The translations under genes and the position numbers were made by a program. A stretch of DNA of 62,800 bases from Rhodothermales bacterium (GTDB lineage Bacteria > Bacteroidota > Rhodothermia > Rhodothermales > UBA10348), in NCBI GenBank assembly GCA_017859335.1, contig JAFMNH010000001.1, positions 1-62,800 of the forward strand. Reading direction: 5' to 3'. Positions within the stretch are counted from its first letter, which is position 1. The number at the start of each line of letters is the position of its first letter. Of this stretch, positions 1 through 62,800 are shown piece after piece. The notes under the pieces are model-generated. The model had not been told where the DNA came from. It ran no database searches and saw only the letters and a list, made by a program, of their open reading frames with translations.

Positions 1-52
1 TAGGCAAGGGTCTGCAAAACCCTGTACGGCGGTTCGAGTCCGCCCGTCACCT
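1..52 (+). tRNA. tRNA-Cys (anticodon GCA), 3' portion only; the 5' end lies outside the window
   Basis: Anticodon stem AGGGT/ACCCT (7-11/19-23) closes the loop CTGCAAA, with anticodon GCA at 14-16. The T-arm is GGCGG-TTCGAGT-CCGCC (28-44). The acceptor strand CGTCACC (45-51) is followed by discriminator U (52), which is typical of tRNA-Cys. CCA is not encoded. Confidence 0.8.
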
Positions 53-95
53 CATAAAGGACCGTATGGCAATAGCCATTACGTCCATTTAAAAC

Positions 96-133
96 AGCCT
101 CTTAGAGCAAAGCGCTCTAAGGGGCTTTTTTTT
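96..133 (+). terminator. Rho-independent terminator downstream of tRNA-Cys
   Basis: A 13-bp stem AGCCTCTTAGAGC / GCTCTAAGGGGCT with one G-U pair and a 5-nt loop, followed directly by a run of 8 T. Confidence 0.8.
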
Positions 134-166
134 AAACGGACCTCGGCCACGTCTGGCTTTGACGAC

Positions 167-202
167 AAAGTGTTGTCAAAACTGTTGTCAGTAGTTCTGT
201 CA
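167..202 (+). repeat. Three tandem 12-bp iterons immediately upstream of the integrase start; candidate arm-type or operator sites
   Basis: AAAGTGTTGTCA (167-178), AAACTGTTGTCA (179-190) and GTAGTTCTGTCA (191-202). The core TGTTGTCA / TGTTGTCA / TTCTGTCA recurs at an exact 12-nt period and ends 20 nt before the ATG at 222. Confidence 0.4.
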
Positions 203-221
203 GGTACAGACACCGTGTACC

Positions 222-866
222 ATGGCAAGCTTGTACAAAAGAGGAGATAACTACTACCTCGCCTTTCACCAGAGTAACCAGACGCCAAACCGTAAGCATG
301 TATCGTTACGAGCGTCATCTTACAAAGTGGCTCAGCACAAGGCTGCCCGGCTGATTGTTCGCTATGAAAAGGGCGAATACGACCCGTGGCGGCCTACTGA
401 GCAGCCGAAAACACAGACCCTTGCCGCTGCAGCTACTGCCTTTCTTCAGACGCGCAGGAATCTATCCAAGCAGTCTGTCGCCAAGTATCGATCAGTCCTT
501 GGCCAATTGGTCCAACATGCTGGTAGGAAGACGGCTCTTGATCTGCTTACTACAGCGAAGGTGCAGTCCTTCATTGATGCGTCTGATCGTCGCGCCATCA
601 CCAAGCGCACCTACAGTACGACACTCTCCCCGTTCTTCAACTGGGCAGTCGCAGATGGGCTGATAGAGAAAAACCAGGTCAGAGGACCACGCCTTCCGCG
701 CGTGCCTGAGAAGACGCCTAAGACCCACTCCATACTGACCGTCCAGGATCAAACAGTAATCGGTGTATTTCATCGAACCAGAATCAGATCAACACCAAAG
801 GGCTTCTTGATTACGCACCGATGTGATCTCGAGCACCGCAACCTGGTCGCTTTGATGCGGGACTGA
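222..866 (+). pseudogene. Truncated tyrosine recombinase (phage-type integrase); N-terminal arm-binding and SAM-like core-binding region only
   Basis: The N-terminus MASLYKRGDNYYL and the segment AFLQTRRNLSKQSVAKYRSVLGQLV...KVQSFID...TYSTTLSPFFNWAVADGLIEKNQV are typical of integrase N-terminal domains. No catalytic domain (R..HxxR..Y) follows. The ORF stops at 866 and the next gene ends at 900, so about 200 aa are missing. Confidence 0.65.
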
Positions 867-899
867 GCAGTCACAATCTCCGGTGAGGGGGTTCGTGTC

Positions 900-1664
900 C
901 TAATCCAGTAGCACATCAATGCCGTTTTCTTCCAGCATTGATACCGTTTCCCGGGGTGCCTGGGCGTCAGTCACAATTTTGTCAATCTGAGAAGTGTCAC
1001 AAATTTTACTGAACCCCCGGACGCCAAACTTGGATGAATCGGTGACCACAATCACTTCTTGAGCTGCTGCAATCATACACTGATTCAAATCAGCCTCGTG
1101 CGGACTAGACGTCGACAGCCCATGAAGAACATCGAGCCCATCCACCCCAATAAAGAGCTTCCGACATGAAATCTTTTCAACCATCCCAACCGCGCTGGCT
1201 CCTATAACGGAGGTTGAGGTAGCACGGACAATCCCCCCCAACTGAATTATTTGTATTCCCGGGCGATCGACTAGCTCCAGCGTCGCATGAACACAAGCGG
1301 ATACTACGGTCAACTGAGCCAGATGAGGGATGTGACGAGATACCTCAAGAACAGTTGTTCCTGATCCAAGAATGATCGAGTCATTGGCATCGATGAGTTC
1401 CGCCGCTCGTCTGCCGATACTTCTCTTCTTTTCTGCATGTCGTTTAGCCTTCTCTGATAACGGACGGTCGTAGAGCGGGTGGCTTTGGGGATTAGCCCCA
1501 CCATGGGTTCGATGAAGAAGATCTCGGGCCTCAAGACTTCTTAGATCCCTTCGTACCGTAGCCTCCGATACGTTCAGCTCTTCACACAGGTCAATTACGG
1601 TTACATATCCTCGCTGTCGTAATGTTCTTAGGATATGGCTATGCCTTTCCGCTGGTGTTTGCAT
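900..1664 (-). CDS. DeoR/GlpR-family transcriptional regulator
   Basis: N-terminal HTH ILRTLRQRGYVTVIDLCEELNVSEATVRRDLRSLE and a C-terminal DeoR sugar-phosphate-binding domain (GSGTTVLEV...FIGVDGL...VVTDSSKF). Overall it is collinear with E. coli GlpR. Confidence 0.9.
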   Translation of the reverse strand: MQTPAERHSHILRTLRQRGYVTVIDLCEELNVSEATVRRDLRSLEARDLLHRTHGGANPQSHPLYDRPLSEKAKRHAEKKRSIGRRAAELIDANDSIILGSGTTVLEVSRHIPHLAQLTVVSACVHATLELVDRPGIQIIQLGGIVRATSTSVIGASAVGMVEKISCRKLFIGVDGLDVLHGLSTSSPHEADLNQCMIAAAQEVIVVTDSSKFGVRGFSKICDTSQIDKIVTDAQAPRETVSMLEENGIDVLLD

Positions 1665-1737
1665 GATCGAGTCTGATTTTTTTTGATCGTCTCGGTGTTA
1701 TTGGCGGATTAGAACAAGAAACGAATCAAAACGATCA
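1664..1737. promoter_or_regulatory. Array of four TGAT(T)CGW motifs in the divergent deoR/TBDT promoter region; candidate DeoR/GlpR operators
   Basis: TGATCGA (1664-1670) and TGATCGT (1684-1690) on the + strand. ACGAATCA (1721-1728) and ACGATCA (1731-1737) are the same motif on the - strand. The surrounding context is AT-rich. Confidence 0.3.
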
Positions 1738-1951
1738 TTTATAATCAAATAATGACTGATGTTACTATAATATTGACTGCGTCTGCTCGGGTGTGTATCG
1801 TAGTTGGGAATAGGAAGACGTGATTCCAGTTTTCTTACCGGTTTAGTAAACCACGTTTTCCGAACTGCATCAGACTGCCTGACCAATTGCCGCCAACCAT
1901 GCGCACCAGACTAAAATCTGTGGTTGAACGAAACGCCACGTAAACAACGAC

Positions 1952-4696
1952 ATGGCTACACCACTCCATACGGTCATCTCATTAGTCCTGATTATTGTTG
2001 TTCAGAGTATCTACGGACTGCCCTCTTTGGCCGATGCTGGTGAGGGTATGTCGGGTAAAATTTCTGGTCGCGTCGTCGAACTGGATAGTGGACAACCAAT
2101 GGTTGGCGCCACGATATACATCGAGGAAGCAGGGATCGGTGCGGTCGCGGCACAAGACGGCAGCTATACCATAATCAACGTCCCCCCTGGTTTATATACC
2201 GTGCGAGCCTCGATGGTTGGTTTTGGGACGGTTCGCAAGGCAGAGGTGCGTGTTTCTATCGATCGTACCACGCGTGTCGATTTCGAATTGGCAGTTGAGA
2301 TCATCCAGGGAGAGGAGGTACTGATAACGGCCACCCGTCCTATTATTGAAGTTGATCGCACGACCTCCGCTTCATACGTCGATTCCGAGGCGATCGAAAA
2401 CCTGCCGGTTCAAGAGGTATCCGACATTTTGCAGTTGCAATCTGGGGTTACCTATGATTCTCAAGGTCGGCTTCATATGAGAGGTGGTCGTTCGGGAGAA
2501 GTCGCGTATTTGGTCGATGGTATTCCCGTGACAAACCAGTACAGTGGCGGCTCCAAGATCGAGATCGAAAACAACTGGATCCAAGAGCTTCAAGTCATAA
2601 GTGGTGTATTCAATGCCGAATACGGCCAAGCTCAGTCGGGTGTTGTAAATATCGTGACTAAGGCAGGGTCAGTGGACCGATACTCAGGCGATGTGGGTGT
2701 TTATGCAGGTTCCTATTTAACATCGAACCCTAATGTCTTCATAGGGAAAGACAGCCCGGCACTCGATGAGGTGAACATACAGGGTAGTTTTCAGGGACCA
2801 CTTCGGTTTTTGCGGGATGGTTCTTTTTTCTCCAATCTCCGGTACACGGACAATTCCGGTTGGTTGAATGGAGAGCGGCGTGCCCTGATAAGTGATACGG
2901 TGCCGATTCAGGCCTACATCCAGCAGGCTCAGCAGACAGCTTCAGACCGGGACAATCTGGTGGGAATCCCGATTCCAGACTCCCTGCTTTCTGGAGATGG
3001 CTCCCTGGTGGCCATGAACCCCAGACAGCGACTGTCTCTTCATGGTCGCCTCTCGTTCCGTCTTGGATCAAAGACGTCCGTAAGCTATGCCGCTTTCGTC
3101 ACGGATGAGGAGCGCAAATCCTATCAGGATTACAGACGGTATGCACCTGACGGTCAACCAACCGTGTCTGACCTCGGGTTCAACCACCTGCTGTCAGTTA
3201 CTCTCGCACCGGATGCCCGATCTTACATGCGTCTGGGGGTCTCCTATCAGAACAACCGGATACGAAGCCGTCTCTTCAGCAACCCATTAGACCCCCAATA
3301 TCAAGGGACGCCCTACGCGACCAATGGATTTGCCTTCGGTGGTACAAGCAATGGAAGATCTAAGGCCTCCAACGCCACATTTCTGGTCAAAATCCAAGGT
3401 GAACGCCAGGTCAATAAGAATAACCTGGTCAAGGCGGGAATAGAGTGGCAAAAACATCGCGTCGAAGAACGCTCTCAGGCTACGATTTCAGATGGCCCTG
3501 TTTATCTGGAGCCCACCCAACGGATACCTGACATCAACACATCCGGTAATGACGCTTACAAGAGGGAGCCTAGTGAATTTGTCGCGTTCATCCAGGACAA
3601 GCTTGAAGTTGATGAGTTGGTCGTCAATGCGGGACTACGATTTGATCTGTGGCGGCCCAATGCTCCCGTTCCTGAAAACCTTCAGGCGGTCACCGACCCG
3701 GATGATGGCATTCGATTGGCCACCGATTTCGTGGACGCTCGGTCCTCGTATCAGCTAAGTCCCCGTGTTGGGTTGGCGTTCCCCATCTCAACCCGGGGGG
3801 TATTACACGTCTCTTATGGCCGTTTCTTTCAGGTACCCCGCTTCTCGTACATTTTTACCAACTCCGAATTTGAGGTGGAGCTCGGAGATTTGGAAACGAT
3901 TATGGGCAACGCCAACCTCAAACCCGAGCGCACGACAGCCTATGAACTGGGTCTTCAGTACGCACTAACCTCTTCATGGAAGATCGAGGCTACGATCTAC
4001 TACAAGGACATCAAAAATCTTCTTGGGCAGGAGATCGTCAACACTGTCGATAAAAAGGTATACGCCAGATACATAAACAGGGACTATGGAAACACGCGAG
4101 GATTCGCTTTTTCCCTACTTCGCCAATTTGCCGACCAGTTCGGTTTGACTATCGACTACACCTACCAAGTCGCTCGCGGAAATGCCTCAGATCCGAATGC
4201 GGTCTTTTTCAACAATCAGACACAGCCTCCGGTAGAACCTGAGAAACAGGTCATCCCGCTCGACTGGGATCAACGCCACTCCCTCAATGGCTCGCTGATT
4301 CTCGGAGACCCTCGCGGGTTCACCCTGAGTATCATCGGCCGCTTCTCCTCTGGACAGCCCTATACGCCGACCAACCCGGGCAGCCAGCTCTCCTCCCAGT
4401 TGGCCAACAGTGAAACCAAGCCTGCCCGACTTAACCTGGACGTGAATATATCCCGCGAGCTACAAGTGGCAGGGTATAAAGCGCGCATTTATGCCAAAGG
4501 GTTCAATGTATTGGATCGACTCAACGCCAAGTCAGTGTACTCCAGCACTGGCAACGCCTTCCATCCATACAGGACCTTGGGAGAAGCAGAGGTTTTGGCC
4601 ATGAATCCGAATTTCAGTTCAGCCGAAGTCGACCTGAGACCCGATTACTTCGATCCACCCCGTCGTATCATCGTCGGGATTGACCTGCGATTTTGA
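1952..4696 (+). CDS. TonB-dependent receptor with N-terminal carboxypeptidase-regulatory-like domain
   Basis: Signal peptide, then a CarbopepD_reg-like segment (GRVVELDSGQPMVGATIYIEE...DGSYTIINVPPGLYTVRASMVGF). Plug motifs follow (LQLQSGV, LHMRGGRSGEVAYLVDGIPV), then a long beta-barrel ending in a terminal aromatic residue (IDLRF). Confidence 0.9.
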   Translation: MATPLHTVISLVLIIVVQSIYGLPSLADAGEGMSGKISGRVVELDSGQPMVGATIYIEEAGIGAVAAQDGSYTIINVPPGLYTVRASMVGFGTVRKAEVRVSIDRTTRVDFELAVEIIQGEEVLITATRPIIEVDRTTSASYVDSEAIENLPVQEVSDILQLQSGVTYDSQGRLHMRGGRSGEVAYLVDGIPVTNQYSGGSKIEIENNWIQELQVISGVFNAEYGQAQSGVVNIVTKAGSVDRYSGDVGVYAGSYLTSNPNVFIGKDSPALDEVNIQGSFQGPLRFLRDGSFFSNLRYTDNSGWLNGERRALISDTVPIQAYIQQAQQTASDRDNLVGIPIPDSLLSGDGSLVAMNPRQRLSLHGRLSFRLGSKTSVSYAAFVTDEERKSYQDYRRYAPDGQPTVSDLGFNHLLSVTLAPDARSYMRLGVSYQNNRIRSRLFSNPLDPQYQGTPYATNGFAFGGTSNGRSKASNATFLVKIQGERQVNKNNLVKAGIEWQKHRVEERSQATISDGPVYLEPTQRIPDINTSGNDAYKREPSEFVAFIQDKLEVDELVVNAGLRFDLWRPNAPVPENLQAVTDPDDGIRLATDFVDARSSYQLSPRVGLAFPISTRGVLHVSYGRFFQVPRFSYIFTNSEFEVELGDLETIMGNANLKPERTTAYELGLQYALTSSWKIEATIYYKDIKNLLGQEIVNTVDKKVYARYINRDYGNTRGFAFSLLRQFADQFGLTIDYTYQVARGNASDPNAVFFNNQTQPPVEPEKQVIPLDWDQRHSLNGSLILGDPRGFTLSIIGRFSSGQPYTPTNPGSQLSSQLANSETKPARLNLDVNISRELQVAGYKARIYAKGFNVLDRLNAKSVYSSTGNAFHPYRTLGEAEVLAMNPNFSSAEVDLRPDYFDPPRRIIVGIDLRF

Positions 4697-7600
4697 TGAT
4701 GAGCATGCGCACAACGGACATGCAGAGGGAAAAAGTCTTGGGTATCACACAACCCCTGGTCAGCGTTTCCGCGTGCCGTTCCATTTTACTAACCCTTCTG
4801 CTATGCTGCCTGTGCGCCCCTTCATCACTATCGGCACAGGACGTTCTGGAATCAGGCCGTGAATTCCGCCGCACTGGGGTCCATGATGGCAATCTGGTTT
4901 TTACCCGCTACTCCAACTATGGTAATCTGGGCAGTCGGTACGAGCCGCCCAAGATGGAATGGCCCAAGGGGTCCGGTCAATGGTATGGATTTGAGTTTGT
5001 GATGATGGCGGGGGCCGAGGTACAAGACGAAGAAGGCCGCTATATCCGCATTGTTTCGGAGAATTACACTAATCCAGGCTCTTTTGACATCAGCCCAGAT
5101 GGCACCCACACCTATGGATGGGAGCCACTGGCCGGATACTTCAATGAAAGCTCGTTCAACGAGCTTGAGTACCCCGCAATGAGTCACCTCGAGGAAACGT
5201 GGCCAGACCCTTGGCCCCATGATTACCCTGGAGATCGGGGAGCAAGGGATGGACTATGGAATGGCGAATTCGGCGCTTTTGAGCGTGCGGATCAGGAGTC
5301 CTATTATGTGATGGATGACCGCAATAATGATGAATTCAACTATTACCCCTTTGTAGGAAGCAGTGCTGATTCATCTGATTACCCGCTGGGCCGACGTGGT
5401 ATAGGTCTTCAGGTGGGTGTTCGTGGTTATCAATGGGTCAACGTACAGGCGGAAGACATTCTTATCGTTCGCTACGATATAACAAACGTCAGCGACAAAG
5501 ACCTGATCAAAGTTGTCTTCGGGATGTATGTCGACCCCGCCGTTGGGGGACAGGGGGATTCGGTGGATGATTTCGCCGACTTTGAACGCCAGGACGATAT
5601 CGTTTACATGTGGGACCGGGATGGCATCGATAACCGAGGGCGCCCGGGTGTCGGATATTTTGGATTCGCCTTCCTTGAAAGCCCAGGAGACCCCCTTGAT
5701 GGCGAGGACAATGATCAGGACGGAATTGCTGACGAAGTACAAGAGAATGAGGCTGGAATTCGTATCGACGGACAGGATGCGATTCTGGCCGAATTATCCT
5801 CCCGTTACCTAATGACGGATTTCGAGAGCTTTTTCGGTAGTCCTACACTGCTGCCTGCAGTGGAGTATGGGCAATGGTGGACAGGAGACGAGGATGCTGA
5901 TTGGGTCCCCTTCAACGACCTGAACGGAGATGGTCTCAAAGAGGATGGGGAGCCGCTCTTGGACGATAAAGGGTCCGATGGTCTAGGTCCAGGAGACGAT
6001 GGTTACCCCGGCCCTGATTCAGACGGCACCGAAAACAACGGCCGTCCAGATCAAGGTGAACCCAACTTTGGAAAAACCGACAACGACGAGTCGGATCAGA
6101 TTGGTCTGACGAGCTATGTCCTTAGACCAGCCGGAAACGTCAGTGATGACGAACGGACCTGGCTTGAAATGGAGCCCAACCGCTTCGGCGGCGAGATGCC
6201 AAGCAACCTCGCCTTTGTTTACGGATCAGGATATTTCTCCCTTCCTCAGGAAGCTACGCGAAAATTTGCCATCGCCTGTCTCTTTGGACGCAATTTCGAT
6301 GACATCCTCCGAAATAAGCGGACCATGCAGAAGATCTATGATGCCGATTACTCCTTCGCAAAGCCTCCAAACAAGTCGAAGCTAACCGCCGTGGCCGGAG
6401 ATCAATCGGCTGTCCTGATGTGGGATAATATCGCCGAGTTTTCCAGGGATCCCATCTACGGAACGGACTTTGAGGGGTACATGATCTATCGCGCGACGGA
6501 TCCCTCTTTCAATTCCATCAAGACAATCACTGACGCCTTTGGGAACCCGATTCTCTGGCAGCCAATCGCGCAATTTGATCTGGATAATGGGCTTAAGGGA
6601 CCTCATCCCGTTCAGATCGGCGAAACGGGGGCTGTCTTTAACACTGGTACAGACTCTGGGCTACGCTACTACTACCAAGATTCAGGCTTGGATAATGGCC
6701 GATCTTATTACTACGCCCTGGTACCCTACGACGCCGGATATGATGTGGATTTCTTTGACCGAGGCATTTCAACCCGGGACAAACTCACACCCATCGCTCC
6801 CAGTGAAGCCTCTAAAATCATCCAGACCGATCTGATCGGAAATGTGACTTTTGTTGACCGCAATACCGCTGTTGTGGTGCCCAATGCCCCGGCTGCTGGG
6901 GTTGTACTGGGAGGATTTGACGGTGATATTGCTCATGAAGGCCCTGGTACCGGCGTTGTTGAAGTAGAGGTAGTCGTACCAGACAGCCTGGAGCAGGGAG
7001 CACAATATCGGATCTCCTTTACTGATACCACCAAGGCCTTGTTGACGCGCGGCGTGCGCATCGACGAGCTCACGAGAAACCAAGTTATCTACGAAGCGGC
7101 CGAATTTGACAGCGTGGACCTTTCCCGCCGATTGTTGGGAGGTATGAATTTCAGGATTTACAGTCCACCAGAGCCTATTCCTACAACCTTCGGTTGGCAA
7201 GACGGCGCATCGAACCTTTCTGCCTCAATAGACCTGGTCGAATCCGGGCGTACGGTCCCCATTCCGGACGATATTGAAATACGAATAGGCGCTCCTGGCG
7301 TGGATTCCTCATTTGTGCAGTTCGCTTTCGAACAACGTACGCCCGTCAATTTTGAGGTTTATGGTGCGACCACAGGGCGCAAATACCAGTTTATTTTCGA
7401 GGAGACGGAGAGTCCTGATGGACTGTTGAGCCCCGGCGATCTGATCACACTCGTATTTGATCCTGTTGGGTTCCGGTTCAACCTGGGCTGGCGATTCCGC
7501 TTTGATGCTCCTGACGGGGAGGCTCCCAGGCTCCCGGAACCGGGAGATGTGTACCGACTGGATGTGAGTAAACCATTTTCCTCACTCGACATCATCTCAT

Positions 7601-7962
7601 TCTCAACCATTGAGACCCGGTTTGAAAATGAAAAGGCCAAAGATGACCTTTCCAATATTTACGTCGTGCCTGACCCGTATGTGGCTAGCGCGTCTTGGGA
7701 GCGCCCCTTGTTCAATGCATCAGGAAGAGGTGAACGCCGCATAGACTTTGTAAATCTACCTCCTCAGTGTACGATTCGAATATTCAATACGGCCGGGAAA
7801 CTGGTTCAAGTATTACACCACGACTCTCCATTTGAAGATGGATCAGAGAGTTGGGATCTCGTCTCAAAGGACGGTCTGACTGTCGCCTTTGGTGTGTATT
7901 TCTTTCACGTTGAAACGCCTGATTCGGGCGAGACGACCGGCAAATTCACGCTCATAAAATGA
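4693..7962 (+). CDS. Large secreted protein (1089 aa) with acidic Ca-binding-like repeats and a T9SS-type C-terminal sorting domain
   Basis: Signal-like N-terminus. D-rich DxDxDG-type stretches occur at nt about 5690-6105 (DGEDNDQDGIADE; NDLNGDGLKEDGEPLLDDKGSDGLGPGDDGYPGPDSDGTENNGRPDQGEPNFGKTDNDESDQ). An FN3-like segment is present (RYYYQDSGLDNGRSYYYALVPYD). The C-terminus IRIFNTAGKLVQVL...GVYFFHVETPDSGETTGKFTLIK is CTD-like. The start overlaps the TBDT stop by 4 nt. Confidence 0.85.
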   Translation: MMMSMRTTDMQREKVLGITQPLVSVSACRSILLTLLLCCLCAPSSLSAQDVLESGREFRRTGVHDGNLVFTRYSNYGNLGSRYEPPKMEWPKGSGQWYGFEFVMMAGAEVQDEEGRYIRIVSENYTNPGSFDISPDGTHTYGWEPLAGYFNESSFNELEYPAMSHLEETWPDPWPHDYPGDRGARDGLWNGEFGAFERADQESYYVMDDRNNDEFNYYPFVGSSADSSDYPLGRRGIGLQVGVRGYQWVNVQAEDILIVRYDITNVSDKDLIKVVFGMYVDPAVGGQGDSVDDFADFERQDDIVYMWDRDGIDNRGRPGVGYFGFAFLESPGDPLDGEDNDQDGIADEVQENEAGIRIDGQDAILAELSSRYLMTDFESFFGSPTLLPAVEYGQWWTGDEDADWVPFNDLNGDGLKEDGEPLLDDKGSDGLGPGDDGYPGPDSDGTENNGRPDQGEPNFGKTDNDESDQIGLTSYVLRPAGNVSDDERTWLEMEPNRFGGEMPSNLAFVYGSGYFSLPQEATRKFAIACLFGRNFDDILRNKRTMQKIYDADYSFAKPPNKSKLTAVAGDQSAVLMWDNIAEFSRDPIYGTDFEGYMIYRATDPSFNSIKTITDAFGNPILWQPIAQFDLDNGLKGPHPVQIGETGAVFNTGTDSGLRYYYQDSGLDNGRSYYYALVPYDAGYDVDFFDRGISTRDKLTPIAPSEASKIIQTDLIGNVTFVDRNTAVVVPNAPAAGVVLGGFDGDIAHEGPGTGVVEVEVVVPDSLEQGAQYRISFTDTTKALLTRGVRIDELTRNQVIYEAAEFDSVDLSRRLLGGMNFRIYSPPEPIPTTFGWQDGASNLSASIDLVESGRTVPIPDDIEIRIGAPGVDSSFVQFAFEQRTPVNFEVYGATTGRKYQFIFEETESPDGLLSPGDLITLVFDPVGFRFNLGWRFRFDAPDGEAPRLPEPGDVYRLDVSKPFSSLDIISFSTIETRFENEKAKDDLSNIYVVPDPYVASASWERPLFNASGRGERRIDFVNLPPQCTIRIFNTAGKLVQVLHHDSPFEDGSESWDLVSKDGLTVAFGVYFFHVETPDSGETTGKFTLIK

Positions 7963-9020
7963 CGTTTCGTGGATTCATAGCCATGTTCGCCATCCCCGCT
8001 GCGTTCTTAACGCCGGTGGCGATTGCGCAGGAAGTGGACTCTCCTCCAGCCAATTTTGTGGAGGATGTGTCCAATGCAGGAACGAGTGCAGCAGCTTTCT
8101 TGCAGATCGGCGTTGGGGCGCGTGCCATGGCCATGGGCAATGCGGGTACAACCCTTGCAAGGGATGCAACGGCGTTATATTGGAATCCGGCTGGCGTAGC
8201 CTCATTAACCTCCCAAGCGGCTGTTACATTCGACCATACCGACTGGCTTGTTGATACCAAGCTGGACTATGTTGGTATGGCGTTTCGGGTGCCGGGTGTT
8301 GGAGCGCTGGGACTGAGCGTATTGGCATTTGATGCTGTGGACGAACAACCAGTACGTACCATTCTTCAACCTGAAGGTACCGGAGAGTTCTACAGCGCAT
8401 CGGATATGATGATGGGGTTGACCTATGCAACAGCGCTAACAAATCGTTTTTCCGCTGGCATAACAGGCAAATACATCCGAGAAACCCTTTGGAATGAATC
8501 GGCCAGGGCATTCGCTGTTGATTTGGGCATTCTGTATCAGACAAAGCTGGACGGCTTCACTTTGGCTGCCAGCATCCTCAATTTTGGAGGCAACATGCGG
8601 CTTGAGGGTCGAGATCTGCGAAGAGCTTTTGATGATGACCCCAAAAACTTTAGTAATAACCAGCTGAATGTGAGTCTTGATACGGATCAGTTTTCGATCC
8701 CGCTGACCTTCAGATTTGGCTTCGGTTACGAAACCAAGATCACAGACTATCACCGAATCACACTAGCCGCCGATCTGACTAACCCCTCGGATAACAATGA
8801 ATCGGTGAATCTTGGACTCGAATACACTTTTGGCAATACCCTCTCCCTTCGCGGGGGATACGCAGCGCTCTTTGAGCGAGATCGTGTAAGTGGGCTGTCC
8901 TTTGGAGTCGGCGTTGATCGCAGGCTCCTGGATCGCGTTCGGGTTGTAGCCGAGTATTCCTACGCTGACATGGGCTTTCTTGGGGCTGCCCAACGTTTTA
9001 CCCTTGGCGTCGGACGATAA
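7959..9020 (+). CDS. PorV/PorQ-family outer-membrane beta-barrel protein
   Basis: Signal peptide plus the family signature near the N-terminus (AGTSAAAFLQIGVGARAMAMGNAGTTLARDATALYWNPAGVA). The rest has an alternating beta-strand pattern. The start is an ATGA overlap with the upstream gene. Confidence 0.8.
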   Translation: MTFRGFIAMFAIPAAFLTPVAIAQEVDSPPANFVEDVSNAGTSAAAFLQIGVGARAMAMGNAGTTLARDATALYWNPAGVASLTSQAAVTFDHTDWLVDTKLDYVGMAFRVPGVGALGLSVLAFDAVDEQPVRTILQPEGTGEFYSASDMMMGLTYATALTNRFSAGITGKYIRETLWNESARAFAVDLGILYQTKLDGFTLAASILNFGGNMRLEGRDLRRAFDDDPKNFSNNQLNVSLDTDQFSIPLTFRFGFGYETKITDYHRITLAADLTNPSDNNESVNLGLEYTFGNTLSLRGGYAALFERDRVSGLSFGVGVDRRLLDRVRVVAEYSYADMGFLGAAQRFTLGVGR

Positions 9021-9044
9021 CCAGAAGCACTTTTCGTACCACAA

Positions 9045-12005
9045 ATGAGAAAGACGATGAAAAGATGGCTATTCCTCACAGCACTGATGATGGTCGTGGG
9101 ATCCCTTTCCACGACGTCAGCTCAGCAGGCGCTGATATTCAATGAGATTCTTGCGGATCCGGCATCCGATACGCCCGGTGATTCAAACGGAGACGGTACG
9201 CGTAGTTCGTCTGAGGATGAGTTCGTGGAACTGGCAAACGTCAGCGCAGACACCCTCGACCTGACGGGATGGATGTTGGGAGACGATGAAGCCATCAACT
9301 TTACATTTCCCGAGGGATATAAACTTCCCCCAAGACACCTGATCGTTGTTTTTGGCGGCGGAAACGTAACAAATGTTGATGGTTACGATCCTGATCCTTT
9401 GGTAACCCGCGTGTTCAGTGCAGACAGTACCGTCGGAAACGGTTTGGCTAACGGTGGGGAATATGTGGTTCTGAAGTCACCGGATGGGTCGGCTGATGCA
9501 TACGCGGCCTATGGATCCAAAACAGGGGCGGGTGCTCCTGCAACGGCAGCAACCGATGGCATTACCTTTGAATTTGGAACGGATATTACGCCAGCAGCCA
9601 ATGCGGATGAGGCGGTAACCCGGTCTCCTGATGGTAACGTCACGGATGCGGAACCCTGGGTCTTACACTCCTCTGTAAGCTCGGCTTTGTTTTCTCCAGG
9701 CCAGACGGCCAATGGGCTCTCTGTGATTCCAAAGCCCCCACCAACGTTGACGGTAATCATCAACGAGGTGTTAGCAGATCCTGCATCTGGAGATGCTGGT
9801 GATGCCAATGGAGATGGAACACGAAGCTCGTCAGAAGACGAATTTGTGGAATTGGCGAACGTGTCATCCGATCCGGTTGACCTGTCGGGATGGATGCTGG
9901 GAGATGACGAGGCCGTCAACTTTACCTTCCCTGACGGCTACATCATGGCTCCAAGAAGTTTCCTTGTTGTGTTTGGCGGAGGAGATGTTTCAGGCGTTGA
10001 TGGATACAACGTGGACCCCCTTCTCACCCGCGTTTTCAGTGCGGATAGTACTGTTGGCAACGGTCTTGCAAATGGGGGAGAAATAATTCTACTTCATTCG
10101 CCAGATGGGTCCTACGATACATGGCTTGCCTATGGAAGCAAGTCTGGAACCGGTGGGCCACCAAATACGGATGATTACGAAGTTCAAATTGATGTTTCGG
10201 CGGCAGCTAATGCAGACAACAGCATTACGCGATATCCGGACGGTAATACGAATATCGTAGATCCTTTTGTTCAGCATTTGACGGTTGCCAATGCCGCATT
10301 CTCGCCCAACACCACCGTGGATGGTCGATCCACGGTACCGCCACCACAGCCACAGCTGACGGTGGTTATTAACGAAGTATTGGCTGATGCTACAGGGGCT
10401 GGAGACGCAAACGGTGATGGCGTCATCAGTGCCACGGAAGATCAGTTCATCGAGATTGTTAACACGAGTGAGGAAGATGCTGTTGACCTTGGGGGGTGGC
10501 ACGTTGGAGATGAAGGTGGACTCTCGTTTGCCTTCCCGTCGGGTTATTCCCTCGCTCCTCAGGCCATGGTGGTCGTTTTTGGAGGTGGAGATGTATCCAA
10601 TGTGCCCGGCTATGATGCGGACCCCATGCTCACGCGAGTTTTTGCTGCCACCGGTTCTATAGGTGACGGAATGGATGCATCTGGAGACTTCGCAGTCGTC
10701 CTCTCCAGCGATGGATCCTACGACTCATATGTTGCCTTTGGGTCAAAGGTTGGAACTGGAGATCCAATGGTTTCAGATGCTCCCGGCGAGGAATGGGAAT
10801 TCGCTATTGGTACGGCTTCCGCCGCCGATCAGCAGTCGTCGATCACACGGGATCCTGACGGTAACTTCTTGTCCCAGGATCCATTTGTGCTTCATTCGTC
10901 AGTCAGCGAAATGGCATATTCGCCTGCTCAGACGATAGACGCCCTTAACTCACTTGATGATTTTGTCGATGTACCCCACCCTTGGGGTAGCGGCCATGCA
11001 CTGCATTTCACGTGGTGGGAGCGGGATCGTGTCGAGATTCGGGACGCAGCGGCCCTCTTTCCACTGCAGATGGACCAAGGTACCATTGAGCTCTGGTTCC
11101 GGCCTGATTCTTTGCTGACGAACGATACGCACGACCCCGACTTTACCTACTTGTTCGGAAAGAATCTCGGGGGAAACAATCCGGGAGATCTGGGTCTGGG
11201 TTGGCGCCGAGGAGAGGGGCGTATGCTATTCTTCATGCAGGATGGCGTCAACACAACCAACCTGGAAAGCAGTGCCAAGGTGGATGAAGAGTACTATCCG
11301 CGTTGGTACCATGTAGCCGTCACATGGAATACTGCCGATTCGATGCGCATTTTCATCGATGGCGTTCATACTGCTGCCATACAGTCCGACATCTCCTTGC
11401 TTGGTGGAACCATGGCAATGGCTCTTGGCAATGGTGCTGAAGACCTCTGGAATGATCGTTACGAAGCATTTAGGGGAATGATCGACGAGGTCCGTGTATC
11501 TGTGGTTGAGCGGTATACGACGGATTTTGAGCTTCCCACAGAGCCCTATGTGTCGGATGCTCTCACGTTGGCCCTGTGGCACTTTGATGAGGGAAGCGGA
11601 GAAGTTGCGGCAGACGCCTCTGGTAATGGATTCACAGGATCTCTGGGAGGATTCGACTCGGAGGGTAATCCAGATCCAGCCTCAGCACCTTCCTGGGTGG
11701 ACGTTGCGACACTTGTTTCAACGGCTACGGAGGAGCTACCTCTCCAGTATGAGTTGCTCCAGAACTATCCGAATCCGTTCAATCCCACGACAGCCATCGA
11801 GTACATGGTGCCAGCAACGTCCAACGTTGAAATCCATGTATTCAATGTGTTGGGCCAGCGGGTGACAACATTGGTCTCAGGTGAGCACGCACCGGGCATG
11901 CATCGGGTAACATTTGATGCTTCTCGGTATGCTAGTGGAATGTACTTCTACACCCTTCGTGCGGGTACGACCTTCTTGACTCAGAAGATGATGCTGATCA
12001 AGTAG
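9045..12005 (+). CDS. Secreted protein with 3x lamin-tail domain (LTD), a LamG/concanavalin-like domain and a T9SS C-terminal sorting domain
   Basis: Three units of about 200 aa each start (I/V)(F/I)NE(I/V)LADP...GDxNGDG...EDEFVEL(A/V)N and contain L(T/S)GWMLGD...F.FP.GY...VVFGGG. A LamG-like region follows (IELWFRPDS...WYHVAVTWN...IFIDG...IDEVRVS). The C-terminus is QNYPNPFNPTTAIEY...GMYFYTLRAG...MMLIK. Confidence 0.9.
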   Translation: MRKTMKRWLFLTALMMVVGSLSTTSAQQALIFNEILADPASDTPGDSNGDGTRSSSEDEFVELANVSADTLDLTGWMLGDDEAINFTFPEGYKLPPRHLIVVFGGGNVTNVDGYDPDPLVTRVFSADSTVGNGLANGGEYVVLKSPDGSADAYAAYGSKTGAGAPATAATDGITFEFGTDITPAANADEAVTRSPDGNVTDAEPWVLHSSVSSALFSPGQTANGLSVIPKPPPTLTVIINEVLADPASGDAGDANGDGTRSSSEDEFVELANVSSDPVDLSGWMLGDDEAVNFTFPDGYIMAPRSFLVVFGGGDVSGVDGYNVDPLLTRVFSADSTVGNGLANGGEIILLHSPDGSYDTWLAYGSKSGTGGPPNTDDYEVQIDVSAAANADNSITRYPDGNTNIVDPFVQHLTVANAAFSPNTTVDGRSTVPPPQPQLTVVINEVLADATGAGDANGDGVISATEDQFIEIVNTSEEDAVDLGGWHVGDEGGLSFAFPSGYSLAPQAMVVVFGGGDVSNVPGYDADPMLTRVFAATGSIGDGMDASGDFAVVLSSDGSYDSYVAFGSKVGTGDPMVSDAPGEEWEFAIGTASAADQQSSITRDPDGNFLSQDPFVLHSSVSEMAYSPAQTIDALNSLDDFVDVPHPWGSGHALHFTWWERDRVEIRDAAALFPLQMDQGTIELWFRPDSLLTNDTHDPDFTYLFGKNLGGNNPGDLGLGWRRGEGRMLFFMQDGVNTTNLESSAKVDEEYYPRWYHVAVTWNTADSMRIFIDGVHTAAIQSDISLLGGTMAMALGNGAEDLWNDRYEAFRGMIDEVRVSVVERYTTDFELPTEPYVSDALTLALWHFDEGSGEVAADASGNGFTGSLGGFDSEGNPDPASAPSWVDVATLVSTATEELPLQYELLQNYPNPFNPTTAIEYMVPATSNVEIHVFNVLGQRVTTLVSGEHAPGMHRVTFDASRYASGMYFYTLRAGTTFLTQKMMLIK
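9129..10940 (+). repeat. Three tandem intragenic repeats of about 600 bp encoding the LTD units (about 9129-9719, 9747-10340, 10356-10940)
   Basis: Protein repeats 1 and 2 are near-identical over long stretches (GDGTRSSSEDEFVELANVS, LTRVFSADSTVGNGLANGGE). Their DNA differs at many third-codon positions. Repeat 3 is more diverged. Confidence 0.8.
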
Positions 12006-12008
12006 AAC

Positions 12009-14000
12009 ATGACCCGTGCTCGATTCCAGCTCATGTTTGTCACAGCTCTGTTCGTCCTGTCCGCTGGCCACGAGGCCAGCGGACAGGCAACAGCTGTTCT
12101 CTTCAGGTATCTGCCTGAGGGAGCCTCTCTTTCCTCATCCGTAATTACGAATAATGTAGAGGAGGGCCCTTTTCTGGACCCTGTCGAGTTCGCCGCACGG
12201 AATCCAGGAGGGTGGGGAATGACAGCGCCCAGCACGGCTGAGTTTGAATCTGATCAATCCACAATTCGAAGCCAAGAAACGGAATCATTTTCGCAACCAT
12301 TGGGACCACAGTTCTCGATGGAGATTTGGTTTCGAGGTCAAGAATCAGGGCAGACGTCTACGTTGTTTTCCAATCGGGTGGATTCCAGTGAAGGGTTCAC
12401 CGTCGGTCTAAGCGGTGATGTGCCCTACTTCGAATTCGCAATCCAGGGCGCGACGTATCGCCTGCTTGCAGATCAACCGGTGGCAACGGAAACCAATGTT
12501 TGGATTGCAGCAACGCTAAAGTATTGGCAAGGAACGCTCACGCTGCGGCTATTCGTGGATGGCGTTTCGCAGTCAGAGCAATCGGTTTCGGTCTCAATTC
12601 CAAGTCCGTACACCTTTGCCCATCCTGTCATGATCGGATCCACTGCCTCAGGGGATCCCGCTAATCCGTCACTGGCAGGCACCTTTACCGGTCACATCTT
12701 TGCGGCCAGTGTTAAAGCCTATGAGGTGCCGGAGGAATATGTGACCTCTGGAGTCCCTCATGATGGTGGCCCCTACTTCGGTCTTCCCTCCTACCATGAT
12801 TACGACCTTGATGACCAACGCCTTCCAGCTGATCTGAGAATTCAGTCGTCTCCCGTTGAAATCAAGAAGCGGTTCTTCCTGCCTTATGCCAATGACCTTT
12901 ACATTCCTCAAGGCACGGCTTCCCGGGTAGAAAGTACCGAGGATGGGAGCACACCCTTTGTGTACGTTTCGTATTACCATCGCACCCGACTCGGCACGAT
13001 AGGCTTACAACATTCCATTGTGGCGGAAATCAATGCCGAGACGGGTACCGTGCGCCGGGCCTTTCGGTTGATGGGTCAGCTGTCGCACTCTCATGTGGGT
13101 GGCGTAGCTTATTCACACGGAGCGCTGTATATCTCTTCAGAAAGTATCCTGGAGCGTTATCCGCTACCTGAGTGGGAACCCTCGAATCCGCAGAAATACC
13201 TCGATTTGGAAGCCGATCCCGACGGGACCATCCAGACCCCTTCAAAGGCTTCCTTCGTATCGGCCTTCCAGGATACGCTTTGGGTTGGGGACTATCGCAC
13301 GTCGTCCGATGTTGCTCCCTACCTGTTTGCACATGCTCTAGATGAGCAGGGACGCCCCAATCCAACCCCGTCGCATCGATTCCCTCTACCCAGACGAATT
13401 CAAGGTGTTGATTTGATCGACGGCCCGCGAGGCACGGTTGTGGTTCTCTCCAGAAACAGAACCTCAACCACGGCCGAGTTGCTGCGCTACCGACGCGAAG
13501 ATTTGTCGTCTTCCTTTCTGGTTAATCCAGACTCTGTCATCATCATGCCGCATGGAATCGAAGATCTTTCGTTCTTTCCTGACGGATCGCTTTGGACCAA
13601 TTCGGAATCCGGAACCGATTACTATCAGCGCAAATCGAGCGGCGCTTGGTCCAGCTTCTATCCGTTCGTCTACAGTATTCCTGCGTCATCTGTGCTGGGT
13701 TCTCCCATGCCTACCAGCAGTGAACACATTCCTGTAAAGGCGAATCTGGACGTGGACGTCTTTCCGAACCCATTCAATGACACTCTCAGCATCTTCTTGA
13801 AGAGCCAGCACACGGAAGCTGTATCGGTCTACATTTTCGATGTTCTAGGGCGACGCATCGCCACGTTAGCCGAGAATACCCTGTCGAGTAGGCCGTTGGA
13901 ATTTCAGTGGGATGCTACACGCGTTCCTGCCGGGGCATACTTCACCCTTATTCAAAGCGGGAAGAATAGGATCGTCACCCCGATCGTTCGGGCAGAATGA
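12009..14000 (+). CDS. Secreted protein with an N-terminal LamG-like domain, a central beta-propeller-like region and a T9SS C-terminal sorting domain
   Basis: Signal peptide MTRARFQLMFVTALFVLSAGHEASGQ. LamG-like motifs are present (MEIWFRGQESGQTSTLFSN...WIAATLKY...LFVDG). The central part has repeated blade-like motifs (HVGGVAYSHGALYISS, LWVGDY, IQGVDLIDG, HGIEDLSFFPDGSLWTNSE). The C-terminus is VFPNPFNDTLSIFL...VYIFDVLGRRIATL...GAYFTLIQSG. Confidence 0.85.
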   Translation: MTRARFQLMFVTALFVLSAGHEASGQATAVLFRYLPEGASLSSSVITNNVEEGPFLDPVEFAARNPGGWGMTAPSTAEFESDQSTIRSQETESFSQPLGPQFSMEIWFRGQESGQTSTLFSNRVDSSEGFTVGLSGDVPYFEFAIQGATYRLLADQPVATETNVWIAATLKYWQGTLTLRLFVDGVSQSEQSVSVSIPSPYTFAHPVMIGSTASGDPANPSLAGTFTGHIFAASVKAYEVPEEYVTSGVPHDGGPYFGLPSYHDYDLDDQRLPADLRIQSSPVEIKKRFFLPYANDLYIPQGTASRVESTEDGSTPFVYVSYYHRTRLGTIGLQHSIVAEINAETGTVRRAFRLMGQLSHSHVGGVAYSHGALYISSESILERYPLPEWEPSNPQKYLDLEADPDGTIQTPSKASFVSAFQDTLWVGDYRTSSDVAPYLFAHALDEQGRPNPTPSHRFPLPRRIQGVDLIDGPRGTVVVLSRNRTSTTAELLRYRREDLSSSFLVNPDSVIIMPHGIEDLSFFPDGSLWTNSESGTDYYQRKSSGAWSSFYPFVYSIPASSVLGSPMPTSSEHIPVKANLDVDVFPNPFNDTLSIFLKSQHTEAVSVYIFDVLGRRIATLAENTLSSRPLEFQWDATRVPAGAYFTLIQSGKNRIVTPIVRAE

Positions 14001-15517
14001 TGATCCGTTGCATGCCACATATGATGATGGCGCTTCTGTTCTTGGTGGCGTGCTCGGATACCCAACATAAATCAGGCGTCATAGCTCGGATTGGAGACAC
14101 CTCAATCACGGGATTGGAATTCCAACGAGACTTCGAGCAGGGATTTCCGGAGCTTAAACGAGGCGCAGATCCGAGAGCATCCTATCTGGAACACATGATT
14201 GACGAGCGCCTCCTGGCGATGGAGGGCTACAGAATCGGTATTGACTCATCCTCGTCGGTGCAGCGCCGAATCAAGAGCCTCACGAATGAGCTGCTCGTGG
14301 GCAAGATATTCGACGAGGACGCTGCTCGTTCGGTCCATGTAAAACCCTCTGACATTGATTCCCTGCGTAGGCTCGATGCCGTCCGATTTGCTCTTCGTTT
14401 CATCCCTGTCCCTGACCCTGAATTTGCAGATACCGTTCGAAAGAGATTTGTGGATGAGGGTTTTGATGCGGCACTTGCGATGATAGCGGCCGGGTCGGGC
14501 GATGGTTTGAGTCTTATGTCGGCCTCACTCGAAACAGGCCTGCTATCCGCAGCCGAGCTGGACCCTGCCGTATGGGAGGCCATTCGCAGCCTGCCTGTCG
14601 GCACTATTTCAGAGCCAATTGCCTATCGGAATTCGTTCCTGCTGGTTGAAGTGATCGATATTGTGCGGACACCGATAACAGCGGATCCGGGTCCCGAGGC
14701 GCTCGAACGATATCGCAAGATTGTCTACGCCGAGCAATCCCAACGAGCAGCTCGTTCCCTGATTCAAAGGACAGTCGCTGATAGCAACCTTCGATTGAAA
14801 GGCTCAGTCTATGGGCGCCTGGAGCAGGCATTGTGGCAGTGGTTAAACAATCGAGAAGTAGAGCCGAAGAATGATTACCTGACGCTTGGAGCGCAGTTGG
14901 CTACCGACATCTCTCCGTATGCGAAATCCCTGAGAGACCTTGGCCCAGATACGGTTATGGAGACAAGTCAGCGCTCATGGTCGGTTGCGGAATTCTTGGA
15001 GGAGTACCCCCATGATCGGTATCCGGTGTCCACGCGCTCTTTCGAGGAGTTTCGTTCGGATCTCTACGATGCGTTTGGACTGCTGGTCAGGGATCGCAGT
15101 TTCATTCGCTTGGCGATCGAGGAGGGATATGACAGTGATCCCTCACTGCAGACAGAAGTCAGACGCTGGTCCGACAAGTGGACCTATCAAGCGTATCGAA
15201 GCCTCATAGCCGATTCAGTGTCAGTAGATGAAGATGATATACTGGTGTATTTCGAGCGCTACCGTTCCAATTGGCCGGATGCCTCCTCTTTGAAAGAGGT
15301 ACGTCCAGAGGTAGAGCGCCAGGTCAGACATGCCAAGACGCGCGCTGTACTTGAAGACATCCTGGTAGAACTGCGGAGCACCACACGCATCGAGATTGAT
15401 CGAGATGCGCTTGAGCTGATTTCGATTCCATCCACTGAGGTTGCATCGGCACCCACCCAACTATTCAAGGCCAGCACAGGTCGACCTGCGTGGCCCGTCA
15501 CGGATTACGGCCTTTAG
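13997..15517 (+). CDS. SurA/parvulin-like peptidyl-prolyl isomerase lipoprotein (diverged)
   Basis: Lipobox LFLVAC. The N-terminal region is SurA-like ([19 protein letters not shown]). A parvulin-like core is present ([24 protein letters not shown]). The start overlaps the upstream stop by 4 nt. The domain call is by eye only. Confidence 0.7.
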
Positions 15518-15524
15518 AAGTCAC

Positions 15525-17036
15525 ATGCCCAACATGAATTACGTTTTATCCCTCGACCAAGGCACGACAAGTTCACGTGCCATCCTCTTCGATCGAAACG
15601 GAAAGGTAGTGGACGTAGCGCAGAGGGAGTTTACCCAGCACTATCCACAACCAGGCTGGGTAGAGCATGACGCAGAGGAAATCTGGGCCTCTCAGCTGGA
15701 GGTGACCAAAGAGGTTCTTGCTCGGGTTGGATCAGATGGCTCGGATGTGGCAGCCATTGGAATAACCAATCAGCGGGAAACAACAGTAGTGTGGGACCGC
15801 CGATCTGGTAAACCCATCTCTCACGCCATTGTGTGGCAGGACCGACGCACCGCAGCCTTCTGCGATCAGCTCAAAGACCAGGGACACGAAGATGAGATCC
15901 GGGCCCGGACGGGCCTGGTTGTGGACGCCTACTTCTCAGGCACGAAGGTGCGCTGGATCCTGGACAACGTAGACGGAGCCCGGGAGGCGGCAGATGCGGG
16001 TCATCTTGCCTTCGGGACAGTGGATAGCTGGCTTATGTGGAATCTGACGGGGGGTGAAGTACACGCGACGGATCCATCCAATGCCTCCCGAACAATGCTC
16101 TTCAACATCCATGATCTTGCATGGGATGATTCCCTCCTGGAAATCATGGGGATCCCCCGCTCCATGCTACCGGATGTAGTGCCGTCCAGTGGCCTTATTG
16201 GAACATCTCAGGCCTCTCTTCTCGGACAGGAAATCCCCATTTCAGGGGTGGCGGGTGACCAGCAGGCAGCCCTTTTTGGGCAAGTATGCGTGGATCCAGG
16301 CATGGTCAAAAACACGTATGGTACGGGTTGCTTCATGCTCATGAACACCGGCTCTCGTGCGGTAGCCTCCCAGAACAATCTGCTCACAACTGTGGCGTGG
16401 CAGATTGGAGATGAAACGTCCTACGCTTTGGAGGGAAGTGTCTTCATTGGGGGTGCCGTCGTTCAGTGGCTACGAGATGGTCTGGGAATAATCCAGACGT
16501 CATCCGAGGTGGAAGATCTGGCAGGAACCGTTGAGTCAAGCGACGGCGTATTCCTGGTACCGGCATTTGCAGGCCTCGGAGCACCTCATTGGGATCCGTA
16601 TGCGCGTGGCACGCTGATTGGATTGACACGTGGCTCAACAGCCGGGCACATCGCACGAGCAGCACTGGAGAGCATTGCCTTCCAGAGCGCCGATCTGGTT
16701 GATGCCATGGAGGCAGACTCCCGGATCGAACTTGCCAGCATGCGCGTCGATGGCGGCGCGGCCGCGAACAACATTCTAATGCAGTTCCAGGCAGACCTTC
16801 TGGAAGTGCCCGTTGTGCGGCCTAAGATTCTTGAGACCACTGCGTTGGGAGCCGCCTATCTGGCTGGGCTGGCCGTCGGCTTCTGGAGTGATATTGAAAC
16901 CCTGAAAGCACTGTGGGCAGAGGACCGAACGTTTACTTCGCAGATGTCCGAGACCCATCGTGGGGAGCTGACCACATCCTGGGCGCGGGCAGTGAAGCGG
17001 TCCCAAAATTGGATAGAAGCCGACTCGAATGCCTGA
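15525..17036 (+). CDS. glpK: Glycerol kinase
   Basis: [46 protein letters not shown] and [10 protein letters not shown] are canonical FGGY/GlpK motifs. The ATG at 15525 (alternative 15534) is chosen over the upstream in-frame extension, which overlaps the preceding gene. Confidence 0.95.
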
Positions 17037-18642
17037 ACCCGACCAACGATATCCATCGGACGGAACCCTTGCTTCGCCTCTGGGCCATCTGAATCGAACG
17101 CGTTCGCTTGCAGAAATGCGAGATGGTGGTGTGTGGGACGTCATGATTATCGGAGGAGGAGCCACGGGGCTGGGAGCGGCCGTTGATGCCGCCTCAAGGG
17201 GGTTGCGCACACTGCTGCTTGAGCGGGACGACTTTGCAAAAGGAACGTCCAGCCGAAGCACGAAACTCGTACATGGAGGCATTCGATATCTGAAGCAGGG
17301 ACGCGTGAAAATGGTGATGAAGGCCCTTGAAGAACGGGACCTGCTCCGCATGAATGCCCCACACCTGGTAGCATTGCGAGAATTTATCGTTCCGTGTCGG
17401 AATATGGCTGAAATGGCGTTCTACGGCAGCGGATTGAAAGTGTATAACATCTTGGCCTCCGGCCGTGGCATACCCCCATCGCGGATATTGCGTAGAAACG
17501 ACGTTATCAGCGCGCAAGAAGGCATCAATGATGCGTCCATGATGGGCGGCGTATCCTATGTGGACGGTCAATTCGACGATGCCCGGTTGGCCCTCGTTTT
17601 AGCCCAGACCTGCGTCCGCGAAGGGGGTACCGTGGTCAATCATTGCGGTGTGACGCACCTATCGGCGACTTCTCCGTCCGGCATGAATGTCCGGGCGAGA
17701 GATACGGAGTCAGGCGAGGAATTCAGTATCAACGCCCGCTGCGTGGTCAATGCGACCGGCGTATTTGCCGATGCTGTGCGCACGATGGATGGTTCGAACA
17801 ACAAGAGTCTGATACGGGCCAGTCAGGGAATTCATCTGGTATTGCCTTCAGCATTCCTGCCCGGAGATGCTGCCATCATGGTGCCGCGCACGGATGACGG
17901 CAGAGTGCTCTTCTGCATCCCATGGAAGGGACATGTCTTGCTCGGGACGACCGATACCCCGGTCGAGCGCATTGAATCTGAACCAAAAGCACTGGAAGAC
18001 GAGATTTCTTTCTTGATAGGCCATGCGGGCAGATACCTGCGTCGGGCGCCGACCCGTGCGGACGTGTTGAGTGTCTTCGTCGGACTCCGTCCGCTCATTG
18101 GATCTTCCGATGGCCCCACAAAATCGCTCTCAAGGGAGCATGTGATTCACGAATCAGCCTCCGGCTTGATAACCATCGCAGGTGGTAAGTGGACAACCTA
18201 CCGACACATGGCCGAAAAAGTCGTGGATCGCGTGTGCAAACGTCTTGGTGCTTCCGACAAAAAGTGCGTGACCAGAAATCTGCCTCTTTATGGCCACATG
18301 ACCGATCAAGGGACGTTACGTTTTGGTGAGTATGGCACAGACCATCACGCCATCGTGAATACCATTGACGATGAACCGAATGGGAGCGATCGTTTGCACC
18401 CTGATCTGCCCTATGTGGCAGGACAGGTTACCTGGGCTGTAGAGAACGAAATGGCTCGGACCGTGGAAGATGTATTGGCCCGTCGCACACGTGCCCTTTT
18501 CTTCAATGCACAGGCCAGCAAGGACATGGCTCCGCGAGTAGCTCAGCTGATGGCCGATCATCTGAACCAGACTGCCGACTGGATAGACCGGGAGGTTGCC
18601 TCTTTCAACACGCTGGCGTCTCAGTATCAGTTGCATGCGTAA
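17029..18642 (+). CDS. glpD: FAD-dependent glycerol-3-phosphate dehydrogenase
   Basis: Dinucleotide fold [53 protein letters not shown], with the GlpD C-terminal helical domain. There is an 8-nt overlap with glpK. Confidence 0.95.
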
Positions 18643-18687
18643 GGCAGCGATTGGAATCCGACCAGAAAGAATCAAACTTCGAAAGAC

Positions 18688-19563
18688 ATGCAAAAGCGTT
18701 TCCGCATCTTTTCCTACCTCTTCATGGCGTGCCTGATCGGCTGTTCGTCTGTTACTGAATATGATCTTCAGGGACATCGCGGTGCCAGGGGCCTGCTTCC
18801 AGAAAATTCAGTCCCAGGATTTTTGCTGGCTCTTGAGTACGGGGTGGACACCATTGAGATGGACGTGGTCGTGTCGGCTGATTCGCATGTCGTCGTATCC
18901 CATGAACCCTGGATGTCACCGGAAATATGCTCTCATCCGGATGGCACGGTCGTCGGTGAGGAAGAGGCCATGTCGCTCAATCTATTTACGATGCCCTATG
19001 AGCGCATTGCCCTCTTTGACTGCGGATCAAGGGGTAACGAACGCTTTCCAGAGCAGGAACCGCTGTCCGTAGTGAAGCCCCTTCTGGCGGATGCCCTCAG
19101 AGCTGTCGAATCGGCAGCAGAGACACCCGTTCGGTACAACATCGAAATCAAGTCCAGGAAAGAAGGCGATGGCGTGTTCCATCCGGATGTAGACACCTTT
19201 GCCAGCTTGGTCCACCAGGTTATCGACGAATACGAGCTAATGGATCGCACGACGATCCAGTCATTTGATCCACGTTCGCTCGAGTCCTATCACCGCATCG
19301 CACCGCAGGCAACGCTTGCTTTGCTGGTCAGCAATGAATGGGGGTTTCAAGCCAATATGGACCGACTCAGCTTTCTTCCCCAGATTTACAGTCCGAATCA
19401 TCGCCTTGTCGATCGTGCGCTCGTGGATTCTGTACATTCAGCGGGGTTGACGATCGTACCCTGGACCATAAACGAGACGGCGCGAATGCGTGAGCTTCTC
19501 GATCTTGGTGTAGATGGACTGATTACTGACTATCCTGATCGAGCGAAAGCCATGGCCAACTGA
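18688..19563 (+). CDS. glpQ: Glycerophosphodiester phosphodiesterase, lipoprotein
   Basis: Lipobox CLIGCSS. GDPD motifs HRGARGLLPENSVPGF...GVDTIEMDVVVSAD..VVSHEP, and a C-terminal VDGLITDYPD. Confidence 0.9.
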   Translation: MQKRFRIFSYLFMACLIGCSSVTEYDLQGHRGARGLLPENSVPGFLLALEYGVDTIEMDVVVSADSHVVVSHEPWMSPEICSHPDGTVVGEEEAMSLNLFTMPYERIALFDCGSRGNERFPEQEPLSVVKPLLADALRAVESAAETPVRYNIEIKSRKEGDGVFHPDVDTFASLVHQVIDEYELMDRTTIQSFDPRSLESYHRIAPQATLALLVSNEWGFQANMDRLSFLPQIYSPNHRLVDRALVDSVHSAGLTIVPWTINETARMRELLDLGVDGLITDYPDRAKAMAN

Positions 19564-19631
19564 GGCCTGTACGAAAGGCGGCTTTGATTCCGGAAGCTGC
19601 ACCCACAATCAACTTATCATCTCGTACCGAA

Positions 19632-20348
19632 ATGACACCCTTCATCGCTGAAATTCTGGGAACGGCTCTTCTTCTATACCTCGGCAACGGTACCGTTGCA
19701 AACGTCGTATTGAGTAAAACCAAAGGAAACAACAGCGGCTGGATTGTGATTACCGTGGGCTGGGGATTGGCGGTCTTTGTGGGGGTATTCTCCGTAGCAG
19801 CGATCAGTGGCGCGCACATCAACCCGGCCGTCACACTGGGATTGGCTGCGGCAGGAAAGTTTTCCTGGTCCCTGGTACCGCTCTACATGGCTGCACAGTT
19901 CATTGGCGGAGCTCTGGGCGCTTTTCTGGCATGGCTGCACTATCGGCCCCATTTTGCAAAGACTGAAGATGCCGATCTCAAGCTGGCTGTCTTCTGTACG
20001 GCTCCTGCCATCCGGGAGACGTCGTCCAACCTGATTTCAGAAATTCTGGGGACGTTTGCGCTCGTGTTTTGTGTTCTTCTTCTGGCAGCGCCGGAAGTGG
20101 GTCTCGGAGCGCTGGACGCTTTACCTGTCGCCTTGCTGGTCCTCGTAATCGGGATCGGACTCGGCGGCACCACGGGGTATGCTATCAACCCGGCCCGTGA
20201 CTTCTCGCCTCGATTGATGCACGCGCTCCTTCCTGTCGCGGGTAAACGGGATAGTGATTGGTCCTATTCCTGGATTCCTGTCGTGGGTCCGTTCATCGGC
20301 GGCTTGCTCGCTGCTGGCCTGTATCTCGTAATCGGGGCCGGGGTATGA
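19632..20348 (+). CDS. glpF: MIP-family glycerol uptake facilitator (aquaglyceroporin)
   Basis: Two NPA boxes (HINPAVTLG and AINPARDF) and six predicted TM helices. The ATG at 19632 is preferred over the TTG at 19584 used in the ORF track. Confidence 0.9.
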   Translation: MTPFIAEILGTALLLYLGNGTVANVVLSKTKGNNSGWIVITVGWGLAVFVGVFSVAAISGAHINPAVTLGLAAAGKFSWSLVPLYMAAQFIGGALGAFLAWLHYRPHFAKTEDADLKLAVFCTAPAIRETSSNLISEILGTFALVFCVLLLAAPEVGLGALDALPVALLVLVIGIGLGGTTGYAINPARDFSPRLMHALLPVAGKRDSDWSYSWIPVVGPFIGGLLAAGLYLVIGAGV

Positions 20349-21688
20349 TTGGTATTCTCCGGCCTCCCTCCCATCAGCCTCGCGTTCCGGAAGAGAAAGT
20401 TGACGAGAAGTATCGCCGCCTGAGATGGCAGGTGTTCATGGGCATCTTTGTCGGCTATGCCGGCTACTACTTCGTCCGAAAGAACTTCTCTCTGGCCATG
20501 CCCTACCTGATCGAGGAAGGGTATTCCCGAACGGAACTGGGCTTTGCTTTATCTGGGGTGGCCATCGCATACGGATTGTCCAAATTCTTGATGGGCAGTG
20601 TTTCGGATCGAAGCAATGCCCGCTCATTCATGGCGCTGGGTTTGGCGGTCAGCGCCGTCATCATGATCATGATGGGGACACTGCCGTTTGCCACGGCATC
20701 AGTTACCATGATGTTCACGCTCCTGCTGCTGAACGGGTGGTTTCAGGGGATGGGCTGGCCCCCCTCTGGTCGAACCATGGTGCACTGGTTTTCAGCCAGC
20801 GAGCGCGGCACGAAAATGGCCTTCTGGAACGTGGCACACAACGTAGGCGGGGGGCTTGTGGGGCCAATCGCCATACTGGGCGTCGCCATTTTTGCCGATT
20901 GGCATGCCATCTTGTATACGCACGGCATATTGTCACTGATCGTGGTGGTGTTCATCCTTCTGACGGTCAGAGACACGCCGCAGAGCCAGGGCCTCCCCCC
21001 GATTGAAGAACATCGAAAGGACTACCCAAAAACCTTCGATTACGATTCGACCCACGAAAAGGAGTTTTCGACGAGGGAGATCTTTTTCGGGAATGTCTTC
21101 AATAATCGGCTCTTGTGGACGATTGCCCTGGCCAACGCCTTCGTCTATCTGGTTCGGTATGGCGTGCTGGATTGGGCGCCGACTTACCTGGGAGAGGTCA
21201 AGAACTTCTCTTTCGATGACTCGAGCTGGGCCTATGCACTCTACGAGTGGGCAGGAATTCCAGGTACTTTGCTTTGTGGCTGGATGTCAGACCGACTTTT
21301 CAGAGGCCGCAGAGCGCCCGTCAGCATCATCTACATGTTCCTGACAGGTATATGCGTCGTCATCTACTGGCTCAATCCCCCCGGAAATCCAGGGGTAGAT
21401 ATTGCTATGCTGATCTCAATTGGTTTCCTCATCTACGGCCCGGTGATGTTGATAGGGGTCCACGCGCTGGACCTCGTACCCAAAAAAGCGGCCGGAACGG
21501 CTGCAGGATTCACCGGCCTGTTCGGATATGTTGGGGGGGCCGTAGCCGCAAATGTGGCTATTGGAGCCCTGGTAGACGCAGCAGGGTGGGATGCCGGATT
21601 TTTGTTGATTGTTAGCGCCTGTGTTGCGGCAATGATATTGATTTCGCTTACCTGGAAAGCCGAAAGAGAGGTTCTTCTAGGCGATTAA
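20345..21688 (+). CDS. glpT: MFS glycerol-3-phosphate/phosphate antiporter
   Basis: The N-terminus EKYRRLRWQVFMGIFVGYAGYYFVRKNFSLAMPYL is the GlpT/UhpT signature. There are about 12 TM segments. The ATG at 20345 forms an ATGA overlap with the glpF stop, and the longer ORF-track extension overlaps glpF. Confidence 0.9.
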   Translation: MIGILRPPSHQPRVPEEKVDEKYRRLRWQVFMGIFVGYAGYYFVRKNFSLAMPYLIEEGYSRTELGFALSGVAIAYGLSKFLMGSVSDRSNARSFMALGLAVSAVIMIMMGTLPFATASVTMMFTLLLLNGWFQGMGWPPSGRTMVHWFSASERGTKMAFWNVAHNVGGGLVGPIAILGVAIFADWHAILYTHGILSLIVVVFILLTVRDTPQSQGLPPIEEHRKDYPKTFDYDSTHEKEFSTREIFFGNVFNNRLLWTIALANAFVYLVRYGVLDWAPTYLGEVKNFSFDDSSWAYALYEWAGIPGTLLCGWMSDRLFRGRRAPVSIIYMFLTGICVVIYWLNPPGNPGVDIAMLISIGFLIYGPVMLIGVHALDLVPKKAAGTAAGFTGLFGYVGGAVAANVAIGALVDAAGWDAGFLLIVSACVAAMILISLTWKAEREVLLGD

Positions 21689-21863
21689 TGAGCTTCAACA
21701 AACGAACACTACCCGTAGGTATATACAACTACTCCGACATCACACCCCTGACTTGGTTTTAGCGTTGGCGGACAGGATTCGTACGCTTCTGCTCGACCTC
21801 CTTGGGGTATGAGAGGGCGCTTGGTTGGCTGCATCCAGCCCCTTGTCTGATGCTCGGTGACTA

Positions 21864-24800
21864 TCACTTTGAGACAACGAGGGGCTGCAACCTTTTGCCG
21901 GACCCGCTGACTAGGCGGATAAAGTAGACCCCATTACGCAGCGTTGAAATGTCGAAGCGAATGTCGTGGCGCCCCTCGCCCAGGGCTTCGTCCAGTATCG
22001 GAGAGTGTTGGCGGCCCAAGATGTCTATGATATCGACGCGCACTCTACCTGCTCTTGGAAGCATGATGGTCGTACTGACCGATGAGCTGGCCGGATAGGG
22101 CCATGGTTGTTCCAAGGCCAAGGATAAAGCACCCTCTTGCCGTGTCGATCCCAATCCGGTGGCAAGGTGTGCATCAATATGGTTTAAACTGAATAACCAC
22201 CCGGTTTTGTCGGAGTCTGATCGTGCTTCCACCCGTAGGATGTGTGTGCCCTCTTCAAGATGGACCTCCGGGAAGGGGAGCGACCTCCAAAACTGAAACG
22301 ATCCAGTGGATGTGACCGGTTTCCAGCCGCCAATGTCTTGTCCGTCTATGAGAAGCCGGATCTCCCCAAATCCAGGCACCGTTGCTACGGAGGGCTCGAA
22401 GATGTAGCGCCCAGTCGTTGGCACATTGATCGTGTACTCCAGCCATTCTCCGGAGACGATCCAGAAGACGGCATGACCACCATCGTTGGCAGCTTCCAAG
22501 TCGACACCTTCATCAGGCCGAAAAGCTAATCCGATATTTTGCTCTTCGGCGTCATGATAGGCACGCCCCTCGCCTCCTTCGTCGTAGTGCTCCGCTTGTA
22601 TGCGTCCCGGAATACTAGGCGTATGTCCGCGAAAGGGCGTTCCGTTTTCGAGCACTGTTATGTACGTGCTATCGGAAGATTGTAGCCCCTCGCCATTGGT
22701 CACCTCAAGAACGACGGGGTACTCCCCAGCCTCTTCGAAGGTGAAGACAGGAGCGCTCTCTTGCGTCTCCCCCAGATTACCGAAGAGCCACCGATGGCTA
22801 ACAATGCCACCCTTCCGGTCAAAACTGAGATTTCCATCGAAGGATACCCTCAGCGGCTTCTTGCCTCGTGTTGTGCTTGCCTGAATGATGGCAACGGGTG
22901 CATCTGGATTGATATCCGCAGTGGTAAATGTAGCAAAGCTCCTGGGTGCTACCCTCAGTTCAACACCATCTGAAAATGTGACGACATGCTCTTCGCTGTT
23001 CGAGTTGTAGGCAACGTAAGTATGATCACCAGCTGCATCTTCGAAGACGGTGTATGTCGGAGTATTTGCTGTAACAGTTTTATCCAGATGCCCCATTTTG
23101 CGGAGATTGAATAGCCAGTGCATCGTGTGGGCTTTGGATGCACCGTCGAATGCTTCATATCCGGGATCTGAAAGAAAGTATCCAAGTGCTTGGTCGGCAT
23201 CGCCCAAAGCGAGATACTTCCATAGCACATCTTTCCATAAAACCGGCTGTCCGCTTCGCTCCTCTACAATCTCTGCGTAATTCCGAAGAACGTAATCTGG
23301 ATGTCTACCCAGATATAGCGAACCGGCTGTCACAGGTAGAATATTGATACCGTGAATGAACTCCGGATCTGCCCCAAACCACGTAGAGTGTACGCCTTTT
23401 CCTCCCCAAACCATTCCTATGGACACGTGCCCATACTCCTCGGGAAAGACAGCATCATCTACATCAAACCAATATTGATCAACGGCTGCTGACTCTGTTG
23501 CATGCAAGAATACGCCCAGATCTCGGATGTCGGTCTGCCCTGTTGCTTCGCCCCACAAAATGACAGCGGAAGCAAAGTTGAGCGATTCAGAGGAGGACTC
23601 TTGATTATTTCCGTCTCCAAAATCAGCATGACCTGCAGCCCACGAGTGACCCGCGTATGCATCATGGGAACGCAAAAATGGGAATAAAGGATCGTCTCGG
23701 TCCCAGCTATTGGCATCTCTGATCAACAGATTTACCATTTGTCCCCATTGGCTTGGGGCAGCCCAAACACTATCGTATCGCGCTATCGTTGCTGCACTGA
23801 AAATGGCATAGCTGGCGTGGAAGTGGTGATCATTGATTTGATTATCCGCTCCAAATGAGGAAGGATAACCGGTTAACACATCCCAGTTCGGTATGTAAGC
23901 ATACTGAAGCGCCCCTCCGGCGGTAAACCAGTCTTCAAGCTGTGCCTTGATTTGATCCAGGAAGTAGTTTCGCTCTTCATCAGCGCCCAACTGATCAGCT
24001 ATGTGAGCAAGGTTGGCGAAGCGAGCCATCCGTTTTCCACTGTTGTAGGTATCCGTTGGTGAAAGCTGCTGGGACGTGGCTTCTTTGACGAGTGAATGAA
24101 GCTGGACAGGGTTATAGTCTCCAAGGTTTGGTAGAGCAGGCAGGATACCGGTGAAGGGATGTTCTGTATAAAAGGTGTTTCCGGCGACTACCTTCATTGT
24201 ACCTCGTGCCGATATGTACTCGAAGGGCAGAAAGGGAGAACGTGTCGCTAGCCACTGATGTCTGTAAAGTGCCATCAGCGTCCTGTTTTCTGACCCTTCC
24301 ATGACCTCCGTTTCGACACTGAATTCCGTAGATACCCCTGATGATGACTCGTCGTAGTTCCACGTCACCCGGCTATTGGTGACGAAGGCGAAGGCATGCG
24401 TTCTGAAGAGCTCCAATGTGGTCAGCTCACGATCTGGCAAAACGGCTACGGAGAGATAGTCCTTACCACCGAGGTCAGAGGTCAGGTCTGTTGACTGCGA
24501 CCACTCAGAACCAGAGGGAGCAAAAATGCCGTAATGTTTACCTGATACGGTCAGGCCCAAGGTGCCGTCTTCTTGGTACCACACGTCCAAGCTACTCGTG
24601 GATCTAATTTGAGCCCGGTCCCCCGCAAGTTTGAAAAACACATACGGCATACCGTGCCCCATCGTAGCTGTCATGCTGTGGCTGCCGTCTTTCCACTCAG
24701 CCGTGACAACCCAATCGCTGTAGGAGAGAGCCGTCGTTAGGGGTGCGGTCATCCCGGCGATACCCACTGTGAGATCAGCGGAGTGGGGAAAGAGGTAATC

Positions 24801-25199
24801 AGCTGCCGCGAACACGTGCCCATCACTGTATCCGAGCTCTAATCCTGACTCGACAGCCTTCATGGCGAGGGGATGGGCAAAAATAACGTTCGAGTGAGGC
24901 AGACCTGAGAATGGGAAAATCAGACTACTCCAAAAATCATTTGTCTGGATGGCACCCTGAAACCCGGCGGATATTTTTGGAGAAATGCTTTGGCCATTTG
25001 CGTTCTGGGGTCCTACGTCTCCACTCGGCGCGTGGGTACGATAGGATCCAGAGCCAAGTGATATAACCTGGGCGTGGACTTCTGAGCCGCCGAAGAAGAG
25101 GGCAATGAGGAACACCATTTCAGCAATGCCCCACCGAGGTGCGTGAAAGCATTCAGTTGTAAGGGGTCGCTGATAACATCTGGACGGTCTTAGCATCAT
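21864..25199 (-). CDS. GH81 endo-beta-1,3-glucanase with PKD domain, CBM6-like module and T9SS C-terminal sorting domain
   Basis: GH81 signatures NDHHFHASYAIFSAA and FPFLRSHDAYAGHSWAAGHADFGDGNNQESSSESLNFASAVILWG. PKD segment (PLRVSFDGNLSFD...HRWLFGN...YPVVLEVTNGEG). CBM6-like segment (GRIQAEHYDEGGEGRAYHD...EWLEYTINV). CTD (VRVDIIDILGRQ...NGVYFIRLVSG). An alternative start at 25118 (MVFLIALFFGGSEVHAQ) is possible. Confidence 0.9.
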   Translation of the reverse strand: MMLRPSRCYQRPLTTECFHAPRWGIAEMVFLIALFFGGSEVHAQVISLGSGSYRTHAPSGDVGPQNANGQSISPKISAGFQGAIQTNDFWSSLIFPFSGLPHSNVIFAHPLAMKAVESGLELGYSDGHVFAAADYLFPHSADLTVGIAGMTAPLTTALSYSDWVVTAEWKDGSHSMTATMGHGMPYVFFKLAGDRAQIRSTSSLDVWYQEDGTLGLTVSGKHYGIFAPSGSEWSQSTDLTSDLGGKDYLSVAVLPDRELTTLELFRTHAFAFVTNSRVTWNYDESSSGVSTEFSVETEVMEGSENRTLMALYRHQWLATRSPFLPFEYISARGTMKVVAGNTFYTEHPFTGILPALPNLGDYNPVQLHSLVKEATSQQLSPTDTYNSGKRMARFANLAHIADQLGADEERNYFLDQIKAQLEDWFTAGGALQYAYIPNWDVLTGYPSSFGADNQINDHHFHASYAIFSAATIARYDSVWAAPSQWGQMVNLLIRDANSWDRDDPLFPFLRSHDAYAGHSWAAGHADFGDGNNQESSSESLNFASAVILWGEATGQTDIRDLGVFLHATESAAVDQYWFDVDDAVFPEEYGHVSIGMVWGGKGVHSTWFGADPEFIHGINILPVTAGSLYLGRHPDYVLRNYAEIVEERSGQPVLWKDVLWKYLALGDADQALGYFLSDPGYEAFDGASKAHTMHWLFNLRKMGHLDKTVTANTPTYTVFEDAAGDHTYVAYNSNSEEHVVTFSDGVELRVAPRSFATFTTADINPDAPVAIIQASTTRGKKPLRVSFDGNLSFDRKGGIVSHRWLFGNLGETQESAPVFTFEEAGEYPVVLEVTNGEGLQSSDSTYITVLENGTPFRGHTPSIPGRIQAEHYDEGGEGRAYHDAEEQNIGLAFRPDEGVDLEAANDGGHAVFWIVSGEWLEYTINVPTTGRYIFEPSVATVPGFGEIRLLIDGQDIGGWKPVTSTGSFQFWRSLPFPEVHLEEGTHILRVEARSDSDKTGWLFSLNHIDAHLATGLGSTRQEGALSLALEQPWPYPASSSVSTTIMLPRAGRVRVDIIDILGRQHSPILDEALGEGRHDIRFDISTLRNGVYFIRLVSGSGKRLQPLVVSK

Positions 25200-25365
25200 T
25201 TATTTAAGGAGAGCCACGATGACTAATGGTGGTGGGCAGAGTGCTTTGAAGTTGCGAGTAGGTGGATTCCACAGTCCACGGAAGCAGCTTTTTTGTTCTC
25301 CAAGGCGGGATACCGCACAATGTTCACCTCTCAGTATGCTAGCCACCCATTTTCCCAGAAAACAA

Positions 25366-25381
25366 CGTTTGATGTCAAACG
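25366..25381. promoter_or_regulatory. Perfect 7-2-7 palindrome in the GH81 upstream leader; candidate operator
   Basis: CGTTTGA-TG-TCAAACG has both arms perfectly complementary. It lies about 170 nt upstream of the 25199 start, inside a 436-nt noncoding leader. Confidence 0.3.
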
Positions 25382-25635
25382 ACAAAGTCAGCTCCAAGCA
25401 GCAGAGGAGGCATCTACAGCTGACCCAATAATCGTATTTCACCGCTGGTTTCTACAAGCCGAACAGTATCCTAGTCCATCTCCGATCGCCCTGAACTCCT
25501 TTGAATACTTCCTTCTGGTGCGCTTCGCGTACCTATTGATTGATGCAATAGTACGCCAATCATCTGTCCCTTTAATAGGACCAAGGTCAGAACGGGTAGG
25601 CAGTCGTTACCGAACGTTTATGAATGTGTTTGTAC

Positions 25636-25833
25636 CTAGCCACGCTTTAGGTGCTTGGTCTTTCGACCTGTGACACGCTCGCGCCACATCCTGAAGCTCG
25701 AACGCTTCAATTCACGGCGCATCAAGGCGATTACCTCGGATTCAGATAAGCCTGTGGTCGCTTCGATAGCGTCAAAGCTGACATCATCCTGCCACGCTTT
25801 TTCAATGATGTCGCTTATTTCTGACTCTGTCAT
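25636..25833 (-). CDS. TIGR03643/DUF2805-family small protein
   Basis: MTESEISDIIEKAWQDDVSFDAIEATTGLSESEVIALMRRELKRSSFRMWRERVTGRKTKH matches the family pattern I remember (..AWED.TPFEAIE..FGLSE.EVI.LMRR.LK.SSF..WR.RV.GR.TKH). The internal ATG is preferred over the ORF-track start at 25878. Confidence 0.75.
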   Translation of the reverse strand: MTESEISDIIEKAWQDDVSFDAIEATTGLSESEVIALMRRELKRSSFRMWRERVTGRKTKHLKRG

Positions 25834-26056
25834 GCAGCTTCTTGCTAACCTTCTATGATTCCACTCAATACATGGCAATCAATTGGGCCATGTGATGCTC
25901 GGGAAGTGCGACTCAGCGAGCAACATTACGTCCCTGAAGTACGGCCCCACAAGTCAGGCGTATGGCCCTTTTGTCTGGGCACCGTCCAGATCACATGGGA
26001 CAGCCTGGAGGGCTGGAATCAGGTACACACGGCCAAGCAGCACTTGGTAGATCGGT

Positions 26057-26437
26057 CTACAACCATAGAATGCCGGCCGACATGACCAGTATCAAGAAGG
26101 CAGGAATTGATTTCTTGAGAGGATCGCCGACCTTTATATGCATGGACAATGCCCCTATCATCAGGAGAGCGATGATCGACGCTGCAGGCCCAACGAGCTC
26201 TGGTATCCAGAACCCGACCAGAAGCGCAACTGCGGATCCGACTTTGAGTGCTCCCACGATGAAAAAAGCGGCATCGGGAAGGCCGTAAGCGCTGAACTCC
26301 TCCTTGAGTGACTGTGCTTCACCGCCGCGATAAGCGGTTGCTGACGTTGAGCGAAGGATCCAGACATTCAGTAATCCGAGTGCTACGGTAATCTGAAAGA
26401 AGGAGGCGAGGGTAAACTCAGGCATGATGCGTCTCAT
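26057..26437 (-). CDS. DoxX-like family membrane protein
   Basis: 126 aa with four TM helices. The pattern LLNVWILR...EEFSAYGLP...VGALKVGSAVALLVG...ALLMIGALSMHIK is typical of DoxX-like proteins. Confidence 0.75.
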   Translation of the reverse strand: MRRIMPEFTLASFFQITVALGLLNVWILRSTSATAYRGGEAQSLKEEFSAYGLPDAAFFIVGALKVGSAVALLVGFWIPELVGPAASIIALLMIGALSMHIKVGDPLKKSIPAFLILVMSAGILWL

Positions 26438-26474
26438 TTGATGAAGTCTGAGTATAGCAGAAACGCGCTGTCAA

Positions 26475-26840
26475 ATGCGAGGTTTGTCCCGCATGAATCT
26501 ACTCTACCAAGGCCTGAGCATTCTGACCGGTGTCGGCTTTATTTACTACGGCATTTCTTGTCTGGTCTCCCCAACAATGCGACAGGAATTCGAGCGTTTC
26601 GGAGCCGCACAGTACCGCGTCCTTACCGGTATTCTGGAAATCCTGGGGGGTTTGGGTGTATTGTTGGGATTGTTCGTCCCGCTGATCGGTGCTTTAGCTG
26701 CTGCTGGCATTGCGCTTCTCATGATCATGGTTGTTGTTCAGCGCATCATGCAACGGGACTCACTCCTGCAAATGGCACAGGCGCTGATATTCACGATGAT
26801 CGCGTCTTGGCTCACCGTATTTGGCGTCTTGAACTGGTGA
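26475..26840 (+). CDS. DoxX-like family membrane protein (paralogue, divergently oriented)
   Basis: 121 aa with four TM helices. FIYYGISCL...QEFERFGAAQYRVLTGILEILGGLGVLLG has the same architecture as the neighbour. An alternative start lies at 26493. Confidence 0.75.
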   Translation: MRGLSRMNLLYQGLSILTGVGFIYYGISCLVSPTMRQEFERFGAAQYRVLTGILEILGGLGVLLGLFVPLIGALAAAGIALLMIMVVVQRIMQRDSLLQMAQALIFTMIASWLTVFGVLNW

Positions 26841-27015
26841 AGCAAAGAGATGTGGCACCCTGTGAATGATGGGGCAAACACGATTCTTGGACTCCGCTGG
26901 GACGCAGAAAAACCTTGATACCTGGATAGGTACCTGTTTTTACGGAGAGGCTTGTACCATGGATATATTGTTATTTACACTGATATCCTGATGCTATAAC
27001 CGATACGCCAGGGCT

Positions 27016-27219
27016 TTGAGGATCTACCATTACATACTGACGCTTCTGTGTTGTGCGGCGGGCTTGTTTTTCGTCATCGTGGGTTCAGCGCCTGCTTTTG
27101 AGACAGGAGAGTGGTCCCAGATCAATTACGGTGCTGTCATTCTGCTGTCGGGTGCGCTGTATTTCTTTTCGGCCAGGGTCAAGAAGACGGACGCAGGATC
27201 TGATGGGGGTATCAAATGA
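27016..27219 (+). CDS. Small two-TM membrane protein (hypothetical)
   Basis: 67 aa with two hydrophobic helices (ILTLLCCAAGLFFVIVG and GAVILLSGALYFF). TTG start. The stop forms an ATGA overlap with the next gene. There is no family recognition. Confidence 0.4.
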   Translation: MRIYHYILTLLCCAAGLFFVIVGSAPAFETGEWSQINYGAVILLSGALYFFSARVKKTDAGSDGGIK

Positions 27220-27938
27220 AACCAACCCAGTGGTCTTCTTTTCGAACTCATCTCGTAGAGTTTGTCGTTGTTGTGCTTGGGATTACCGTGTCTTTCAGCC
27301 TGGACGGATGGCGTCAGGACCGGATCACGTCTGAGCTCCACCTGTCGGAAATCAGAAGCCTACTGGAAGATCTGGAACAGGATAAGGAGCGCCTTTCAAG
27401 CGTCTCTGATATGATTGAGGAGGGTGACAGCAGTGTGCGGCTCATTCTGAACGACATCCTTGCGTACAGGGAAAATGAGCTTTCGTATTCTGAGTTGGCC
27501 TTGACTCTTCAGGATGTGGGTACGCCCTATCAGTACGGCACCTTTTTCATGAACACCTCGACGTATACGTCCTTGGTGGCAACGGGCAGGCTGCAGCTCT
27601 TTCCGGAGCATATCAATCGAAAGCTTCGGGACTATTACGAGTATGTATCCAAGCGCGTAGACGACAACAACGAACTGGTAGACCGCATTACACTGGCGTA
27701 CTACAACGAGTATCATCCATGGGTCAACTTTCAGTCGCTTGGGAAGGAAGACACGCTCCACGATGATGGGATCCCGCACTCTTTTTTCAGGGATCCTGCC
27801 ATTAAACGACTGTATTCCGATGTGTCTTTTTTGACCGCGACGTTAGCCTTGCAGGATCGGATTCGCATCCATAGCGGCCAGGTTGCTCAGTATGAGAGAT
27901 TGCGCGACGAACTTGAGGCGCTACTCAGCCAACTATGA
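27216..27938 (+). CDS. N-terminally anchored hypothetical protein; resembles a Bacteroidota single-pass family, DUF6090-like from memory
   Basis: A single TM (LVEFVVVVLGITVSFSLDGWRQDR) is followed by a helical soluble domain. The family name is unverified. Confidence 0.65.
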   Translation: MKPTQWSSFRTHLVEFVVVVLGITVSFSLDGWRQDRITSELHLSEIRSLLEDLEQDKERLSSVSDMIEEGDSSVRLILNDILAYRENELSYSELALTLQDVGTPYQYGTFFMNTSTYTSLVATGRLQLFPEHINRKLRDYYEYVSKRVDDNNELVDRITLAYYNEYHPWVNFQSLGKEDTLHDDGIPHSFFRDPAIKRLYSDVSFLTATLALQDRIRIHSGQVAQYERLRDELEALLSQL

Positions 27939-28122
27939 TGTCTCAGGGCATCTCATGGGTACCATGGACGAAGGATGTGGGACCGTGCGCCAGGGCATTC
28001 TGTAGGTTCATCGTCTAATCAAGCGTGTACCCTGTTCCTATTTTATGTCTCATGGTTGCCTAGTGGGGTCGCGGTCTATACTTTTACTCTCGTCAATTTT
28101 CACTTGTGCGTGGAGTAAGAAG

Positions 28123-28551
28123 ATGATCAAAAATACTGTTGCAACCGTACTGATGGCGGTTGTTCTCGTCGGCTGTTCCAAGGAAGTGGAGGTCACTGTC
28201 GTCTCCGAAGATTCCACCCCTGAGGTCGTCAACCAGATGAGCATTCATCTTTTTGATCTTCCCGAGGGAATGTCCGAGGAAGAGTATCTGGCCGATGTCG
28301 CGACCCTGAATGAGTTTTATACGCAGGCCTCGTACCCAAAGAATTACACCGTGTTGAAAGTTGCTGACGATTCCGGGGTCGATACCTATCGGTATGCATT
28401 GGTCAGTTCGTATACGAGTGCCGATCAATATGCCGAACTGCACGACCTTGGACCTGATTACGAGGCGTTTATGGATTCCATTCGGGTCAAGCACAAAGGT
28501 ATCATAGACACCGAGATATACCGGAAGGTATTTCGGATTAGCGCGCCCTAG
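28123..28551 (+). CDS. Hypothetical lipoprotein
   Basis: MIKNTVATVLMAVVLVGCSKE has a lipobox, followed by about 120 aa of soluble domain. The start was moved to 28123 from the ORF-track 28045. Confidence 0.7.
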   Translation: MIKNTVATVLMAVVLVGCSKEVEVTVVSEDSTPEVVNQMSIHLFDLPEGMSEEEYLADVATLNEFYTQASYPKNYTVLKVADDSGVDTYRYALVSSYTSADQYAELHDLGPDYEAFMDSIRVKHKGIIDTEIYRKVFRISAP

Positions 28552-28765
28552 TCGGGCACACCCCAATCGCGCACTCACATAATTGAAGGGTACTGCAACG
28601 GCCTGCGAGCGCCGAATCAGCATTCGATCCCTTTGATAACCAATGGGCTAATCGCCCGATAGGATACGTCTGCATCCTTATCCGGCGTAAAGCGCAGTTG
28701 GGCTCGTCGGTCCCCATGGGTGTCCTCCGTGCTTCTGCCTGCACAGGTCTCTAGATTATCTCCCC

Positions 28766-29659
28766 ATGCAGCACAACAGAATGATAGGGACCCTGCTTTC
28801 GGATGCCTCCCGCGAGCGCAGTGAGCGCTTCATCATAGGCGTTGCCATCGGCACGTTCGTATTGCACCTCCTGCTTATTGCCCTGACCCGCCTAGGACTG
28901 ACAGGCCTGAATCCGGAATCGGAGATGTTGTCTGGATTCATAGCGGCCATTTACACGCCGTTTTCCTTCATTCTGCTCTACGAAGTATATCTCCTTGTTT
29001 TTTATCTCCCCCAATCCACGACGACCTACATAGCCAAGCAGTACGAGATTGTCACGCTCATTGTTATCAGGCGCCTTTTCAAGGACATTGCCAACCTGGA
29101 GCTGACGACGGATTGGTTTCAGAAAGAGTATGACCTGCAGTTCACGTATGACTTGCTGACAACGCTGGCGCTCTTCGGTCTGATCTATCTTTTTTATCGC
29201 CTCAACCATGCCCGACCATCAACCCCGTCAACAGGCAGCCTGACCCCGCAGGTCAAGCGATTCATCGCCATGAAGCAATATCTGGCGATCGCATTGATTC
29301 CATTGCTGGCCGCCCTGGCGGTGTATTCACTGGGACACTGGGGATGGGTGGCTTTCGGGAGTGGCACAGCTTCGGCAGGGCAGCTTCATGATGTCAATGA
29401 TATTTTCTTTGATGACTTTTTTGCTGTCCTGATTCTGGTGGATGTCCTCTTGCTACTCATGTCGTTTGTCCTCACGGACAAGTTTCACACCGTGATTCGA
29501 AACTCAGGATTCGTCATATCCACCATCCTCATCAAGCTCTCCTTCAGTGTGGTTGGTTTGCTGAATGCTGCGCTCACGGTCACGGCAGTCCTTTTCGGTG
29601 TGGCCATTCTCTGGCTTCACAATCAGTATGAACGGCTCGAGCGGAATGATCAGCGCTGA
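28766..29659 (+). CDS. Multi-pass membrane protein, unknown function
   Basis: 297 aa with about six hydrophobic helices. No recognisable motif. It ends 3 nt before ilvA. Confidence 0.7.
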   Translation: MQHNRMIGTLLSDASRERSERFIIGVAIGTFVLHLLLIALTRLGLTGLNPESEMLSGFIAAIYTPFSFILLYEVYLLVFYLPQSTTTYIAKQYEIVTLIVIRRLFKDIANLELTTDWFQKEYDLQFTYDLLTTLALFGLIYLFYRLNHARPSTPSTGSLTPQVKRFIAMKQYLAIALIPLLAALAVYSLGHWGWVAFGSGTASAGQLHDVNDIFFDDFFAVLILVDVLLLLMSFVLTDKFHTVIRNSGFVISTILIKLSFSVVGLLNAALTVTAVLFGVAILWLHNQYERLERNDQR

Positions 29660-29662
29660 TGA

Positions 29663-31216
29663 TTGCCACAAGCCCTCACCGCGCGCGATGCCGTGATATC
29701 TCCCCGCGACATAGAGGCCTTGATTCGTTCATCCCGCGTCTATGACGTAGCCCGCGAAACGGCGCTCGATGCAATGGGTGAGCTTTCCCATCGCACGGGA
29801 AACCATGTGCTGCTCAAGAGGGAGGACGAACAGGTAAGCTTCTCGTTCAAGGTGCGTGGTGCTTACAACAAGATGGCGCACCTCTCAAAAGAGCAGCTCT
29901 CTCGCGGCGTTGTTACTTCCTCGGCCGGCAATCACGCGCAGGGGGTTGCCCGGGCAGCATCGGTGCTGGCCTGCGATGCCACCATCGTCATGCCGGTTTC
30001 GACGCCCGAGGTCAAAGTGGACGCCGTTCGCCGTTTTGGGGGAAAGCGCGTAACCATCGTTTTGCACGGAGAGTCCTACAGCGATGCACATGCTCACGCC
30101 ACCACACTGGTGCGGGAAGAGAGCAGGACATTTGTCCACCCTTTTGACGACCCCCATGTCATTGCGGGTCAGGGCACTATCGCCAAGGAGATCTTCGAGC
30201 AGCATCCTGCAGAGATTGACGCCATCTTTGTGGCAGTGGGAGGAGGGGGGTTGGCAGCGGGGATAGGCTCCTGGGTCAGGTCAGCGCGCCCCGCAACGCG
30301 GGTAATCGGCGTTCAGGCGGAGGGCTCGAGCGCGATGATGCGATCGCTGCATGAACAGGAACGCGTACGCCTTGATCATGTCAGCCTTTTTTCGGACGGT
30401 ACCGCTGTCAAGGAGGTTGGCGCCTTGACCATGGCGCTCTGCTCGCAGGTTCTCGATGACTTGGTGGTTGTCAGTACCGATGAGATTTGTGCGGCCATCA
30501 GCGATGTTTATGCAGATACCCGCCATATTGTCGAACCCGCGGGCGCGCTTTCCCTTGCAGGCCTCAAGAAGGTGGCAGCTTCCAGCGGATGGGTAGATCG
30601 TCGCCTGGTGGCCGTTGCCTGCGGCGCAAACATGAACTTCAACCGCCTTCGCTTCGTTGCCGAGCGTGCCGAGGTAGGGCGGCATCGCGAGGCCATTTTT
30701 GCCGTTACCATTCCCGAGGAGCGAGGCTCATTCCGCGCGCTCTGTAGGCTTCTTGGTGATCATGATGTGACCGAGTTCAACTACCGGATGTCTGATGGGG
30801 ATGAAGCACATATCCTGGTGGGGATTGGGATACGATCGGAGGAGGATCGAGAGGCAATGGCTTCTGTTTTCAGGACGGCCGGCCTGAGCGCTTTGGATCT
30901 GTCTGATGATGAGCTTGCCAAGACGCACCTGCGTCATATGGTCGGTGGCCGCTCGGAGAGTGCGAAGGAAGAGCTCCTCTACCGGTTCGAGTTTCCAGAG
31001 CGCCCGGGTGCATTGATGCGGTTTCTTTCTGGCATCCCCTCCCAATGGAACATCAGCTTGTTCCATTATCGCGGCATTGGGGCGGACTATGGTGATGTGC
31101 TCGTTGGCATACAGACGGCCAGGAAAGATCGGGTCGTACTCGAGTCTTATCTGAGCGAGGTCGGCTTTCCATTCCGCTTCGAATCAGACAATCCTGCGTA
31201 CCAGCTTTTTTTGTGA
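29663..31216 (+). CDS. ilvA: Biosynthetic threonine ammonia-lyase (threonine deaminase)
   Basis: PLP lysine motif SFSFKVRGAYNKM, SSAGNHAQGVA, and tandem C-terminal regulatory (ACT-like) domains. Collinear with E. coli IlvA. TTG start (alternative GTG at 29693). Confidence 0.95.
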   Translation: MPQALTARDAVISPRDIEALIRSSRVYDVARETALDAMGELSHRTGNHVLLKREDEQVSFSFKVRGAYNKMAHLSKEQLSRGVVTSSAGNHAQGVARAASVLACDATIVMPVSTPEVKVDAVRRFGGKRVTIVLHGESYSDAHAHATTLVREESRTFVHPFDDPHVIAGQGTIAKEIFEQHPAEIDAIFVAVGGGGLAAGIGSWVRSARPATRVIGVQAEGSSAMMRSLHEQERVRLDHVSLFSDGTAVKEVGALTMALCSQVLDDLVVVSTDEICAAISDVYADTRHIVEPAGALSLAGLKKVAASSGWVDRRLVAVACGANMNFNRLRFVAERAEVGRHREAIFAVTIPEERGSFRALCRLLGDHDVTEFNYRMSDGDEAHILVGIGIRSEEDREAMASVFRTAGLSALDLSDDELAKTHLRHMVGGRSESAKEELLYRFEFPERPGALMRFLSGIPSQWNISLFHYRGIGADYGDVLVGIQTARKDRVVLESYLSEVGFPFRFESDNPAYQLFL

Positions 31217-31363
31217 CTCCAGGAAGGAAGTACCTCGTCTTTTCACAATATATTGACAAAGAGGTGTCCATGGAGTAGGTTTATCCGGCTCAAAGCCGCA
31301 TAAATCCAAGACGTTGTAACAAAATCCTCGATGCAGGTGCGTTCGAGGTATGGGGGTTTTGCC

Positions 31364-32113
31364 ATGAATCCTTTTCAGCGTGTTTCCCTGTGTTTTCTTG
31401 CCTCGGTGTCGTTTCTCATGTCGGCGGCAGCTCAGGAACAGGCGCTCGGCAGCGCGTGGGCTGGCACCTGGGAAGCTGAGGCAAACGGCACGCGGTTGGT
31501 CATGGAGAGCCAGGTTGCTGGCGAATGGCTCAATGCAAGGATCACGGATCCCACCGGATATACCTATCTCGTTGAGGCCACCGTTGCCGGCACGGATGCT
31601 CAGGGCGTTTTCTCCGACCCCCAGACAGGTGCCCGGCTTGATTGCACCCTGCGGTTGGGTGCGGGCCAATTGACGCTTTCCGTACTAAGTCCTGCACCCT
31701 CGCAAGGACAGCAACCGCTGCTGGAACTCAATTTTTATCCCCCCGGTAGCCTCCCCGAGACGAATACGGCGCAGTCGAGTAAGCTCGATCCTGCCTTGGT
31801 CGGTACCTGGATGCGTACGGAATCTTCGACCGACCCCGCGGCCAATTTCAGTTTTGTGGTTCAATGGACGCTCATCCTGAACGCCGACGGGACGTTTTCG
31901 CAGTATTCAAAAAGCGCGGGCGGCATCCTTGGGACAACAGGCGCAGGACAAGGGCAGCTCGTGGCGCAAGGCAACTGGAAAACGGAACAGAAAGTGTTGT
32001 GGACAAACACTGGGACCGGTTTTCAACCTTTTTCACGGTACCTGGTGGATGCGCAGAACATGATGTTCGTGTTTGGAGACGATTCGCGCCAGCTCTGGAG
32101 CCGCGCCTACTGA
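31364..32113 (+). CDS. Secreted hypothetical protein
   Basis: Signal peptide MNPFQRVSLCFLASVSFLMSAAAQEQ, with beta-rich repeats (GTWEAE.., GTWMRTE.., GNWKTE..). No family recognised. Confidence 0.7.
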   Translation: MNPFQRVSLCFLASVSFLMSAAAQEQALGSAWAGTWEAEANGTRLVMESQVAGEWLNARITDPTGYTYLVEATVAGTDAQGVFSDPQTGARLDCTLRLGAGQLTLSVLSPAPSQGQQPLLELNFYPPGSLPETNTAQSSKLDPALVGTWMRTESSTDPAANFSFVVQWTLILNADGTFSQYSKSAGGILGTTGAGQGQLVAQGNWKTEQKVLWTNTGTGFQPFSRYLVDAQNMMFVFGDDSRQLWSRAY

Positions 32114-32346
32114 CATATGAGCCAACCTCCCTGCATACAAGGGCTGTTTGAGCCGTAGGCGTAGATGGCATTCTTCAGCCCTGTTCTTCCTGTGACGGAT
32201 GGCCCTGCTCCTCCCGGTGGGAGAGGAGCCATTTCCATTTCCGGGGTGATTCACAGTATCATTGCCCCGTTCGTCTGACGTCCGTTACCTCGGTATTCAG
32301 ACGGGCACAAACCCGCCAATTGTCTTCACCACGTCTCGCCACCAGC

Positions 32347-32538
32347 ATGAATCTTTCACGCTCAGAGTTTCTCTTCAATGCGGCAGCCATTCTCTCGTTG
32401 GGGCTGTCCATTGTGGTATGGTTTCTGGGGTATCGCCAAGCGGCCATCTTCGTAGGGCTGTGGGTCCCAAGTATCCTGGGTTGGATGAACTTCGCCGCCA
32501 TCAAGGAGAGTCGAAAACTTCAGGAGGAGAAGGAGTAA
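32347..32538 (+). CDS. Small two-TM membrane protein (hypothetical)
   Basis: MNLSRSEFLFNAAAILSLGLSIVVWFLGYRQAAIFVGLWVPSILGWMNFAAIKESRKLQEEKE has two helices and a charged tail. Confidence 0.45.
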   Translation: MNLSRSEFLFNAAAILSLGLSIVVWFLGYRQAAIFVGLWVPSILGWMNFAAIKESRKLQEEKE

Positions 32539-32630
32539 TGGACCAGAATACCCTGCTTCTCATCATGGGTGGGATAGTAACCCTGATATTTCTCGTAGCC
32601 CTTTTTTCAAGCGATGCGTTCCGGAAATGA
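32538..32630 (+). CDS. 30-aa single-TM micro-protein (hypothetical)
   Basis: MDQNTLLLIMGGIVTLIFLVALFSSDAFRK. Its ATG overlaps the upstream stop (TAATG). Confidence 0.3.
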   Translation: MDQNTLLLIMGGIVTLIFLVALFSSDAFRK

Positions 32631-32732
32631 TGCATGTGGCTTCCGGGATGCCTCGCGCGCGGATGAGCCCTGGTGCTGCTCAATCAAATCCTGATACGCC
32701 TGTTCTGATTGCGTCATGTAGCCCCCACCTGC

Positions 32733-34373
32733 ATGAAAACACTGCCCTCACTTCTTCTTTGTTTCCTTGGTTTCGTTGCTCCGATCAGGGCCCAGGTTGA
32801 GCTCGTCCGCTTGGACTCTACGAAGCTGGACAGGGCCAACATCTGGGGTGTATTGGCCGAGGCGCCGGACCATATGGCCATCACGACGGCCCAGGCCCAG
32901 CATATCTACCTGCGCTACCTGGACAGCAACCTGCAGGAAGTAGGTTTTCCGGGTCCGGACCCGGTGCGTCTGACCTTCGAATCGGACGGATTCGGTCAAA
33001 ATGGATTGCCTACCATTGCAGATCACAAGACCATCTTCTGGAAGGACCATTTTTTTGTGGCGTTCTCACTGGCCGGGGATAGGCAGCTCTACCTGATGAA
33101 GGTAACGCCAGAGGGAAATCGGGTCGGTGAGATCCTCAAGGTGTACGACCAGGACGAACAGCCCGCAGGCCAGCCAGGGCTTCCGACGAACGACATGATC
33201 CTGGGGGCAAGCGAGGCTACCCTCTACGTCGGACACTTTGCGGTGGGGATCGGACATCGTATACACGCCTTCGACGCCGACATGAACCGTATGCGGGATC
33301 CCTTCAACACGGACCCCCGTCTCGTTCACAACAATGTGGGGGGACTCTACTTCCAGCAGGCAGAAGGTGTCTTCCATCTCATTACGGGAGACAAATTCGG
33401 AGGCGCCACCTCTGGGGGCGCCGGCATGCCGGCTCAAGAGGGTGCCAACCTGATTCTGACTAGGTGGGACCGGGATTTTGAGCCGCTCATGATGGAGCCT
33501 CAGGTCCTGATTGATGACCCTGCCGAGGAGGGCGCATGGTTTGGTACCGGTGTGGCGCAGGACACATCGACCGGATTCTGGTATGTCGCTTTTCAGCATT
33601 TGTACGAGGGCGAAAAGCTGGACGAGGAGCATGTGGACCTTGCTGTCTACGACGCCGGATTCAAGCGACTCATCACGCGCAGTCACGAGACGGCTCGTGA
33701 GTACTTCCGGCCCCATCTGCACATTCACGACGACGCTCTTTTCATGTCCTATGACCGGCGGGGCAATGGGGTATTTGTGCACAAGTATGCTCTGCTCGAG
33801 GAGGGGGATGCCCCGACAAACAATGCGCCTGATGCCGCTTTTTCAGCCTCCCGTACCAGTGGACAGGCACCCGTCTCCATCACCTTCGACGCCAGCGCCT
33901 CCAGCGACCCCGATGGGGATAGCCTCAGTTTTTATTGGGACTTTGGCGATGGCGCCACGGCGCAAGGTCAGCAGGCCGGGCATACCTACACCTCCTTCGG
34001 GCAATTCGAGGTGCGCCTGATGGTATCTGACGGGCTGGAAAGCGACATGGAGACGCTTACGGTTTCCATTGCCTCCGGCGTGTCAACAGAAGCCCTGACG
34101 ACCCCTGAGCGAGTTGACCTCAAGCCGGCCTACCCCAACCCCCTGAAGACAGAGACCACCATTTCCTACGCACTCGCAGAGCCCTCGGTCGTCTCCGTAA
34201 CACTGACCGACCTGTTGGGACGTCGCATCGCCGCGCCGCTTGAAGGGCAGAGGCAAACGGCAGGAGATCATACCTTTATCTGGTCAGCGGAAGGAATATC
34301 GCCTGGCATCTATGTTATTACGCTGCAGGCAGGGTCCGTCGTACAAAGCCAACCGGTGGTTGTCTTGCGCTAA
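32733..34373 (+). CDS. Secreted protein with unknown N-terminal domain, PKD domain and T9SS C-terminal sorting domain
   Basis: Signal peptide MKTLPSLLLCFLGFVAPIRAQ. PKD segment (APVSITFDASASSDPDGDSLSFYWDFGDGATAQG..HTY..GQFEVRLMVSDG). CTD (LKPAYPNPLKTETTISY...GIYVITLQAG). Confidence 0.8.
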   Translation: MKTLPSLLLCFLGFVAPIRAQVELVRLDSTKLDRANIWGVLAEAPDHMAITTAQAQHIYLRYLDSNLQEVGFPGPDPVRLTFESDGFGQNGLPTIADHKTIFWKDHFFVAFSLAGDRQLYLMKVTPEGNRVGEILKVYDQDEQPAGQPGLPTNDMILGASEATLYVGHFAVGIGHRIHAFDADMNRMRDPFNTDPRLVHNNVGGLYFQQAEGVFHLITGDKFGGATSGGAGMPAQEGANLILTRWDRDFEPLMMEPQVLIDDPAEEGAWFGTGVAQDTSTGFWYVAFQHLYEGEKLDEEHVDLAVYDAGFKRLITRSHETAREYFRPHLHIHDDALFMSYDRRGNGVFVHKYALLEEGDAPTNNAPDAAFSASRTSGQAPVSITFDASASSDPDGDSLSFYWDFGDGATAQGQQAGHTYTSFGQFEVRLMVSDGLESDMETLTVSIASGVSTEALTTPERVDLKPAYPNPLKTETTISYALAEPSVVSVTLTDLLGRRIAAPLEGQRQTAGDHTFIWSAEGISPGIYVITLQAGSVVQSQPVVVLR

Positions 34374-34494
34374 CGGAAAGAGACACCGGTCCGCCCAGCG
34401 CACCACAAACCGGCTCGAAGGCTTCTTTCCGCGGCGGGAGTTCCTTGAAAGGAACTCCCGTAAGACGCCTTCGACACGTCCACTCCGTGCGCAC

Positions 34495-36036
34495 ATGATG
34501 TTTCCGATAGTTCTATACAGACGCTTCTCCGTGCGAAAGCATATCGGAAGTCCCTGCATGTCGCTTTGGCTCGGACTCCTTCTTGTTGCCACGCTCTGGC
34601 CCTGCCGGGCGCAGGCTCAGCTGCGTCTGGCAAACGACATCATATTTTTCGGGCAGCGCAACGACCTCCTGTTTTTTTCACACGATGACTCGCTCTTCCG
34701 TGTGGGCGTAGAGTCGATGCAGGTACTTGGCGTCGATCGGATGCCCGATGAGTCCCACTTCTTGGTCAATACCCAGCCCGTTCCCAATTCAGCGATCATT
34801 TCCGACTCGACGCTGTGGATCTGGGATGCGTCCATCGGATCTGTTTTCGCCTACAACAGCGAAGGCCTTCTCAAGTCCTACCCCCAATATCCCTCCCGTA
34901 CGCGGTTCGGACATGCAGCAACCACACGGCCGGATACGGGCGAGCCGCTGGTCTTTGGCGGCTATGGATACTGGCGGGCGCAGGACTTTTTCATCTATTT
35001 CGACACCACGTTACACCAATGGCTCGAACTGGCCTACACCCCCGGGCCCCATGATCCATCGCCCCAGATACGATCGAGTCTGCTCGATGTCGGTAATGGA
35101 CGAGACGTCTACTTGGTGCAGGGAAGCACCTCGAAGCAGGTCTCGCCCATGTATTATGTCCAACGCCCGGAGGCGCTGGCCCTGCGTTTCGACTTCGATA
35201 CAATGATGTGGCAACCCACCCCCATGAACGCCGAGGTCGCGTGTCTGATATCAACCCATGCCAAAGTGCGTCTGGCCAGTTTTCAGGGGCCTGAAGTGAC
35301 CTACGTGGGTATACCCCATCCGGCGTCCCAGGCGTGCGGTCCGCTCTATGAAGACCGGGATGTGATCCTGGACTTTTCCCTTCTCTTCTGGCGGCCCGAG
35401 ACGGGGGAATGGGCCTATCAACCGCTCAATTCGCCTCTGCCTTCGAGCAGGTACCTTGTCGGATTGCAGGTAGGGGACAATGAGGCCATGGCTATTGTGA
35501 TGGATATATCGAACACAACAGGTCCCAGGGTCGAGACGCTGTCCTTCCCGATTTCGAATTCGCTTTCTTGGCAACCCCTGCCTGAAATAGAACGTCCACC
35601 CATGCCGTGGTACTGGCCCGTGGGCGGTGTGCTTGTCCTGCTCCTCTCGGCCGTATTTGTTTGGATCGTGTGGTTCAGGAGATGCGTGTATCTCGTAGAG
35701 GATCAGGATGTCCTCCTGATTCGACGTGGCTCCCTGGTCATGCGCGTGGACATCGTACCCAATGCCATGCTCCTGTTGAAACATCTCTCTGAGCAGCCTT
35801 CTGGTCGCTGGATGAACCGTCAGGAGCTGGAAATACCCTTTGAGTCGATGGCCTACGCCGAAGATGCCTTGCGCACGACCATCAACAGGGCCATATCGTC
35901 TATCAATGACATAGGTCTCAACGAACTGGATAGGGAGCTTATCGAGCGACAGTCATCGAGCGCAGATAAGCGCAAGCAGGAATACCGCCTGAACCCGAGT
36001 GTCCGTTGTAAAGGGCGGGGAATACGCCGTTTCTGA
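34495..36036 (+). CDS. Membrane-spanning one-component regulator: exported Kelch-like beta-propeller, single TM, C-terminal OmpR/PhoB-type winged helix
   Basis: Signal peptide (MSLWLGLLLVATLWPCRAQA). Kelch-like motifs (FGHAATTRPDTGEPLVFGGYGYW..FFIYFDTTLHQWLEL). TM helix WYWPVGGVLVLLLSAVFVWIVWF (nt about 35603-35680). The C-terminus LLLKHLSEQPSGRWMNRQELE...ALRTTINRAISSIND...KQEYRLN aligns with Trans_reg_C. The start is uncertain (34495 or 34558). Confidence 0.8.
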   Translation: MMFPIVLYRRFSVRKHIGSPCMSLWLGLLLVATLWPCRAQAQLRLANDIIFFGQRNDLLFFSHDDSLFRVGVESMQVLGVDRMPDESHFLVNTQPVPNSAIISDSTLWIWDASIGSVFAYNSEGLLKSYPQYPSRTRFGHAATTRPDTGEPLVFGGYGYWRAQDFFIYFDTTLHQWLELAYTPGPHDPSPQIRSSLLDVGNGRDVYLVQGSTSKQVSPMYYVQRPEALALRFDFDTMMWQPTPMNAEVACLISTHAKVRLASFQGPEVTYVGIPHPASQACGPLYEDRDVILDFSLLFWRPETGEWAYQPLNSPLPSSRYLVGLQVGDNEAMAIVMDISNTTGPRVETLSFPISNSLSWQPLPEIERPPMPWYWPVGGVLVLLLSAVFVWIVWFRRCVYLVEDQDVLLIRRGSLVMRVDIVPNAMLLLKHLSEQPSGRWMNRQELEIPFESMAYAEDALRTTINRAISSINDIGLNELDRELIERQSSSADKRKQEYRLNPSVRCKGRGIRRF

Positions 36037-36184
36037 ATCCGGTTGACGGTAGTTTGGGTCCTGTACAGAAATCTGTATTATTAACGAGGCCACCCTGCTG
36101 CAGGGGAAGGCGTGGATACCCCGCCATTCCCGATCCACAGGTTCTCCAACGGTTTCATTACACCTCGCGCGAAGGTTAGCTTCT

Positions 36185-36886
36185 ATGTCAATCATCATGC
36201 ATCGCCCAGTATTCTTACTTTCTGCCTTCCTGCTTCTCATGACGCACCTTCCCATACACGCTCAGGAGTGGGCTGCGTTCGATCGCTACGCCGAGCAGAA
36301 CCAGGCCTTGCCACCGGTCGCAGAGGACGAGGTACGCGTTGTCTTCATGGGCGACTCCATCACCGAGGGTTGGAGCGCATCCTACCCCGAGTTCTTCGAA
36401 GGAAAGCCCTACATCAACAGAGGGATCGGGGGCCAGGTGACGGCGCAAATGCTGGTTCGCTTTCGAGCCGATGTGCTGCAGCTTGACCCCGATGTTGTAT
36501 TCATTATGGCTGGGACGAATGACATCGCAGAAAATCAGGGACCTGTGGCACTCGAAACGGTTGCAGGCCACATTCAATCCATGGCAGAGCTGGCATCGAT
36601 CAACGGTATTGAACCTGTTGTGTGCTCTGTCCTTCCGGCTTCGCATTATCCATGGCGGGAAGGTCCCGATCCAGCGACAGACATTCCGCGCCTTAACGCC
36701 ATGCTCGCATCCTATGCCAAGCGCATGGGATTTCGGTATCTCGATTACTTTTCCGTCATGACCGACGGCGCGGCCGGTCTGCAATCAGAGCTCACGACAG
36801 ACCATGTTCATCTCTCAATAGCGGGATACCGGAAGCTGTCCGAACTGGCCGGCGCCACGCTCGATGAGATCATGGCAAGTCGGTAA
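36185..36886 (+). CDS. SGNH/GDSL-family hydrolase, secreted
   Basis: Signal peptide. Block I VVFMGDSITEGW, block III GTNDI, and a C-terminal DHVHLS (catalytic D..H). Confidence 0.9.
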   Translation: MSIIMHRPVFLLSAFLLLMTHLPIHAQEWAAFDRYAEQNQALPPVAEDEVRVVFMGDSITEGWSASYPEFFEGKPYINRGIGGQVTAQMLVRFRADVLQLDPDVVFIMAGTNDIAENQGPVALETVAGHIQSMAELASINGIEPVVCSVLPASHYPWREGPDPATDIPRLNAMLASYAKRMGFRYLDYFSVMTDGAAGLQSELTTDHVHLSIAGYRKLSELAGATLDEIMASR

Positions 36887-36948
36887 ATGGATGCATCGCC
36901 CGTCATGCCCGCTTGGAGGAGGCGCAGCCAAACGATTCACGAAGGACG

Positions 36949-37191
36949 CTATTCGTGCCGGTAACGCACCAGAAGTGTAGGGTCCGTGCTCTCTGCGAGC
37001 TGATCGCCGCATAATCGGCAGGCCCAAACGATACGGTCGGGTCTACCCCCGGAAACACCCCAAAAGACGCCGTACCAAAACTTCCGTCGCTTGTGTTTGG
37101 GATGTGGGCTGACCCACACACTGTGCAGGTCATGACCACACGAGCAGGTTGCGTGGGCTTCGCCCAGGGTGTTGGCGGTGACTTGGATCAT
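36949..37191 (-). CDS. Possible 80-aa zinc-ribbon-like protein (hypothetical)
   Basis: MIQVTANTLGEAHATCSCGHDLH...WACRLCGDQL carries a CxC...CxxC cysteine pattern. There is no other support, and it lies in a 553-nt gap that otherwise has no gene. Confidence 0.25.
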   Translation of the reverse strand: MIQVTANTLGEAHATCSCGHDLHSVWVSPHPKHKRRKFWYGVFWGVSGGRPDRIVWACRLCGDQLAESTDPTLLVRYRHE

Positions 37192-37439
37192 GGCCCTGCT
37201 ATCACTCCTCATCACCCTGCAAGATCCTTGCTTGCGCGTACCTCCCTCCGCGCCGTGCTCCCTGCACGGCGCGCGAAAGCGTTCGCGCGCATCCAGCCTG
37301 AAATGAACCTGGGAACCTCTAGCTTCCAAGCCACAAAGTGTTATATTCGTCTCGCTCCATGGGCCCTTGTCCTACTCATCACGCACTGGGGATGAGCGCC
37401 TGAGCACCTGGACCAATATTCCCAGATGGAAACTTCGAC

Positions 37440-37739
37440 ATGTCTGATGTGGCAGATACGCGCCAAAAGGAAGCGATCGATCGATACTGGAAGCGCAATA
37501 TCATCACCATGGTGATCCTGCTCGTCATTTGGGCCGTTGCCGGGTTGGGTGCCGGAATCCTGTTTGCTGACAAGCTCAATGCCTTTTCCCTCGGTGGTAT
37601 TCCCCTCGGATTCTGGTTTGCTCAGCAAGGAAGTATCCTGGTCTTCGTGATGCTCATCCTGGTCTATGCCATCGTCCTCAACCGCTTGGACAAAAGGCAC
37701 CATGAGGAACTCGAAGCCGTCCGGGGTGCCAAGGCATGA
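37440..37739 (+). CDS. DUF4212 protein (putative solute:sodium symporter small subunit)
   Basis: 99 aa with two TM helices. YWKRNIITMVILLVIWAVAG...GIPLGFWFAQQGSILVFVMLILVY matches the family. It overlaps the following symporter gene by 4 nt, which is the canonical pairing. Confidence 0.85.
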   Translation: MSDVADTRQKEAIDRYWKRNIITMVILLVIWAVAGLGAGILFADKLNAFSLGGIPLGFWFAQQGSILVFVMLILVYAIVLNRLDKRHHEELEAVRGAKA

Positions 37740-39559
37740 GCGTTCAGACCTGGACCTTCCTCTTTGTCGGCGTCACCTTCGGGCTCTATCTGGTCATCGC
37801 ATGGCTTGCCAGGGTATCTGACACGAAAGGATTCTACGTGGCCGGTCAGGGTATCCCTGCTGCTGCCAATGGCATGGCAACAGCTGCCGATTGGATGAGC
37901 GCGGCCTCGTTCATTTCCATGGCGGGCATCATCTCCACCCTTGGTTACGCAGGTGGGATGTATCTGATGGGTTGGACGGGCGGCTATGTGCTTCTGGCGC
38001 TCCTCTTGGCTCCCTATCTGCGCAAGTTCGGTCACTTTACCGTGCCCGATTTCATTGGCGATCGGTATCACTCGAACACGGCCCGCATCGTGGCCGTCGT
38101 CTGCGCCATCTTTGTTTCCTTCACCTACGTGGCCGGCCAGATGCGCGGCGTGGGTATTGTCTTCTCCCGCTTTTTGGAGGTCGATGTAAACGTTGGCGTC
38201 TACATCGGTGTGGCCATTGTCTTCGTATATGCTACGTTAGGCGGCATGAAAGGCATTACCTGGACGCAGGTGGCACAGTATTGGGTGTTGATCACAGCTT
38301 TTTTGACGCCGGCCATTGCTATCAGTTTGCAGTATACAGGGGCCGCCATTCCCCAGATTGGGCTGGGTAGTGAGCTCATAGGAGAAGGCACAGCACTGCT
38401 CGAGAAGCTCGACCAGATTCATGCCGATCTCGGGTTTGCCTCCTACACGGAGCCGTTCATCGGCAGTTGGGACAAATTGAATGTCTTCTGTGTGGCCTTG
38501 GCCCTGATGGCTGGTACCGCCGGCCTACCACATGTCATCGTCCGTTTTTACACAGTAAAAAATGTGGCAGCGGCGCGTTGGAGCGCTTTCTGGGCGCTGC
38601 TCTTCATTGCCCTGCTCTACCTGACGGCCCCTGCCATTGGCGCTTTTGCACGCTATGCCATGCTCGATGGGCTGCATGGAAAGACAGAGGCCCAATTGCC
38701 GGAATGGTTTCATTCGTGGGAGCAGACCGGGCTGATCCTGTGGCTGGATGATGGCGATGGGGCGCTCTCCTATACGGGCACCGCGTCCAATGAAATATTT
38801 CGTAGCGGCAATCTGGGTACGGCGCAGGTGGCGCAAATCAAGCAGGATCACGAGCAATGGTTGCGTGGAGAGGCTTCCGGGCGTGACGGTCGGGCCGTTC
38901 TGAGGCAAGCCGGTTTGAGTGGGCCTGATCGGGATATCATTGTTTTGGCAACCCCTGAGATGGCTGGCTTGGCGGCCTGGATTATCGCCTTTGTGGCTGC
39001 CGGAGGCCTGGCCGCCGCACTGTCTACGGCAAGTGGTCTCCTTCTGGTCATTTCATCGAGCGTGGCGCACGATATCTACTTTCGGATCGTGAACACGGAG
39101 GCCACGGAGGGTCAGCGATTGCTTGTGGGTCGTGCTGTTATCGGTGTGGCCGTCATTGTTGCCGGCTTCCTCGGAATCTATCCACCCGGATTCGTCAGTC
39201 AGGTAGTGGCGTTTGCTTTTGGCTTGGCAGCAGCAAGCTTCTTTCCGGTCATCGTACTCGGCATTTTTTCCAGACGCGTCGGTACGGTCCCGGCTATTGC
39301 TGGGATGATTGCCGGGATTGGTTTCACGGCCATCTACATTCTTGGCAGTGTCTACGGCGGATGGTCCCATTGGGCTTTTGGTATTGGACCGCAGGGCATA
39401 GGAGTCGTGGGTATGGCGCTCAATTTCCTGGTTACCCTTACGCTTACCCCATTCTTTCCTGCGCCGGATCAGAGCATTCAGGATCTCATCCTCTCGATCA
39501 GAGAACCTGAAGGTGCCGGACCCGGACTCAATATCGATCGGAGTGTGGAGGCTGATTGA
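37736..39559 (+). CDS. Sodium:solute symporter family transporter (VC_2705 / ActP-like subfamily)
   Basis: 607 aa with about 13-14 TM segments. SSF motifs are present (GFYVAGQGIPAAANGMATAADWMSAASFISMAG; GLPHVIVRFYT). It is paired with DUF4212. Confidence 0.9.
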   Translation: MSVQTWTFLFVGVTFGLYLVIAWLARVSDTKGFYVAGQGIPAAANGMATAADWMSAASFISMAGIISTLGYAGGMYLMGWTGGYVLLALLLAPYLRKFGHFTVPDFIGDRYHSNTARIVAVVCAIFVSFTYVAGQMRGVGIVFSRFLEVDVNVGVYIGVAIVFVYATLGGMKGITWTQVAQYWVLITAFLTPAIAISLQYTGAAIPQIGLGSELIGEGTALLEKLDQIHADLGFASYTEPFIGSWDKLNVFCVALALMAGTAGLPHVIVRFYTVKNVAAARWSAFWALLFIALLYLTAPAIGAFARYAMLDGLHGKTEAQLPEWFHSWEQTGLILWLDDGDGALSYTGTASNEIFRSGNLGTAQVAQIKQDHEQWLRGEASGRDGRAVLRQAGLSGPDRDIIVLATPEMAGLAAWIIAFVAAGGLAAALSTASGLLLVISSSVAHDIYFRIVNTEATEGQRLLVGRAVIGVAVIVAGFLGIYPPGFVSQVVAFAFGLAAASFFPVIVLGIFSRRVGTVPAIAGMIAGIGFTAIYILGSVYGGWSHWAFGIGPQGIGVVGMALNFLVTLTLTPFFPAPDQSIQDLILSIREPEGAGPGLNIDRSVEAD

Positions 39560-39649
39560 TTCGTTTGCCTCAGTGGCACCCTTGAGACCCACCGAGCGTG
39601 CCGCCCCGGGTCACACCGCGCGGTACACGCATCGCACAGGCCCCGGGCA

Positions 39650-40837
39650 TCACACGGACACGAGTGGAGACGGGCCCACGTGTCCAACCTTTGTCCTGTC
39701 CCAGGGCTGAAGAGGGAGAGTACCGGCCGCTTCTCTGATGTGTCCAACTGGCAAACCAAGTGCTGTAGACTTGATTTCGCTTACGATCAGTTCCTCAGCA
39801 CGTACGACCCACTCCCGGAAGGCGGTTTGGTCGCTTGGACTGATTTCGCGAAGTCGACCAAGGTCAAACATGACCGAGGAGCGCGCGCTACCCATCAGCG
39901 TAGCATCAACCGCATTGCATTGCTGCTCGATGTGGGTCGGTACCATCAAGAGGGGCTTCCCGAGCCACATGGCTTCAGCCATGGTTTCAAACCCTGCCGT
40001 CGTAGCCACGCCGGAGCATTTAGCCATCATCCGAAGAAACAAGGTGTCGTTCAGATGATGGAGTACGAGGTTGGGCAGAACGGGGTCGTGCTCTTTCTTC
40101 TGCGGGTGAGGCAGGAAACAGCGAACGGACATGTCCCGGTTCTCCTCGCACCACTCGCGTATTTCGTTCAGCAGGCTGGCCTGCCAGACGTACACAAGCA
40201 GAAACGAAGGCTGCGTGGAGGAGGGCTTCAGTCCAAAGAGCTCTTCGCGCAGAATGGGAGGCACAACACGCAGCTTGAGGGCCGGAAGGTCCTGAGCCGG
40301 GTAGAGGCTGAGTGCAAGCAGACGATCGGCACCCCACGAGGTCAGTCGCGTGAAGAAAAGCATACCTTGCCGCTGCAGGTGCGTTCCACTCGAGAACGGA
40401 TAGCGCGGGTGATGGAACATGTACTGGTGGGCAATGGCCACTTTGGGTATGCGCAGATCCGGAGAAAGAAACCCGAAGAGAGGATCGTAGAAATTGATCA
40501 CTACATCCGGCTTTTTCCGCTTGATGGCCGCCTCCATGGAACGGACGCTCTTCACGTAGCGACCGGCCAGACGCCCGGCAGAGAGGGTGGTATTCCATAC
40601 ATCAATGGAACGCGCAGAGGTCTTAAGCTTGATGGTCGGACTGGCGTGTGAGGTAACGGTACACCCCATTTTTTGCTGGAAAAATTCCGGGACAATGGCA
40701 CCCTCTCCATGCCCGACCTCGCACCCGACCACGTCGTGGCCGGCACGCCGCAGCATGTCTGCCAGCACTATGGCTTGGGTCATGTGTCCACGGCCTTCGC
40801 CCTGAACATTGAAAAAAACCTTCAGACCCATCTTCAT
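39650..40837 (-). CDS. GT-B glycosyltransferase (GT1/GT28-like, MJ1255/TIGR00661-like)
   Basis: N-terminal VFFNVQGEGRGHMTQAIVLADMLRRAGHDV, and a C-terminal nucleotide-sugar-binding half (SGVATTAGFETMAEAMWLGKPLLMVPTHIEQQCNA). Confidence 0.8.
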   Translation of the reverse strand: MKMGLKVFFNVQGEGRGHMTQAIVLADMLRRAGHDVVGCEVGHGEGAIVPEFFQQKMGCTVTSHASPTIKLKTSARSIDVWNTTLSAGRLAGRYVKSVRSMEAAIKRKKPDVVINFYDPLFGFLSPDLRIPKVAIAHQYMFHHPRYPFSSGTHLQRQGMLFFTRLTSWGADRLLALSLYPAQDLPALKLRVVPPILREELFGLKPSSTQPSFLLVYVWQASLLNEIREWCEENRDMSVRCFLPHPQKKEHDPVLPNLVLHHLNDTLFLRMMAKCSGVATTAGFETMAEAMWLGKPLLMVPTHIEQQCNAVDATLMGSARSSVMFDLGRLREISPSDQTAFREWVVRAEELIVSEIKSTALGLPVGHIREAAGTLPLQPWDRTKVGHVGPSPLVSV

Positions 40838-41730
40838 GCCTCTTTTGACCGTGTAAGCAAGAGCTCGGGGGTAGCTATGTACGGCACCTTGCCTGGCAGG
40901 CCGTCCCCGTGAATGAACAGTTCTTGCTGATCCAGTGAAGTCCGTCGTTCCGGGTCAAAACGCTCCCGCGTGGCCACATCGGTCCAATCGAGGATTTCCA
41001 ATGTGCCATCCATGTGCTCAACCAGTGCGGTGCAGCTTTCCACCCAGTCGCCTGTGTTCAAGTACAACGTGTTGTCGATGGGGCGCATTTCAGCTTGATG
41101 GATGTGTCCACATACCACACCATCGACGCCCTCCTGTTGGGCCCGCTCTGCCACGAGTGTTTCAAAATCGTCGATATACTGTAGGGCCTTTTTCGTGCGC
41201 TTTTTCAGGTAGGCAGAGAGGGACCAGTAGGGCCGGCCCATGGCCAGTCGGACCCTGTTGAAGACGCTGTTCAGGCCGAGTGCGAACCCATATGCAATAG
41301 CTCCCAGGACCTGGAGCCAGCGCGCATACCGGATGATGCCGTCAAACTCATCCCCGTGAAGCACCAACAGCCGCCGGCCATCGGCCAGTGTGTGGACACA
41401 TTCGCGTTCCACCAGGATGTCTCCGAATCGAAGACCTGTATACTCACGTGCAAATGCATCGTGATTGCCCGGGATGTAGACTATGCGGGTTCCTTTCCGG
41501 CTCTTGCGCAGCAGTTTCTGAACCACATCATTGTGTGCCTGCTTCCAAAGCCAATTGCGGGACAGGGCCCATCCGTCAATGATGTCCCCGACCAGATAGA
41601 GTCTTTCTGACTCGACACATTTCAGAAAGGACAGCAGATCCTCGGCGCGGGAATGTTTGGTGCCCAGGTGGATATCCGAAATCCAAATGGTTCGTAGAGT
41701 CGCGGGATCGCGCTCAACGGAGAATGACAT
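40834..41730 (-). CDS. LpxH-family metallophosphoesterase (UDP-2,3-diacylglucosamine diphosphatase-like)
   Basis: IWISDIHLGT, YLVGDIIDGW, YIPGNHD, LHGDEFD and VCGHIH are the calcineurin-like/LpxH motif series. The stop forms an ATGA overlap with the glycosyltransferase start. Confidence 0.85.
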   Translation of the reverse strand: MSFSVERDPATLRTIWISDIHLGTKHSRAEDLLSFLKCVESERLYLVGDIIDGWALSRNWLWKQAHNDVVQKLLRKSRKGTRIVYIPGNHDAFAREYTGLRFGDILVERECVHTLADGRRLLVLHGDEFDGIIRYARWLQVLGAIAYGFALGLNSVFNRVRLAMGRPYWSLSAYLKKRTKKALQYIDDFETLVAERAQQEGVDGVVCGHIHQAEMRPIDNTLYLNTGDWVESCTALVEHMDGTLEILDWTDVATRERFDPERRTSLDQQELFIHGDGLPGKVPYIATPELLLTRSKEA

Positions 41731-41897
41731 GGGGGTTCAGGCTTATTATCCGGGTGACGGGATGAATTCAGCTGAAGCCTACCCTCGGGATAGTACCCTA
41801 CCGTTAGCTCTGCGTTAACAGATTGTGACCATAAGTTGAGCCTGGGACTGGTTTGATCCGTCGTGCATGCTGTGTTTGCAGCACAACGCCGGGTGGG

Positions 41898-42992
41898 TCA
41901 GGACCGTACGGGGAGCTCTACCGCGACGCGGGTCTTTTCGCCTTCTTTGCTCTTTATGGACATGCCCCCGCCGTGCAATAGGGCAATCTTTCGGCAAATG
42001 GCCAGACCCAACCCGAGGCCAGGATGATTGACATCCCGCTCACCGAACTGCGTAAAGGCGTCCACCCTTGCTATTTCCTCGGCGCTCATGCCTTTTCCGT
42101 GGTCGGTCACTGCCAGGCCGAAGCGCTGGGGAGCAAACGCTGCTACCACCTCCACGTGTTGCCCAGGCTGGCTGTACGTGAATGCGTTGTCCAGCAGTTC
42201 GGTCAGGATCCGTCCCAGATAATCCGATCCCATGGTAATCGTCCCATCCTTGATATCCAGCTTGAGATCTGTTTGCCGCCCGCGCACCTTGGCCAGCGCC
42301 ATGGCGTGGTTTCGCAGAAAAGCCTCTACCGATGGTAATTCAGCATCCGAGAGATGAGCGCGGGCGGCGGTATCCTTCTCCAATCGGGAAAGCTGATAGA
42401 ACAGGCTGAAATTGTCTACGGCTCGACGCATACGCCAAGCAGCTGCCCCCAGCTGCTCGCCAACGCGTCTCAGTTCTCTGGCTTCAAGGGGTGCATTGGG
42501 GCTGGTCAGCAGCTGCGCAAACCCGGAAATAGAGCGAAGGGGTTCGGACAGTTCTGCCGGCAGAAGAACGCTGACACCCGTCTCGGTGGTTGTGGTATTA
42601 CGCGTCTGTATGGAGGCCGCCTCGTACCGCTTGCGCAGTTGGGCGCCGACGGCGTTGAGTAACTCGGTAGCGTTGAAGGGTTTGGGCAGATAGTCATCGG
42701 CACCGAGTGTCATGCCTTGGCGGTGGCCGCCCTTGCTCGAATAGCCCGTCATCATGATGACGGGGATGACCGCGGTGGCCGGTTCGCTGCGAAGCGTCTG
42801 AAGAACCTGATAGCCATCCGCACCGTCCATCACGACGTCCGAAATGACAAGGTCCGGTACGTAGGCGCGTGCCTTGTCGATGCCCTCGAGGCCATTGACA
42901 GCCAGGAGCGTTTCATGACCTTCCTCGGAGAGGACCTCCGAGACCATGTCGCGGTACATCGGATCGTCGTCGATGACTAGGATGCGGGGCAT
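41898..42992 (-). CDS. REC-domain protein fused to a histidine-kinase-like DHp/CA module that lacks the H-box histidine
   Basis: REC (ILVIDDDP...DLVISDVVMDGADG...KPFNATELL). The DHp helix LLPAELSEPLRSISGFAQLL aligns to ..SHELRTPL..I.GF..LL with Ala at the His position (codon GCA, 42555-42557). The N box (ELLDNAFTYS), G1 (DHGKGM) and G2 (GLGLGLAI) are intact. Confidence 0.9.
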   Translation of the reverse strand: MPRILVIDDDPMYRDMVSEVLSEEGHETLLAVNGLEGIDKARAYVPDLVISDVVMDGADGYQVLQTLRSEPATAVIPVIMMTGYSSKGGHRQGMTLGADDYLPKPFNATELLNAVGAQLRKRYEAASIQTRNTTTTETGVSVLLPAELSEPLRSISGFAQLLTSPNAPLEARELRRVGEQLGAAAWRMRRAVDNFSLFYQLSRLEKDTAARAHLSDAELPSVEAFLRNHAMALAKVRGRQTDLKLDIKDGTITMGSDYLGRILTELLDNAFTYSQPGQHVEVVAAFAPQRFGLAVTDHGKGMSAEEIARVDAFTQFGERDVNHPGLGLGLAICRKIALLHGGGMSIKSKEGEKTRVAVELPVRS

Positions 42993-43002
42993 ATGGGCGT
43001 GC

Positions 43003-45303
43003 TCAGGCGTGTTCGAATGTCAGGGTGCCATCACGCGCCGTCAATACCCAGCGCGGATGCGTCTTCAGTTCTCCCGAGAGAAGTTTGCGACTGAGAGGGA
43101 TCTGGACGAGACGCTCCAGGGTGCGGCGCATTTCCCTGGCTCCGTATTCCGGATTGTATCCCGCATCGGTCAGCAGGTCTCGGGCCGAACCATCGACAGA
43201 GAGCTCGACCCCATGCTGTTTCTTGACATGGGCCTGCATCTTTGCAAAGAGCCCGTCGAGAATGGCTCGGATGCTGTCGGCCGAGAGATGGACAAAGGGG
43301 ACAATCTCGTCGATCCGGTTGATCAATTCAGGTCTGAACCACGTCTTTAGGGCCTCATTGATGGCGTTTCGGTCCGCAGATTCGTCTACGTCAGGACGCA
43401 CGTTTGTCGTCAGGATGAAAATACAGTTCCGGGCATCGCAGAGCCGACCCTTGGCATCCGTAATGCGTCCCTCATCGAAGACCTGCAGGAAGACGTCGTA
43501 GACACGTTGGTGCGCCTTCTCCACCTCATCCAGGAGTACAACGCTGTACGGTTTGGATCGGATCTGACCAGTCAGTTGGCCCTCCTCCTCACTGCCCACA
43601 TATCCGGGTGGCGAACCGATCAGTTTGGATACGGTGTGTTCGCCCTTGAACTCGGACATGTCGAAGCGGATCAGGTTCTTGTCGGAACCGAAAAGGAACA
43701 GGGCCAATTGCTTGGCCAGTTCCGTTTTGCCCACCCCCGAAGGACCCAGGAAGAGCATGGTTGCCAAGGGCCCACGCCGCTCCATGACCGGCGCGTGGGC
43801 CAGTATCATGCGCTCGGATACTTGATGGATGGCTTCATCTTGTCCCTTCAGAGAGCGGCCCAGGAAGGCTTCCATCTCCAGCATGCGCGCTCCGCCATGA
43901 TCGCTGAGGTGACTGGCCACGATATCGCGGGGCATCCCCATCTTCTGCGCCAGCACATGCGCGATATCCTCCGGTGTGACGACCTTGCCGGAGAGTGGGC
44001 TGCCCATGTCCGCTGACGTTTGGAAGTCCGCTGGGTTCATGGACAGTGCCGAAACGGTAGCCTGAGCACCGGCACGGTCGAGCAGATCAATGGCCTTGTC
44101 CGGAAGGCGATGGTCCACATCCAAGCGCATGGAGAGGTCAACTGCCGTCTCGATGGTTTCGTCCAGGTAGGTGGCCTGATGGTGCTTGGCCAACCCCCGC
44201 GCCACGCCCTTCAGCATTTCGATAGCTTCTTCGCGCGGCGGTTCGTCCACCCGGACCCGCTCAAAGCGACGATCCAGCGCCGGGTCCTTTTCGATGAAGC
44301 GACGATACTCATCGATCGTAGTGGCACCGATCAGTTTGAGGGTACCTCGGGCCATGGCTGGTTTGAGCAAGTTGGCGGCATCTGCCGACCCGCCGCCAGC
44401 ACCCATGATCGTGTGGATCTCATCGATGAAAAGGATCAGGTCATCATCCTCACTGGCCTCCTCGATGATTTTCGTCAGTCGCTCTTCAAACTGTCCACGC
44501 AGGGAGGTGCCGGCCAGAAGGGACCCCATATTCAGCTCGATGATGCGACGACCACCGAGAACCTGGGGGTCCTTGCCTTGCACGGCGCGCAGCGCGAGCG
44601 CCTCCACCACGGCACTTTTACCCACCCCGGGGTCCCCGACCAGAACGGGGTTGTTTTTTTTCTTCCTGGCCAGCGCCTGAACGGTTTCGAGAATTTCCTG
44701 GCGCCGGCCAATGATGTCAGGAATGCGTCCCTGCCTGGCCTCCTCGGTCAGGTCCTTTCCGAACTGCTCCAGGAGTCGCTCCCGACCGGTGCCTTCGGGG
44801 TTCGACTGGGCCGCGGCCCGCGGTGGCGCGGGCCGCGCGGATCCCGAGGCAGGAAGGCCCGCTTTCTCCCGAAAGCTCGTATGGTCACTGCCTACACGTC
44901 GGAGAGCACGAAGAACGTCCTCATCCGCATCCTCCAGCGTGGCCGCCAAAAGGTGGATACTGCTGATGGCATCCTGTCCGGCGATGCTTTCGGCACGCTC
45001 GAACACAAGACGCGTCCGTGGACTGCGGTGAATGACGCCCCCGGAAGCATGGGAAGAGGGAACCGTATGCTGCACCTGAGCGGCCCGATGGACGGCAGAG
45101 GGCAGACACCCGGCGGCAGCAAATGCCGTCTTGAGGGCCGTCGTCTCCTCATCGGCCTGCAATGAACCATCGAGGACAGCTTGAGCGCTGGCGGCCAGGG
45201 CGGCCAATACGTGCGTGGGTTCGATATGCTGTGCCCCACTTCGAGCAGCCTCGGCAGCAGCCCGCTTCCAGACGAGCCGGGTTGTCGTTGTCAATTCAGC
45301 CAT
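43003..45303 (-). CDS. Clp/Hsp100-family double-AAA+ ATPase; ClpA-like length, with no M-domain and no ClpP-docking tripeptide seen
   Basis: Two Clp_N-like repeats. D1 has Walker A GDPGVGKS and Walker B LILFIDEIH. D2 has Walker A GPSGVGKT and Walker B VVLLDEVEKAH. The Walker A motifs are about 296 aa apart, which is ClpA-like. The loop after LTTN (VRPDVDESADRNAINEALKTW) has no IG[FL]. Confidence 0.9.
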   Translation of the reverse strand: MAELTTTTRLVWKRAAAEAARSGAQHIEPTHVLAALAASAQAVLDGSLQADEETTALKTAFAAAGCLPSAVHRAAQVQHTVPSSHASGGVIHRSPRTRLVFERAESIAGQDAISSIHLLAATLEDADEDVLRALRRVGSDHTSFREKAGLPASGSARPAPPRAAAQSNPEGTGRERLLEQFGKDLTEEARQGRIPDIIGRRQEILETVQALARKKKNNPVLVGDPGVGKSAVVEALALRAVQGKDPQVLGGRRIIELNMGSLLAGTSLRGQFEERLTKIIEEASEDDDLILFIDEIHTIMGAGGGSADAANLLKPAMARGTLKLIGATTIDEYRRFIEKDPALDRRFERVRVDEPPREEAIEMLKGVARGLAKHHQATYLDETIETAVDLSMRLDVDHRLPDKAIDLLDRAGAQATVSALSMNPADFQTSADMGSPLSGKVVTPEDIAHVLAQKMGMPRDIVASHLSDHGGARMLEMEAFLGRSLKGQDEAIHQVSERMILAHAPVMERRGPLATMLFLGPSGVGKTELAKQLALFLFGSDKNLIRFDMSEFKGEHTVSKLIGSPPGYVGSEEEGQLTGQIRSKPYSVVLLDEVEKAHQRVYDVFLQVFDEGRITDAKGRLCDARNCIFILTTNVRPDVDESADRNAINEALKTWFRPELINRIDEIVPFVHLSADSIRAILDGLFAKMQAHVKKQHGVELSVDGSARDLLTDAGYNPEYGAREMRRTLERLVQIPLSRKLLSGELKTHPRWVLTARDGTLTFEHA

Positions 45304-45323
45304 GAGCGCAGGAAGGTGAGGAT

Positions 45324-47672
45324 TCAGCCGGCCAGGTCGGCGGGAAGATATCGTGGGAAAAGATAGAAGGTGGGACGTAAATGGGGGAGACGGTAGCGGG
45401 GATGCCAGCCATTTGCCTGAATGCGCAGTGTGGAAACCGGCTGTGAGGGTAACACATCATCGGAGAGTATCTGCTGTAGTTCCTCGGAAATGCTGCGGAA
45501 CCCACCTGGGAAAACGGCCGGCAGGCCCTTGGCATGCAGGTGGGACAGCATCTCGGCATTGAAAAGCGCAGCTCCTCCTATAGCCCCCTTCCCATGGGTC
45601 ATGCGTGCCGCCGTCGAAAACGTGATCGATGCCTCTTCCGAGCGGTTCAACAGCGAGTAGGCTACGCCCAGATTGTAATGAAGCAGCGCCGAATCGGGGT
45701 GCTGTTTCAGCCCCTGCTTGATCGTGTCGAGCGCGCGCTCATCCTGCCCCATGCGTAGCGCAGCACCGCTCACTGCTGCATAGGCATAGTCCATGTGCCC
45801 ATGCGCCGGAAGGTCTTTCCCGGAAAGGGCCAGAGCAGATGCTTCCTGCCCGCACAGCAGATACAGGATTTGCCCCTGAACGCTCAGCACCGTATCCCTG
45901 TCCTCCGGCTTGATACGTTTCCACGCTTCCAGCGCTTCATCAAGACGCTTCAAATCCACGAGGATCTGTGCTCGCATGCGCAGTGCCTCTTCCTCTACCT
46001 CAGGACCGCTCATCTCGTCGAGTCGGGCCAGAGCAAGGCCCGCTTGCCCCGAACGAGCCAACGCCTCGATCCAGGCCAGGTGATGGCGCGGCTGCAAATC
46101 GCCTGCGCGGTCCAGTTGTCGGAACAGTGAGAGCGCTCGTTTATAGCGACCAAGACGGACCAGGCAGATGACCTGACCCCGGGCAGCAGGTGTATGAAGG
46201 GGGTTGATGGAAAGGGCCCGTTCGAACAGCTTAAGCGCATCGCTGACCTCTCCCATGCTGGCCAGCAAGGCCGCCTTGGCTGTCAGACTCTCCACATCTC
46301 CCGGCGCCAGTGCCAGTGCCTCCTCCAAGCTTTCCATGGCCTCTTCGTACGTGCCCATGGAGCGGAGCAGTACGCCCCGATGTACCCAGGATTGAGGCAG
46401 TGACGGATCCAATTCGACAGCACGATCGAACAAGTCCAGTGCCATGCGATGGTAGCCTCTCATGTACATACATCGTGCTTTACCCACATGGGCTTCGGCA
46501 TGATCGGGCTGGGATTCAAGCAGGGATTCGTAGACGGGTTGCGCACTCGCTGGTTGGCCCAGGGCCAGCAGGGCGTCTGCTTTACCCAACAAGCTGAGTT
46601 CATCCGAGGGATCGCCCTCGAGTGCGCGACTGAAGGCGTGGATGGCTTGGGGATACCTGCCGATACGGGCCAGGCTCCTACCTCGCGAGAGCCATCCTTT
46701 TGGGGATAGCGGGCGAACGACAGGCGGTGGTACCAAGGAAAAGCCCTGTTCACGCTGCACCTGTTCGAGATCCGCCCGAAGCGCTGCAAAATTTGGATAC
46801 CGTCCGTCGGGTTCCGTAGCCATACAGCGCCGCAGCACGTGATCGAGCGGCGTTCCCAGCTTGGGCACTTCAAAGCGTCGGTGAGCCTTTTCCATCTCAT
46901 TCCAGAACCGAAGTCGGCTCTCCAACGTCGTTTCAGTTGGCCACGCAAGGGTAACCGGCAACTGCCCGGTCATGGCTTGATACAGGATGACACCAACCGC
47001 ATAGATGTCCGAGCGGGCGTCGCAGGTAGCCGCATTTTCAAACTGCTCGGGTGGCATGTGGGTGGGCGTTCCAAAGCCGATTCCGTGCATGGTTTGCCCC
47101 CGGAAGAGTTTTTTATTCTCTTCAAGACGCGTGTCAGGCGTTTCTCCCAAACTTGCCACGGGCTGTGTGGCCAGGCCGAAATCATTGATTTTGACATCGC
47201 CTGCCTCGTTGATCATGACGTTGGCAGGCTTGAGATCCCGGTGGGCACGAATCCCCCTCAATCCGGCATACTCCATACCGTGGCTCAGTTGAACACCCCA
47301 GCGCAGCCACTGATCAAGCCCCGGAGAGGCATTCTTCAGAATCTTATCCAGATCGTTGTACCCCAGGGGTCCGGCCGAAATAAGCTCCATCCCCACGTAG
47401 AGACGCCCGTCGATTTCATCGGCAAAGTAGGCCTGTACCAGGTATGGATGGGCTCCGAGTGCAATCCAGATCTCAGACTCCTGGCGAAAGCGTGTGATGG
47501 CACGACGATCCAGGGACGACTTCAGGTAGGTCTTCAGGGCGAACTCGCGACCATGTTCGAGCGATCGGGCATGATAGACCACCCCGAAGCCACCCTTCCC
47601 GAGGATGCTCATCACCTCGTATCGATTGCCGATCCGATCGCCTGGTCGGACAGTATCCTGGTCGTTGGCCAT
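45324..47672 (-). CDS. Hanks-type Ser/Thr protein kinase with C-terminal TPR-repeat region
   Basis: GKGGFGVVY, ALK, HRDLKPANVMI, DFGLAT and GTPTHMPPEQ, followed by a long series of TPR-like repeats (..ALALGQPASAQPVYESLL.., ..GRYKRALSLF..). The ATG at 47672 is preferred (alternative 47696). Confidence 0.9.
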   Translation of the reverse strand: MANDQDTVRPGDRIGNRYEVMSILGKGGFGVVYHARSLEHGREFALKTYLKSSLDRRAITRFRQESEIWIALGAHPYLVQAYFADEIDGRLYVGMELISAGPLGYNDLDKILKNASPGLDQWLRWGVQLSHGMEYAGLRGIRAHRDLKPANVMINEAGDVKINDFGLATQPVASLGETPDTRLEENKKLFRGQTMHGIGFGTPTHMPPEQFENAATCDARSDIYAVGVILYQAMTGQLPVTLAWPTETTLESRLRFWNEMEKAHRRFEVPKLGTPLDHVLRRCMATEPDGRYPNFAALRADLEQVQREQGFSLVPPPVVRPLSPKGWLSRGRSLARIGRYPQAIHAFSRALEGDPSDELSLLGKADALLALGQPASAQPVYESLLESQPDHAEAHVGKARCMYMRGYHRMALDLFDRAVELDPSLPQSWVHRGVLLRSMGTYEEAMESLEEALALAPGDVESLTAKAALLASMGEVSDALKLFERALSINPLHTPAARGQVICLVRLGRYKRALSLFRQLDRAGDLQPRHHLAWIEALARSGQAGLALARLDEMSGPEVEEEALRMRAQILVDLKRLDEALEAWKRIKPEDRDTVLSVQGQILYLLCGQEASALALSGKDLPAHGHMDYAYAAVSGAALRMGQDERALDTIKQGLKQHPDSALLHYNLGVAYSLLNRSEEASITFSTAARMTHGKGAIGGAALFNAEMLSHLHAKGLPAVFPGGFRSISEELQQILSDDVLPSQPVSTLRIQANGWHPRYRLPHLRPTFYLFPRYLPADLAG

Positions 47673-47685
47673 GGCTCGATCTCGA

Positions 47686-49308
47686 CTACCAATCACCCCC
47701 CATCAGCTCGTCGAAATCCGAGTCTGAAAGGGTGTCACCGGTATGGAACAGTGTGGCATCAGGGGCCTGCGTGGAGTCAGGCGAGACCGTGCTACTGCCG
47801 GGTACCTCGGTCTGGTCACCCATCTTGAGACCAATGGCGTTCATGAGCTGATTGGTGGTGTAGGGCTTGTGCAACATGGTGATCCCTTCCCTGTCCATTT
47901 CAGCCAGCACGGTACCGTCGCGGTTGTGGTCCTCTTCAGAAAGTCCGGAGACAGCAACGACGGGCAGATCGGCACGCACCTCGCGCATGTTTCGAACCAT
48001 CGTGGGGCCATCCATGACAGGCATGTTGATATCCGTGATCACCAAGTCGATCGCCTGGGGATTCTTCAGGAAAATATCGAGGCCTGCCTGTCCGTGCGAC
48101 GCTGTTAGGGTCGTATGGCCGAACGATTCCAGGAGGTCGGCATTCATTTCAAGCATCATGGGTTCATCGTCGACTACGAGAATGCTGTAGGTGTTCTTTC
48201 CTGGGACGGCTTCCGCGAGCGGCACTGTATCCTCGGCTGTCGCATCAGGAGTGGTGGCCTGAGGCAGGTATATGGAGAAGCAACTTCCTTTCCCGGGCTC
48301 GGAGGTGGCCGAGAGAAATCCGTCGTGGCCTTTTGCGATGGCCAAGGTTGTGGATAGTCCAAGCCCTGAGCTCTGCCCACGCTGATGGGTCGAGAAAAAC
48401 GGTTCGAAGATGCGCTCCATCGTATCAGGCATCATTCCGCAGCCGTCGTCCGTCACGGAAATACGCACAAAGTCCCCATCGCGTGCATCTGGCGACAGTG
48501 CCGCTGCTTCCTCTGCCGTCAGGCTTATTCCTTCCATGTCGACGGTTATGGACCCGGCTCCTTGCAAGGCATCGCGGGCATTGACCATCAGATTCAGGAC
48601 AGCCTGTCGTATCTGGGAGGCATCTCCGAGGAGAAGGGGAAGATCACGCGGAAACGACCCTTCGACGGCCATCTGTCGCGAGAAGGTCGACTGCGCGAAT
48701 TCAACCAGCTCCTTCATGACATGGCGGATCTGAACCGGGATTTTTTCGCCTGTAGTGCCCCGGGAAAAATCGAGTACCTGTTTGACGATATCAGCGCCCC
48801 TTCGTGCGCTCTGCTCGATCCCTTCGATCTTTTTGAGGGCCCACGGATCGTCAATGCGACGGCGCATCATTTCGGCGCCCAGAATGATCGGTCCCAGGAC
48901 ATTGTTGATGTCATGCGCCACACCACCTGCCAGCGTCCCGATGGACTCCATACGTTGGGCACGAATCATCTGCTCATGGGCCATGTTGCCCTCGAGGACA
49001 TCGTACTCCAGGATGAAAAAGGCTGTTAGACTGCCGTCGGCACCTTTCAATGCACTCCAGCGGCTGGCCAAGCTACTGGTACTGTCGTGGGCATCCTTGC
49101 GTGCAAGGATGCCCACCCACTGTCCGGCCTGGCGGGTCGTTTTGGCCGCTTCGGAGAGATCCTCTGTCTCCCCGGGAGCCAACGGGAAATCCGAAGGAGA
49201 CCAGCCAAACACAGCACATGCATGGTCGGTTGCCCACGTTACACGCAGGTCCGCATCCCGAACATGGATACATTCCGGCAATCCTTTCAATAGGGAGAGT
49301 TCATCCAT
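47686..49308 (-). CDS. Hybrid sensor histidine kinase (PAS - HisKA - HATPase_c - REC)
   Basis: N-terminal PAS-like domain. H-box LAGGVAHDINNVL, N box LMVNARDA, G boxes DDGCGM and GLGLST. C-terminal REC (ILVVDDEP...LVITDINMPVMDG). Confidence 0.9.
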   Translation of the reverse strand: MDELSLLKGLPECIHVRDADLRVTWATDHACAVFGWSPSDFPLAPGETEDLSEAAKTTRQAGQWVGILARKDAHDSTSSLASRWSALKGADGSLTAFFILEYDVLEGNMAHEQMIRAQRMESIGTLAGGVAHDINNVLGPIILGAEMMRRRIDDPWALKKIEGIEQSARRGADIVKQVLDFSRGTTGEKIPVQIRHVMKELVEFAQSTFSRQMAVEGSFPRDLPLLLGDASQIRQAVLNLMVNARDALQGAGSITVDMEGISLTAEEAAALSPDARDGDFVRISVTDDGCGMMPDTMERIFEPFFSTHQRGQSSGLGLSTTLAIAKGHDGFLSATSEPGKGSCFSIYLPQATTPDATAEDTVPLAEAVPGKNTYSILVVDDEPMMLEMNADLLESFGHTTLTASHGQAGLDIFLKNPQAIDLVITDINMPVMDGPTMVRNMREVRADLPVVAVSGLSEEDHNRDGTVLAEMDREGITMLHKPYTTNQLMNAIGLKMGDQTEVPGSSTVSPDSTQAPDATLFHTGDTLSDSDFDELMGGDW

Positions 49309-49482
49309 GGGCGGGGCGGGTGGTTTCTGCAGGATGTCGTAAACGACGAGACCGTCATGGGTTCCAACAGCCGCTCAAAACGGCGGTATTCATGGCTTTT
49401 GAGGTGGAATCTCCCGTTATTGTCACTCCCTCCTTTTGTTCATAGATGGATGCCCTGAAAGGGCTCTGATACACGGACTGTA

Positions 49483-52400
49483 ATGGCTTCTATCCGCTTC
49501 AAATTGTTGCGCACAACGCTGATCCCGACCATTACCTCGGCGGTGTTGGCCATTGTCGTTATAGGTCTGCTCAATCGTAGTTCCCGTCACAATCAGGGAG
49601 ACCGCGGGCTTGTGGATGCAACCCATCAGATGTCCGAGGAAATTGATGCGTCCATGCGGGAGGTGATGGCCTCGGTCCGGACGGTGTCGGACATCATCTC
49701 AAGCATGGCTTCCAATCAGATCATGACCCTGGGTACGGAGTCTTTGCTGGAGGACCTCATCCTTCAAAACGAGATGGTCTTGGCAGGGAGCATCGATTTT
49801 CATGGTTCGTCTGCCAAGAGCGGAAACCATCACTACATCGACCACGTCATCCAGGAAGCGGCCCAAAAGGACTCTTCCCTTACGATCTATGAGAGCCGAC
49901 GTGAGGATTTTCCAGTCGGATTGCGGGATATCTACGATCAGTTGAATGAAGGGGCCCTTGCAGCGTGGTCGGAGCCCTATTACGATGACAGGGTGGTCAG
50001 ATCGAATGTGATTACATACGGCATGATGCTGGCCGGTGATGACGATCAAGCCATCGGGGTGCTCACTGTCAGCCTGGCTCCCGAAACAATGCGCCCCCTT
50101 ATTGAACGTGCCACCCGGAATGCTCAGCGACGGATACCGGTTTCGCAAGGGCCTGCCTTCGAGGCCACCCTCCTCTCCTCTGATGGGAAGATCATCTATA
50201 GCCCGATCCCGGACCTGATTGGTCAGGACATGGCCAGCTCTTCTCTCGCATACATCCCTTCTGATATTCGCGAGAAGCTGCCTGATATGCTTTCCGAGGC
50301 CGCGGCACCAGCGTTGCAGCATGAGTGGCGGGAGGATGAATCGAGCCACATTGTTGCTGCATTATCGCCCATGAGGGGGACTAAATGGTGGCTGGTTGTC
50401 GAGGCAGATCACGCGACGCTCTACAGTGTCGATGCCACCCTTCTTGCGGCCATGATCGGCGCGGTCCTCTTTTTCTTCGGGTTCATGGGACTGCTTCTCG
50501 GGCACAGCACCGAAACCGTCATAGATCCACTTCTGAGGCTTACGGCCGCCGTGCAGCGCGTGGGCAAGGGCGATCAGAACGTATCCTTGCCCAGGTCCGG
50601 GCCAAATGAGATCGGTATCCTGATCAAGGCCTTCGGATTGATGATTGAGCAGCTGGGCGAGCGTGAAGACCAATTGAATCAGCTTCGCGTCTCAGCCACA
50701 GCCGATATTGTGGAGCTACTGCCCGGAAAGAATTTTTTCTATCAGTCTTTTCCTGGAGACCAGCCCCGATACGTCAGTGGGCGGATTCATGACGTACTGG
50801 GCATTTCTCCTGACGAGTTCCTGGCGACCATTGATGATGCCGTTACGGATACCGGCCAGACAGTAGCAGAAAGAACATTGACGCTCATGGCGTCTGATCA
50901 GGACCGGGAAAGCCTGTCTTTGCGCTATGCCACGGCGCAGGGTGATGTGCACAACCTGGAAATTTCGCTGCTGGTGGTTCGCTCGTTGAATGGTGACGTG
51001 CAGTGTGTTGACGGTCTCGTGGTTGACATGACCAAGGTCGTGTCCGAGTCCGACAGGCTCTTGGCCTATCTCGATGGCTCGCCCGATGCCTTCCTCGTCG
51101 TATCGGCAACGGGTTTCATCCTGCAAGCCAATCAGGAAGCGGAAACGCTCTACGGGTACACCCGAGCAGAGCTCGAGAGCATGCCGTTCGAAAACCTCAT
51201 TCCAGAGGTTCACGTGCCTGCCTACGTGCAGGCCCGCAGTCGCCTTGTGGATGATGAAAAAGTTCACCACCTGAGTGCCTTCACTGGTATGCAAGCCACC
51301 ACAAAGGATGATCACCTGATCCCAGTGGATCTGATGATGAAGGCTGTGCAGACCGCAGATGGGCTGGTTGTGATCATCATCGCGCGTGACATGACCGAAT
51401 CGCTCAGTGCGCAACGCGGTCTGGAACAGGCCGAGACCTTCCTCAGACAGGTCATGGAGAGTTCCACGGCCGTTATTGCGGCCAAGGATCTCGAAGGGCA
51501 GTACACCTTGGTCAACCAGCGCTTCATGGATGTCCTCTCTTCGGGCATGGATCGCGAAGAGATCGTCGGATCCAAGGACAGCGATCTGTTTCCTCCGCGC
51601 ATCGCTCAAAAACTGAGGGAGGCTGATCTGCAGGTCATCGAAACCGGCAAGCTGGTTGAAGTGGAGGAAAAGGTGGTCGTCGACGGACAGCCCAGGGACT
51701 TCATCTCGATCAAGTTTCCCATTCGTGATGTGAATGACGTGATCACGGGTGTCTGTGGGATGTCCACCGATATCACGGAGATCAAGGAAACCGAACGTGC
51801 CCTGCTTGAGAGCAGAAATCAAATGCGCCGCGAAATGGATCTTCGGGAGCTCGTTCTCGAGGCGGCTTCCATCGGATTCTGGTCGTTCAACCTGGAGGAC
51901 CGCTCGTTGTATCGCGACACCAACTTACGCACCATTCTGGGTGTTGAATTGGACGACACGGCGCCCTGCAAGGATTGGCATGAGTTGGTCCATCCAGAGG
52001 ATATCGAACGGGTCGAAACCGACTTTCTGGGGGATCTTTTTGAGGACGGACTGCCGGATGTACCCAGATACCGCTCGTGTGAATATCGCATCATCCGTGA
52101 GGACACCGGGGATATACGATATGTCCGTGACACGTTGCGGACCACCGTTGGGGACGAGGGTCGCCTGGAGAGTGTTTTTGGCGTGGTGCGCGATATTACC
52201 GATCTGCGTGCGGAGCAGAACAAGTTGCGTCAGATCTTTGATGCGCCCATGGAGGGCTTTGGTTTCCTTTCGTCGACAGGTGAAATTCTGGAGGCCAGCA
52301 TCGGGTTGGCAGCCACGCTGGGCTATGAAGACCCGGATCAAATAGTGGGCACCTTCTTCACGCAGCATTCAGCAGAAGAGCAGGAAGGCGGAATCGACGC

Positions 52401-54057
52401 AGTCACCATGGGTCAGACCGTATACGCCCGAGCCATCGAGGGGGAAGATCAGCAATTCACATGGCTCATCAAGCGCAGTAATGACCAGGTAGTCAAACAT
52501 CTTGCTTCGCTGAACCGTGTGGAGTTCGACCGGGTGCCTGCCCTCTTGGTAACGCTGCGTGATGTTTCTGAATTGCAGGAGCTGATTGACCAGGCTGAAA
52601 TGGCCAGCCGAGCCAAGACGGTGTTCCTGGCCAATATGAGTCATGAAATCCGGACCCCGATGAATGCCATCCTCGGGTTTGCCGACTTGCTCTCCGAGCA
52701 GATAACTCATCCCGTCCACAGCCAGTACCTTGACACGATCCACAGCTCAGGTCGTGCGCTCCTTACGCTCATCAACGACATTCTGGATCTGTCCAAGGTG
52801 GAGGCGGGCAAGCTCAATCTTACCCCAACACCGACGAAACTTGTGACCATGGCCCGGGAAATCGAGCAGATCTTCCAGCACAAGGCTGGCCAGAAGGGAC
52901 TCGATCTGGTTCTGGAGATCGAGGAAGATTTCCCTGAAGCCGTGATGATCGACGAGGTTCGGATGCGGCAGATCCTTGTCAACCTCGTCGGAAATGCCAT
53001 CAAGTTCACTGAGGTCGGAACCATATCCCTGATTCTTGAGGCCAGTGTGTCGGACGCCGATCAGCTGACTGCGGACGTTACCTTCCGCGTCCGGGATACA
53101 GGGATCGGCATCCCAGAGGACGACCAGCAGCGTATCTTCTCGGTCTTCGAGCAGTCCGGGAAGTCGCATGAATCCATGGAAAGTGGTACCGGACTAGGTC
53201 TGGCCATCACGCGTCGACTTGTCCTCCTGATGAAGGGAACGATTCAGCTGCAGTCCAAAGTCGGCAAAGGCTCGGAGTTCATCGTTCGTATTCCAGGTCT
53301 CGAACGCATCGATGCCTCCATTGCCGGCAGCATAACAGCTCGGGAAACGGTCCCTGATGTGGCATTCGAACCGTCCAAGATCCTGGTCGTGGATGATATC
53401 CGGTCAAACAGGGACCTCATCAAGGGATATCTATCGGAGTATGGGTTTACCTTGTTACAGGCATCCAATGGCAAGCAGGCGCTCGATGTCATGCAGCAAA
53501 CCCGGCCTGATCTAGTCTTGCTCGACGTCAAGATGCCGGTCATGGATGGCATCGAAACGGCCCGCCGCATCACTCAGAACCCGGCCTGGTCTGATGTCGT
53601 TCTCGTTGCCCTCACGGCATCGACCTATGCCAAGAGCGAGGAAGAGATGCGGACCATGGTTGAGGCGTATCTGCGAAAGCCGGTCCCGAAACCGGAGTTG
53701 GTACGTACCCTGATGGAATTTCTTCCCCATAAGGACGTCGATCGTTCTGAAGATGAGCAGGCCGACTCCTCCACCGATCTTACTGGTGCCAAGGCAGCGC
53801 TCAGCGATGCCAAGCGTGCAGCCCTGCGGGAGCGTCTGGAGCAGGAACGCAGTCGGGTGGCCGAGATGATCGCATCGCAAACCATCAATGATGTGGAAGC
53901 CTTTGGTCAGGAAATGGCTGATCTCGGGGCCGAGCATGGATATGAACCCCTGCACCTATGGGGTGAGCGCCTGACCTCGCATGCCACCTTGTTCCAGATC
54001 GATCAAATGAACACCTCCTTGAACCGGTTTGAAACCCTTCTGAACGAACTGGACTGA
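49483..54057 (+). CDS. Giant (1524 aa) hybrid sensor histidine kinase: Cache-like periplasmic domain, TM/HAMP, multiple PAS, HisKA, HATPase_c, REC, helical tail
   Basis: N-terminal TM plus a Cache-like segment (AIGVLTVSLAPE). A second TM is followed by a HAMP-like stretch, then several PAS units. H-box FLANMSHEIRTPMNAILGF, N box LVGNAIKFT, G boxes DTGIGI and GTGLGLAI. REC (ILVVDDIRSN...LVLLDVKMPVMDG). Confidence 0.9.
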   Translation: MASIRFKLLRTTLIPTITSAVLAIVVIGLLNRSSRHNQGDRGLVDATHQMSEEIDASMREVMASVRTVSDIISSMASNQIMTLGTESLLEDLILQNEMVLAGSIDFHGSSAKSGNHHYIDHVIQEAAQKDSSLTIYESRREDFPVGLRDIYDQLNEGALAAWSEPYYDDRVVRSNVITYGMMLAGDDDQAIGVLTVSLAPETMRPLIERATRNAQRRIPVSQGPAFEATLLSSDGKIIYSPIPDLIGQDMASSSLAYIPSDIREKLPDMLSEAAAPALQHEWREDESSHIVAALSPMRGTKWWLVVEADHATLYSVDATLLAAMIGAVLFFFGFMGLLLGHSTETVIDPLLRLTAAVQRVGKGDQNVSLPRSGPNEIGILIKAFGLMIEQLGEREDQLNQLRVSATADIVELLPGKNFFYQSFPGDQPRYVSGRIHDVLGISPDEFLATIDDAVTDTGQTVAERTLTLMASDQDRESLSLRYATAQGDVHNLEISLLVVRSLNGDVQCVDGLVVDMTKVVSESDRLLAYLDGSPDAFLVVSATGFILQANQEAETLYGYTRAELESMPFENLIPEVHVPAYVQARSRLVDDEKVHHLSAFTGMQATTKDDHLIPVDLMMKAVQTADGLVVIIIARDMTESLSAQRGLEQAETFLRQVMESSTAVIAAKDLEGQYTLVNQRFMDVLSSGMDREEIVGSKDSDLFPPRIAQKLREADLQVIETGKLVEVEEKVVVDGQPRDFISIKFPIRDVNDVITGVCGMSTDITEIKETERALLESRNQMRREMDLRELVLEAASIGFWSFNLEDRSLYRDTNLRTILGVELDDTAPCKDWHELVHPEDIERVETDFLGDLFEDGLPDVPRYRSCEYRIIREDTGDIRYVRDTLRTTVGDEGRLESVFGVVRDITDLRAEQNKLRQIFDAPMEGFGFLSSTGEILEASIGLAATLGYEDPDQIVGTFFTQHSAEEQEGGIDAVTMGQTVYARAIEGEDQQFTWLIKRSNDQVVKHLASLNRVEFDRVPALLVTLRDVSELQELIDQAEMASRAKTVFLANMSHEIRTPMNAILGFADLLSEQITHPVHSQYLDTIHSSGRALLTLINDILDLSKVEAGKLNLTPTPTKLVTMAREIEQIFQHKAGQKGLDLVLEIEEDFPEAVMIDEVRMRQILVNLVGNAIKFTEVGTISLILEASVSDADQLTADVTFRVRDTGIGIPEDDQQRIFSVFEQSGKSHESMESGTGLGLAITRRLVLLMKGTIQLQSKVGKGSEFIVRIPGLERIDASIAGSITARETVPDVAFEPSKILVVDDIRSNRDLIKGYLSEYGFTLLQASNGKQALDVMQQTRPDLVLLDVKMPVMDGIETARRITQNPAWSDVVLVALTASTYAKSEEEMRTMVEAYLRKPVPKPELVRTLMEFLPHKDVDRSEDEQADSSTDLTGAKAALSDAKRAALRERLEQERSRVAEMIASQTINDVEAFGQEMADLGAEHGYEPLHLWGERLTSHATLFQIDQMNTSLNRFETLLNELD

Positions 54058-54058
54058 T

Positions 54059-55210
54059 ATGGATCCATCGCAAAAACGCATTCTCATCGTAGATGACACC
54101 CAGGAGAATATTCAGGTTCTCGGGGCAGTCCTAAAGCAGCAGGGATTCCTCATCAATGTGGCCATGGGGGGTCGACAAGCCCTTGAGAAGGTGAATCAGG
54201 TGCGTCCTGATCTCATTCTGCTGGATATCACCATGCCCGACCTGAATGGATTTGAGGTTTGTCAGGCACTCAAGGAAGATGGGGATTTGCGTGATGTACC
54301 CGTCATCTTCCTGTCCGCCTTGGCCGATCCGGCGGATATCTCCCATGCGTTCGATGTGGGTGGTGTGGATTACGTTGTGAAGCCTTTCAATGCCACCGAG
54401 TTGCTCCACCGCGTCCGGACACATCTTCGGATGCGCGAACTCCAGGAAAACCTTCAGAAGCGGGTCGAGGAGCTCGGAGATGCGGTGGACACTATCTCGC
54501 GCATGGCCCGTGAGAATGAGACCCTGCTTCGGCACGAGCTGTCCAACGCCATTGGTCCCATACAGGGCTATGTTGACATGATGGCCCGTGAGGTGGATGC
54601 GGATCGGGACGTGCGTCGCAACCAGATTCACCGCATAAGCCAAGGGGTGACGACGCTACAGGAGTTGCTTCATGCCATTCGGGACCTTCAGGCCATTGAG
54701 TATGGACGGACATCCCTGAACCAAACGCCTGTCGATCTTGTCGCCATGGTCAGGGAAGAGATTGCGGCACAGGAGGCCACCGCGGGCCGGAAGATATCCA
54801 TTGCATTTCGATCGCAATCCGAACAGGTCATTGTCGAGGCCGACACGATGTTCTTGCCCGGTGTCTTCAGGAATCTCATCAAGAATGCCGTGGAGCATGT
54901 TCAGGCGCTGGACCCCTCCGAGCAGAAGCTGTCGGTGGCCCTCGGCGAAGTGGACGATGGCGTGGGTATTGTCGTAGCCAACGGTGGCCCACCAATACCC
55001 GAGGAGCTACTACCCCACTTCTTCGAGAAATTCAATTCGACGAAAAAGGGGTCCGGTGGAACGGGTCTGGGTACATCCTATGCCTACACGGTAGTCACGG
55101 CCCACGGGGGGCGCATGTCGGTCAGCAGTTCAGCCGAAGAAGGTACGAGGGTTCGCGTTTGGCTTCCCAAAACGGCGCCCGTGGCCGATCACTCGTCGGA
55201 TCCCGCATAG
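54059..55210 (+). CDS. REC-domain histidine kinase (REC - DHp - HATPase_c)
   Basis: REC (ILIVDDTQEN...LILLDITMPDLNG...VKPFNATELL). H-box LLRHELSNAIGPIQGY has His present. N box LIKNAVEH and G2 GTGLGTSYA. This is a paralogue of the 41898-42992 protein. Confidence 0.9.
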   Translation: MDPSQKRILIVDDTQENIQVLGAVLKQQGFLINVAMGGRQALEKVNQVRPDLILLDITMPDLNGFEVCQALKEDGDLRDVPVIFLSALADPADISHAFDVGGVDYVVKPFNATELLHRVRTHLRMRELQENLQKRVEELGDAVDTISRMARENETLLRHELSNAIGPIQGYVDMMAREVDADRDVRRNQIHRISQGVTTLQELLHAIRDLQAIEYGRTSLNQTPVDLVAMVREEIAAQEATAGRKISIAFRSQSEQVIVEADTMFLPGVFRNLIKNAVEHVQALDPSEQKLSVALGEVDDGVGIVVANGGPPIPEELLPHFFEKFNSTKKGSGGTGLGTSYAYTVVTAHGGRMSVSSSAEEGTRVRVWLPKTAPVADHSSDPA

Positions 55211-56130
55211 CGCTCCCACCCTTCGGGAAGGGACCATGCTGAGGATGGTTCAAAGTGATCCCACAGGATACGTGATACCCCTCGGATCAGCTCATAACCG
55301 GCATTGTTGTTGGTCCAGCGTGTATCGGCCTGATCGGCTGTAATGACACAAAACAGGTAGGGCCCGGAAGGGGCGTGTACCAGAACGACTTCGGACTTCG
55401 ACGCGCTGACAGCGCCGCTCTTGGAGGCTACCTCGACGTGGGGAGGCACCTCTGAGAGGGCTTCATCATCCCACCACGGCCGTTGCAACACGCGCAGCAT
55501 TTCATGGCTTGCCGCGGGGCTCACAGCTCGTCCCTCATGAACCCATTCCATGAGGCGGGCCATTTCCCTTGGCGTTGTTTGTCCCCATCCGAAAACCTCC
55601 CAGTCACCGCGTCGGCCAGGCGTTCGGGAGTTTACGCGCGTTTGCTCAAATCCCTGACGCGCAAGCCACGCATTGATGGTGGTGCCCCCTCCGGCAAGTT
55701 CCTGGAGCCATAGACTGGCCGTATTGTCACTCTTGGAAATGGACAGGAATACCATTTCGGAGAGCAGGACGGTGGCGCTGTCCCTGAGCTCCCCCGTCAG
55801 ATCGGCATCGGAATAAAAGAGGGAATCGACATAGGTCAGGGATTGCTGGTAATCGAATTCACCAGCATCGATCCGATCGAAGAGAGCCACCATGATGGGC
55901 ACCTTGATCATGCTGGCCGTCGGATAGAGCGTATCGGCATTGATACCCACCTCCCCTCCAGTAACGAGGTCCTTGATATAGACGCCAGCCCTCCCATCGA
56001 AGGCCTTCACGAGTGGGGATATCTCGGCCGTCAGTTCTGCAAGATCAGGCCGCTCGGGCGACTGGCAGCCGCTGGAATGAAGCGCGGCAAGCAGGAGGAA
56101 TACAAGGGCGGCAAGGGTGCGCGTGCGCAT
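55189..56130 (-). CDS. Class A beta-lactamase-related serine hydrolase, secreted or lipoprotein
   Basis: SxxK (PTASMIK), SDN (SKSDNTA) and KSG (ASKSGAV) motifs in the correct order. Signal peptide with Cys (LHSSGC). Confidence 0.85.
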   Translation of the reverse strand: MRTRTLAALVFLLLAALHSSGCQSPERPDLAELTAEISPLVKAFDGRAGVYIKDLVTGGEVGINADTLYPTASMIKVPIMVALFDRIDAGEFDYQQSLTYVDSLFYSDADLTGELRDSATVLLSEMVFLSISKSDNTASLWLQELAGGGTTINAWLARQGFEQTRVNSRTPGRRGDWEVFGWGQTTPREMARLMEWVHEGRAVSPAASHEMLRVLQRPWWDDEALSEVPPHVEVASKSGAVSASKSEVVLVHAPSGPYLFCVITADQADTRWTNNNAGYELIRGVSRILWDHFEPSSAWSLPEGWERYAGSDE

Positions 56131-56187
56131 GGCTACAACAGACTCAACTGGGGGTCTTCGGAGGGAGGCCGGGCTGAGCCAGCGGGA

Positions 56188-59100
56188 TCAGGGCACAAAG
56201 ACCACGATGCCTCGGCTCACATTCTGATCGGCCTGTAACACATAATAGTAATTTCCTGCAGGCAATCTGCTCGGTGGTATCCAATCGAGTCGGTGCGAAC
56301 CCGCCACCACAGAGCGGTCCACAATGCGGGCAACGTGCCTCCCCAGGGAGTCATACACGTCCAGCCGGACGCGGGAAGGAGCAGGCAACGAAAACGGAAA
56401 CGCAACACGATCGGAAAAGGGTTGCGGGTAGGTGGGAAGGACCTCGAATCGTTCGGGGATACGTTCATCGTCGGTGCGCAGGGCAGCGGCTGCATTGAGC
56501 GTAAGCCTCACATCGATCCGGCCACTGGCACCGAACACATCCGTGGCTTCGATGGTCAGGCGGGGACTCCCATCAAGCCCCAGCCGAGCAAAAAGGGAAT
56601 CGTTGCGCAGGATAACTCGCTCAAAAGCATCCGATATCTCAACCAGCTCAAAGGAGAGGGGATCGTCTTCTGGATCGGAAATAAACGTCGGGAGATGGAG
56701 CGCCACTGAATCGCCGGGTAGATACTGCGGCAGGTTCTCAAGCGGATTTCTGATGGGGGCCGTGTTCGTACGGACAATCACGACCAGTGAGGTGTCAATG
56801 CGGCCTCCCCGACCGTCACTGGCTTGCAGGGCGACATAGGTTCGTCCTGTGGCTCGCGTCGAGATACGCAGCCCTTCCCGGGCATCCATACGCGCCTCGG
56901 CTACACCAGGATGTTCGTTGTAGAGCCAGAATCTCAGGGAATCCTGATCAGGCTCTTCAATCAGATCACTGATGGGCCAGGCGTGCTCCGTTTCAGGCAG
57001 CAGATACTGTGGGTTGGTTGGCCAGGAAACAAAGCGTGGCACACCGTTGGCCAGCACCTCCACGATGAGTAGTGTTTCGACAGAGAGTCCGTCGGGATCG
57101 GTGGCCGTCAACGCTATCGATGCGGTTCCGGCGTTTTCGGGCCATACGTAGAATCCGGATACAAGGGTGTCGATGGAGACTATGTTCGTATCTGAAACGG
57201 CAATGGAATACCTCAGAATGTCCTGATCGGGGTCTTCGAAAAAGGAGCGGTAACTGAAGTAGGTGCGCCCTTTGCCCGTTCCTGTGGTCCATTCCAGGGA
57301 GGTTTCATAGGCTACGGGCGATCGATTGACGTCTCGCGTCAGGAGCACCTGGGCTGCATTCCATGGGCCCACTCCCACAGGGTTCATGCCACGCACGCGC
57401 CAGTGATAGCGCACCCCGCGTACAAGCGGCCCCACGCGCACCCGGTTGTCCGTGGTAGTTACCGTCTCGATACCGGATTCAAATAGAGAATCGGATGATA
57501 CCTGTACCTCGTAACGTGCCCAGGGCAGTGCGTCCCATGACAGGGTGATACTGTCCCCTTGCACACGCGTAGGCGACTCGAGTCGCGAACGGATCGTGCC
57601 TGGGCGGGGTATCCCCTGCAGCGTTCCCTTCTCTTCGTAAAGAAAGGCGGACACGAGCAGGGCACTGGTCAGGGTATCGGTCAGCGATCCCACCCCCACG
57701 GTGGAAACGACCACGTTGCCTGATCGCGCGGCCAGCACATGGCCATCAGCTACCAGAAGCGGTTCGGCTGCTGAGGATACCTTCAGCGTGCGCGGCGCGG
57801 GGCCCGAGTGGCTAAGGACAAGGCCCTCCAGAAGGCCCGCGCCGCGCACGGTATCGGTGCTGAGCGCCGGGCCCACCTCCATGCCCGCCCAGTCGCGGAG
57901 CCATGCTTCTGCTTCTTCCCCCTGAACCGGCAAACGGCTGAACAGGTGCAGTGAACCGCCTCTTTCGAGGTGCCGACGGGCCATGGCCACATCGTCACTT
58001 CGCTGCAATGCCCGCCCAAGGCGGGCCATCCAGATTCGCGGGAAGGTCTCGGCCTGGGTCTGCGGCAGGGGACCCCGCACGAAGCGCTCCCACCACGAGG
58101 GGTCTTCGCCGAAGCGATTGAGCAGACGCAGGTGCTCGTTTGTTTTCGACGTGCCCTCATCCTCGGCCAACAGGAGCATGGATCCACCGGCACGAAAGGA
58201 CGCTGAGCTGTAGAAAGCAGGGACCAATTGGTCGGAGATATTCCCGGCGCCGTCTTCGCTCTCTATCCGTAGTTGGTATTCTGCGGATACGCGTGGGTAA
58301 AAGCGTGCGGAGTAGATGCCGTCGCCCTCCACAAAATCCAGATCCCCCGTCAGATCGCCCGAATCTCTCAAAGGCATGGAGGCCAGTACACGGGTTGTAT
58401 CGAAGCGGTTTACGAGGTGGGCCCGCGCACGCCGGATGCCACTGCCGTCAACAAAAGCAGCCTTGATTTCCATATCGTTGCCGACGTCAGCGTAGGAGAG
58501 ACCCTCTTTTCGCACGGAAATGAGGGCAAAAGGACCTGTCGTATCCCGGCCTGAAATGGTCACATCAAGCGTATCGGCCAAAGCCAGGGCTCCAGTCTGC
58601 GACCCATGACGCACCTCGAATGGAATCCGGACGCGGCTTCCTTCCTCTGCGTCGCCATCAAACCAGAGGATGGGAATACGGAAGCGAAGCCGACCATCGG
58701 GATCCTGAACCAGTTTCTGAGCGGTGGAGAGAGCAGCCAGGGTATTGGCCTGCACACCCGACCAAGGGACGACCCGCGCGTCGTAGTCGGTGTCCAGAAC
58801 CAGCGCACTTCCACTCAGATCCACCGCTGGATGGGGGGCGAAGAAAAGTTCGATGCCGACCAATCCACCGGCTGGGACGGAGGAGATGTCCTCGGCGTAT
58901 CCCTGTTCACCAGATTGCAGCAGTCGTGACGATGTGAAGATGCGCACTCCTGTCAGTTGCGTGCGTGCTCGTGCCTGCAGATCAATACGACCAGCCTGTT
59001 CCGGCAGCTGGATCTCGACCGGCTCCATCTCGAAAAGACTCGGATCGGCGCGAAGGGTATATCGACCTGCTGGCACGTCGTCAATCAGGAATACGCCGTC

Positions 59101-61020
59101 CTCCCCCGTTCTCGAGCCGCGCTCAACGGGGCCGCTCAAACGCACGTTGATACCGGAAACAGGCATGCCTCCCGTGCGAACCATACCCGAAACGTACGAT
59201 GTGCTCGATGCGTCGGGTCGATCTACCGGCATGCCGACTACAAGGGAGAATCGCTGCTCCGAACCCACGAGGGTCTCTGGTGCCGCCACGCGTATCCGCA
59301 GCGTGCCCGCCCTCGCCTCGAAGGCTACCTGCTCGACATTATCCCGGACGTTGATCCCCTTGGTGGCCGGCATGGTCGGGTTGGCGGGGTCGAGACGCCA
59401 CGGAAGATGGACCTGGCCTGATTGGGCGACCGATAGATCCAGGTCATGGACCAATGCCGTGGCAGGATCATCCAGGAGAGGTTCGACAACTGGTCCAGCC
59501 GGATCGGTCCAGACGAGTGTAGCGCTCATCGGTGAGGCTTCTGCCAATGCAACCTCGAATTCAGCCACCTCGCCTCCCCCCACTGCGCCCTCAAACACCC
59601 AAGCGGGATACGGCCGAACGGGTCCGGCGGCGCGATCCGCGTCGGCTGCTTGCTTCAGATGTTCTGCTGCCCGCTCGGCGTTGAGGTGACCCCATCCAAA
59701 CCGGTAGTCAGGCCCAGGGTGCGTACCTGCCTCATCTGCACTGTGGATCAAGAGGGCCTTGATGGTCGAGGCCAGAGGCACGCTGCCGGGAAAGAGCTGC
59801 TCCCACAATTCCTGTATGAGGAGTACGGCGCCGGTCACGACCGGCGCCGCCTGGGAGGTTCCGCTTGAAGCACCATAGGCCGCATCACCGCCGGCTTTCG
59901 ATGACATCAGGGCGGTACCGTTGGCCACCAGGTCAGGCTTTATGCGGCCATCATCGACAGGTCCCCATCCGGAAAACGAGGTCATGACGACATCGGCGGG
60001 TCCCTCGATTTCCCAGGGAGCATCGGCCGTGGCGCCAACGGTAATCACATTCTTGGCCACTCCGGCATCGCCGATCGTATCGTATCCCGTAGCCCCCCCG
60101 TCCGCATCCCGAACGGTCGTTTGCAGCTGCCAGCCGCCATCGAATACATAATGCGGGGCACCATCGGGTGGTCCTTGGGCTGCGCGCTCGTTTCCGGCCG
60201 ACTTCACAATCACGAGATGGGCTGCCGCATCGGCAATCTCGTCCCAAATAGCAGCCGTCTGTCCATAGCGGCCGAAGGAGACATCTTCACGCTCGGATAT
60301 CGAGGGAATTCCCATCCACCCCCAATACCCGTCCCCGAGGATATTGGGAGTCCACCCCAGTGGATCCCCATACGAGTGATTCGAGACGCGAATGCCCTCC
60401 AGAGCTACCTCGGCCATTTCAACCACGTCATTTGTCCAGTCATGGCTGCGAATCCGTGCCTGTGGGGCCATGCCCATGGCATCGCGCCACTGCCCCGATG
60501 CTGCAATGGTACCCGCAACATGGGTGGAGTGACTGGACTCGGTGGAAAACGCATCCCGGCGCTCGATCCTTCCACTCAACTCGACGTGTGTCAGACGGGG
60601 GTGCCCGTTGTCAAAAAGGGCTACCATCTGGTTGATGCCGCTCAGATTGAGGCCACTTCGTCCGTTTTCGTGGAGGGCATCGATTCCAGAGGATGCAGCA
60701 GCTTCCCTGTTGTGGGTAATGCGCATCACGGGTCTACCCTGCCTCAGGCCTACCCACTCTCGGGCCGCGATAAGGGAATCGGAATACAGCGGCGTCTTCG
60801 CAGCGTCCCCGGATGCCTTACTCAGGGCCCCCTGCTCCTGCTCGGTTTGCTCGCGCAGTCGCTCAAGGATCGCGCGCAGCCGGTCCGTGTCCATATGCGC
60901 TCCCTTTTCGCGGATGCCTTGTCCGGAAGCTACCGATGGCCACACGCACAGCATCAGCAGGACGAGGATTCGAAAGGCGAGAACCCCCGGAGCGGGCGGT
61001 ATGCTGCGGCTTCGCGTCAT
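56188..61020 (-). CDS. Very large S8 subtilisin-family serine protease with multiple Ig/FN3/cadherin-like domains and T9SS C-terminal sorting domain
   Basis: Catalytic triad contexts VALFDNG (Asp), SHSTHVAGTIAA (His) and SGTSQAAPVVTGA (Ser). A P-domain-like segment follows (ATLVWTDPAG...VHDLDLS). CarbopepD_reg-like segment (GINVRLSG...DGVFLIDDVPAGRYTLRA). FN3 segment (YEVQVSSD...RYHWRVRG). CTD (PTYPQPFSDRVAF...VRLDVYDSLGRHV...GNYYYVLQAD). The start is placed at 61020 (MTRSRS..signal peptide), because the longer ORF overlaps the upstream gene. Confidence 0.9.
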   Translation of the reverse strand: MTRSRSIPPAPGVLAFRILVLLMLCVWPSVASGQGIREKGAHMDTDRLRAILERLREQTEQEQGALSKASGDAAKTPLYSDSLIAAREWVGLRQGRPVMRITHNREAAASSGIDALHENGRSGLNLSGINQMVALFDNGHPRLTHVELSGRIERRDAFSTESSHSTHVAGTIAASGQWRDAMGMAPQARIRSHDWTNDVVEMAEVALEGIRVSNHSYGDPLGWTPNILGDGYWGWMGIPSISEREDVSFGRYGQTAAIWDEIADAAAHLVIVKSAGNERAAQGPPDGAPHYVFDGGWQLQTTVRDADGGATGYDTIGDAGVAKNVITVGATADAPWEIEGPADVVMTSFSGWGPVDDGRIKPDLVANGTALMSSKAGGDAAYGASSGTSQAAPVVTGAVLLIQELWEQLFPGSVPLASTIKALLIHSADEAGTHPGPDYRFGWGHLNAERAAEHLKQAADADRAAGPVRPYPAWVFEGAVGGGEVAEFEVALAEASPMSATLVWTDPAGPVVEPLLDDPATALVHDLDLSVAQSGQVHLPWRLDPANPTMPATKGINVRDNVEQVAFEARAGTLRIRVAAPETLVGSEQRFSLVVGMPVDRPDASSTSYVSGMVRTGGMPVSGINVRLSGPVERGSRTGEDGVFLIDDVPAGRYTLRADPSLFEMEPVEIQLPEQAGRIDLQARARTQLTGVRIFTSSRLLQSGEQGYAEDISSVPAGGLVGIELFFAPHPAVDLSGSALVLDTDYDARVVPWSGVQANTLAALSTAQKLVQDPDGRLRFRIPILWFDGDAEEGSRVRIPFEVRHGSQTGALALADTLDVTISGRDTTGPFALISVRKEGLSYADVGNDMEIKAAFVDGSGIRRARAHLVNRFDTTRVLASMPLRDSGDLTGDLDFVEGDGIYSARFYPRVSAEYQLRIESEDGAGNISDQLVPAFYSSASFRAGGSMLLLAEDEGTSKTNEHLRLLNRFGEDPSWWERFVRGPLPQTQAETFPRIWMARLGRALQRSDDVAMARRHLERGGSLHLFSRLPVQGEEAEAWLRDWAGMEVGPALSTDTVRGAGLLEGLVLSHSGPAPRTLKVSSAAEPLLVADGHVLAARSGNVVVSTVGVGSLTDTLTSALLVSAFLYEEKGTLQGIPRPGTIRSRLESPTRVQGDSITLSWDALPWARYEVQVSSDSLFESGIETVTTTDNRVRVGPLVRGVRYHWRVRGMNPVGVGPWNAAQVLLTRDVNRSPVAYETSLEWTTGTGKGRTYFSYRSFFEDPDQDILRYSIAVSDTNIVSIDTLVSGFYVWPENAGTASIALTATDPDGLSVETLLIVEVLANGVPRFVSWPTNPQYLLPETEHAWPISDLIEEPDQDSLRFWLYNEHPGVAEARMDAREGLRISTRATGRTYVALQASDGRGGRIDTSLVVIVRTNTAPIRNPLENLPQYLPGDSVALHLPTFISDPEDDPLSFELVEISDAFERVILRNDSLFARLGLDGSPRLTIEATDVFGASGRIDVRLTLNAAAALRTDDERIPERFEVLPTYPQPFSDRVAFPFSLPAPSRVRLDVYDSLGRHVARIVDRSVVAGSHRLDWIPPSRLPAGNYYYVLQADQNVSRGIVVFVP

Positions 61021-61117
61021 GACATGAAGGTAGGCACCGGACTGGGTTCGAGAAATCATTCCAAGCGTGTGCCCGGGCAAACATACCGGTGGCCGGCCAC
61101 CCGGACATGCGCGATGC

Positions 61118-62332
61118 TCACGCCTGGGGCACCGCTTGCTCGCGTTTGAGAATGACAAGCGTCATGTCATCCTCGAACATATCCGACTCGTGTCCGAGCG
61201 TGGCCACGTGCTCAAAGACCTCCGAAACGATGTCTGAAGCTGAACGATGCCGGTGGCGGCGTATTTCTTCAACCAACCCCTCGATTTCGAAAGGCGTTCC
61301 CTCAGGGGTCACACGCTCGGTGATGCCATCGGTATAGAGGGCCAGGATGGCACCCTCGGGCACGTTGGCATACCCTCGCTCAAGAGGAATATCTGGAAGC
61401 GGACCCATGATGGGCCCCGTGGGATCGAGGGGCGTAACGGTATCATCGGTAATGATCAGGCCGGAGGTGTGCCCGGCATTGGCGTAGAGCAGACCGCCGG
61501 AGCGATGGAGTTCGCCGTAAAAAACCGATACAAACCGTGTCGAAAAGGTCGTTCGATTCACTTCCCGATTCAGCTTTTTCATGGTGTAGATCATCTTCAT
61601 GTTGATGCCTACACCCATGCGGATGCCCATCAAGACGTCGCGAACCAGCAGAGCGGCAGAGAGACCGTGCCCCGATGCATCACCAATCGTCAGCCCGAGC
61701 AAATCCTCTTCAAGATCAATGAAATCGTAGAGATCGCCGCCAACGGCTTCTGCAGCCTCCGAACGTGCTGCCACGTCCCATCCGCGGAACGATGGTGCCT
61801 TTTTGGGCAACAAGCTTCGCTGAATGGCCGCAGCGGTGGCCATTTCGTTCTCTGCCGCGTCGTGTTTGAGTCGATAATTCAGGGCGAATCGGGCGCCATT
61901 CAGACAGAAGGCCACTTCGTCCCTGTTCCAGTCTTTTCCCAGAGTGAACACCATCAGATACCGATGCCCTGGTGGCCCATCGATCTGGAAAGCGACGAAT
62001 TTGTCGGCGAGACCATCTCTTGCGTGGAACCATGCAGGCATTTCCCACGGGTTTTCGAATACGAAGGACCCGTGCTCGGCAAGCATCATGACGGCAGGGT
62101 CCTCCTCCGTCAGCCGCGCGGGGAAGATGGTCTCATTCCCCGTGGCGTGCAGCAGTTCGTAGACGCCGAAGAGCTCTCGGTAGAGGTGACCATGATCGAA
62201 CTTCAGCTCCTCGCCGAAGGAGGCCACCAGGTCGTCCATGATGAGGGCCAGCGGCGCACCCTCGTCGCCGTCGCTGGCAATGCGCGCCAGCATCCGGTCC
62301 ATTTTCCGATAAAACTGTTTGGGGTCCATCAT
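61118..62332 (-). CDS. PP2C-family (SpoIIE/RsbU-type) serine phosphatase with N-terminal GAF-like sensor domain
   Basis: AAAIQRSLLP...GGDLYDFI...IGDASGHGLSAALL...YANAGH...LYTDGITE...DDMTLVIL is the SpoIIE/PPM motif series. About 160 aa of N-terminal sensor-like domain precede it. Confidence 0.9.
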   Translation of the reverse strand: MMDPKQFYRKMDRMLARIASDGDEGAPLALIMDDLVASFGEELKFDHGHLYRELFGVYELLHATGNETIFPARLTEEDPAVMMLAEHGSFVFENPWEMPAWFHARDGLADKFVAFQIDGPPGHRYLMVFTLGKDWNRDEVAFCLNGARFALNYRLKHDAAENEMATAAAIQRSLLPKKAPSFRGWDVAARSEAAEAVGGDLYDFIDLEEDLLGLTIGDASGHGLSAALLVRDVLMGIRMGVGINMKMIYTMKKLNREVNRTTFSTRFVSVFYGELHRSGGLLYANAGHTSGLIITDDTVTPLDPTGPIMGPLPDIPLERGYANVPEGAILALYTDGITERVTPEGTPFEIEGLVEEIRRHRHRSASDIVSEVFEHVATLGHESDMFEDDMTLVILKREQAVPQA

Positions 62333-62390
62333 GCCAGATGCCGAAAACGACGCAGTTACACTGATCGGGTGAGACGAGTATTTACACGTC

Positions 62391-62800
62391 TCAGAACGGT
62401 GCCGTTTCGCCGCCTTCGGGAAGAGCCCCTGAATTCGAGTCTTCCGGCAGATAGTCTCCCGGTCCGTAGTACGTGGTCAGGTTCTCGAAACGGGCATGCT
62501 GATGCACGAAGGCCAGCGAGACATCCCCGATCGGACCGTTACGCTGTTTTCCGATGATGAGCTCGGCCAAGCCCTCGGTCGAATTGCCGTTCTCGTCCAC
62601 CGTGATGCCGTACCGCTCGGCCCGATAGATGAAGGCCACAACGTCAGCATCCTGCTCTATTGACCCCGATTCTCTCAGGTCCGAGAGCTGCGGGCGCTTG
62701 TCGCCTCCTCGCGTTTCTACAGCACGGGACAGCTGAGACAAGGCAATGACGGGCACATTGAGCTCTTTGGCCAGGCCTTTCAATGACCGGGAGATGTGGG
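62391..62800 (-). CDS. dnaB: Replicative DNA helicase DnaB, C-terminal part; the gene continues beyond the window
   Basis: [24 protein letters not shown]...[27 protein letters not shown]......[13 protein letters not shown] is the conserved RecA-like C-terminal DnaB motif series. The frame stays open to the window edge. Confidence 0.9.

Follow-up and report, generated by a model that had tools for sequence, protein, structure and literature searches.

Why the genes of glycerol-phosphate catabolism should share one gene string with a large outer-membrane module is the question raised by a locus in a 62,800-nucleotide stretch of DNA (the window) from an uncultured Rhodothermales-like bacterium. 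The first-pass annotation had proposed a cell-surface system that feeds glycerol-phosphate catabolism, and this proposal is supported by the conservation of the neighborhood and by the lack of transcription signals at the junction between the two halves. The locus is read here as probably serving the utilization of extracellular glycerophosphodiester material by means of a new type of outer-membrane platform.

Organization of the locus

Eleven plus-strand genes form a string of about 20 kb next to a divergent minus-strand gene of the DeoR/GlpR type. The ORF list reproduced this string, each junction reported earlier and the divergent regulator. The gene order had to be amended: the PorV-like gene is the third, directly after the gene for the 1089-aa protein. 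The genes are:

900-1664, minus strand: DeoR-family gene, HTH_DeoR and DeoRC domains; 287 nt from the start of the TonB-dependent transporter (TBDT) gene
1952-4696, plus strand: TBDT with N-terminal CarboxypepD_reg, plug and barrel (Pfam)
4693-7962, plus strand: 1089-aa ORF ('big1089'); 4-nt overlap with the TBDT gene
7959-9020, plus strand: PorV/PorQ-family barrel matching NF033709; 4-nt overlap with the 1089-aa gene
9045-12005, plus strand: LTD protein (986 aa) with LTD x3, Laminin_G_3 and Por_Secre_tail; 24-nt gap after the PorV-like gene
12009-14000, plus strand: 663-aa LamG protein with type-A CTD; 3-nt gap after the LTD gene
13997-15517, plus strand: PPIase-like lipoprotein with Rotamase_2 and lipobox; 4-nt overlap with the 663-aa gene
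15525-17036, plus strand: glpK, glycerol kinase (TIGR01311); 7-nt gap after the PPIase gene
17029-18642, plus strand: glpD-type FAD-dependent glycerol-3-phosphate dehydrogenase, DAO and DAO_C; 8-nt overlap with glpK
18688-19563, plus strand: glpQ-type glycerophosphodiester phosphodiesterase, lipoprotein, GDPD; 45-nt gap after glpD
19632 (ATG)-20348, plus strand: glpF-type aquaglyceroporin, MIP, TIGR00861; 68-nt gap after glpQ
20345-21688, plus strand: glpT, glycerol-3-phosphate:phosphate antiporter (TIGR00712); 4-nt overlap with glpF

Transporter, 1089-aa protein and PorV-like barrel

The first protein of the string combines a plug (E=2.8e-11) with a TonB_dep_Rec_b-barrel domain (E=3.1e-26), and so has the plug and 22-strand barrel by which TonB-dependent transporters are recognized. 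On the SusC/RagA model TIGR04056 it scored 58.7 bits (cut-off 368.25), matching over residues 36-243 only, about 210 N-terminal residues, and it reached no NCBIfam equivalog.

The 1089-aa protein has a signal peptide, a beta domain of about 500 residues with Asp-rich calcium-like loops, Fn3/Ig domains and a CTD-like C-terminal sandwich, and matches no Pfam family. Its homologs are numerous (2116 matches; at least 1045 clusters at 50% identity with E<=1e-30) and are 45-60% identical between phyla. In the AF2 model (pLDDT 78.8) a seven-strand sandwich is predicted at residues 1017-1087. Foldseek searches with this model returned Fn3/Ig chains only, PorZ and PorU included, and gave no known match to the fold of the N-terminal domain. 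Three T9SS cargo proteins had been claimed for the locus. The claim holds for the LTD and 663-aa proteins, which carry canonical CTDs; the end of the 1089-aa protein is divergent and only CTD-like: it matched neither Por_Secre_tail nor TIGR04183 in Pfam and NCBIfam searches, and aligned weakly with the PorZ C-terminal model (E=8e-4) and with the 663-aa CTD (hhalign, E=1.4e-3, probability 17%). This end is the best-conserved segment of the 1089-aa protein (column identity 0.74 vs 0.65); the CTD of the 663-aa cargo is the least conserved part of that protein (0.48). The high conservation of the CTD-like end suggests, by analogy with PorZ and PorQ, that the 1089-aa protein is a permanently tethered structural partner of the adjacent barrel and not ordinary cargo. 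The weak PorZ alignment, the presence of PorZ and PorU among the Foldseek matches and the 4-nt overlap of the two genes point in the same direction. PorZ retains its CTD for PorQ binding, and cognate PorV-like barrels have been proposed to protect CTDs (PMC10202324).

The barrel belongs to the PorV/PorQ family by model NF033709 (218 bits, cut-off 90; model positions 1-324 of 326), and stays under the equivalog cut-offs of PorV (91.4 vs 250), PorQ (72.7 vs 220), PorV2 (83 vs 325) and BamG (32.4 vs 250), the PorV and PorQ equivalogs being NF033710 and NF033711. It is predicted to be an outer-membrane barrel of the 14-strand type, its gene being probably translationally coupled to big1089. PorV-family barrels are homologs of FadL (PMC12578637), and a weak Toluene_X match was found in Pfam. 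Both points would fit a harvester of membrane lipids. Its substrate would be phospholipid, intact or in lyso form, taken from vesicles or membrane debris; the barrel would not be an anchor but would let acyl chains or lipids pass sideways as a FadL-type channel; the deacylated head group would enter through the TBDT, and the glp genes would use up the glycerol-phosphate backbone. This is considered rather unlikely, as FadL-type models give the barrel a far lower score than the PorV/PorQ model and its gene is always coupled to that of the CTD-like 1089-aa protein.

Cargo proteins and PPIase

The 986-aa protein contains three LTD domains (1e-46), Laminin_G_3 and a C-terminal domain recognized by Por_Secre_tail and TIGR04183 (E=4.2e-9 and 6.3e-9) as a T9SS type-A CTD. 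The 663-aa protein consists of a LamG jelly roll, a beta-propeller-like domain (~287-557) and a CTD of the same type (E=3.4e-9 and 3.9e-7); its AF2 model has a pLDDT of 89.4, and the middle domain has no match in Pfam or the PDB. The tandem LTD x3 and LamG domains suggest a soluble or polymeric ligand, which again speaks against lipid harvesting, as does the lack of a lipase in the cluster. Against the main reading, no depolymerase was recognizable among the six surface genes. Neither the N-terminal domain of the 1089-aa protein nor the middle domain of the 663-aa protein resembles a known fold, so that binding or catalysis is a guess. The lipoprotein encoded upstream of glpK is a parvulin-type PPIase resembling SurA and PrsA (Rotamase_2, weakly SurA_N_3; lipobox LVAC) and a putative chaperone.

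A general surface or adhesion platform, or an aid to T9SS sorting, would hand no substrate to the glp enzymes, and the adjacency would then reflect shared regulation, hitch-hiking or, at the extreme, chance. It would agree with the three CTD proteins, in which no enzyme fold is recognizable, and with the proposal that LTD domains simply direct proteins to membranes (PMC6085458). The account is nevertheless very improbable, given that TonB-dependent transporters are a family of importers and that the junctions overlap or span few nucleotides.

Glycerol-phosphate enzymes

GlpK (743.8 bits on TIGR01311, cut-off 590), GlpT (689 bits on TIGR00712, cut-off 632.55) and GlpF (Pfam MIP; 189 bits on TIGR00861, cut-off 171) all exceed the thresholds of their models. 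The best NCBIfam match of GlpD, a glycerol-3-phosphate (G3P) dehydrogenase, was under the cut-off (297.5 bits vs 360); membership is assigned at the family level from DAO plus DAO_C, the architecture of GlpD/GlpO. GlpQ matches GDPD (E=2.8e-33) and has a signal peptide with lipobox LIGC. GlpQ is known to attack the poly-glycerol-phosphate of wall teichoic acid as a stereospecific exo-hydrolase (PMC7086022).

Transcription and regulation

From the TBDT gene to glpT the junctions range from -8 to +68 nt. A scan for sigma-70-type promoters and for terminators detected no plus-strand promoter-like or terminator-like sites at the gene junctions. An internal promoter or terminator between the PPIase gene and glpK had been named as the observation that would separate the two halves; neither was found at 15517/15525, and the region 15460-15560 contains no stable hairpin (fold z = -0.32). 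Tight spacing together with the missing signals points to co-transcription, and a single transcript from the TBDT gene to glpT is predicted. Upstream of the TBDT gene, the following elements were recorded:

1773-1801, plus strand: candidate promoter TTGACT-17-TATCGT (promoter scan), upstream of the TBDT gene
1748-1758 and 1769-1779, plus strand: direct repeat AATAWTGACTG with 21-nt spacing, overlapping the -35 element of the candidate promoter

The repeat could be an operator. The sequences TTGAYTGC and GTGTGTATCGT are kept across six orthologous intergenic regions upstream of the TBDT gene, and with them the promoter-like site; the motif AACGATCAT, examined in connection with a GlpR operator, was not enriched within the window. 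The best NCBIfam matches of the DeoR-family protein were AgaR and GlpR_Halo, both under cut-off. A divergent DeoR gene is found at the same position in 11 Rhodothermales loci. Across the related loci the regulators are of the DeoR, GntR/UTRA, RpiR/SIS and SorC types, all of which sense sugar phosphates.

Conservation across phyla

Seventy-eight genome loci were kept, from Rhodothermales, Caldithrix, Ignavibacteria/Melioribacteraceae, Fidelibacterota/Marinimicrobia and KSB1-type MAGs; the relatives are MAGs throughout, and no carrier in the set was recognized as cultured. The trio of TBDT, a protein of ~1,050-1,100 aa without a known domain and a PorV/PorQ-family barrel is near-invariant over this set: a TBDT gene lies upstream of the 1089-aa homolog in 65/65 loci with enough flank, and a PorV-like gene downstream in 65 of 69. 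Conservation across the FCB-group phyla, suggested earlier as a check, was strongly positive. Among the 52 loci in which the downstream sequence reaches 8 kb or more, 37 contain G3P genes beside the trio and 40 contain G3P or phosphoesterase genes, so that the surface module is adjacent to glp genes in most relatives and not, as the opposing prediction had it, in none. By a rough estimate, a single-copy gene of a 3-5 Mb genome would fall within a given 20 kb in well under 1% of cases, so the pairing in 37/52 loci is far beyond chance. The G3P link occurs in at least eight gene architectures, among them:

PPI-glpK-glpD-glpQ-glpF-glpT
PPI-glpD-glpQ
LamG-glpK-glpD
Caldithrix: PAP-glpT-TBDT-big-PorV-glpD-GntR-LTD-LamG-GDPD
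Ignavibacteria: ...PorV-glpD-GntR-LTD-LamG-GDPD-GDSL
Fidelibacterota: GlpA/B-like genes upstream, with GDPD, esterase and PAP
Type B: RpiR-CTD protein-TBDT-big-PorV-PPI-OPA family MFS-GlpA-like-GlpB-like-(ACT family permease-GlpK, or PhoD x2)
Locus L059: PorV-glpK-MFS-NPP-permease-GlpA-GlpB

A GlpA/B-like pair can stand in place of GlpD, and a GntR, RpiR or SorC regulator in place of DeoR, both being non-orthologous replacements. Since the link outlasts both rearrangement and such gene displacement, the comparison argues for function rather than inherited synteny. The same recurrence, over phyla, gene orders and non-orthologous enzyme types, weighs against a general platform, as do the secreted phosphoesterases that recur among the loci. 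In favor of such a platform, the trio occurs in KSB1-type loci beside FG-GAP/ASPIC cargo, glp genes being absent there, from which it follows that the trio itself is not substrate-specific. The trio thus appears to be a generic, extremely conserved platform that is also used with other cargo. The LTD protein (34/34 glp-linked subtype A loci with enough flank) and the 663-aa LamG protein (homologs in Caldithrix, Ignavibacteria and Fidelibacterota loci) are the parts specific to the glp-linked subtype; a PPIase homolog is present in 39 loci.

Secreted PhoD, purple-acid phosphatase, NPP and GDPD enzymes often neighbor the trio, many of them T9SS-tailed, and a phosphodiester substrate fits such neighbors. 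Genes for PhoD, purple-acid phosphatase and NPP, often T9SS-tailed, lie on either side of the trio in loci of Caldithrix, Balneola, Fidelibacterota and type B. They would also suit phosphorus scavenging, in which a shortage of phosphate leads to the mineralization of organic phosphate and the glp genes merely clear away the remaining carbon skeleton. GlpQ and PhoD of Bacillus subtilis are teichoicases induced by phosphate starvation. This explanation is quite improbable here: the window cluster has no phosphatase, PhoB/PhoR, pst or ugp genes, the regulators are all of catabolic types, and the most constant neighbor, in 32 loci, is the full oxidative route (GlpD or the GlpA/B-like pair). Moreover, the transporter is GlpT or an OPA family antiporter and exports phosphate for each G3P taken in, and in Escherichia coli GlpT serves carbon use and Ugp serves phosphorus scavenging.

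Some neighbors would also suit the lipid harvester. GDSL/SGNH lipase-like genes follow the GDPD gene in L027, L045 and L058, and NPP-type phosphodiesterases are neighbors in L059 and L079. The APC permease of type B loci matched best, in both cases under cut-off, a urea-carboxylase-system permease (TIGR03428, 230 bits) and an 'amino acid permease' (TIGR00907, 189 bits). The latter (2A0304) is presumably a family of amino-acid/choline transporters and, if so, would suit the uptake of head-group alcohols, choline or ethanolamine for instance. Against this, genes of beta-oxidation or fatty-acid activation are absent from all loci examined. No publication on a system of this kind was found, and each named homolog is annotated as 'hypothetical'.

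Proposed mechanism

The sequence evidence is most likely explained by a T9SS-assembled, TonB-powered surface system that imports glycerophosphodiester material for GlpQ, GlpT and GlpD, mainly as a source of carbon and energy. The TBDT, the 1089-aa protein and the barrel would form one complex. The 1089-aa protein would be exported by the T9SS with its CTD-like domain kept, and this domain would dock for good on its barrel partner in the manner of PorZ and PorQ, placing the calcium-loop/Fn3 body above the transporter. The 3xLTD-LamG and LamG-propeller cargo may serve to bind, and possibly to cleave, the substrate at the surface, and the parvulin-like lipoprotein may chaperone the large beta-rich components. 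Fragments would be passed to the periplasm by the TBDT, and the lipoprotein GlpQ, judged by its family, would release sn-glycerol-3-phosphate. GlpT would import G3P, GlpD would oxidize it to DHAP, and free glycerol would enter through GlpF and GlpK. One promoter upstream of the TBDT gene would serve the whole 20-kb string under control of the divergent DeoR/GlpR-type repressor, with a phosphorylated intermediate, probably G3P, as the signal.

The likeliest substrates are oligomeric or polymeric glycerol phosphate, such as teichoic-acid fragments, or deacylated phospholipid head groups. As a counterpoint, small glycerophosphodiesters would need no TBDT. The pairing of an uncharacterized outer-membrane uptake machine with glycerol-phosphate enzymes recurs in several bacterial phyla and, if the reading is correct, points to a mode of nutrition, not described before, in which material that contains glycerophosphate is consumed, for example cell-wall or membrane debris.

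Comparison with known systems

The locus resembles the SusC/SusD-type PULs ('utilisomes') of Bacteroidota in that a TBDT with N-terminal CarboxypepD_reg is encoded together with proteins for surface binding, periplasmic hydrolysis, inner-membrane transport and cytoplasmic catabolism and with a regulator of its own; the gene of a surface partner lies directly downstream of the transporter gene. It differs in the TBDT, which stays below the cut-off of the SusC/RagA model (58.7 vs 368 bits), in its partners (T9SS-type proteins and a PorV-family barrel instead of surface lipoproteins), in the proposed substrate, a phosphodiester and not a glycan, and in its hosts, which are mainly non-Bacteroidota FCB phyla. 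No SusD/RagB-type Pfam family was found in the cluster proteins or in the scanned neighbors of related loci, which sets the locus apart from PULs.

Pairing of a surface protein that ends in a beta-sandwich with a PorV/PorQ-family barrel is shared with PorZ-PorQ and PorU-PorV of the Porphyromonas gingivalis T9SS attachment complex, in which PorZ and PorU retain the CTD and stay barrel-bound (PMC10202324). CTD retention is putative in the 1089-aa partner, which lacks the beta-propeller body of PorZ and the peptidase domain of PorU. The barrel is below the PorV, PorQ and PorV2 equivalog cut-offs, and the genes of the pair have those of a TBDT and of catabolism as neighbors instead of T9SS components. 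Similarly, in BamG-BamH of the Bacteroidota BAM complex a large protein exposed at the surface is attached to a FadL/PorV-like 14-strand barrel, and PPIases belong to the assembly (PMC12578637). The present barrel scores only 32 bits on the BamG model (cut-off 250), the 1089-aa partner is not a lipoprotein, and the genomic context is catabolic.

PhoD is an endo-teichoicase in Bacillus subtilis, and its homologs flank the trio in type B loci. The downstream enzyme is likewise comparable, a GDPD-family GlpQ that trims poly(glycerol phosphate) (PMC7086022). The Bacillus system differs in being a Gram-positive autolytic recycling under Pho control, without outer membrane, TBDT or T9SS. The glp regulon of E. 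coli (glpR, glpFK, glpTQ, glpD) comprises the same five functions and a DeoR/GlpR-family repressor. It is distributed over several operons, whereas here the genes form one string, GlpQ is a lipoprotein, and the regulator diverges from an outer-membrane module that is missing in E. coli.

Gene content and organization

The order of junctions claimed in the first-pass annotation for the eleven plus-strand genes at 1952-21688 is reproduced exactly by the ORF table (-4, -4, +24, +3, -4, +7, -8, +45, +68 and -4 nt). The divergent DeoR-family gene is likewise present, 287 nt from the first plus-strand gene. The PorV-like gene occupies the third place in the string, contrary to the position previously assigned, and of the three T9SS cargo proteins described there two carry a canonical C-terminal domain (CTD), the 1089-aa protein having only a divergent CTD-like end. 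The regulator and the surface genes are as follows.

900-1664, minus: DeoR-family gene, glpR (Pfam and NCBIfam)
1952-4696, plus: TonB-dependent transporter (TBDT) with CarboxypepD_reg, Plug and barrel (Pfam, NCBIfam)
4693-7962, plus: 1089-aa protein without any family (Pfam, NCBIfam)
7959-9020, plus: PorV/PorQ-family barrel (218 bits, cut-off 90)
9045-12005, plus: 986-aa protein with three lamin-tail domains (LTD), LamG and T9SS type-A CTD
12009-14000, plus: 663-aa protein with LamG, an unknown domain and CTD
13997-15517, plus: 506-aa parvulin/SurA-like lipoprotein, PPIase (Pfam, NCBIfam)

The barrel scores under the PorV, PorQ, PorV2 and BamG equivalog cut-offs of NCBIfam, and a lookup of its exact protein sequence returned no record. 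GlpK and GlpT both pass their equivalog cut-offs (NCBIfam), and the remaining glp products are a GlpD-type DAO+DAO_C dehydrogenase, a lipoprotein GDPD and an MIP channel (Pfam, NCBIfam). No recognisable depolymerase is encoded by the surface genes of the window.

Directly upstream of glpR, positions 1-866 hold the 3' part of a tRNA (1-52, Rfam) and an ORF at 222-866 in which the N-terminal SAM-like integrase domain is the only one found. Their place is taken in L079 (GCA_038142385.1), the closest long-contig relative and 93% identical to the window, by genes for an NPP phosphodiesterase with a T9SS tail and for an LTD-CTD protein, likewise upstream of glpR, a difference that hints at a boundary of integration or rearrangement on this side of the locus. 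The NPP-CTD phosphodiesterase of L079 was rejected as part of the system, as it lacks conservation in other loci and is absent from the window. The TBDT (7405-10001) and glpK (20839-22331) of L079 are each called as two fragments, probably through long-read assembly frameshift errors and not as pseudogenes. At the other edge, convergent with glpT, the minus strand encodes a 1111-aa GH81 endo-beta-1,3-glucanase-like protein with PKD, CBM6 and T9SS CTD (21864-25199), whose predicted architecture shows the organism employing T9SS for other, putatively secreted, hydrolases. Unrelated genes at 43003-61158 encode a ClpB-like AAA+ protein, a Ser/Thr kinase with TPR repeats, two hybrid histidine kinases (one of 1524 aa with multiple PAS domains) and a 1656-aa S8 subtilase.

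Transcription signals

The sole promoter-like site 5' of the TBDT gene in a consensus scan is TTGACT-17-TATCGT (1773-1801), and its -35 and -10 blocks are kept in six orthologous intergenic regions. At none of the junctions in the string did the scan give a promoter-like or terminator-like site on the plus strand. The first-pass annotation had named a promoter or terminator within the string, at the PPIase/glpK junction, as something that would count against its own reading; neither consensus scan nor folding revealed one, the RNA there showing no gain in folding over shuffled sequence (z = -0.32). Rfam detected no riboswitch or other regulatory RNA in the 5' leader or in 1-26000, where the tRNA fragment was the only match. 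The conserved promoter-like site, together with the lack of internal signals, junction fold and regulatory RNA, makes one transcript spanning the string plausible. A half-site-like motif, AACGATCAT, which we take to resemble the E. coli glp operator (a likeness not counted as evidence), was rejected as a GlpR operator, as it is not enriched in the window.

Comparison of related loci

Scanning a genome collection with an alignment of 12 sequences yielded 236 confirmed loci, 78 of which were compared; all relatives among these 78 are MAGs. Neighbour content was obtained by tBLASTn with proteins of the window and of distant loci, combined with ORF clustering, and neighbours were identified with Pfam and NCBIfam. 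The TBDT gene lies immediately 5' of the 1089-aa homologue wherever flank suffices (65/65 loci), and the PorV-like barrel lies 3' of it in 65 of 69; these three genes are referred to as the trio. Subtype A comprises the loci nearest the window (>= 50% identity, counted where the downstream flank is >= 8 kb), and all 34 of them have homologues of the LTD and 663-aa proteins. Of the 52 loci whose downstream sequence extends for >= 8 kb, 37 have glycerol-3-phosphate (G3P) genes, a number that rises to 40 when phosphoesterase genes are counted as well; several G3P-negative loci reach the end of their contig or are interrupted by an IS element. The interrupted one is L014, an otherwise typical Rhodothermales locus with a DDE transposase (14703-16373, minus) between the PorV-like and LTD genes. 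The surface module and glp genes thus recur together across phyla, as the first-pass annotation had proposed checking, and the 78-locus comparison rules out their chance juxtaposition. The link takes the following forms.

Rhodothermales: PPI-glpK-glpD(-glpQ-glpF-glpT), PPI-glpD-glpQ or LamG-glpK-glpD, with a divergent DeoR gene
Caldithrix: purple-acid-phosphatase-like, GlpT (45%), trio, GlpD (395 bits, cut-off 360), GntR/UTRA regulator, LTD, LamG homologue, GDPD
Ignavibacteria/Melioribacteraceae: trio, GlpD, GntR, LTD, LamG, GDPD, GDSL hydrolase; in one locus (L062) glpF and glpK are divergent and upstream
Fidelibacterota: upstream GlpA/B-like and SorC-type regulator; trio, LTD, GDPD, SASA-type esterase, LamG, purple-acid phosphatase
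Subtype B (~46% identity): RpiR/SIS regulator, 608-aa CTD protein, trio, PPI; then organophosphate:phosphate-antiporter-family MFS, DAO+BFD dehydrogenase (G3P oxidase/GlpA-like), GlpB-like flavoprotein; ending in either an APC-family amino-acid permease and GlpK, or two T9SS-tailed PhoD phosphatases

The link to G3P catabolism outlasts rearrangement and the swap of GlpD for a GlpA/B-like pair, and the regulators are likewise exchanged among sugar-phosphate-sensing families. Loci of the KSB1 type (L040, L041, L043, L044, L061, L070) have the trio and a co-directional DeoR gene without glp genes, and their three to five FG-GAP/ASPIC-UnbV CTD proteins are placed before the PorV-like gene; they are a paralogous system. 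Cargo and neighbours vary around a constant trio, which points to the trio as a putative platform with exchangeable cargo.

Both subtypes occur in a single MAG (MAG032; loci L060 and L062). Two unlinked copies are present in several MAGs, among them MAG032 and SRP178699_co1_181 (L033, L035), and one Fidelibacterota MAG has the whole trio in tandem duplicate (L068, 1-14268). GlpK and an NPP phosphodiesterase are inserted in L059. The APC-superfamily permease amid the subtype B G3P genes (L056, 19991-21412; L059, 18495-19895; L071; L072) has its best NCBIfam matches, both sub-cut-off, in TIGR03428 (urea-carboxylase-system permease) and TIGR00907 ('amino acid permease'); as we take the latter to be an amino-acid/choline transporter family, the permease could import a head-group alcohol. 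An Fe-ADH_2-family dehydrogenase is encoded 5' of the GlpT-like gene of L035 (1297-2685). This family presumably includes sn-glycerol-1-phosphate (G1P) dehydrogenases and, if of that type, the enzyme could relate to the G1P stereoisomer of lipoteichoic acid or archaeal lipids.

The 1089-aa and 663-aa proteins

The central 1089-aa family is large and unannotated. Among the candidates scored, 2116 homologues were found at E <= 1e-5, and an exhaustive profile search gave at least 1045 clusters at 50% identity (E <= 1e-30), or 4102 at the looser threshold of E <= 1e-10. The family ranges over Rhodothermales, Ignavibacteria, Caldithrix, Marinimicrobia/Fidelibacterota and KSB1, cross-phylum members being 45-60% identical over 95-100% of their length, and all named homologues are annotated "hypothetical protein". 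The AF2 model is all-beta (pLDDT 78.8), with an N-terminal domain of ~500 residues whose loops are Asp-rich and thrombospondin-type-3-like, followed by Fn3/Ig domains and a C-terminal seven-strand sandwich. An enzyme fold was considered and rejected, Foldseek against the PDB returning Fn3/Ig chains only, at TM <= 0.1; PorZ (5m11) and PorU (6za2) are among the matches, all at TM <= 0.1. A PDB-sequence profile search gave a single Fn3 match (E=0.43), and the N-terminal domain alone matched nothing in Pfam, even at E <= 10. The CTD-like end is the best-conserved part of the protein (column conservation 0.74 vs 0.65 overall) and aligns weakly with the CTD of the 663-aa cargo (hhalign E = 1.4e-3) and with the PorZ C-terminus (E = 8e-4).

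The 663-aa protein has a confident AF2 model (pLDDT 89.4) in which a LamG jelly roll (30-245) is followed by a propeller-like domain of ~19 strands (287-557) and then by a bona fide CTD, the least conserved part of the protein (column conservation 0.48). The whole-protein Foldseek list is saturated with LamG/botulinum-Hc matches, and an enzyme fold was not accepted. The middle domain has no Pfam and no PDB sequence match; it may be catalytic, as it contains invariant His, Asp and Glu residues.

Proposed mechanism and substrate

The products of the string are consistent with an import chain of the PUL type. The surface proteins would capture, and possibly fragment, the substrate, which the TBDT would import; the lipoprotein GDPD would release G3P, GlpT would exchange it for phosphate, and GlpD would supply DHAP to glycolysis, glycerol entering via GlpF/GlpK. 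G3P would be the signal for the DeoR-type repressor. LTDs are found alongside extracellular nucleases and phosphoesterases (PMC6085458), and GlpQ is known to act as an exo-hydrolase on wall teichoic acid of the poly-glycerol-phosphate type (PMC7086022). A phosphodiester polymer or oligomer is favoured as substrate by the use of a TBDT, by the three LTD domains and by the occurrence of PhoD, NPP and GDPD as neighbours; the chief alternative is the head groups of deacylated phospholipids. Carbon and energy use is preferred over phosphorus scavenging as the purpose, since the antiporter exports Pi and the regulators are catabolic.

Significance and relation to known systems

Full-text literature searches returned no description of this gene set. 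The most far-reaching reading, which we consider rather unlikely as a whole, is that the trio is an unrecognised class of outer-membrane 'utilisome' of the FCB phyla, in which a T9SS-exported protein would remain fixed for good, through its CTD, to a PorV-family barrel of its own and would cap the TBDT in the role of the SusD lipoprotein, the glp-linked subtype being the first diderm locus for utilisation of teichoic acid or poly-glycerophosphate. If true, wall debris of Gram-positive bacteria would enter marine and sediment food webs as a defined source of carbon. The tie to a TBDT, a PorV-family barrel and glycerol-phosphate catabolism gives the 1089-aa family a testable function, and the trio suggests how SusD-less FCB phyla make substrate-capturing outer-membrane complexes and would widen the role of T9SS CTDs and PorV-like barrels from secretion to the permanent assembly of uptake machines. 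Ecologically, the locus points to a dedicated route by which abundant, mostly uncultured lineages would consume phosphodiester-linked glycerol. Its sources would include teichoic acids and phospholipid head groups, a substantial and poorly traced share of the organic matter in the sea and in sediments.

Together with its cognate PorV-family barrel, the 1089-aa protein would resemble the PorZ-PorQ pair, where the CTD is kept to bind the barrel; cognate PorV-like barrels have been proposed in review to shield CTDs from cleavage (PMC10202324). The Bacteroidota BAM complex offers a precedent for a FadL/PorV-like barrel as attachment platform for a surface protein and for PPIases in assembly (PMC12578637). 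The logic of the locus is that of a TBDT-centred utilisation locus, already a known kind; it is new in its composition, with a T9SS-type partner and a PorV-family barrel and without SusD, and in its inferred substrate class, a phosphodiester.

What the first reader, a model, noticed from the sequence alone, without database searches (positions are those of the whole stretch)
1952..9020. TonB-dependent receptor, 1089-aa acidic-repeat cargo and a dedicated PorV/PorQ-like barrel are translationally coupled
Both junctions are ATGA overlaps. PorV is normally a single housekeeping shuttle for T9SS cargo. Here a PorV/PorQ-family paralogue is encoded directly after a CTD-bearing cargo and a TBDT, with no SusD-like partner.

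This resembles the cargo-adjacent PorP/SprF arrangement known for type-B CTD proteins, but uses a PorV/PorQ-type barrel. It suggests a dedicated outer-membrane complex that tethers the 1089-aa protein next to its transporter. The D-rich DxDxDG-type tracts of that protein (nt about 5690-6105) suggest Ca-dependent folding.
Basis: partly seen in the sequence, partly recalled or inferred. Interest (0 to 1): 0.65.

Follow-up and report, generated by a model that had tools for sequence, protein, structure and literature searches.

The report
TonB transporter, giant surface protein, PorV-like anchor
Three tightly linked genes (an outer-membrane TonB-dependent importer, a conserved uncharacterised 1,088-residue secreted protein and its own PorV-like barrel) form a cassette that recurs in hundreds of genomes of Bacteroidota-related phyla, appears to take the place of the well-known SusC/SusD nutrient-capture pair, and here heads an operon for glycerol-phosphate compounds.

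Summary
The three ORFs are real: TBDT 1952-4696, a 1088/1089-aa protein ("MID") 4696/4693-7962, and a PorV/PorQ-family barrel 7959-9020. Only the second junction is an ATGA overlap. The first is TGATG (1 nt), or TTGA with the TTG start.

The trio is not a chance placement. At least 592 loci in species-representative genomes encode a MID relative. In the 80 loci fetched, 62 of 91 MID genes have a TBDT directly upstream and a barrel directly downstream. Most exceptions are contig ends. Several genomes carry 2-4 cassettes.

The barrel scores 218 bits on the PorV/PorQ family model (cutoff 90). It fails the PorV, PorQ and PorV2 equivalog cutoffs, as do 10 barrels from other cassettes.

MID has no Pfam domain. 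It consists of a signal peptide, a beta-supersandwich with an acidic insert, Ig/Fn3-like domains and a C-terminal beta-sandwich homologous to T9SS CTDs. That CTD is unusually conserved.

The trio heads a transcribed 11-gene operon with GlpK, GlpD, a lipoprotein GDPD, GlpF and GlpT. A paralogous cassette sits in a glycoside-hydrolase locus.

My best reading is a SusD-less, T9SS-dependent uptake core. Physical tethering of MID to the barrel remains untested.

The parts
900..1664 (-). Divergently transcribed DeoR/GlpR-type repressor
   Evidence: HTH_DeoR plus DeoRC domains. The best NCBIfam hits are AgaR and GlpR, both below the equivalog cutoffs. A DeoR gene sits in the same position in L001, L006, L008, L009 and L015.
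1952..4696 (+). TonB-dependent transporter, 914 aa, with signal peptide, N-terminal CarboxypepD_reg domain, plug and barrel. It is not SusC/RagA.
   Evidence: Pfam hits: PF13620, PF07715 and PF00593. TIGR04056 SusC/RagA scores 58.7 bits against a cutoff of 368. PDB matches are limited to the plug regions of CirA, YncD and PqqU. The protein ends in ...DLRF.
4696..7962 (+). 'MID': a 1088-aa secreted protein of an uncharacterised family (alternative TTG start at 4693)
   Evidence: No Pfam family. 1545 homologues, all named 'hypothetical', at 43-93% identity over the full length across phyla. The family has 549 clusters at 50% identity with E<=1e-30. AF2 full-length model: pLDDT 72.
4858..6375 (+). 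MID N-terminal core (residues 55-560): a beta-supersandwich interrupted by the acidic insert
   Evidence: AF2 model of residues 50-562: pLDDT 84.3, pTM 0.85. Foldseek gives only weak matches (E 2.5e-4 to 1e-2, TM about 0.3) to the non-catalytic N-terminal supersandwich domains of GH94, GH116 and cyclic glucan synthase, to PL26, to YidC P1 and to mutarotase-like proteins. The core has many invariant acidic and aromatic residues.
5686..6105 (+). Acidic insert (residues 331-470), probably Ca2+-binding, with DxDxDG-type motifs
   Evidence: 39 D/E against 6 K/R. DNDQDG at residue 338 and DLNGDG at residue 408. Most of the insert is conserved; residues 353-384 are not. AF2 models it as ordered loops with pLDDT mostly 67-96.
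6376..7620 (+). MID Fn3/Ig-like beta-sandwich domains: residues 561-740 conserved, residues 741-975 variable
   Evidence: AF2 secondary structure and pLDDT 82-94. Foldseek matches FN3 stacks. Mean pairwise identity is 62% for residues 561-740 and 38% for residues 741-975.
7657..7959 (+). MID C-terminal T9SS-CTD-like beta-sandwich (residues 988-1088) with a conserved inserted loop (residues 994-1013)
   Evidence: hhalign against neighbouring type-A CTDs: probability 95.3%, E 2.3e-8. The best natural PDB profile hits are the PorU CTD (E 1.3e-3) and the PorZ CTD (E 0.026). Pfam hits are sub-threshold: FlgD_ig in 25/34 members, CHU_C in 21/34, Por_Secre_tail in 13/34. Mean pairwise identity is 58.5%, against 31.5% for the partner proteins' CTDs. 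The loop at residues 994-1013 has pLDDT below 50 although its sequence is conserved.
7959..9020 (+). PorV/PorQ-family outer-membrane barrel, 353 aa, cassette-specific subfamily
   Evidence: NF033709 scores 218 bits (cutoff 90). PorV scores 91/250, PorV2 83/325 and PorQ 73/220. Pfam PorV E 2.4e-11. F. johnsoniae PorV 6h3i_F E 3.9e-6. It is the only PorV-family ORF in the window. 870 homologues were found.
9045..12005 (+). Secreted protein with three LTD modules, a LamG domain and a T9SS type-A CTD (986 aa)
   Evidence: PF00932 in 3 stretches, PF13385, and PF18962 at 37 bits against a cutoff of 27. Present in 25 of 25 orthologous loci.
12009..14000 (+). Secreted protein with LamG, an unassigned central region and a T9SS type-A CTD (663 aa)
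   Evidence: PF13385, and PF18962 at 37.3 bits. No PDB relative by sequence. Present in 25 of 25 orthologous loci.
13997..15517 (+). SurA/PpiD-like lipoprotein (506 aa)
   Evidence: Rotamase_2 at 28.2 bits (cutoff 27), plus a weak SurA_N_3 hit. Lipobox LVAC|SD. A homologue follows the barrel in many cassettes: 14/25 orthologous loci and 17/37 paralogous loci.
15441..17036 (+). Glycerol kinase GlpK (longest ORF; the HMM match starts at residue 32)
   Evidence: TIGR01311 scores 743.5 bits against a cutoff of 590.
17029..18642 (+). Glycerol-3-phosphate dehydrogenase (GlpD-type)
   Evidence: DAO plus DAO_C domains. NF008899 scores 297 bits, below the cutoff of 360.
18688..19563 (+). Glycerophosphodiester phosphodiesterase with a lipoprotein signal, so extracytoplasmic
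   Evidence: PF03009 at 116.5 bits. N-terminus MQKRFRIFSYLFMACLIGC|S.
19584..20348 (+). MIP-family glycerol facilitator (GlpF-like)
   Evidence: PF00230. TIGR00861 scores 188.9 bits against a cutoff of 171.
20258..21688 (+). Glycerol-3-phosphate transporter GlpT (longest ORF; the HMM match starts at residue 30)
   Evidence: TIGR00712 scores 689 bits against a cutoff of 632.55.

Best explanation
The three genes encode the outer-membrane core of a SusD-less, PUL-like nutrient-uptake cassette that is widespread in FCB-group phyla outside the classical Bacteroidia.

Proposed mechanism:
1. The TBDT is the TonB-energised import channel.
2. [quoted passage not shown]
3. MID's CTD is not discarded. 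It is retained on the cassette's own PorV/PorQ-family barrel, in the way that PorU stays on PorV and PorZ stays on PorQ. This fixes MID on the cell surface beside the TBDT.
4. MID carries a Ca2+-stabilised beta-supersandwich head on an Ig/Fn3 stalk. It would capture substrate and hand it to the TBDT, which is the role played by SusD and the surface glycan-binding lipoproteins in Bacteroides.

In this window's orthologous group the cassette serves glycerol-phosphate compounds, such as glycerophosphodiesters from lipid head groups or teichoic-acid-like poly(glycerol phosphate). The imported diester would be cut by the lipoprotein GDPD in the periplasm. Glycerol-3-phosphate would enter through GlpT and be oxidised by GlpD. 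Glycerol would enter through GlpF and be phosphorylated by GlpK. The whole locus would be controlled by the divergent DeoR/GlpR-type repressor.

Shown here: the gene content, the conservation of the trio, the family assignments, transcription in situ, and CTD homology with unusual CTD conservation.

Inferred, not shown: secretion by T9SS, CTD retention on the barrel, contact with the TBDT, a binding rather than enzymatic role for MID, and the identity of the substrate.
For: Recurrence:
- TBDT, a protein of about 1050 aa with no Pfam hit, and a PorV-like barrel lie in the same order in Rhodothermales, Calditrichota and other MAGs.
- At least 592 loci in species-representative genomes encode a MID relative.
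- 62 of 91 MID genes have both neighbours on the same strand. Most of the rest are cut by contig ends.
- Barrels are present in 24/25 orthologous loci and 35/37 paralogous loci.

Multiple cassettes per genome:
- JAKQNR01 has at least 4 barrels. L066 has two cassettes in tandem.
- Barrels within one genome are only about 40% identical.

Barrel classification:
- It matches PorV_fam but falls below the PorV, PorQ and PorV2 cutoffs. This holds in the window and in 10 other cassettes.

MID C-terminal domain:
- It is homologous to type-A CTDs at hhalign probability 95.3%.
- The best natural PDB hits are the PorU and PorZ CTDs.
- It is as conserved as the protein core, at 65% mean pairwise identity against 38% for residues 741-975.
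- It is far more conserved than the ordinary CTDs of the neighbouring cargo, 58.5% against 31.5%.
- It contains a conserved loop that AF2 cannot place in the monomer.
- Tandem MIDs that share one barrel have CTDs 73-75% identical. CTDs paired with different barrels in one genome are 42-50% identical.

MID head:
- It is a supersandwich of the kind found as non-catalytic domains in carbohydrate-active enzymes. No catalytic fold was recognised.

Uptake context:
- The window has glp genes with an extracytoplasmic GDPD and a bona fide GlpT.
- GlpD lies within 10 kb in 18/25 orthologous loci and in 0/37 paralogous loci.
- The paralogous cassette of Rosettibacter primus lies among an amylase-CTD protein, a CBM9-CTD protein, two GH3, a GH5, a ROK kinase and an SSF transporter.

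Transcription:
- Contigs from 6 metatranscriptome runs span both junctions.
- They show a reproducible non-flat depth profile, whereas DNA runs are flat.

Precedent:
- Retained CTDs on PorV and PorQ, and PorP/SprF for type-B cargo: PMC10202324.
- A FadL-like barrel acting as a platform for surface proteins (BamG): PMC12578637.
Against: - No direct evidence of a CTD-barrel or MID-TBDT contact.
- The mirror-tree test gives only partial r = 0.18 for CTD against barrel once the MID core is controlled for. That is less than for the variable region, at 0.52.
- The CTD is below the gathering threshold of every T9SS CTD model, so T9SS dependence is inferred.
- Three fetched loci (L030, L032, L033) have TBDT and MID but no barrel within the flank. 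L042 has a different gene order.
- The many invariant acidic residues and one invariant histidine (H63) in the MID core would also fit an enzyme.
- The barrel fold itself was not modelled here.
- No core T9SS gene lies in the window.
- The number of PorV-family genes in this genome could not be counted.
Confidence: 0.55

Rival explanations
1. The barrel is a FadL-type channel rather than an anchor. It would admit a hydrophobic or amphipathic part of the substrate (fatty acids, lysolipids) in parallel with the TBDT. MID would be an ordinary T9SS cargo attached to LPS or released.
For: PorV belongs to the FadL clan. There are weak Toluene_X/FadL hits in the window barrel (E 8.1e-5, below cutoff) and in L072. 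The glycerolipid-related context of this orthologous group would suit uptake of lipid breakdown products.
Against: The same barrel subfamily accompanies cassettes in plainly glycan-directed loci with GH3, GH5, amylase and CBM9 genes. The best model by far is PorV_fam, matched over its full length. The unusual conservation of the MID CTD is left unexplained.
Confidence: 0.12
2. The barrel and the SurA-like lipoprotein are biogenesis factors. They would be needed to secrete, fold or insert MID and/or the TBDT, like PorP/SprF for type-B cargo secretion or BamG with surface PPIases. They would not be stable parts of the working uptake complex.
For: A SurA/PPIase-like lipoprotein follows the barrel in many cassettes. 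In Bacteroidota, BAM contains a FadL-like barrel and PPIase lipoproteins (PMC12578637). There is a weak BamG hit (32 bits). CHU_C (type-B CTD) is the best single-sequence Pfam hit for the window's own MID CTD; across 34 family members FlgD_ig is the more frequent and stronger hit.
Against: The BamG score is far below its cutoff (32 against 250). One dedicated barrel per cassette, diverged to about 40% identity within a genome, suggests a specific stoichiometric partner rather than a general factor. In known cases secretion and anchoring are not mutually exclusive, PorP/SprF being an example.
Confidence: 0.18
3. The barrel is simply the genome's housekeeping PorV (or PorQ), placed here by chance.
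For: It is the only PorV-family gene in the 62.8-kb window. The rest of the genome could not be inspected.
Against: It scores 91 against 250 for PorV and 73 against 220 for PorQ. Synteny with MID is strict across phyla. Some genomes hold several copies, each beside a MID gene.
Confidence: 0.02
4. The TBDT works outwards, like Myxococcus Oar, which is required for secretion of the protease PopC. On this view it exports MID or another locus product.
For: The N-terminal CarboxypepD_reg architecture and weak Oar-like OMP_b-brl_4 hits in orthologues. An Oar precedent exists (PMC6434023, listed).
Against: MID carries a T9SS-type CTD and has its own PorV-like partner. The loci are built like catabolic uptake loci, with inner-membrane transporters and cytoplasmic catabolic enzymes.
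Confidence: 0.03

Closest known systems
SusC/SusD (and PusC/PusD) outer-membrane pairs of Bacteroidota polysaccharide and phosphate utilisation loci
   Same: A TBDT with an N-terminal CarboxypepD_reg domain is followed immediately by the gene for a surface partner. The pair heads a substrate-specific catabolic locus and occurs in several diverged copies per genome. PusCD loci likewise combine the pair with periplasmic phosphodiesterases and inner-membrane organophosphate transporters (PMC8115612).
   Different: The TBDT fails the SusC/RagA model (58.7 against 368 bits). There is no SusD-fold lipoprotein. The partner is a protein of about 1050 aa with a Sec signal peptide (no conserved lipobox) and a T9SS-type CTD, plus a third obligatory gene for a PorV-family barrel.
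PorZ-PorQ and PorU-PorV (T9SS attachment complex of Porphyromonas gingivalis)
   Same: A PorV/PorQ-family barrel is paired with a large surface protein whose CTD is kept rather than cleaved. That is the precedent; here it is the proposed mechanism. The MID CTD profile finds the PorU and PorZ CTDs as its best natural PDB matches.
   Different: The barrel is not the PorV or PorQ equivalog. The partner has no PorZ beta-propellers or PorU peptidase domain. The pair is linked to a TBDT and to catabolic genes, not to the secretion machinery, and it is multi-copy.
PorP/SprF-like barrels encoded next to type-B CTD cargo (for example SprB-SprF)
   Same: The gene for a dedicated outer-membrane barrel lies next to its cargo gene, and the proposed role is anchoring and/or secretion (PMC10202324). 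There are weak CHU_C (type-B) hits in 21/34 MID CTDs.
   Different: No PorP/SprF family hit was found for the barrel. It belongs to the PorV/PorQ family. The CTD aligns with type-A CTDs and does not reach the type-B threshold.
E. coli glpTQ / glpFK / glpD regulon under GlpR
   Same: GlpT, an extracytoplasmic GDPD, GlpF, GlpK, GlpD and a DeoR-family repressor are all present.
   Different: Here they form a single operon behind an outer-membrane TBDT cassette and two T9SS cargo proteins. This implies active capture of the substrate at the cell surface.

Membership tests
PorV/PorQ family (NCBIfam NF033709) | Full-length match to the family HMM above the curated cutoff | tested here: met
   218 bits against a cutoff of 90, covering model positions 1-324 of 326. 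Ten other cassette barrels score 177-224 bits.
PorV/PorQ family (NCBIfam NF033709) | 14-stranded FadL-like beta-barrel fold | not tested
The only evidence is sequence homology to F. johnsoniae PorV 6h3i_F (E 3.9e-6).
PorV proper (T9SS shuttle, NF033710 equivalog) | Score at or above the equivalog cutoff | tested here: not met
   91.4 bits against 250. Other cassette barrels score 51-81 bits.
PorQ (NF033711 equivalog) and PorV2 (NF052325) | Score at or above the equivalog cutoff | tested here: not met
   PorQ 72.7 against 220; PorV2 83 against 325. The other cassettes give the same result.
PorV/PorQ-type anchor | Binds the CTD of a T9SS protein at the cell surface | not testable with these tools
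The co-divergence test was inconclusive.
T9SS type-A CTD (PF18962 / TIGR04183) | C-terminal domain reaches the family threshold | tested here: inconclusive
   Por_Secre_tail scores 12.4 bits against 27, and 13/34 family members hit at E<=1. However, hhalign against bona fide type-A CTDs of the same loci gives probability 95.3%, E 2.3e-8, and AF2 gives a C-terminal beta-sandwich.
T9SS type-B CTD (PF13585 CHU_C) | C-terminal domain reaches the family threshold | tested here: not met
   19.9 bits against 27. 21/34 members hit at E<=1, best E 8.6e-4.
T9SS cargo | Secretion depends on the T9SS, and the genome encodes the core machinery | not testable with these tools
   No core T9SS gene lies in the window. 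Other ORFs in the window carry PF18962 CTDs above threshold, which implies that a T9SS exists.
TonB-dependent transporter | Plug domain plus 22-stranded barrel domain | tested here: met
   PF07715 at 44.3 bits and PF00593 at 93.7 bits, both above cutoff.
SusC/RagA (TIGR04056) | Score at or above the cutoff, and an adjacent SusD-family gene | tested here: not met
   58.7 bits against 368. No SusD-family hit in any neighbour.
glp regulon | GlpK and GlpT equivalogs; GlpD, GDPD, GlpF and a DeoR-type regulator | tested here: met
   GlpK 743.5 against 590 and GlpT 689 against 632.55. GDPD and MIP are above the Pfam cutoffs. GlpD-type is below the equivalog cutoff (297 against 360) but has DAO plus DAO_C. 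DeoR domains are present.

The most novel reading that the evidence does not exclude
This is a third architecture for TonB-dependent nutrient capture, distinct from TBDT-only systems and from SusC/SusD lipoprotein pairs. A conserved surface protein of about 1000 aa is exported by the T9SS and held by permanent retention of its CTD on a dedicated PorV-family barrel. Together with the TBDT it would form a three-protein 'utilisome' core. This core diversified into many substrate specificities in Rhodothermota, Ignavibacteriota, Calditrichota, Marinimicrobia and KSB1. It would make the T9SS a structural prerequisite for nutrient uptake in these phyla.
Probability: 0.4. Interest if true: 0.85.

Novelty: new variant of a known kind. 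Interest (0 to 1): 0.72.

Why it matters
SusC/SusD pairs define how Bacteroidota feed, and they are the basis of PUL prediction. The sister phyla are abundant in marine sediments, the dark ocean, hot springs and saline waters. They are usually described as having TBDTs without SusD, and their uptake loci are poorly annotated.

A conserved TBDT-MID-barrel trio would matter in four ways:
- It gives a searchable marker for such loci. There are at least 592 loci in species-representative genomes, and MID has no Pfam or NCBIfam model.
- It assigns a role to a large family of 'hypothetical' proteins.
- It extends the known principle of cognate barrels for retained CTDs (PorZ-PorQ, PorU-PorV, PorP/SprF) from the secretion machinery to nutrient acquisition.
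- It links T9SS function to carbon and phosphorus cycling.

The window's version also points to active outer-membrane capture of glycerol-phosphate compounds. It is transcribed in environmental metatranscriptomes, and at least one cultured carrier exists for experiments.

Tried and rejected
1. AF2 of a fused chain (MID CTD, Gly-Ser linker, mature barrel) with a paired alignment of 27 cassette pairs (A2). There is therefore no interface prediction.

2. Mirror-tree / partial Mantel test on 71 pairs. CTD against barrel, given the MID core, gives r = 0.18. This is significant by permutation but small, and lower than for the variable region at 0.52. I treat it as inconclusive.

3. Sequence searches of the PDB with the MID profile, the LTD protein and the LamG protein. 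None returned an informative hit.

4. Foldseek with the full-length MID model. It returned only FN3 stacks plus PorZ and PorU at low TM. The N-domain had to be modelled separately, and even then only weak supersandwich matches resulted. No enzyme fold was recognised.

5. Promoter and terminator scan of 1600-21590. Counts were at or below chance, so it is uninformative for operon limits.

6. Literature searches for the trio or for cargo-adjacent PorV-like barrels with TBDTs. Nothing describing this arrangement was found.

7. A count of PorV/PorQ paralogues in this genome was not possible.

8. The reading of the barrel as housekeeping PorV was rejected on HMM cutoffs and copy number.

Full report
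OBSERVATION

The TBDT runs 1952-4696 (914 aa). The middle protein runs 4693-7962 (1089 aa from TTG 4693, or 1088 aa from ATG 4696). The barrel runs 7959-9020 (353 aa).

The second junction is a genuine ATGA overlap, with ATG at 7959-7961 and TGA at 7960-7962. The barrel start gives a proper signal peptide.

The first junction is not ATGA. The TBDT stop is TGA 4694-4696, and the next gene starts at TTG 4693 (TTGA) or ATG 4696 (TGATG). Further in-frame ATGs lie just downstream.

In relatives with database gene calls, the two junctions show gaps of 9-65 nt. The overlap is kept only in close relatives. With longest-ORF calling, 12 of 74 MID-to-barrel junctions are -4. Tight linkage is therefore conserved, but overlap is not.

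IDENTITIES

The TBDT has a CarboxypepD_reg domain, a plug and a barrel. It fails the SusC/RagA model at 58.7 against 368 bits. By sequence it resembles solved TBDTs only in the plug.

The barrel matches the general PorV/PorQ family model over its whole length, at 218 bits against a cutoff of 90. It falls far short of the equivalog models for PorV (91/250), PorV2 (83/325) and PorQ (73/220). Ten barrels from other cassettes, other phyla and paralogous groups behave the same way. It is the only PorV-family ORF in the window. No SusD-family protein is encoded anywhere in the window.

THE MIDDLE PROTEIN (MID)

MID has no Pfam family. It has 1545 homologues, all named 'hypothetical', at 43-93% identity over the full length. 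They come from Rhodothermales, Ignavibacteria/Melioribacteraceae, Marinimicrobia, KSB1 and others. An exhaustive HMMER search finds 549 clusters at 50% identity with E<=1e-30 and 1927 with E<=1e-10.

AF2 on the full length gives pLDDT 72. AF2 on residues 50-562 gives pLDDT 84 and pTM 0.85. Together they show the following parts:
- a signal peptide;
- conserved Fn3/Ig-like domains;
- a variable pair of beta-sandwiches (residues 741-975, only 38% mean identity);
- a C-terminal beta-sandwich.

Foldseek finds only weak matches for the head, at E 2.5e-4 to 1e-2 and TM about 0.3. These are to the non-catalytic N-terminal supersandwich domains of GH94 and GH116 enzymes, cyclic glucan synthase, PL26, the YidC P1 domain and mutarotase-like proteins. 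No catalytic fold is recognised.

THE C-TERMINAL DOMAIN

Standard models see the C-terminal domain only below threshold: PorZ C-terminus E 8e-4, CHU_C 7.9e-4, FlgD_ig 0.12 and Por_Secre_tail 0.21. Per family member, FlgD_ig hits 25/34, CHU_C 21/34 and Por_Secre_tail 13/34 at E<=1.

A profile-profile comparison gives a clearer answer. Against the bona fide type-A CTDs of the LTD/LamG proteins from the same loci, it returns probability 95.3% and E 2.3e-8 over motifs D-E. Designed WD-repeat proteins score better in the PDB profile search but only through a repeated short motif. Leaving those aside, the best natural PDB hits of the CTD profile are the CTDs of PorU (E 1.3e-3) and PorZ (E 0.026). 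These are the two T9SS proteins whose CTDs are known to be retained on PorV and PorQ (PMC10202324).

The domain is as conserved as the protein core, at 65% mean pairwise identity. It is much more conserved than the neighbours' ordinary CTDs, at 58.5% against 31.5%. Its inserted loop (residues 994-1013...ASWEKPLF..SGRGERR...) is conserved, yet AF2 leaves it below pLDDT 50 in the monomer. That pattern is expected for a segment that orders on a partner.

RECURRENCE

Look-ups of barrel homologues returned the same order each time: TBDT, then a no-Pfam protein of about 1050 aa, then the barrel. This held on a 1.75-Mb Rhodothermales contig, in Calditrichota-type MAGs and in a close relative.

A scan of one genome per species found at least 592 loci encoding a MID relative. 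In the 80 loci fetched, 62 of 91 MID genes have a TBDT directly upstream and a barrel directly downstream on the same strand. Most of the rest are truncated by contig ends.

The exceptions are these:
- L030, L032 and L033 have TBDT and MID followed by arrays of LTD proteins, with no barrel in the flank.
- L042 has a different gene order.
- L044 and L047 have two tandem MID genes before one barrel.

Several genomes hold more than one cassette, for example JAKQNR01, JABWBP01 and the tandem pair in L066. Within one genome the barrels are about 40% identical and the CTDs 42-50% identical. Tandem MIDs that share one barrel have CTDs 73-75% identical.

The trio recurs, and the barrel is not a lone housekeeping copy.

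A mirror-tree test did not single out the CTD as the barrel's co-evolving partner, with partial r = 0.18. I count this as inconclusive.

The trio is followed, without strand change and with very short gaps, by these genes:
- a protein with three LTD modules, a LamG domain and a type-A CTD (9045-12005);
- a protein with LamG and a type-A CTD (12009-14000);
- a SurA/PPIase-like lipoprotein (13997-15517; lipobox LVAC|SD);
- GlpK;
- a GlpD-type dehydrogenase;
- a GDPD with a lipoprotein signal;
- a GlpF-like channel;
- GlpT.

A DeoR/GlpR-type regulator is transcribed divergently. GlpK and GlpT pass their equivalog cutoffs.

In the orthologous group (MID score of at least 1200 bits), 18 of 25 loci have GlpD within 10 kb, and all 25 have both LTD/LamG proteins. 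In paralogous groups, 0 of 37 have GlpD or GDPD, while 35 of 37 keep the barrel and 33 of 37 the TBDT.

The paralogous cassette of the cultured Rosettibacter primus lies among an amylase-CTD protein, an SSF transporter, a CBM9-CTD protein, a ROK kinase, two GH3, an esterase and a GH5.

The trio is thus a general chassis, and the surrounding genes set the substrate.

EXPRESSION

Six metatranscriptome runs from a freshwater study hold the locus at 99% identity or more, with assembled contigs that span both junctions. Their depth profile is reproducibly stepped: about 8-10 over the TBDT and most of MID, 21-38 over the barrel and the two CTD proteins, and 2-7 over the glp genes. Two DNA runs are flat at about 8.8. 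The locus is therefore transcribed in situ, and the three genes lie on continuous RNA-derived contigs. Contig depth is a crude measure, and the position of the step is not resolved.

MECHANISM

I think the most likely reading is an outer-membrane uptake core. The TBDT imports. MID is secreted by the T9SS and acts as the surface capture component. The PorV-family barrel holds MID by its retained CTD next to the transporter.

For this orthologous group, the substrate is most simply a glycerol-phosphate diester or polymer. It would be cleaved by the lipoprotein GDPD after import, and the products would then follow the standard GlpT/GlpD and GlpF/GlpK routes.

The closest functional analogues are SusCD and, for organophosphates, the PusCD loci of Flavobacterium (PMC8115612). 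The closest mechanistic precedents for the barrel are PorQ-PorZ, PorV-PorU and PorP/SprF with type-B cargo, and BamG as a platform for surface proteins.

The contact itself, T9SS dependence, a binding rather than enzymatic role for MID, and the substrate are all inferences.

Rival readings are a FadL-like channel, a biogenesis factor working with the SurA-like lipoprotein, an Oar-like exporter, and a chance housekeeping PorV. The last is effectively excluded.

NOVELTY

I found no paper describing this arrangement, and neither Pfam nor NCBIfam has a model for MID. It combines two known principles, TBDT-plus-surface-partner loci and cognate barrels for retained CTDs, in a way not described before. 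I therefore rate it a new variant of a known kind, of considerable interest if the tethering is confirmed.

Noticed in passing
window 1-52 and 222-866: The window starts with the 3' part of a tRNA gene (Rfam RF00005, 31.7 bits, cut at its 5' end). An ORF follows that carries only the N-terminal SAM-like domain of a tyrosine recombinase. This could be the remnant of an integration site directly upstream of the DeoR/TBDT locus.
   Followed up: no
window 1-30000 versus 30000-62800: G+C is 0.50-0.53 over the first 30 kb, which holds the whole cassette and glp operon. It is 0.56-0.61 over the rest. Together with the tRNA and integrase remnant, this may mark a horizontally acquired island.
   Followed up: no
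window about 5200-14600: In six metatranscriptome runs, contig depth rises 2-4 fold somewhere between the 3' half of MID and the barrel start. It stays high through the two LTD/LamG-CTD genes, then drops over the glp genes. DNA runs are flat. An internal promoter or differential mRNA stability could explain this; neither was tested.
   Followed up: partly
window 13997-15517; homologues after the barrel in many loci (e.g. L037, L048, L053, L062, L081): A SurA/PpiD-like lipoprotein of about 500 aa is a frequent fourth member of the cassette. The pairing of a FadL-clan barrel with a PPIase-like lipoprotein recalls BamG with BamJ/K of the Bacteroidota BAM complex.
   Followed up: partly
L044 9812-16872 and L047 6297-13339: These loci have two tandem MID paralogues, 67% identical overall with CTDs 73-75% identical. 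They lie between one TBDT and one barrel, which suggests two surface proteins sharing one anchor.
   Followed up: partly
L030, L032, L033 (KSB1-type loci); L042; L021: Variant layouts occur. L030, L032 and L033 have TBDT and MID followed by arrays of 4 LTD-type proteins, with no barrel in the flank. L042 has the order TBDT, barrel, LTD, MID. L021 has the barrel and the LTD protein in one long ORF, either a fusion or a sequencing artefact.
   Followed up: no
window 21864-25199 (-): A GH81 (beta-1,3-glucanase-type) protein with PKD, CBM6 and a T9SS CTD-like tail lies convergent with the end of the glp operon. Another PKD-CTD protein lies at 32709-34373. Both Por_Secre_tail scores are just below the Pfam cutoff.
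   Followed up: no
window 41898-55210: This region is a dense signalling cluster. It holds several hybrid histidine kinases and response regulators, a 1524-aa Cache/HAMP/PAS hybrid kinase, a Ser/Thr kinase with TPR repeats, and a ClpB-like AAA+ protein.
   Followed up: no
window 55189-56130 (-) and 56188-61158 (-): A class-A beta-lactamase-family protein (PF13354, 159 bits) lies next to a 1656-aa S8 subtilase with CarboxypepD_reg and Fn3 domains.
   Followed up: no

What the first reader, a model, noticed from the sequence alone, without database searches (positions are those of the whole stretch)
41898..49308. Four-gene operon coupling two-component kinases, a TPR Ser/Thr kinase and a ClpP-independent Hsp100 unfoldase
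Four genes on the minus strand are separated by only 13, 20 and 10 nt. In order they are a PAS-HK-REC hybrid kinase, a Hanks-type Ser/Thr kinase with a long TPR region, a Clp/Hsp100 double-AAA+ ATPase, and a REC-HK-like protein.

A protein unfoldase embedded between kinases is not a standard two-component or chaperone-operon layout. Hsp100 genes usually stand alone, or sit next to clpS/clpP or heat-shock regulators. By analogy with McsB-ClpC, where a kinase marks or activates substrates for a Clp ATPase, the Ser/Thr kinase may tag or recruit substrates for the unfoldase through its TPR scaffold. The His-Asp components would then gate that activity. This is inference only. No DNA-binding output is encoded in the operon.
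Basis: partly seen in the sequence, partly recalled or inferred. Interest (0 to 1): 0.8.

Follow-up and report, generated by a model that had tools for sequence, protein, structure and literature searches.

The report
Kinase-partnered Clp unfoldase signalling cassette
A Rhodothermales bacterium carries a conserved four-gene cassette that places a protease-uncoupled Clp protein unfoldase next to its ancestral partner, a TPR-bearing Ser/Thr kinase, between two two-component signalling proteins, so protein unfolding rather than gene transcription looks like the output of the pathway.

Summary
Four minus-strand genes, separated by 13, 20 and 10 nt, encode a HisKA-HATPase-REC hybrid kinase, a catalytically intact Hanks kinase with a long TPR array, an N-D1-D2 Clp ATPase, and a REC-DHp-CA protein.

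The same gene order recurs in at least seven Rhodothermales/Bacteroidota lineages, with Clp identity falling to 60% and with different flanking genes.

The kinase-TPR/Clp pairing is much older than the cassette.

The whole family lacks the M domain and is structurally closest to ClpC. Most members keep an [ILM]GF loop that aligns with the ClpA IGL and ClpC VGF ClpP-docking loops. The cassette clade has deleted this loop and changed the D1 pore-loop Tyr to Leu.

The last gene is a Rec-controlled pseudo-histidine kinase: the phospho-acceptor His is lost in 31 of 31 close homologues and kept in 88 of 89 more distant ones.

The ATPase is not a housekeeping ClpA, ClpB or ClpV, and the cluster matches no catalogued defence system. 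The mechanism (kinase as selector or regulator of the unfoldase) remains inference. I rate it a new variant of a known kind.

The parts
47686..49308 (-). Soluble hybrid histidine kinase: a divergent N-terminal sensor region, HisKA with an intact AHDINN His, HATPase_c, and REC with an intact Asp.
   Evidence: Pfam. Alignment of orthologues. No TM segment. The best NCBIfam hits are CckA-type but far below cut-off.
47689..47739 (-). Conserved C-terminal tail of the hybrid kinase, [ST]D[ST]xFD[DE]L[MF]G(G)D(D/S)W at or next to the C-terminus. It is a candidate docking peptide.
   Evidence: Present in L001, L003, L005, L009, L010, L088 and L176. The function is inferred only.
45324..47672 (-). Hanks-type Ser/Thr kinase (residues about 10-310) fused to a TPR array of roughly ten repeats and a clade-specific C-terminal extension.
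   Evidence: Pfam. The GxGxxG, ALK Lys, HRDLKPAN, DFG and PPE motifs are conserved in all orthologues. Relatives at 37-40% identity over 520-550 residues are found in Clp-linked loci of other phyla.
43003..45303 (-). N-D1-D2 Clp/Hsp100 ATPase. It is ClpC-like, has no M domain, and has no ClpP-docking loop. Walker A and B motifs, arginine fingers and the D2 GYVG pore loop are intact.
   Evidence: Pfam and NCBIfam. PDB sequence search. Alignments. AF2 model pLDDT 83.5. The top Foldseek hits are ClpC structures.
43330..43410 (-). Site of the deleted ClpP-docking loop (residues 632-658, TTNVRPDVDESADRNAINEALKTWFRP).
   Evidence: The segment is 26-27 aa and has no [LIVMF]G[FLM] in the cassette clade. 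It is 34-38 aa with the tripeptide in most relatives; 87 of 120 sequences carry the tripeptide. A relative's IGF aligns with the ClpA IGL loop (BAP chimera) and the ClpC VGF loop.
44491..44511 (-). D1 pore loop GTSLRGQ. The canonical Tyr is replaced by Leu.
   Evidence: The residue triplet is KYR, SYR or KFR in 91 of 120 family members. In the cassette clade it is SLR or TLR (PLR in one member).
41898..42992 (-). Rec-controlled pseudo-histidine kinase: REC with an intact Asp, a long alphaS/DHp helix, and a CA domain with intact N, G1, F and G2 boxes. The phospho-acceptor His is lost.
   Evidence: Pfam. Alignments. AF2 model pLDDT 85. The top Foldseek hit is LvrB and then DivL.
42513..42566 (-). 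Degenerate H box LLPAELSEPLRSISGFAQ. Ala146 occupies the position of the phospho-acceptor His.
   Evidence: At this position 31 of 31 closest homologues have A, N, S, K, V, Q or D. Of the next relatives, 88 of 89 have HELRTPL.
49309..49482 (.). The 174-nt divergent intergenic region between the cassette and the neighbouring two-component operon.
   Evidence: Sequence. No consensus promoter was found. Its role is inferred from the gene layout.
49483..54057 (+). Membrane-bound dCache-HAMP-PAS(x3-4)-HisKA-HATPase-REC hybrid kinase, divergent from the cassette. It is a probable upstream sensor.
   Evidence: Pfam. Two TM segments flank the Cache domain. It is conserved next to the cassette in L001, L003 and L010.
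54059..55210 (+). Rec-controlled histidine kinase (REC-HisKA-HATPase) with an intact His (RHELSN). It is a paralogue of the pseudo-kinase at 26% identity.
   Evidence: Pfam. H box. Pairwise comparison. It is conserved in L001, L003 and L088.

Best explanation
The cassette is a cytoplasmic signalling module whose output is an AAA+ protein unfoldase rather than a transcription factor.

Its ancient core is a gene pair: a Hanks Ser/Thr kinase with a TPR array, and an M-domain-less, ClpC-like N-D1-D2 Clp ATPase. I infer that the kinase-TPR protein is the dedicated partner of the ATPase. It would play the role that MecA or McsB play for ClpC. The TPR array would dock clients and/or the Clp N domain, and phosphorylation would select clients or license their engagement.

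In most of the family the ATPase keeps a ClpP-docking loop, so the outcome there would be degradation. In the Rhodothermales clade the loop is deleted and the D1 pore-loop Tyr is lost, while both ATPase rings and the D2 GYVG loop stay intact. The outcome here should therefore be ATP-driven unfolding, disassembly or remodelling without proteolysis.

This lineage has also wired the pair under His-Asp control. A soluble hybrid kinase, probably fed by the neighbouring Cache-HAMP-PAS hybrid kinase, would phosphorylate the receiver of a Rec-controlled pseudo-kinase. That protein can no longer autophosphorylate on His. By analogy with LvrB, receiver phosphorylation should switch its DHp/CA conformation, and that would gate the kinase-unfoldase pair.

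Shown: the anatomy, the residue states and the conservation. Inferred: the physical partnerships, the direction of phospho-flow, the client, and the non-proteolytic outcome.
For: Conserved order with differing flanks:
- The four-gene order holds across at least seven lineages, with Clp identity 60-99% and STK TPR-region identity falling to about 27-31%.

The core pair is cross-phylum:
- L095 and L150 show the same arrangement.
- Among about 150 loci of other Clp ATPases, only five have any STK in the flanks.

Independent His-Asp coupling:
- L170 has a PAS-HK next to a REC-Pkinase-TPR fusion.

State of the ATPase:
- The ClpP loop is deleted, and the homologous IGF in relatives aligns with the ClpA IGL and ClpC VGF loops.
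- The catalytic residues of both rings are conserved.
- The protein is ClpC-like in structure and lacks the coiled-coil M domain.

Other components:
- Kinase catalytic motifs are intact in all orthologues.
- The pseudo-kinase has lost its His in 31 of 31 close homologues, while the receiver Asp and ATP-binding boxes are retained.
- Its model has the REC-alphaS-DHp-CA architecture and matches LvrB, the prototype Rec-controlled kinase.
- No DNA-binding domain is present in the six genes.
- All four cassette proteins are predicted to be soluble.
Against: - There is no experimental or transcript evidence.
- No interaction was tested.
- A mirror-tree correlation between STK and Clp divergence is weak (rho 0.33 overall, and 0.20, not significant, outside the clade). 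The STK in L172 looks replaced.
- A stand-alone Bacteroidota paralogue (P0015, L007) shares the loop loss and the pore-loop change without any kinase neighbour. Those changes are therefore not tied to the cassette.
- L176 lacks the pseudo-kinase, so that component is dispensable in at least one lineage.
- No Hpt protein is encoded in the cluster, so the His-Asp route between the components is unclear.
- Absence of the tripeptide does not prove absence of ClpP binding.
- I could not check which other Clp ATPases or ClpP genes the genome holds.
Confidence: 0.5

Rival explanations
1. The kinase regulates the unfoldase itself. It would phosphorylate the Clp N domain or the disordered N-D1 linker to switch assembly or activity. 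The TPR array would bind the Clp rather than clients, and clients would be chosen by the Clp N domain.
For: - The family N domain is a distinctive, fast-evolving Clp_N subtype. A whole-library search finds only 76 weak matches.
- It carries a near-invariant H-R-S motif.
- The linker at residues 155-174 is predicted to be disordered and contains several Ser and Thr residues (translation).
- ClpC-type ATPases depend on partner proteins for activation (established knowledge). This family lacks the M domain that such partners use.
Against: - The H-R-S position corresponds to the ordinary helix-capping 'HYTPR' of ClpC, so it may be structural.
- No conserved phospho-site was identified.
- This reading explains gene linkage no better than the main model does.
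Confidence: 0.22
2. The unfoldase services the signalling proteins. It would disassemble or reset oligomers of the TPR kinase or the histidine-kinase complexes. This would be a threshold or reset chaperone, as proposed for AAA+ components of other bacterial signalling and conflict systems.
For: - AAA+ chaperones acting as thresholding switches are described for other systems (PMC7159879).
- Loss of ClpP docking fits a remodelling role.
- The conserved C-terminal tail on the hybrid kinase could be a recognition tag.
Against: - Most of the family retains a ClpP-type loop, which suggests an ancestrally degradative role.
- There is no direct evidence for oligomeric kinase assemblies.
Confidence: 0.15
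3. The kinase-Clp pair is an anti-phage or conflict system. Infection would activate the kinase, and the Clp would unfold or degrade phage or host targets.
For: - In distant relatives the pair sits among toxin-antitoxin genes, AAA_15/21 ATPases, PLD nucleases and an integrase.
- The kinase domain matches PD-T4-6 and mad6 profiles, and Clp D2 matches DolB and PDC-M37B profiles.
Against: - The PADLOC matches are generic domain similarity and no catalogued system fits.
- In the window the neighbours are ordinary chromosomal genes: T9SS cargo, a TonB receptor, glycerol metabolism, a glycosyltransferase and a symporter.
- The cassette is wired to environmental-sensor kinases.
- No homologue above 42% identity occurs on any of 72,556 plasmids.
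Confidence: 0.1
4. The ATPase is the organism's ordinary ClpA, ClpB or ClpC chaperone, and the kinases are chance neighbours.
For: Overall sequence similarity to ClpB, ClpC and ClpA is about 40%.
Against: - It scores below every NCBIfam equivalog cut-off: ClpB 651 vs 1232, ClpA 596 vs 993, TssH 593 vs 885.
- It has no M domain and no ClpP loop.
- The clade is rare. Only 14 clusters reach 56% identity or more in 5.8 billion proteins, and only three of the loci returned by the pattern-based scan of 185,579 species genomes are close.
- The gene order is conserved with changing flanks.
Confidence: 0.03

Closest known systems
ClpC with its partners MecA and McsB (Firmicutes, Actinobacteria)
   Same: - ClpC is the closest solved structure (Foldseek top hits) and shares about 40% sequence identity.
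- It has the same Clp_N-D1-D2 layout.
- In the wider family the ClpP loop aligns with the ClpC VGF loop.
- The concept is shared: a dedicated partner, for McsB a protein kinase, selects clients and activates the ATPase (established knowledge).
   Different: - There is no M domain, which is the MecA docking and resting-state element.
- The partner is a Hanks Ser/Thr kinase with TPR repeats, not a guanidino-type arginine kinase.
- The cassette clade has lost the ClpP loop and the D1 pore-loop Tyr.
- There is no clpP, mecA, mcsA or ctsR in the window.
ClpA
   Same: An N-D1-D2 architecture without an M domain, and a single-stretch alignment over residues 109-747.
   Different: - It scores 596 bits against the 993-bit equivalog cut-off.
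- There is no IGL loop and no clpS neighbour.
- Structural hits rank below ClpC.
ClpB/Hsp104 disaggregases and ClpV/TssH
   Same: They are ClpP-independent double-ring Hsp100 ATPases. ClpB gives the best sequence score in the PDB.
   Different: - The coiled-coil M domain is absent; the D1-D2 linker is about 36 aa.
- It scores below the ClpB and TssH cut-offs.
- No T6SS genes are present in the 62.8-kb window.
LvrA/LvrB of Leptospira (hybrid HK plus Rec-controlled HK)
   Same: - The gene 4 model matches LvrB best (E 2e-21).
- It has the same REC-alphaS-DHp-CA architecture. In LvrB, receiver phosphorylation frees the CA domains (PMC13269768).
- The divergent operon (hybrid HK plus REC-HK with an intact His) mirrors LvrA/LvrB.
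   Different: - The cassette copy has lost the phospho-acceptor His, so it cannot signal by autophosphorylation.
- NCBIfam LvrA and LvrB scores are far below cut-off.
- No LvrC-like anti-sigma partner was found.
DivL-CckA-ChpT-CpdR-ClpXP circuit of Alphaproteobacteria
   Same: - It involves a pseudo-histidine kinase lacking the His (DivL; second-best fold match, TM 0.77 on the target).
- It acts with a CckA-like hybrid kinase. The best NCBIfam hit of gene 1 is CckA-type.
- It ultimately controls a Clp ATPase (PMC9430884 for DivL and CckA; the CpdR-ClpXP link is established knowledge).
   Different: - The genes are not orthologous, since all scores are below cut-off.
- The pseudo-kinase here carries its own receiver domain.
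- The Clp is a double-ring ClpC-like ATPase encoded inside the operon.
- A Ser/Thr kinase is interposed.
Esp system of Myxococcus xanthus (EspA and EspC hybrid kinases with PktA5 and PktB8 Ser/Thr kinases)
   Same: It combines hybrid histidine kinases with Ser/Thr kinases, and its output is protein turnover (of MrpC) rather than transcription (PMC4320627). Gene 1 gives weak hits to the EspC and EspA models.
   Different: - Scores are far below cut-off (175 vs 1200).
- The Esp locus encodes no Clp ATPase.
- The kinases there are not TPR fusions, as far as the cited text says.

Membership tests
ClpB / Hsp104 disaggregase | A coiled-coil M domain inserted in the D1 small subdomain. | tested here: not met
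   Query residues 422-434 span the position of ClpB residues 398-513. The D1-D2 linker is about 36 aa. The model shows only short helices there.
ClpB / Hsp104 disaggregase | A score above the NCBIfam equivalog cut-off (TIGR03346). | tested here: not met
   651 bits against a cut-off of 1232.
ClpA/ClpC/ClpX-type ClpP partners | An [ILV]-G-[FL] ClpP-docking loop after sensor 1 of the last AAA module. | tested here: not met
   The loop segment is 27 aa and has no such tripeptide. A relative's IGF aligns with the ClpA IGL and ClpC VGF loops.
ClpA | A score above the NCBIfam equivalog cut-off (TIGR02639), and a clpS neighbour. | tested here: not met
   596 bits against a cut-off of 993. No ClpS or ClpP domain appears among the window ORFs scanned.
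ClpC | A short M domain with the MecA-binding motif, plus a ClpP loop. | tested here: not met
   Both are absent, even though ClpC is the nearest fold.
ClpV / TssH (type VI secretion) | An equivalog score and co-location with T6SS core genes. | tested here: not met
   593 bits against a cut-off of 885. No T6SS domains appear in the window.
Functional double-ring AAA+ unfoldase | Walker A and B motifs, arginine fingers and sensor 2 in both rings, and an aromatic pore loop. | tested here: met
   GDPGVGKS / DEIHT, GPSGVGKT / LLDEVEKAH, RRFE, NRID, GAREMRR and the D2 GYVG motif are conserved in all orthologues. The D1 pore-loop Tyr is replaced by Leu.
Hanks-type Ser/Thr protein kinase (active) | A Gly-rich loop, the catalytic Lys, HRDxKxxN, DFG and an APE-like motif. 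| tested here: met
   GKGGFGVV, ALKT, HRDLKPANV, DFGLA and PPEQ are conserved in all orthologues. Pfam Pkinase gives E 1e-31.
McsB-ClpC (arginine-kinase-directed proteolysis) | A guanidino-phosphotransferase (McsB) kinase and a phospho-arginine-binding ClpC N domain. | tested here: not met
   The kinase here is a Hanks-type Pkinase. Phospho-residue binding by the N domain cannot be tested with these tools.
Canonical histidine kinase (gene 4) | A phospho-acceptor His in the DHp H box. | tested here: not met
   Ala146 in LLPAELSEPL. 31 of 31 close homologues lack the His, and 88 of 89 further relatives have HELRTPL.
Rec-controlled histidine-kinase architecture (LvrB type) | An N-terminal REC joined by a long helix to DHp and CA domains. 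| tested here: met
   AF2 model pLDDT 85 with helix 108-163 running from the REC domain into the DHp. The top Foldseek hit is LvrB 8vc9.
Hybrid histidine kinase (gene 1) | An H-box His, a CA domain, and a receiver Asp. | tested here: met
   AHDINN, HATPase_c and DLVITDINMP are conserved.
Catalogued anti-phage defence systems (PADLOC 2.0) | Full-length matches of the components to one system's models. | tested here: not met
   There are only domain-level hits: kinase to PD-T4-6 and mad6, and Clp D2 to DolB and PDC-M37B. The two two-component proteins give nothing relevant: gene 1 has no hit and gene 4 only a marginal SduA hit (E 4.6e-4).

The most novel reading that the evidence does not exclude
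The Pkinase-TPR/Clp gene pair defines an ancient, cross-phylum targeting system based on Ser/Thr phosphorylation for a ClpC-like unfoldase. It would be a phospho-Ser/Thr counterpart of the McsB phospho-arginine degron pathway. The TPR kinase would mark or deliver clients, and the divergent Clp N domain would read the mark. In Rhodothermales the system has been converted from degradation to pure unfolding or remodelling, and placed under a His-Asp pathway through a Rec-controlled pseudo-histidine kinase.
Probability: 0.2. Interest if true: 0.85.

Novelty: new variant of a known kind. Interest (0 to 1): 0.62.

Why it matters
Partner-directed AAA+ unfoldases are central to bacterial regulated proteolysis. 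Examples are ClpC with MecA or McsB, ClpX with RssB or CpdR, and ClpA with ClpS.

A link between Hanks-type Ser/Thr kinases and a dedicated Clp ATPase has not, as far as my literature searches show, been described. The evidence here shows a conserved kinase-TPR/Clp gene pair; the two sampled loci with taxon labels come from Nitrospirota and Chloroflexota, and the Rhodothermales lineage adds a third phylum. In Rhodothermales the ATPase has shed its protease-docking loop and the pair is embedded between two-component proteins, one of them a receiver-controlled pseudo-kinase.

If the inferred coupling is real, it would give a tractable model for three questions:
- Whether Ser/Thr phosphorylation can direct proteins to an unfoldase in bacteria.
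- What a two-component pathway does when its output is protein remodelling rather than transcription.
- How a pseudo-histidine kinase with an intact ATP site signals.

It also defines an uncharacterised M-domain-less, ClpC-like family that annotation pipelines currently label only as 'ATP-dependent Clp protease ATP-binding subunit'.

Tried and rejected
- **T6SS ClpV:** rejected. The score is below cut-off and there are no T6SS genes.
- **Housekeeping ClpA or ClpB:** rejected.
- **Known defence system:** PADLOC gives only generic domain hits. The window context is ordinary chromosome.
- **Plasmid-borne relatives with curated annotation:** tblastn against 72,556 plasmids found nothing above 42% identity, so this gave no usable context.
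- **Mirror-tree test of STK/Clp co-evolution:** weak and inconclusive. Rho was 0.33 overall and 0.20, not significant, outside the clade. A first version of the script timed out.
- **A conserved third component between STK and Clp in distant loci:** the intervening ORFs (L170, L172, L174) have no homologues in other loci. The 684-aa ORF in L171 is simply the TPR part of a split kinase gene.
- **Whole-library search with the Clp N domain to size the family:** only 76 weak hits and none at E<=1e-10. The N domain evolves too fast for this to be informative.
- **Promoter and terminator scan:** nothing above the shuffled expectation, and uninformative for this phylum.
- **Literature searches:** queries on Clp or Hsp100 with Ser/Thr kinase, TPR, and gene neighbourhood or anti-phage terms found no description of this pairing.
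- **Downstream genes:** the metallophosphoesterase and glycosyltransferase are conserved only in the closest lineage, L001, and were not counted as parts.

Full report
**1. Observation**

The region holds four minus-strand ORFs: 47686-49308 (540 aa), 45324-47672 (782 aa from the ATG), 43003-45303 (766 aa) and 41898-42992 (364 aa). They are separated by 13, 20 and 10 nt.

Pfam assigns the following:
- Gene 1: HisKA + HATPase_c + Response_reg.
- Gene 2: Pkinase plus a long TPR array.
- Gene 3: a borderline Clp_N hit, then AAA, AAA_lid_9, AAA_2 and ClpB_D2-small.
- Gene 4: Response_reg + HATPase_c.

No PAS domain is detectable in the window copy of the first protein; only orthologues show PAS domains. 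The fourth protein is a pseudo-kinase (see section 5).

None of the four proteins has a predicted membrane segment. None has a DNA-binding domain. A promoter and terminator scan found nothing above the shuffled expectation inside the cluster. This is compatible with one transcript but is weak evidence in this phylum.

**2. Surroundings**

Divergently transcribed across a 174-nt spacer lie two further genes:
- A membrane-bound dCache-HAMP-PAS-HisKA-HATPase-REC hybrid kinase (49483-54057).
- A REC-HisKA-HATPase protein (54059-55210) whose H box is intact (RHELSN).

The rest of the window is ordinary Bacteroidota-type chromosome. It encodes a TonB-dependent receptor, PorV, T9SS-tailed proteins, glycerol kinase, G3P oxidase, a GH81 glucanase, threonine dehydratase and an S8 protease. 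No clpP, clpS or T6SS gene and no defence-island features are present.

Near-identical sequences are labelled 'Rhodothermales bacterium'. The nearest genome hits are Rhodothermales and Bacteroidota MAGs.

**3. Is the cluster conserved?**

The Clp protein has a tight clade of about 14 clusters at 56-99% identity. Identity then drops sharply to 50% or less.

I fetched contigs for clade members at 79, 77, 70, 70, 62, 60 and 60% identity. The same order, hybrid HK, then STK-TPR, then Clp, then REC-HATPase, appears in every case. The exceptions are L010, which is cut by the contig end, and L176, which lacks the last gene.

Flanking genes differ between lineages. The TPR part of the kinase has diverged to about 27-31% identity. 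The order is therefore maintained by selection and not by recent common descent. The divergent hybrid-HK/REC-HK pair accompanies the cassette in several lineages. A 54% identical relative, P0015, stands alone.

**4. The kinase-Clp pair is far older than the cassette**

Two are labelled Thermodesulfovibrionales and Anaerolineales. All six have a Pkinase-TPR gene upstream on the same strand:
- It is immediately adjacent in L171, L173 and L175.
- It is separated by two to four small, non-conserved inserts, some of them toxin-antitoxin genes, in L170, L172 and L174.

Two further metagenome loci at 41-45% identity (L095, L150) show the same arrangement. As a control, among about 150 loci of other Clp ATPases fetched by the collection scans, only five have any Ser/Thr kinase in the flanks.

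These kinases share 37-40% identity with the window kinase over 520-550 residues, including TPR repeats.

In L170 a receiver domain is fused to the kinase and a PAS histidine kinase sits upstream. This is an independent coupling of the pair to His-Asp signalling.

A mirror-tree test of co-divergence was weak.

**5. What kind of Clp is it?**

The protein scores below every NCBIfam equivalog cut-off: ClpB 651 vs 1232, ClpA 596 vs 993, TssH 593 vs 885, and ClpK and ClpG about 500 vs 1900.

- *M domain.* All 120 closest homologues lack the M domain; the D1-D2 linker is 20-49 aa.
- *Structure.* An AlphaFold model (pLDDT 83.5) shows a helical N domain, a disordered linker at residues 155-174, two AAA modules joined by a short linker, and a small C-terminal beta unit. 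Its best structural matches are ClpC structures, ahead of ClpB and ClpA.
- *ClpP loop.* In 87 of 120 family members, the segment after sensor 1 of D2 contains an [LIVMF]G[FLM] tripeptide. In P0032 this IGF aligns residue for residue with the ClpA IGL loop grafted into the BAP chimera and with the ClpC VGF loop. The cassette clade has a segment 8-10 residues shorter, with no such tripeptide.
- *Pore loops.* The cassette clade replaces the D1 pore-loop Tyr (KYR becomes SLR or TLR). It keeps the Walker motifs, arginine fingers, sensor 2 and the D2 GYVG loop.

The wider family therefore looks like ClpP partners. The Rhodothermales clade looks like a ClpP-uncoupled unfoldase. The stand-alone paralogue P0015 shares both changes, so they are not strictly tied to the cassette.

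**6. The two-component parts**

The hybrid kinase keeps its His and its receiver Asp. It ends in a conserved tail, [ST]D[ST]xFD[DE]L[MF]GGDW, at or next to the C-terminus, in all seven orthologues. This is a plausible docking peptide, but it is untested.

The fourth protein has Ala where the phospho-acceptor His should be:
- 31 of 31 closest homologues carry A, N, S, K, V, Q or D at that position.
- 88 of 89 more distant relatives have the canonical HELRTPL.
- The receiver Asp and the N, G1, F and G2 boxes are retained.

Its model (pLDDT 85) has a continuous helix running from the receiver into a DHp hairpin, followed by a CA domain. The best structural match is Leptospira LvrB, followed by the pseudo-kinase DivL.

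LvrB is the prototype Rec-controlled histidine kinase. Phosphorylation of its receiver domain frees the catalytic domains (PMC13269768). The cassette protein is therefore a Rec-controlled pseudo-kinase. The neighbouring operon encodes the intact version of the same architecture, at 26% identity.

**7. Mechanism**

*Shown.* The evidence establishes:
- A conserved cassette.
- An active-looking kinase.
- An ATPase that is competent in both rings but lacks the protease-docking loop.
- A His-less, receiver-controlled DHp-CA protein.
- No transcriptional output domain.

*Inferred (confidence about 0.5 for the overall picture).* The TPR kinase is the dedicated partner of this ClpC-like ATPase, in the way MecA or McsB partner ClpC. 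The lineage-specific His-Asp components gate that pair, with the receiver of the pseudo-kinase acting as the switch. The output in this clade is unfolding or remodelling rather than degradation.

*Not decided by the evidence.* Three readings remain open:
- The kinase marks clients.
- The kinase phosphorylates the ATPase.
- The kinase is itself the client.

I list these as the main model and its rivals. A defence-system reading is possible for the wider family, which often sits among toxin-antitoxin and nuclease genes. It is poorly supported for this window.

**8. Comparison with known systems and novelty**

The closest families are:
- ClpC with MecA or McsB: nearest in fold and in the partner concept. 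It differs in M domain, ClpP loop and kinase type.
- ClpA: the same domain count, but below cut-off and without the IGL loop.
- ClpB and ClpV: ClpP-independent, but they carry an M domain.
- LvrA/LvrB: the same architecture as the two-component parts.
- DivL-CckA-CpdR-ClpXP and the Myxococcus Esp system: functional analogies in which mixed kinase circuits control protein turnover (PMC9430884; PMC4320627).

Full-text searches found no description of a Hanks-kinase-TPR/Clp module. The conflict-system survey I read mentions AAA+ thresholding chaperones but not this pair.

All the parts are of known kinds, but the combination and the derived states are not catalogued. I therefore rate it a new variant of a known kind, with interest 0.62.

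**9. Limits**

- All the evidence is comparative and comes mostly from metagenome assemblies.
- I could not inventory the rest of the genome for other Clp ATPases or ClpP.
- I could not predict complexes.
- I could not extend the synteny sample beyond the capped look-ups.

Noticed in passing
window 47689-47739 (-): The hybrid kinase ends in a conserved acidic/aromatic tail (...SDSDFDELMGGDW, at or next to the C-terminus). It is present in all seven orthologues examined. It may be a docking peptide for the TPR array or the Clp N domain.
   Followed up: partly
window 49483-55210 (+): The divergent operon encodes a dCache-HAMP-PAS hybrid kinase followed by a Rec-controlled histidine kinase with an intact His. 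This is an LvrA/LvrB-like pair. It travels with the cassette in several lineages.
   Followed up: partly
window 61118-62332 (-): A 404-aa protein with a PP2C/SpoIIE phosphatase domain lies about 12 kb from the Ser/Thr kinase. Its N-terminal 200 residues match no Pfam family. I did not check whether it is conserved with the cassette.
   Followed up: no
L007 10001-12610: P0015 is a stand-alone Bacteroidota paralogue of 869 aa with 64% identity in the AAA core. It also lacks the ClpP loop and has a Tyr-to-Leu D1 pore loop, but has no kinase or HK neighbours. It carries longer N- and C-terminal extensions.
   Followed up: partly
L172 7001-9937: A family member (P0118, 978 aa) has a nucleotide-cyclase (Guanylate_cyc) domain inserted between the Clp N domain and D1. 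A Pkinase-TPR gene lies upstream and an AAA_15/21 ATPase downstream.
   Followed up: no
L175 2385-16370: In an Anaerolineales-labelled locus the Clp is surrounded by two Pkinase-TPR genes, an HSP70-Pkinase-TPR fusion, an FHA-Pkinase and a Pkinase-WD40 giant. This is a dense island of chaperones and kinases.
   Followed up: no
window 45022-45030 (-), Clp residues 92-94: The N domain carries an H-R-S motif conserved in 93-99% of 120 family members. The wider family also has a conserved Arg cluster about 20 residues upstream. This could be a phosphate-binding patch, or simply the equivalent of the ClpC 'HYTPR' helix cap.
   Followed up: partly
L088/L089 5050-11404: On a 3.8-Mb long-read contig the cassette genes are split: HK from REC, and the Clp into 238 + 467 aa. 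These are probably homopolymer indel errors and not pseudogenes. The contig would allow a full-genome inventory of Clp paralogues.
   Followed up: no
window 222-866 (+): A 214-aa ORF matches only the N-terminal SAM-like domain of phage integrases and has no catalytic domain. It lies near the window start, next to a DeoR regulator.
   Followed up: no
window 42000-48000: G+C content across the cassette (0.59-0.61) is higher than in the first half of the window (0.50-0.55). It is similar to the 56-62 kb region. I did not analyse this further for horizontal transfer.
   Followed up: no
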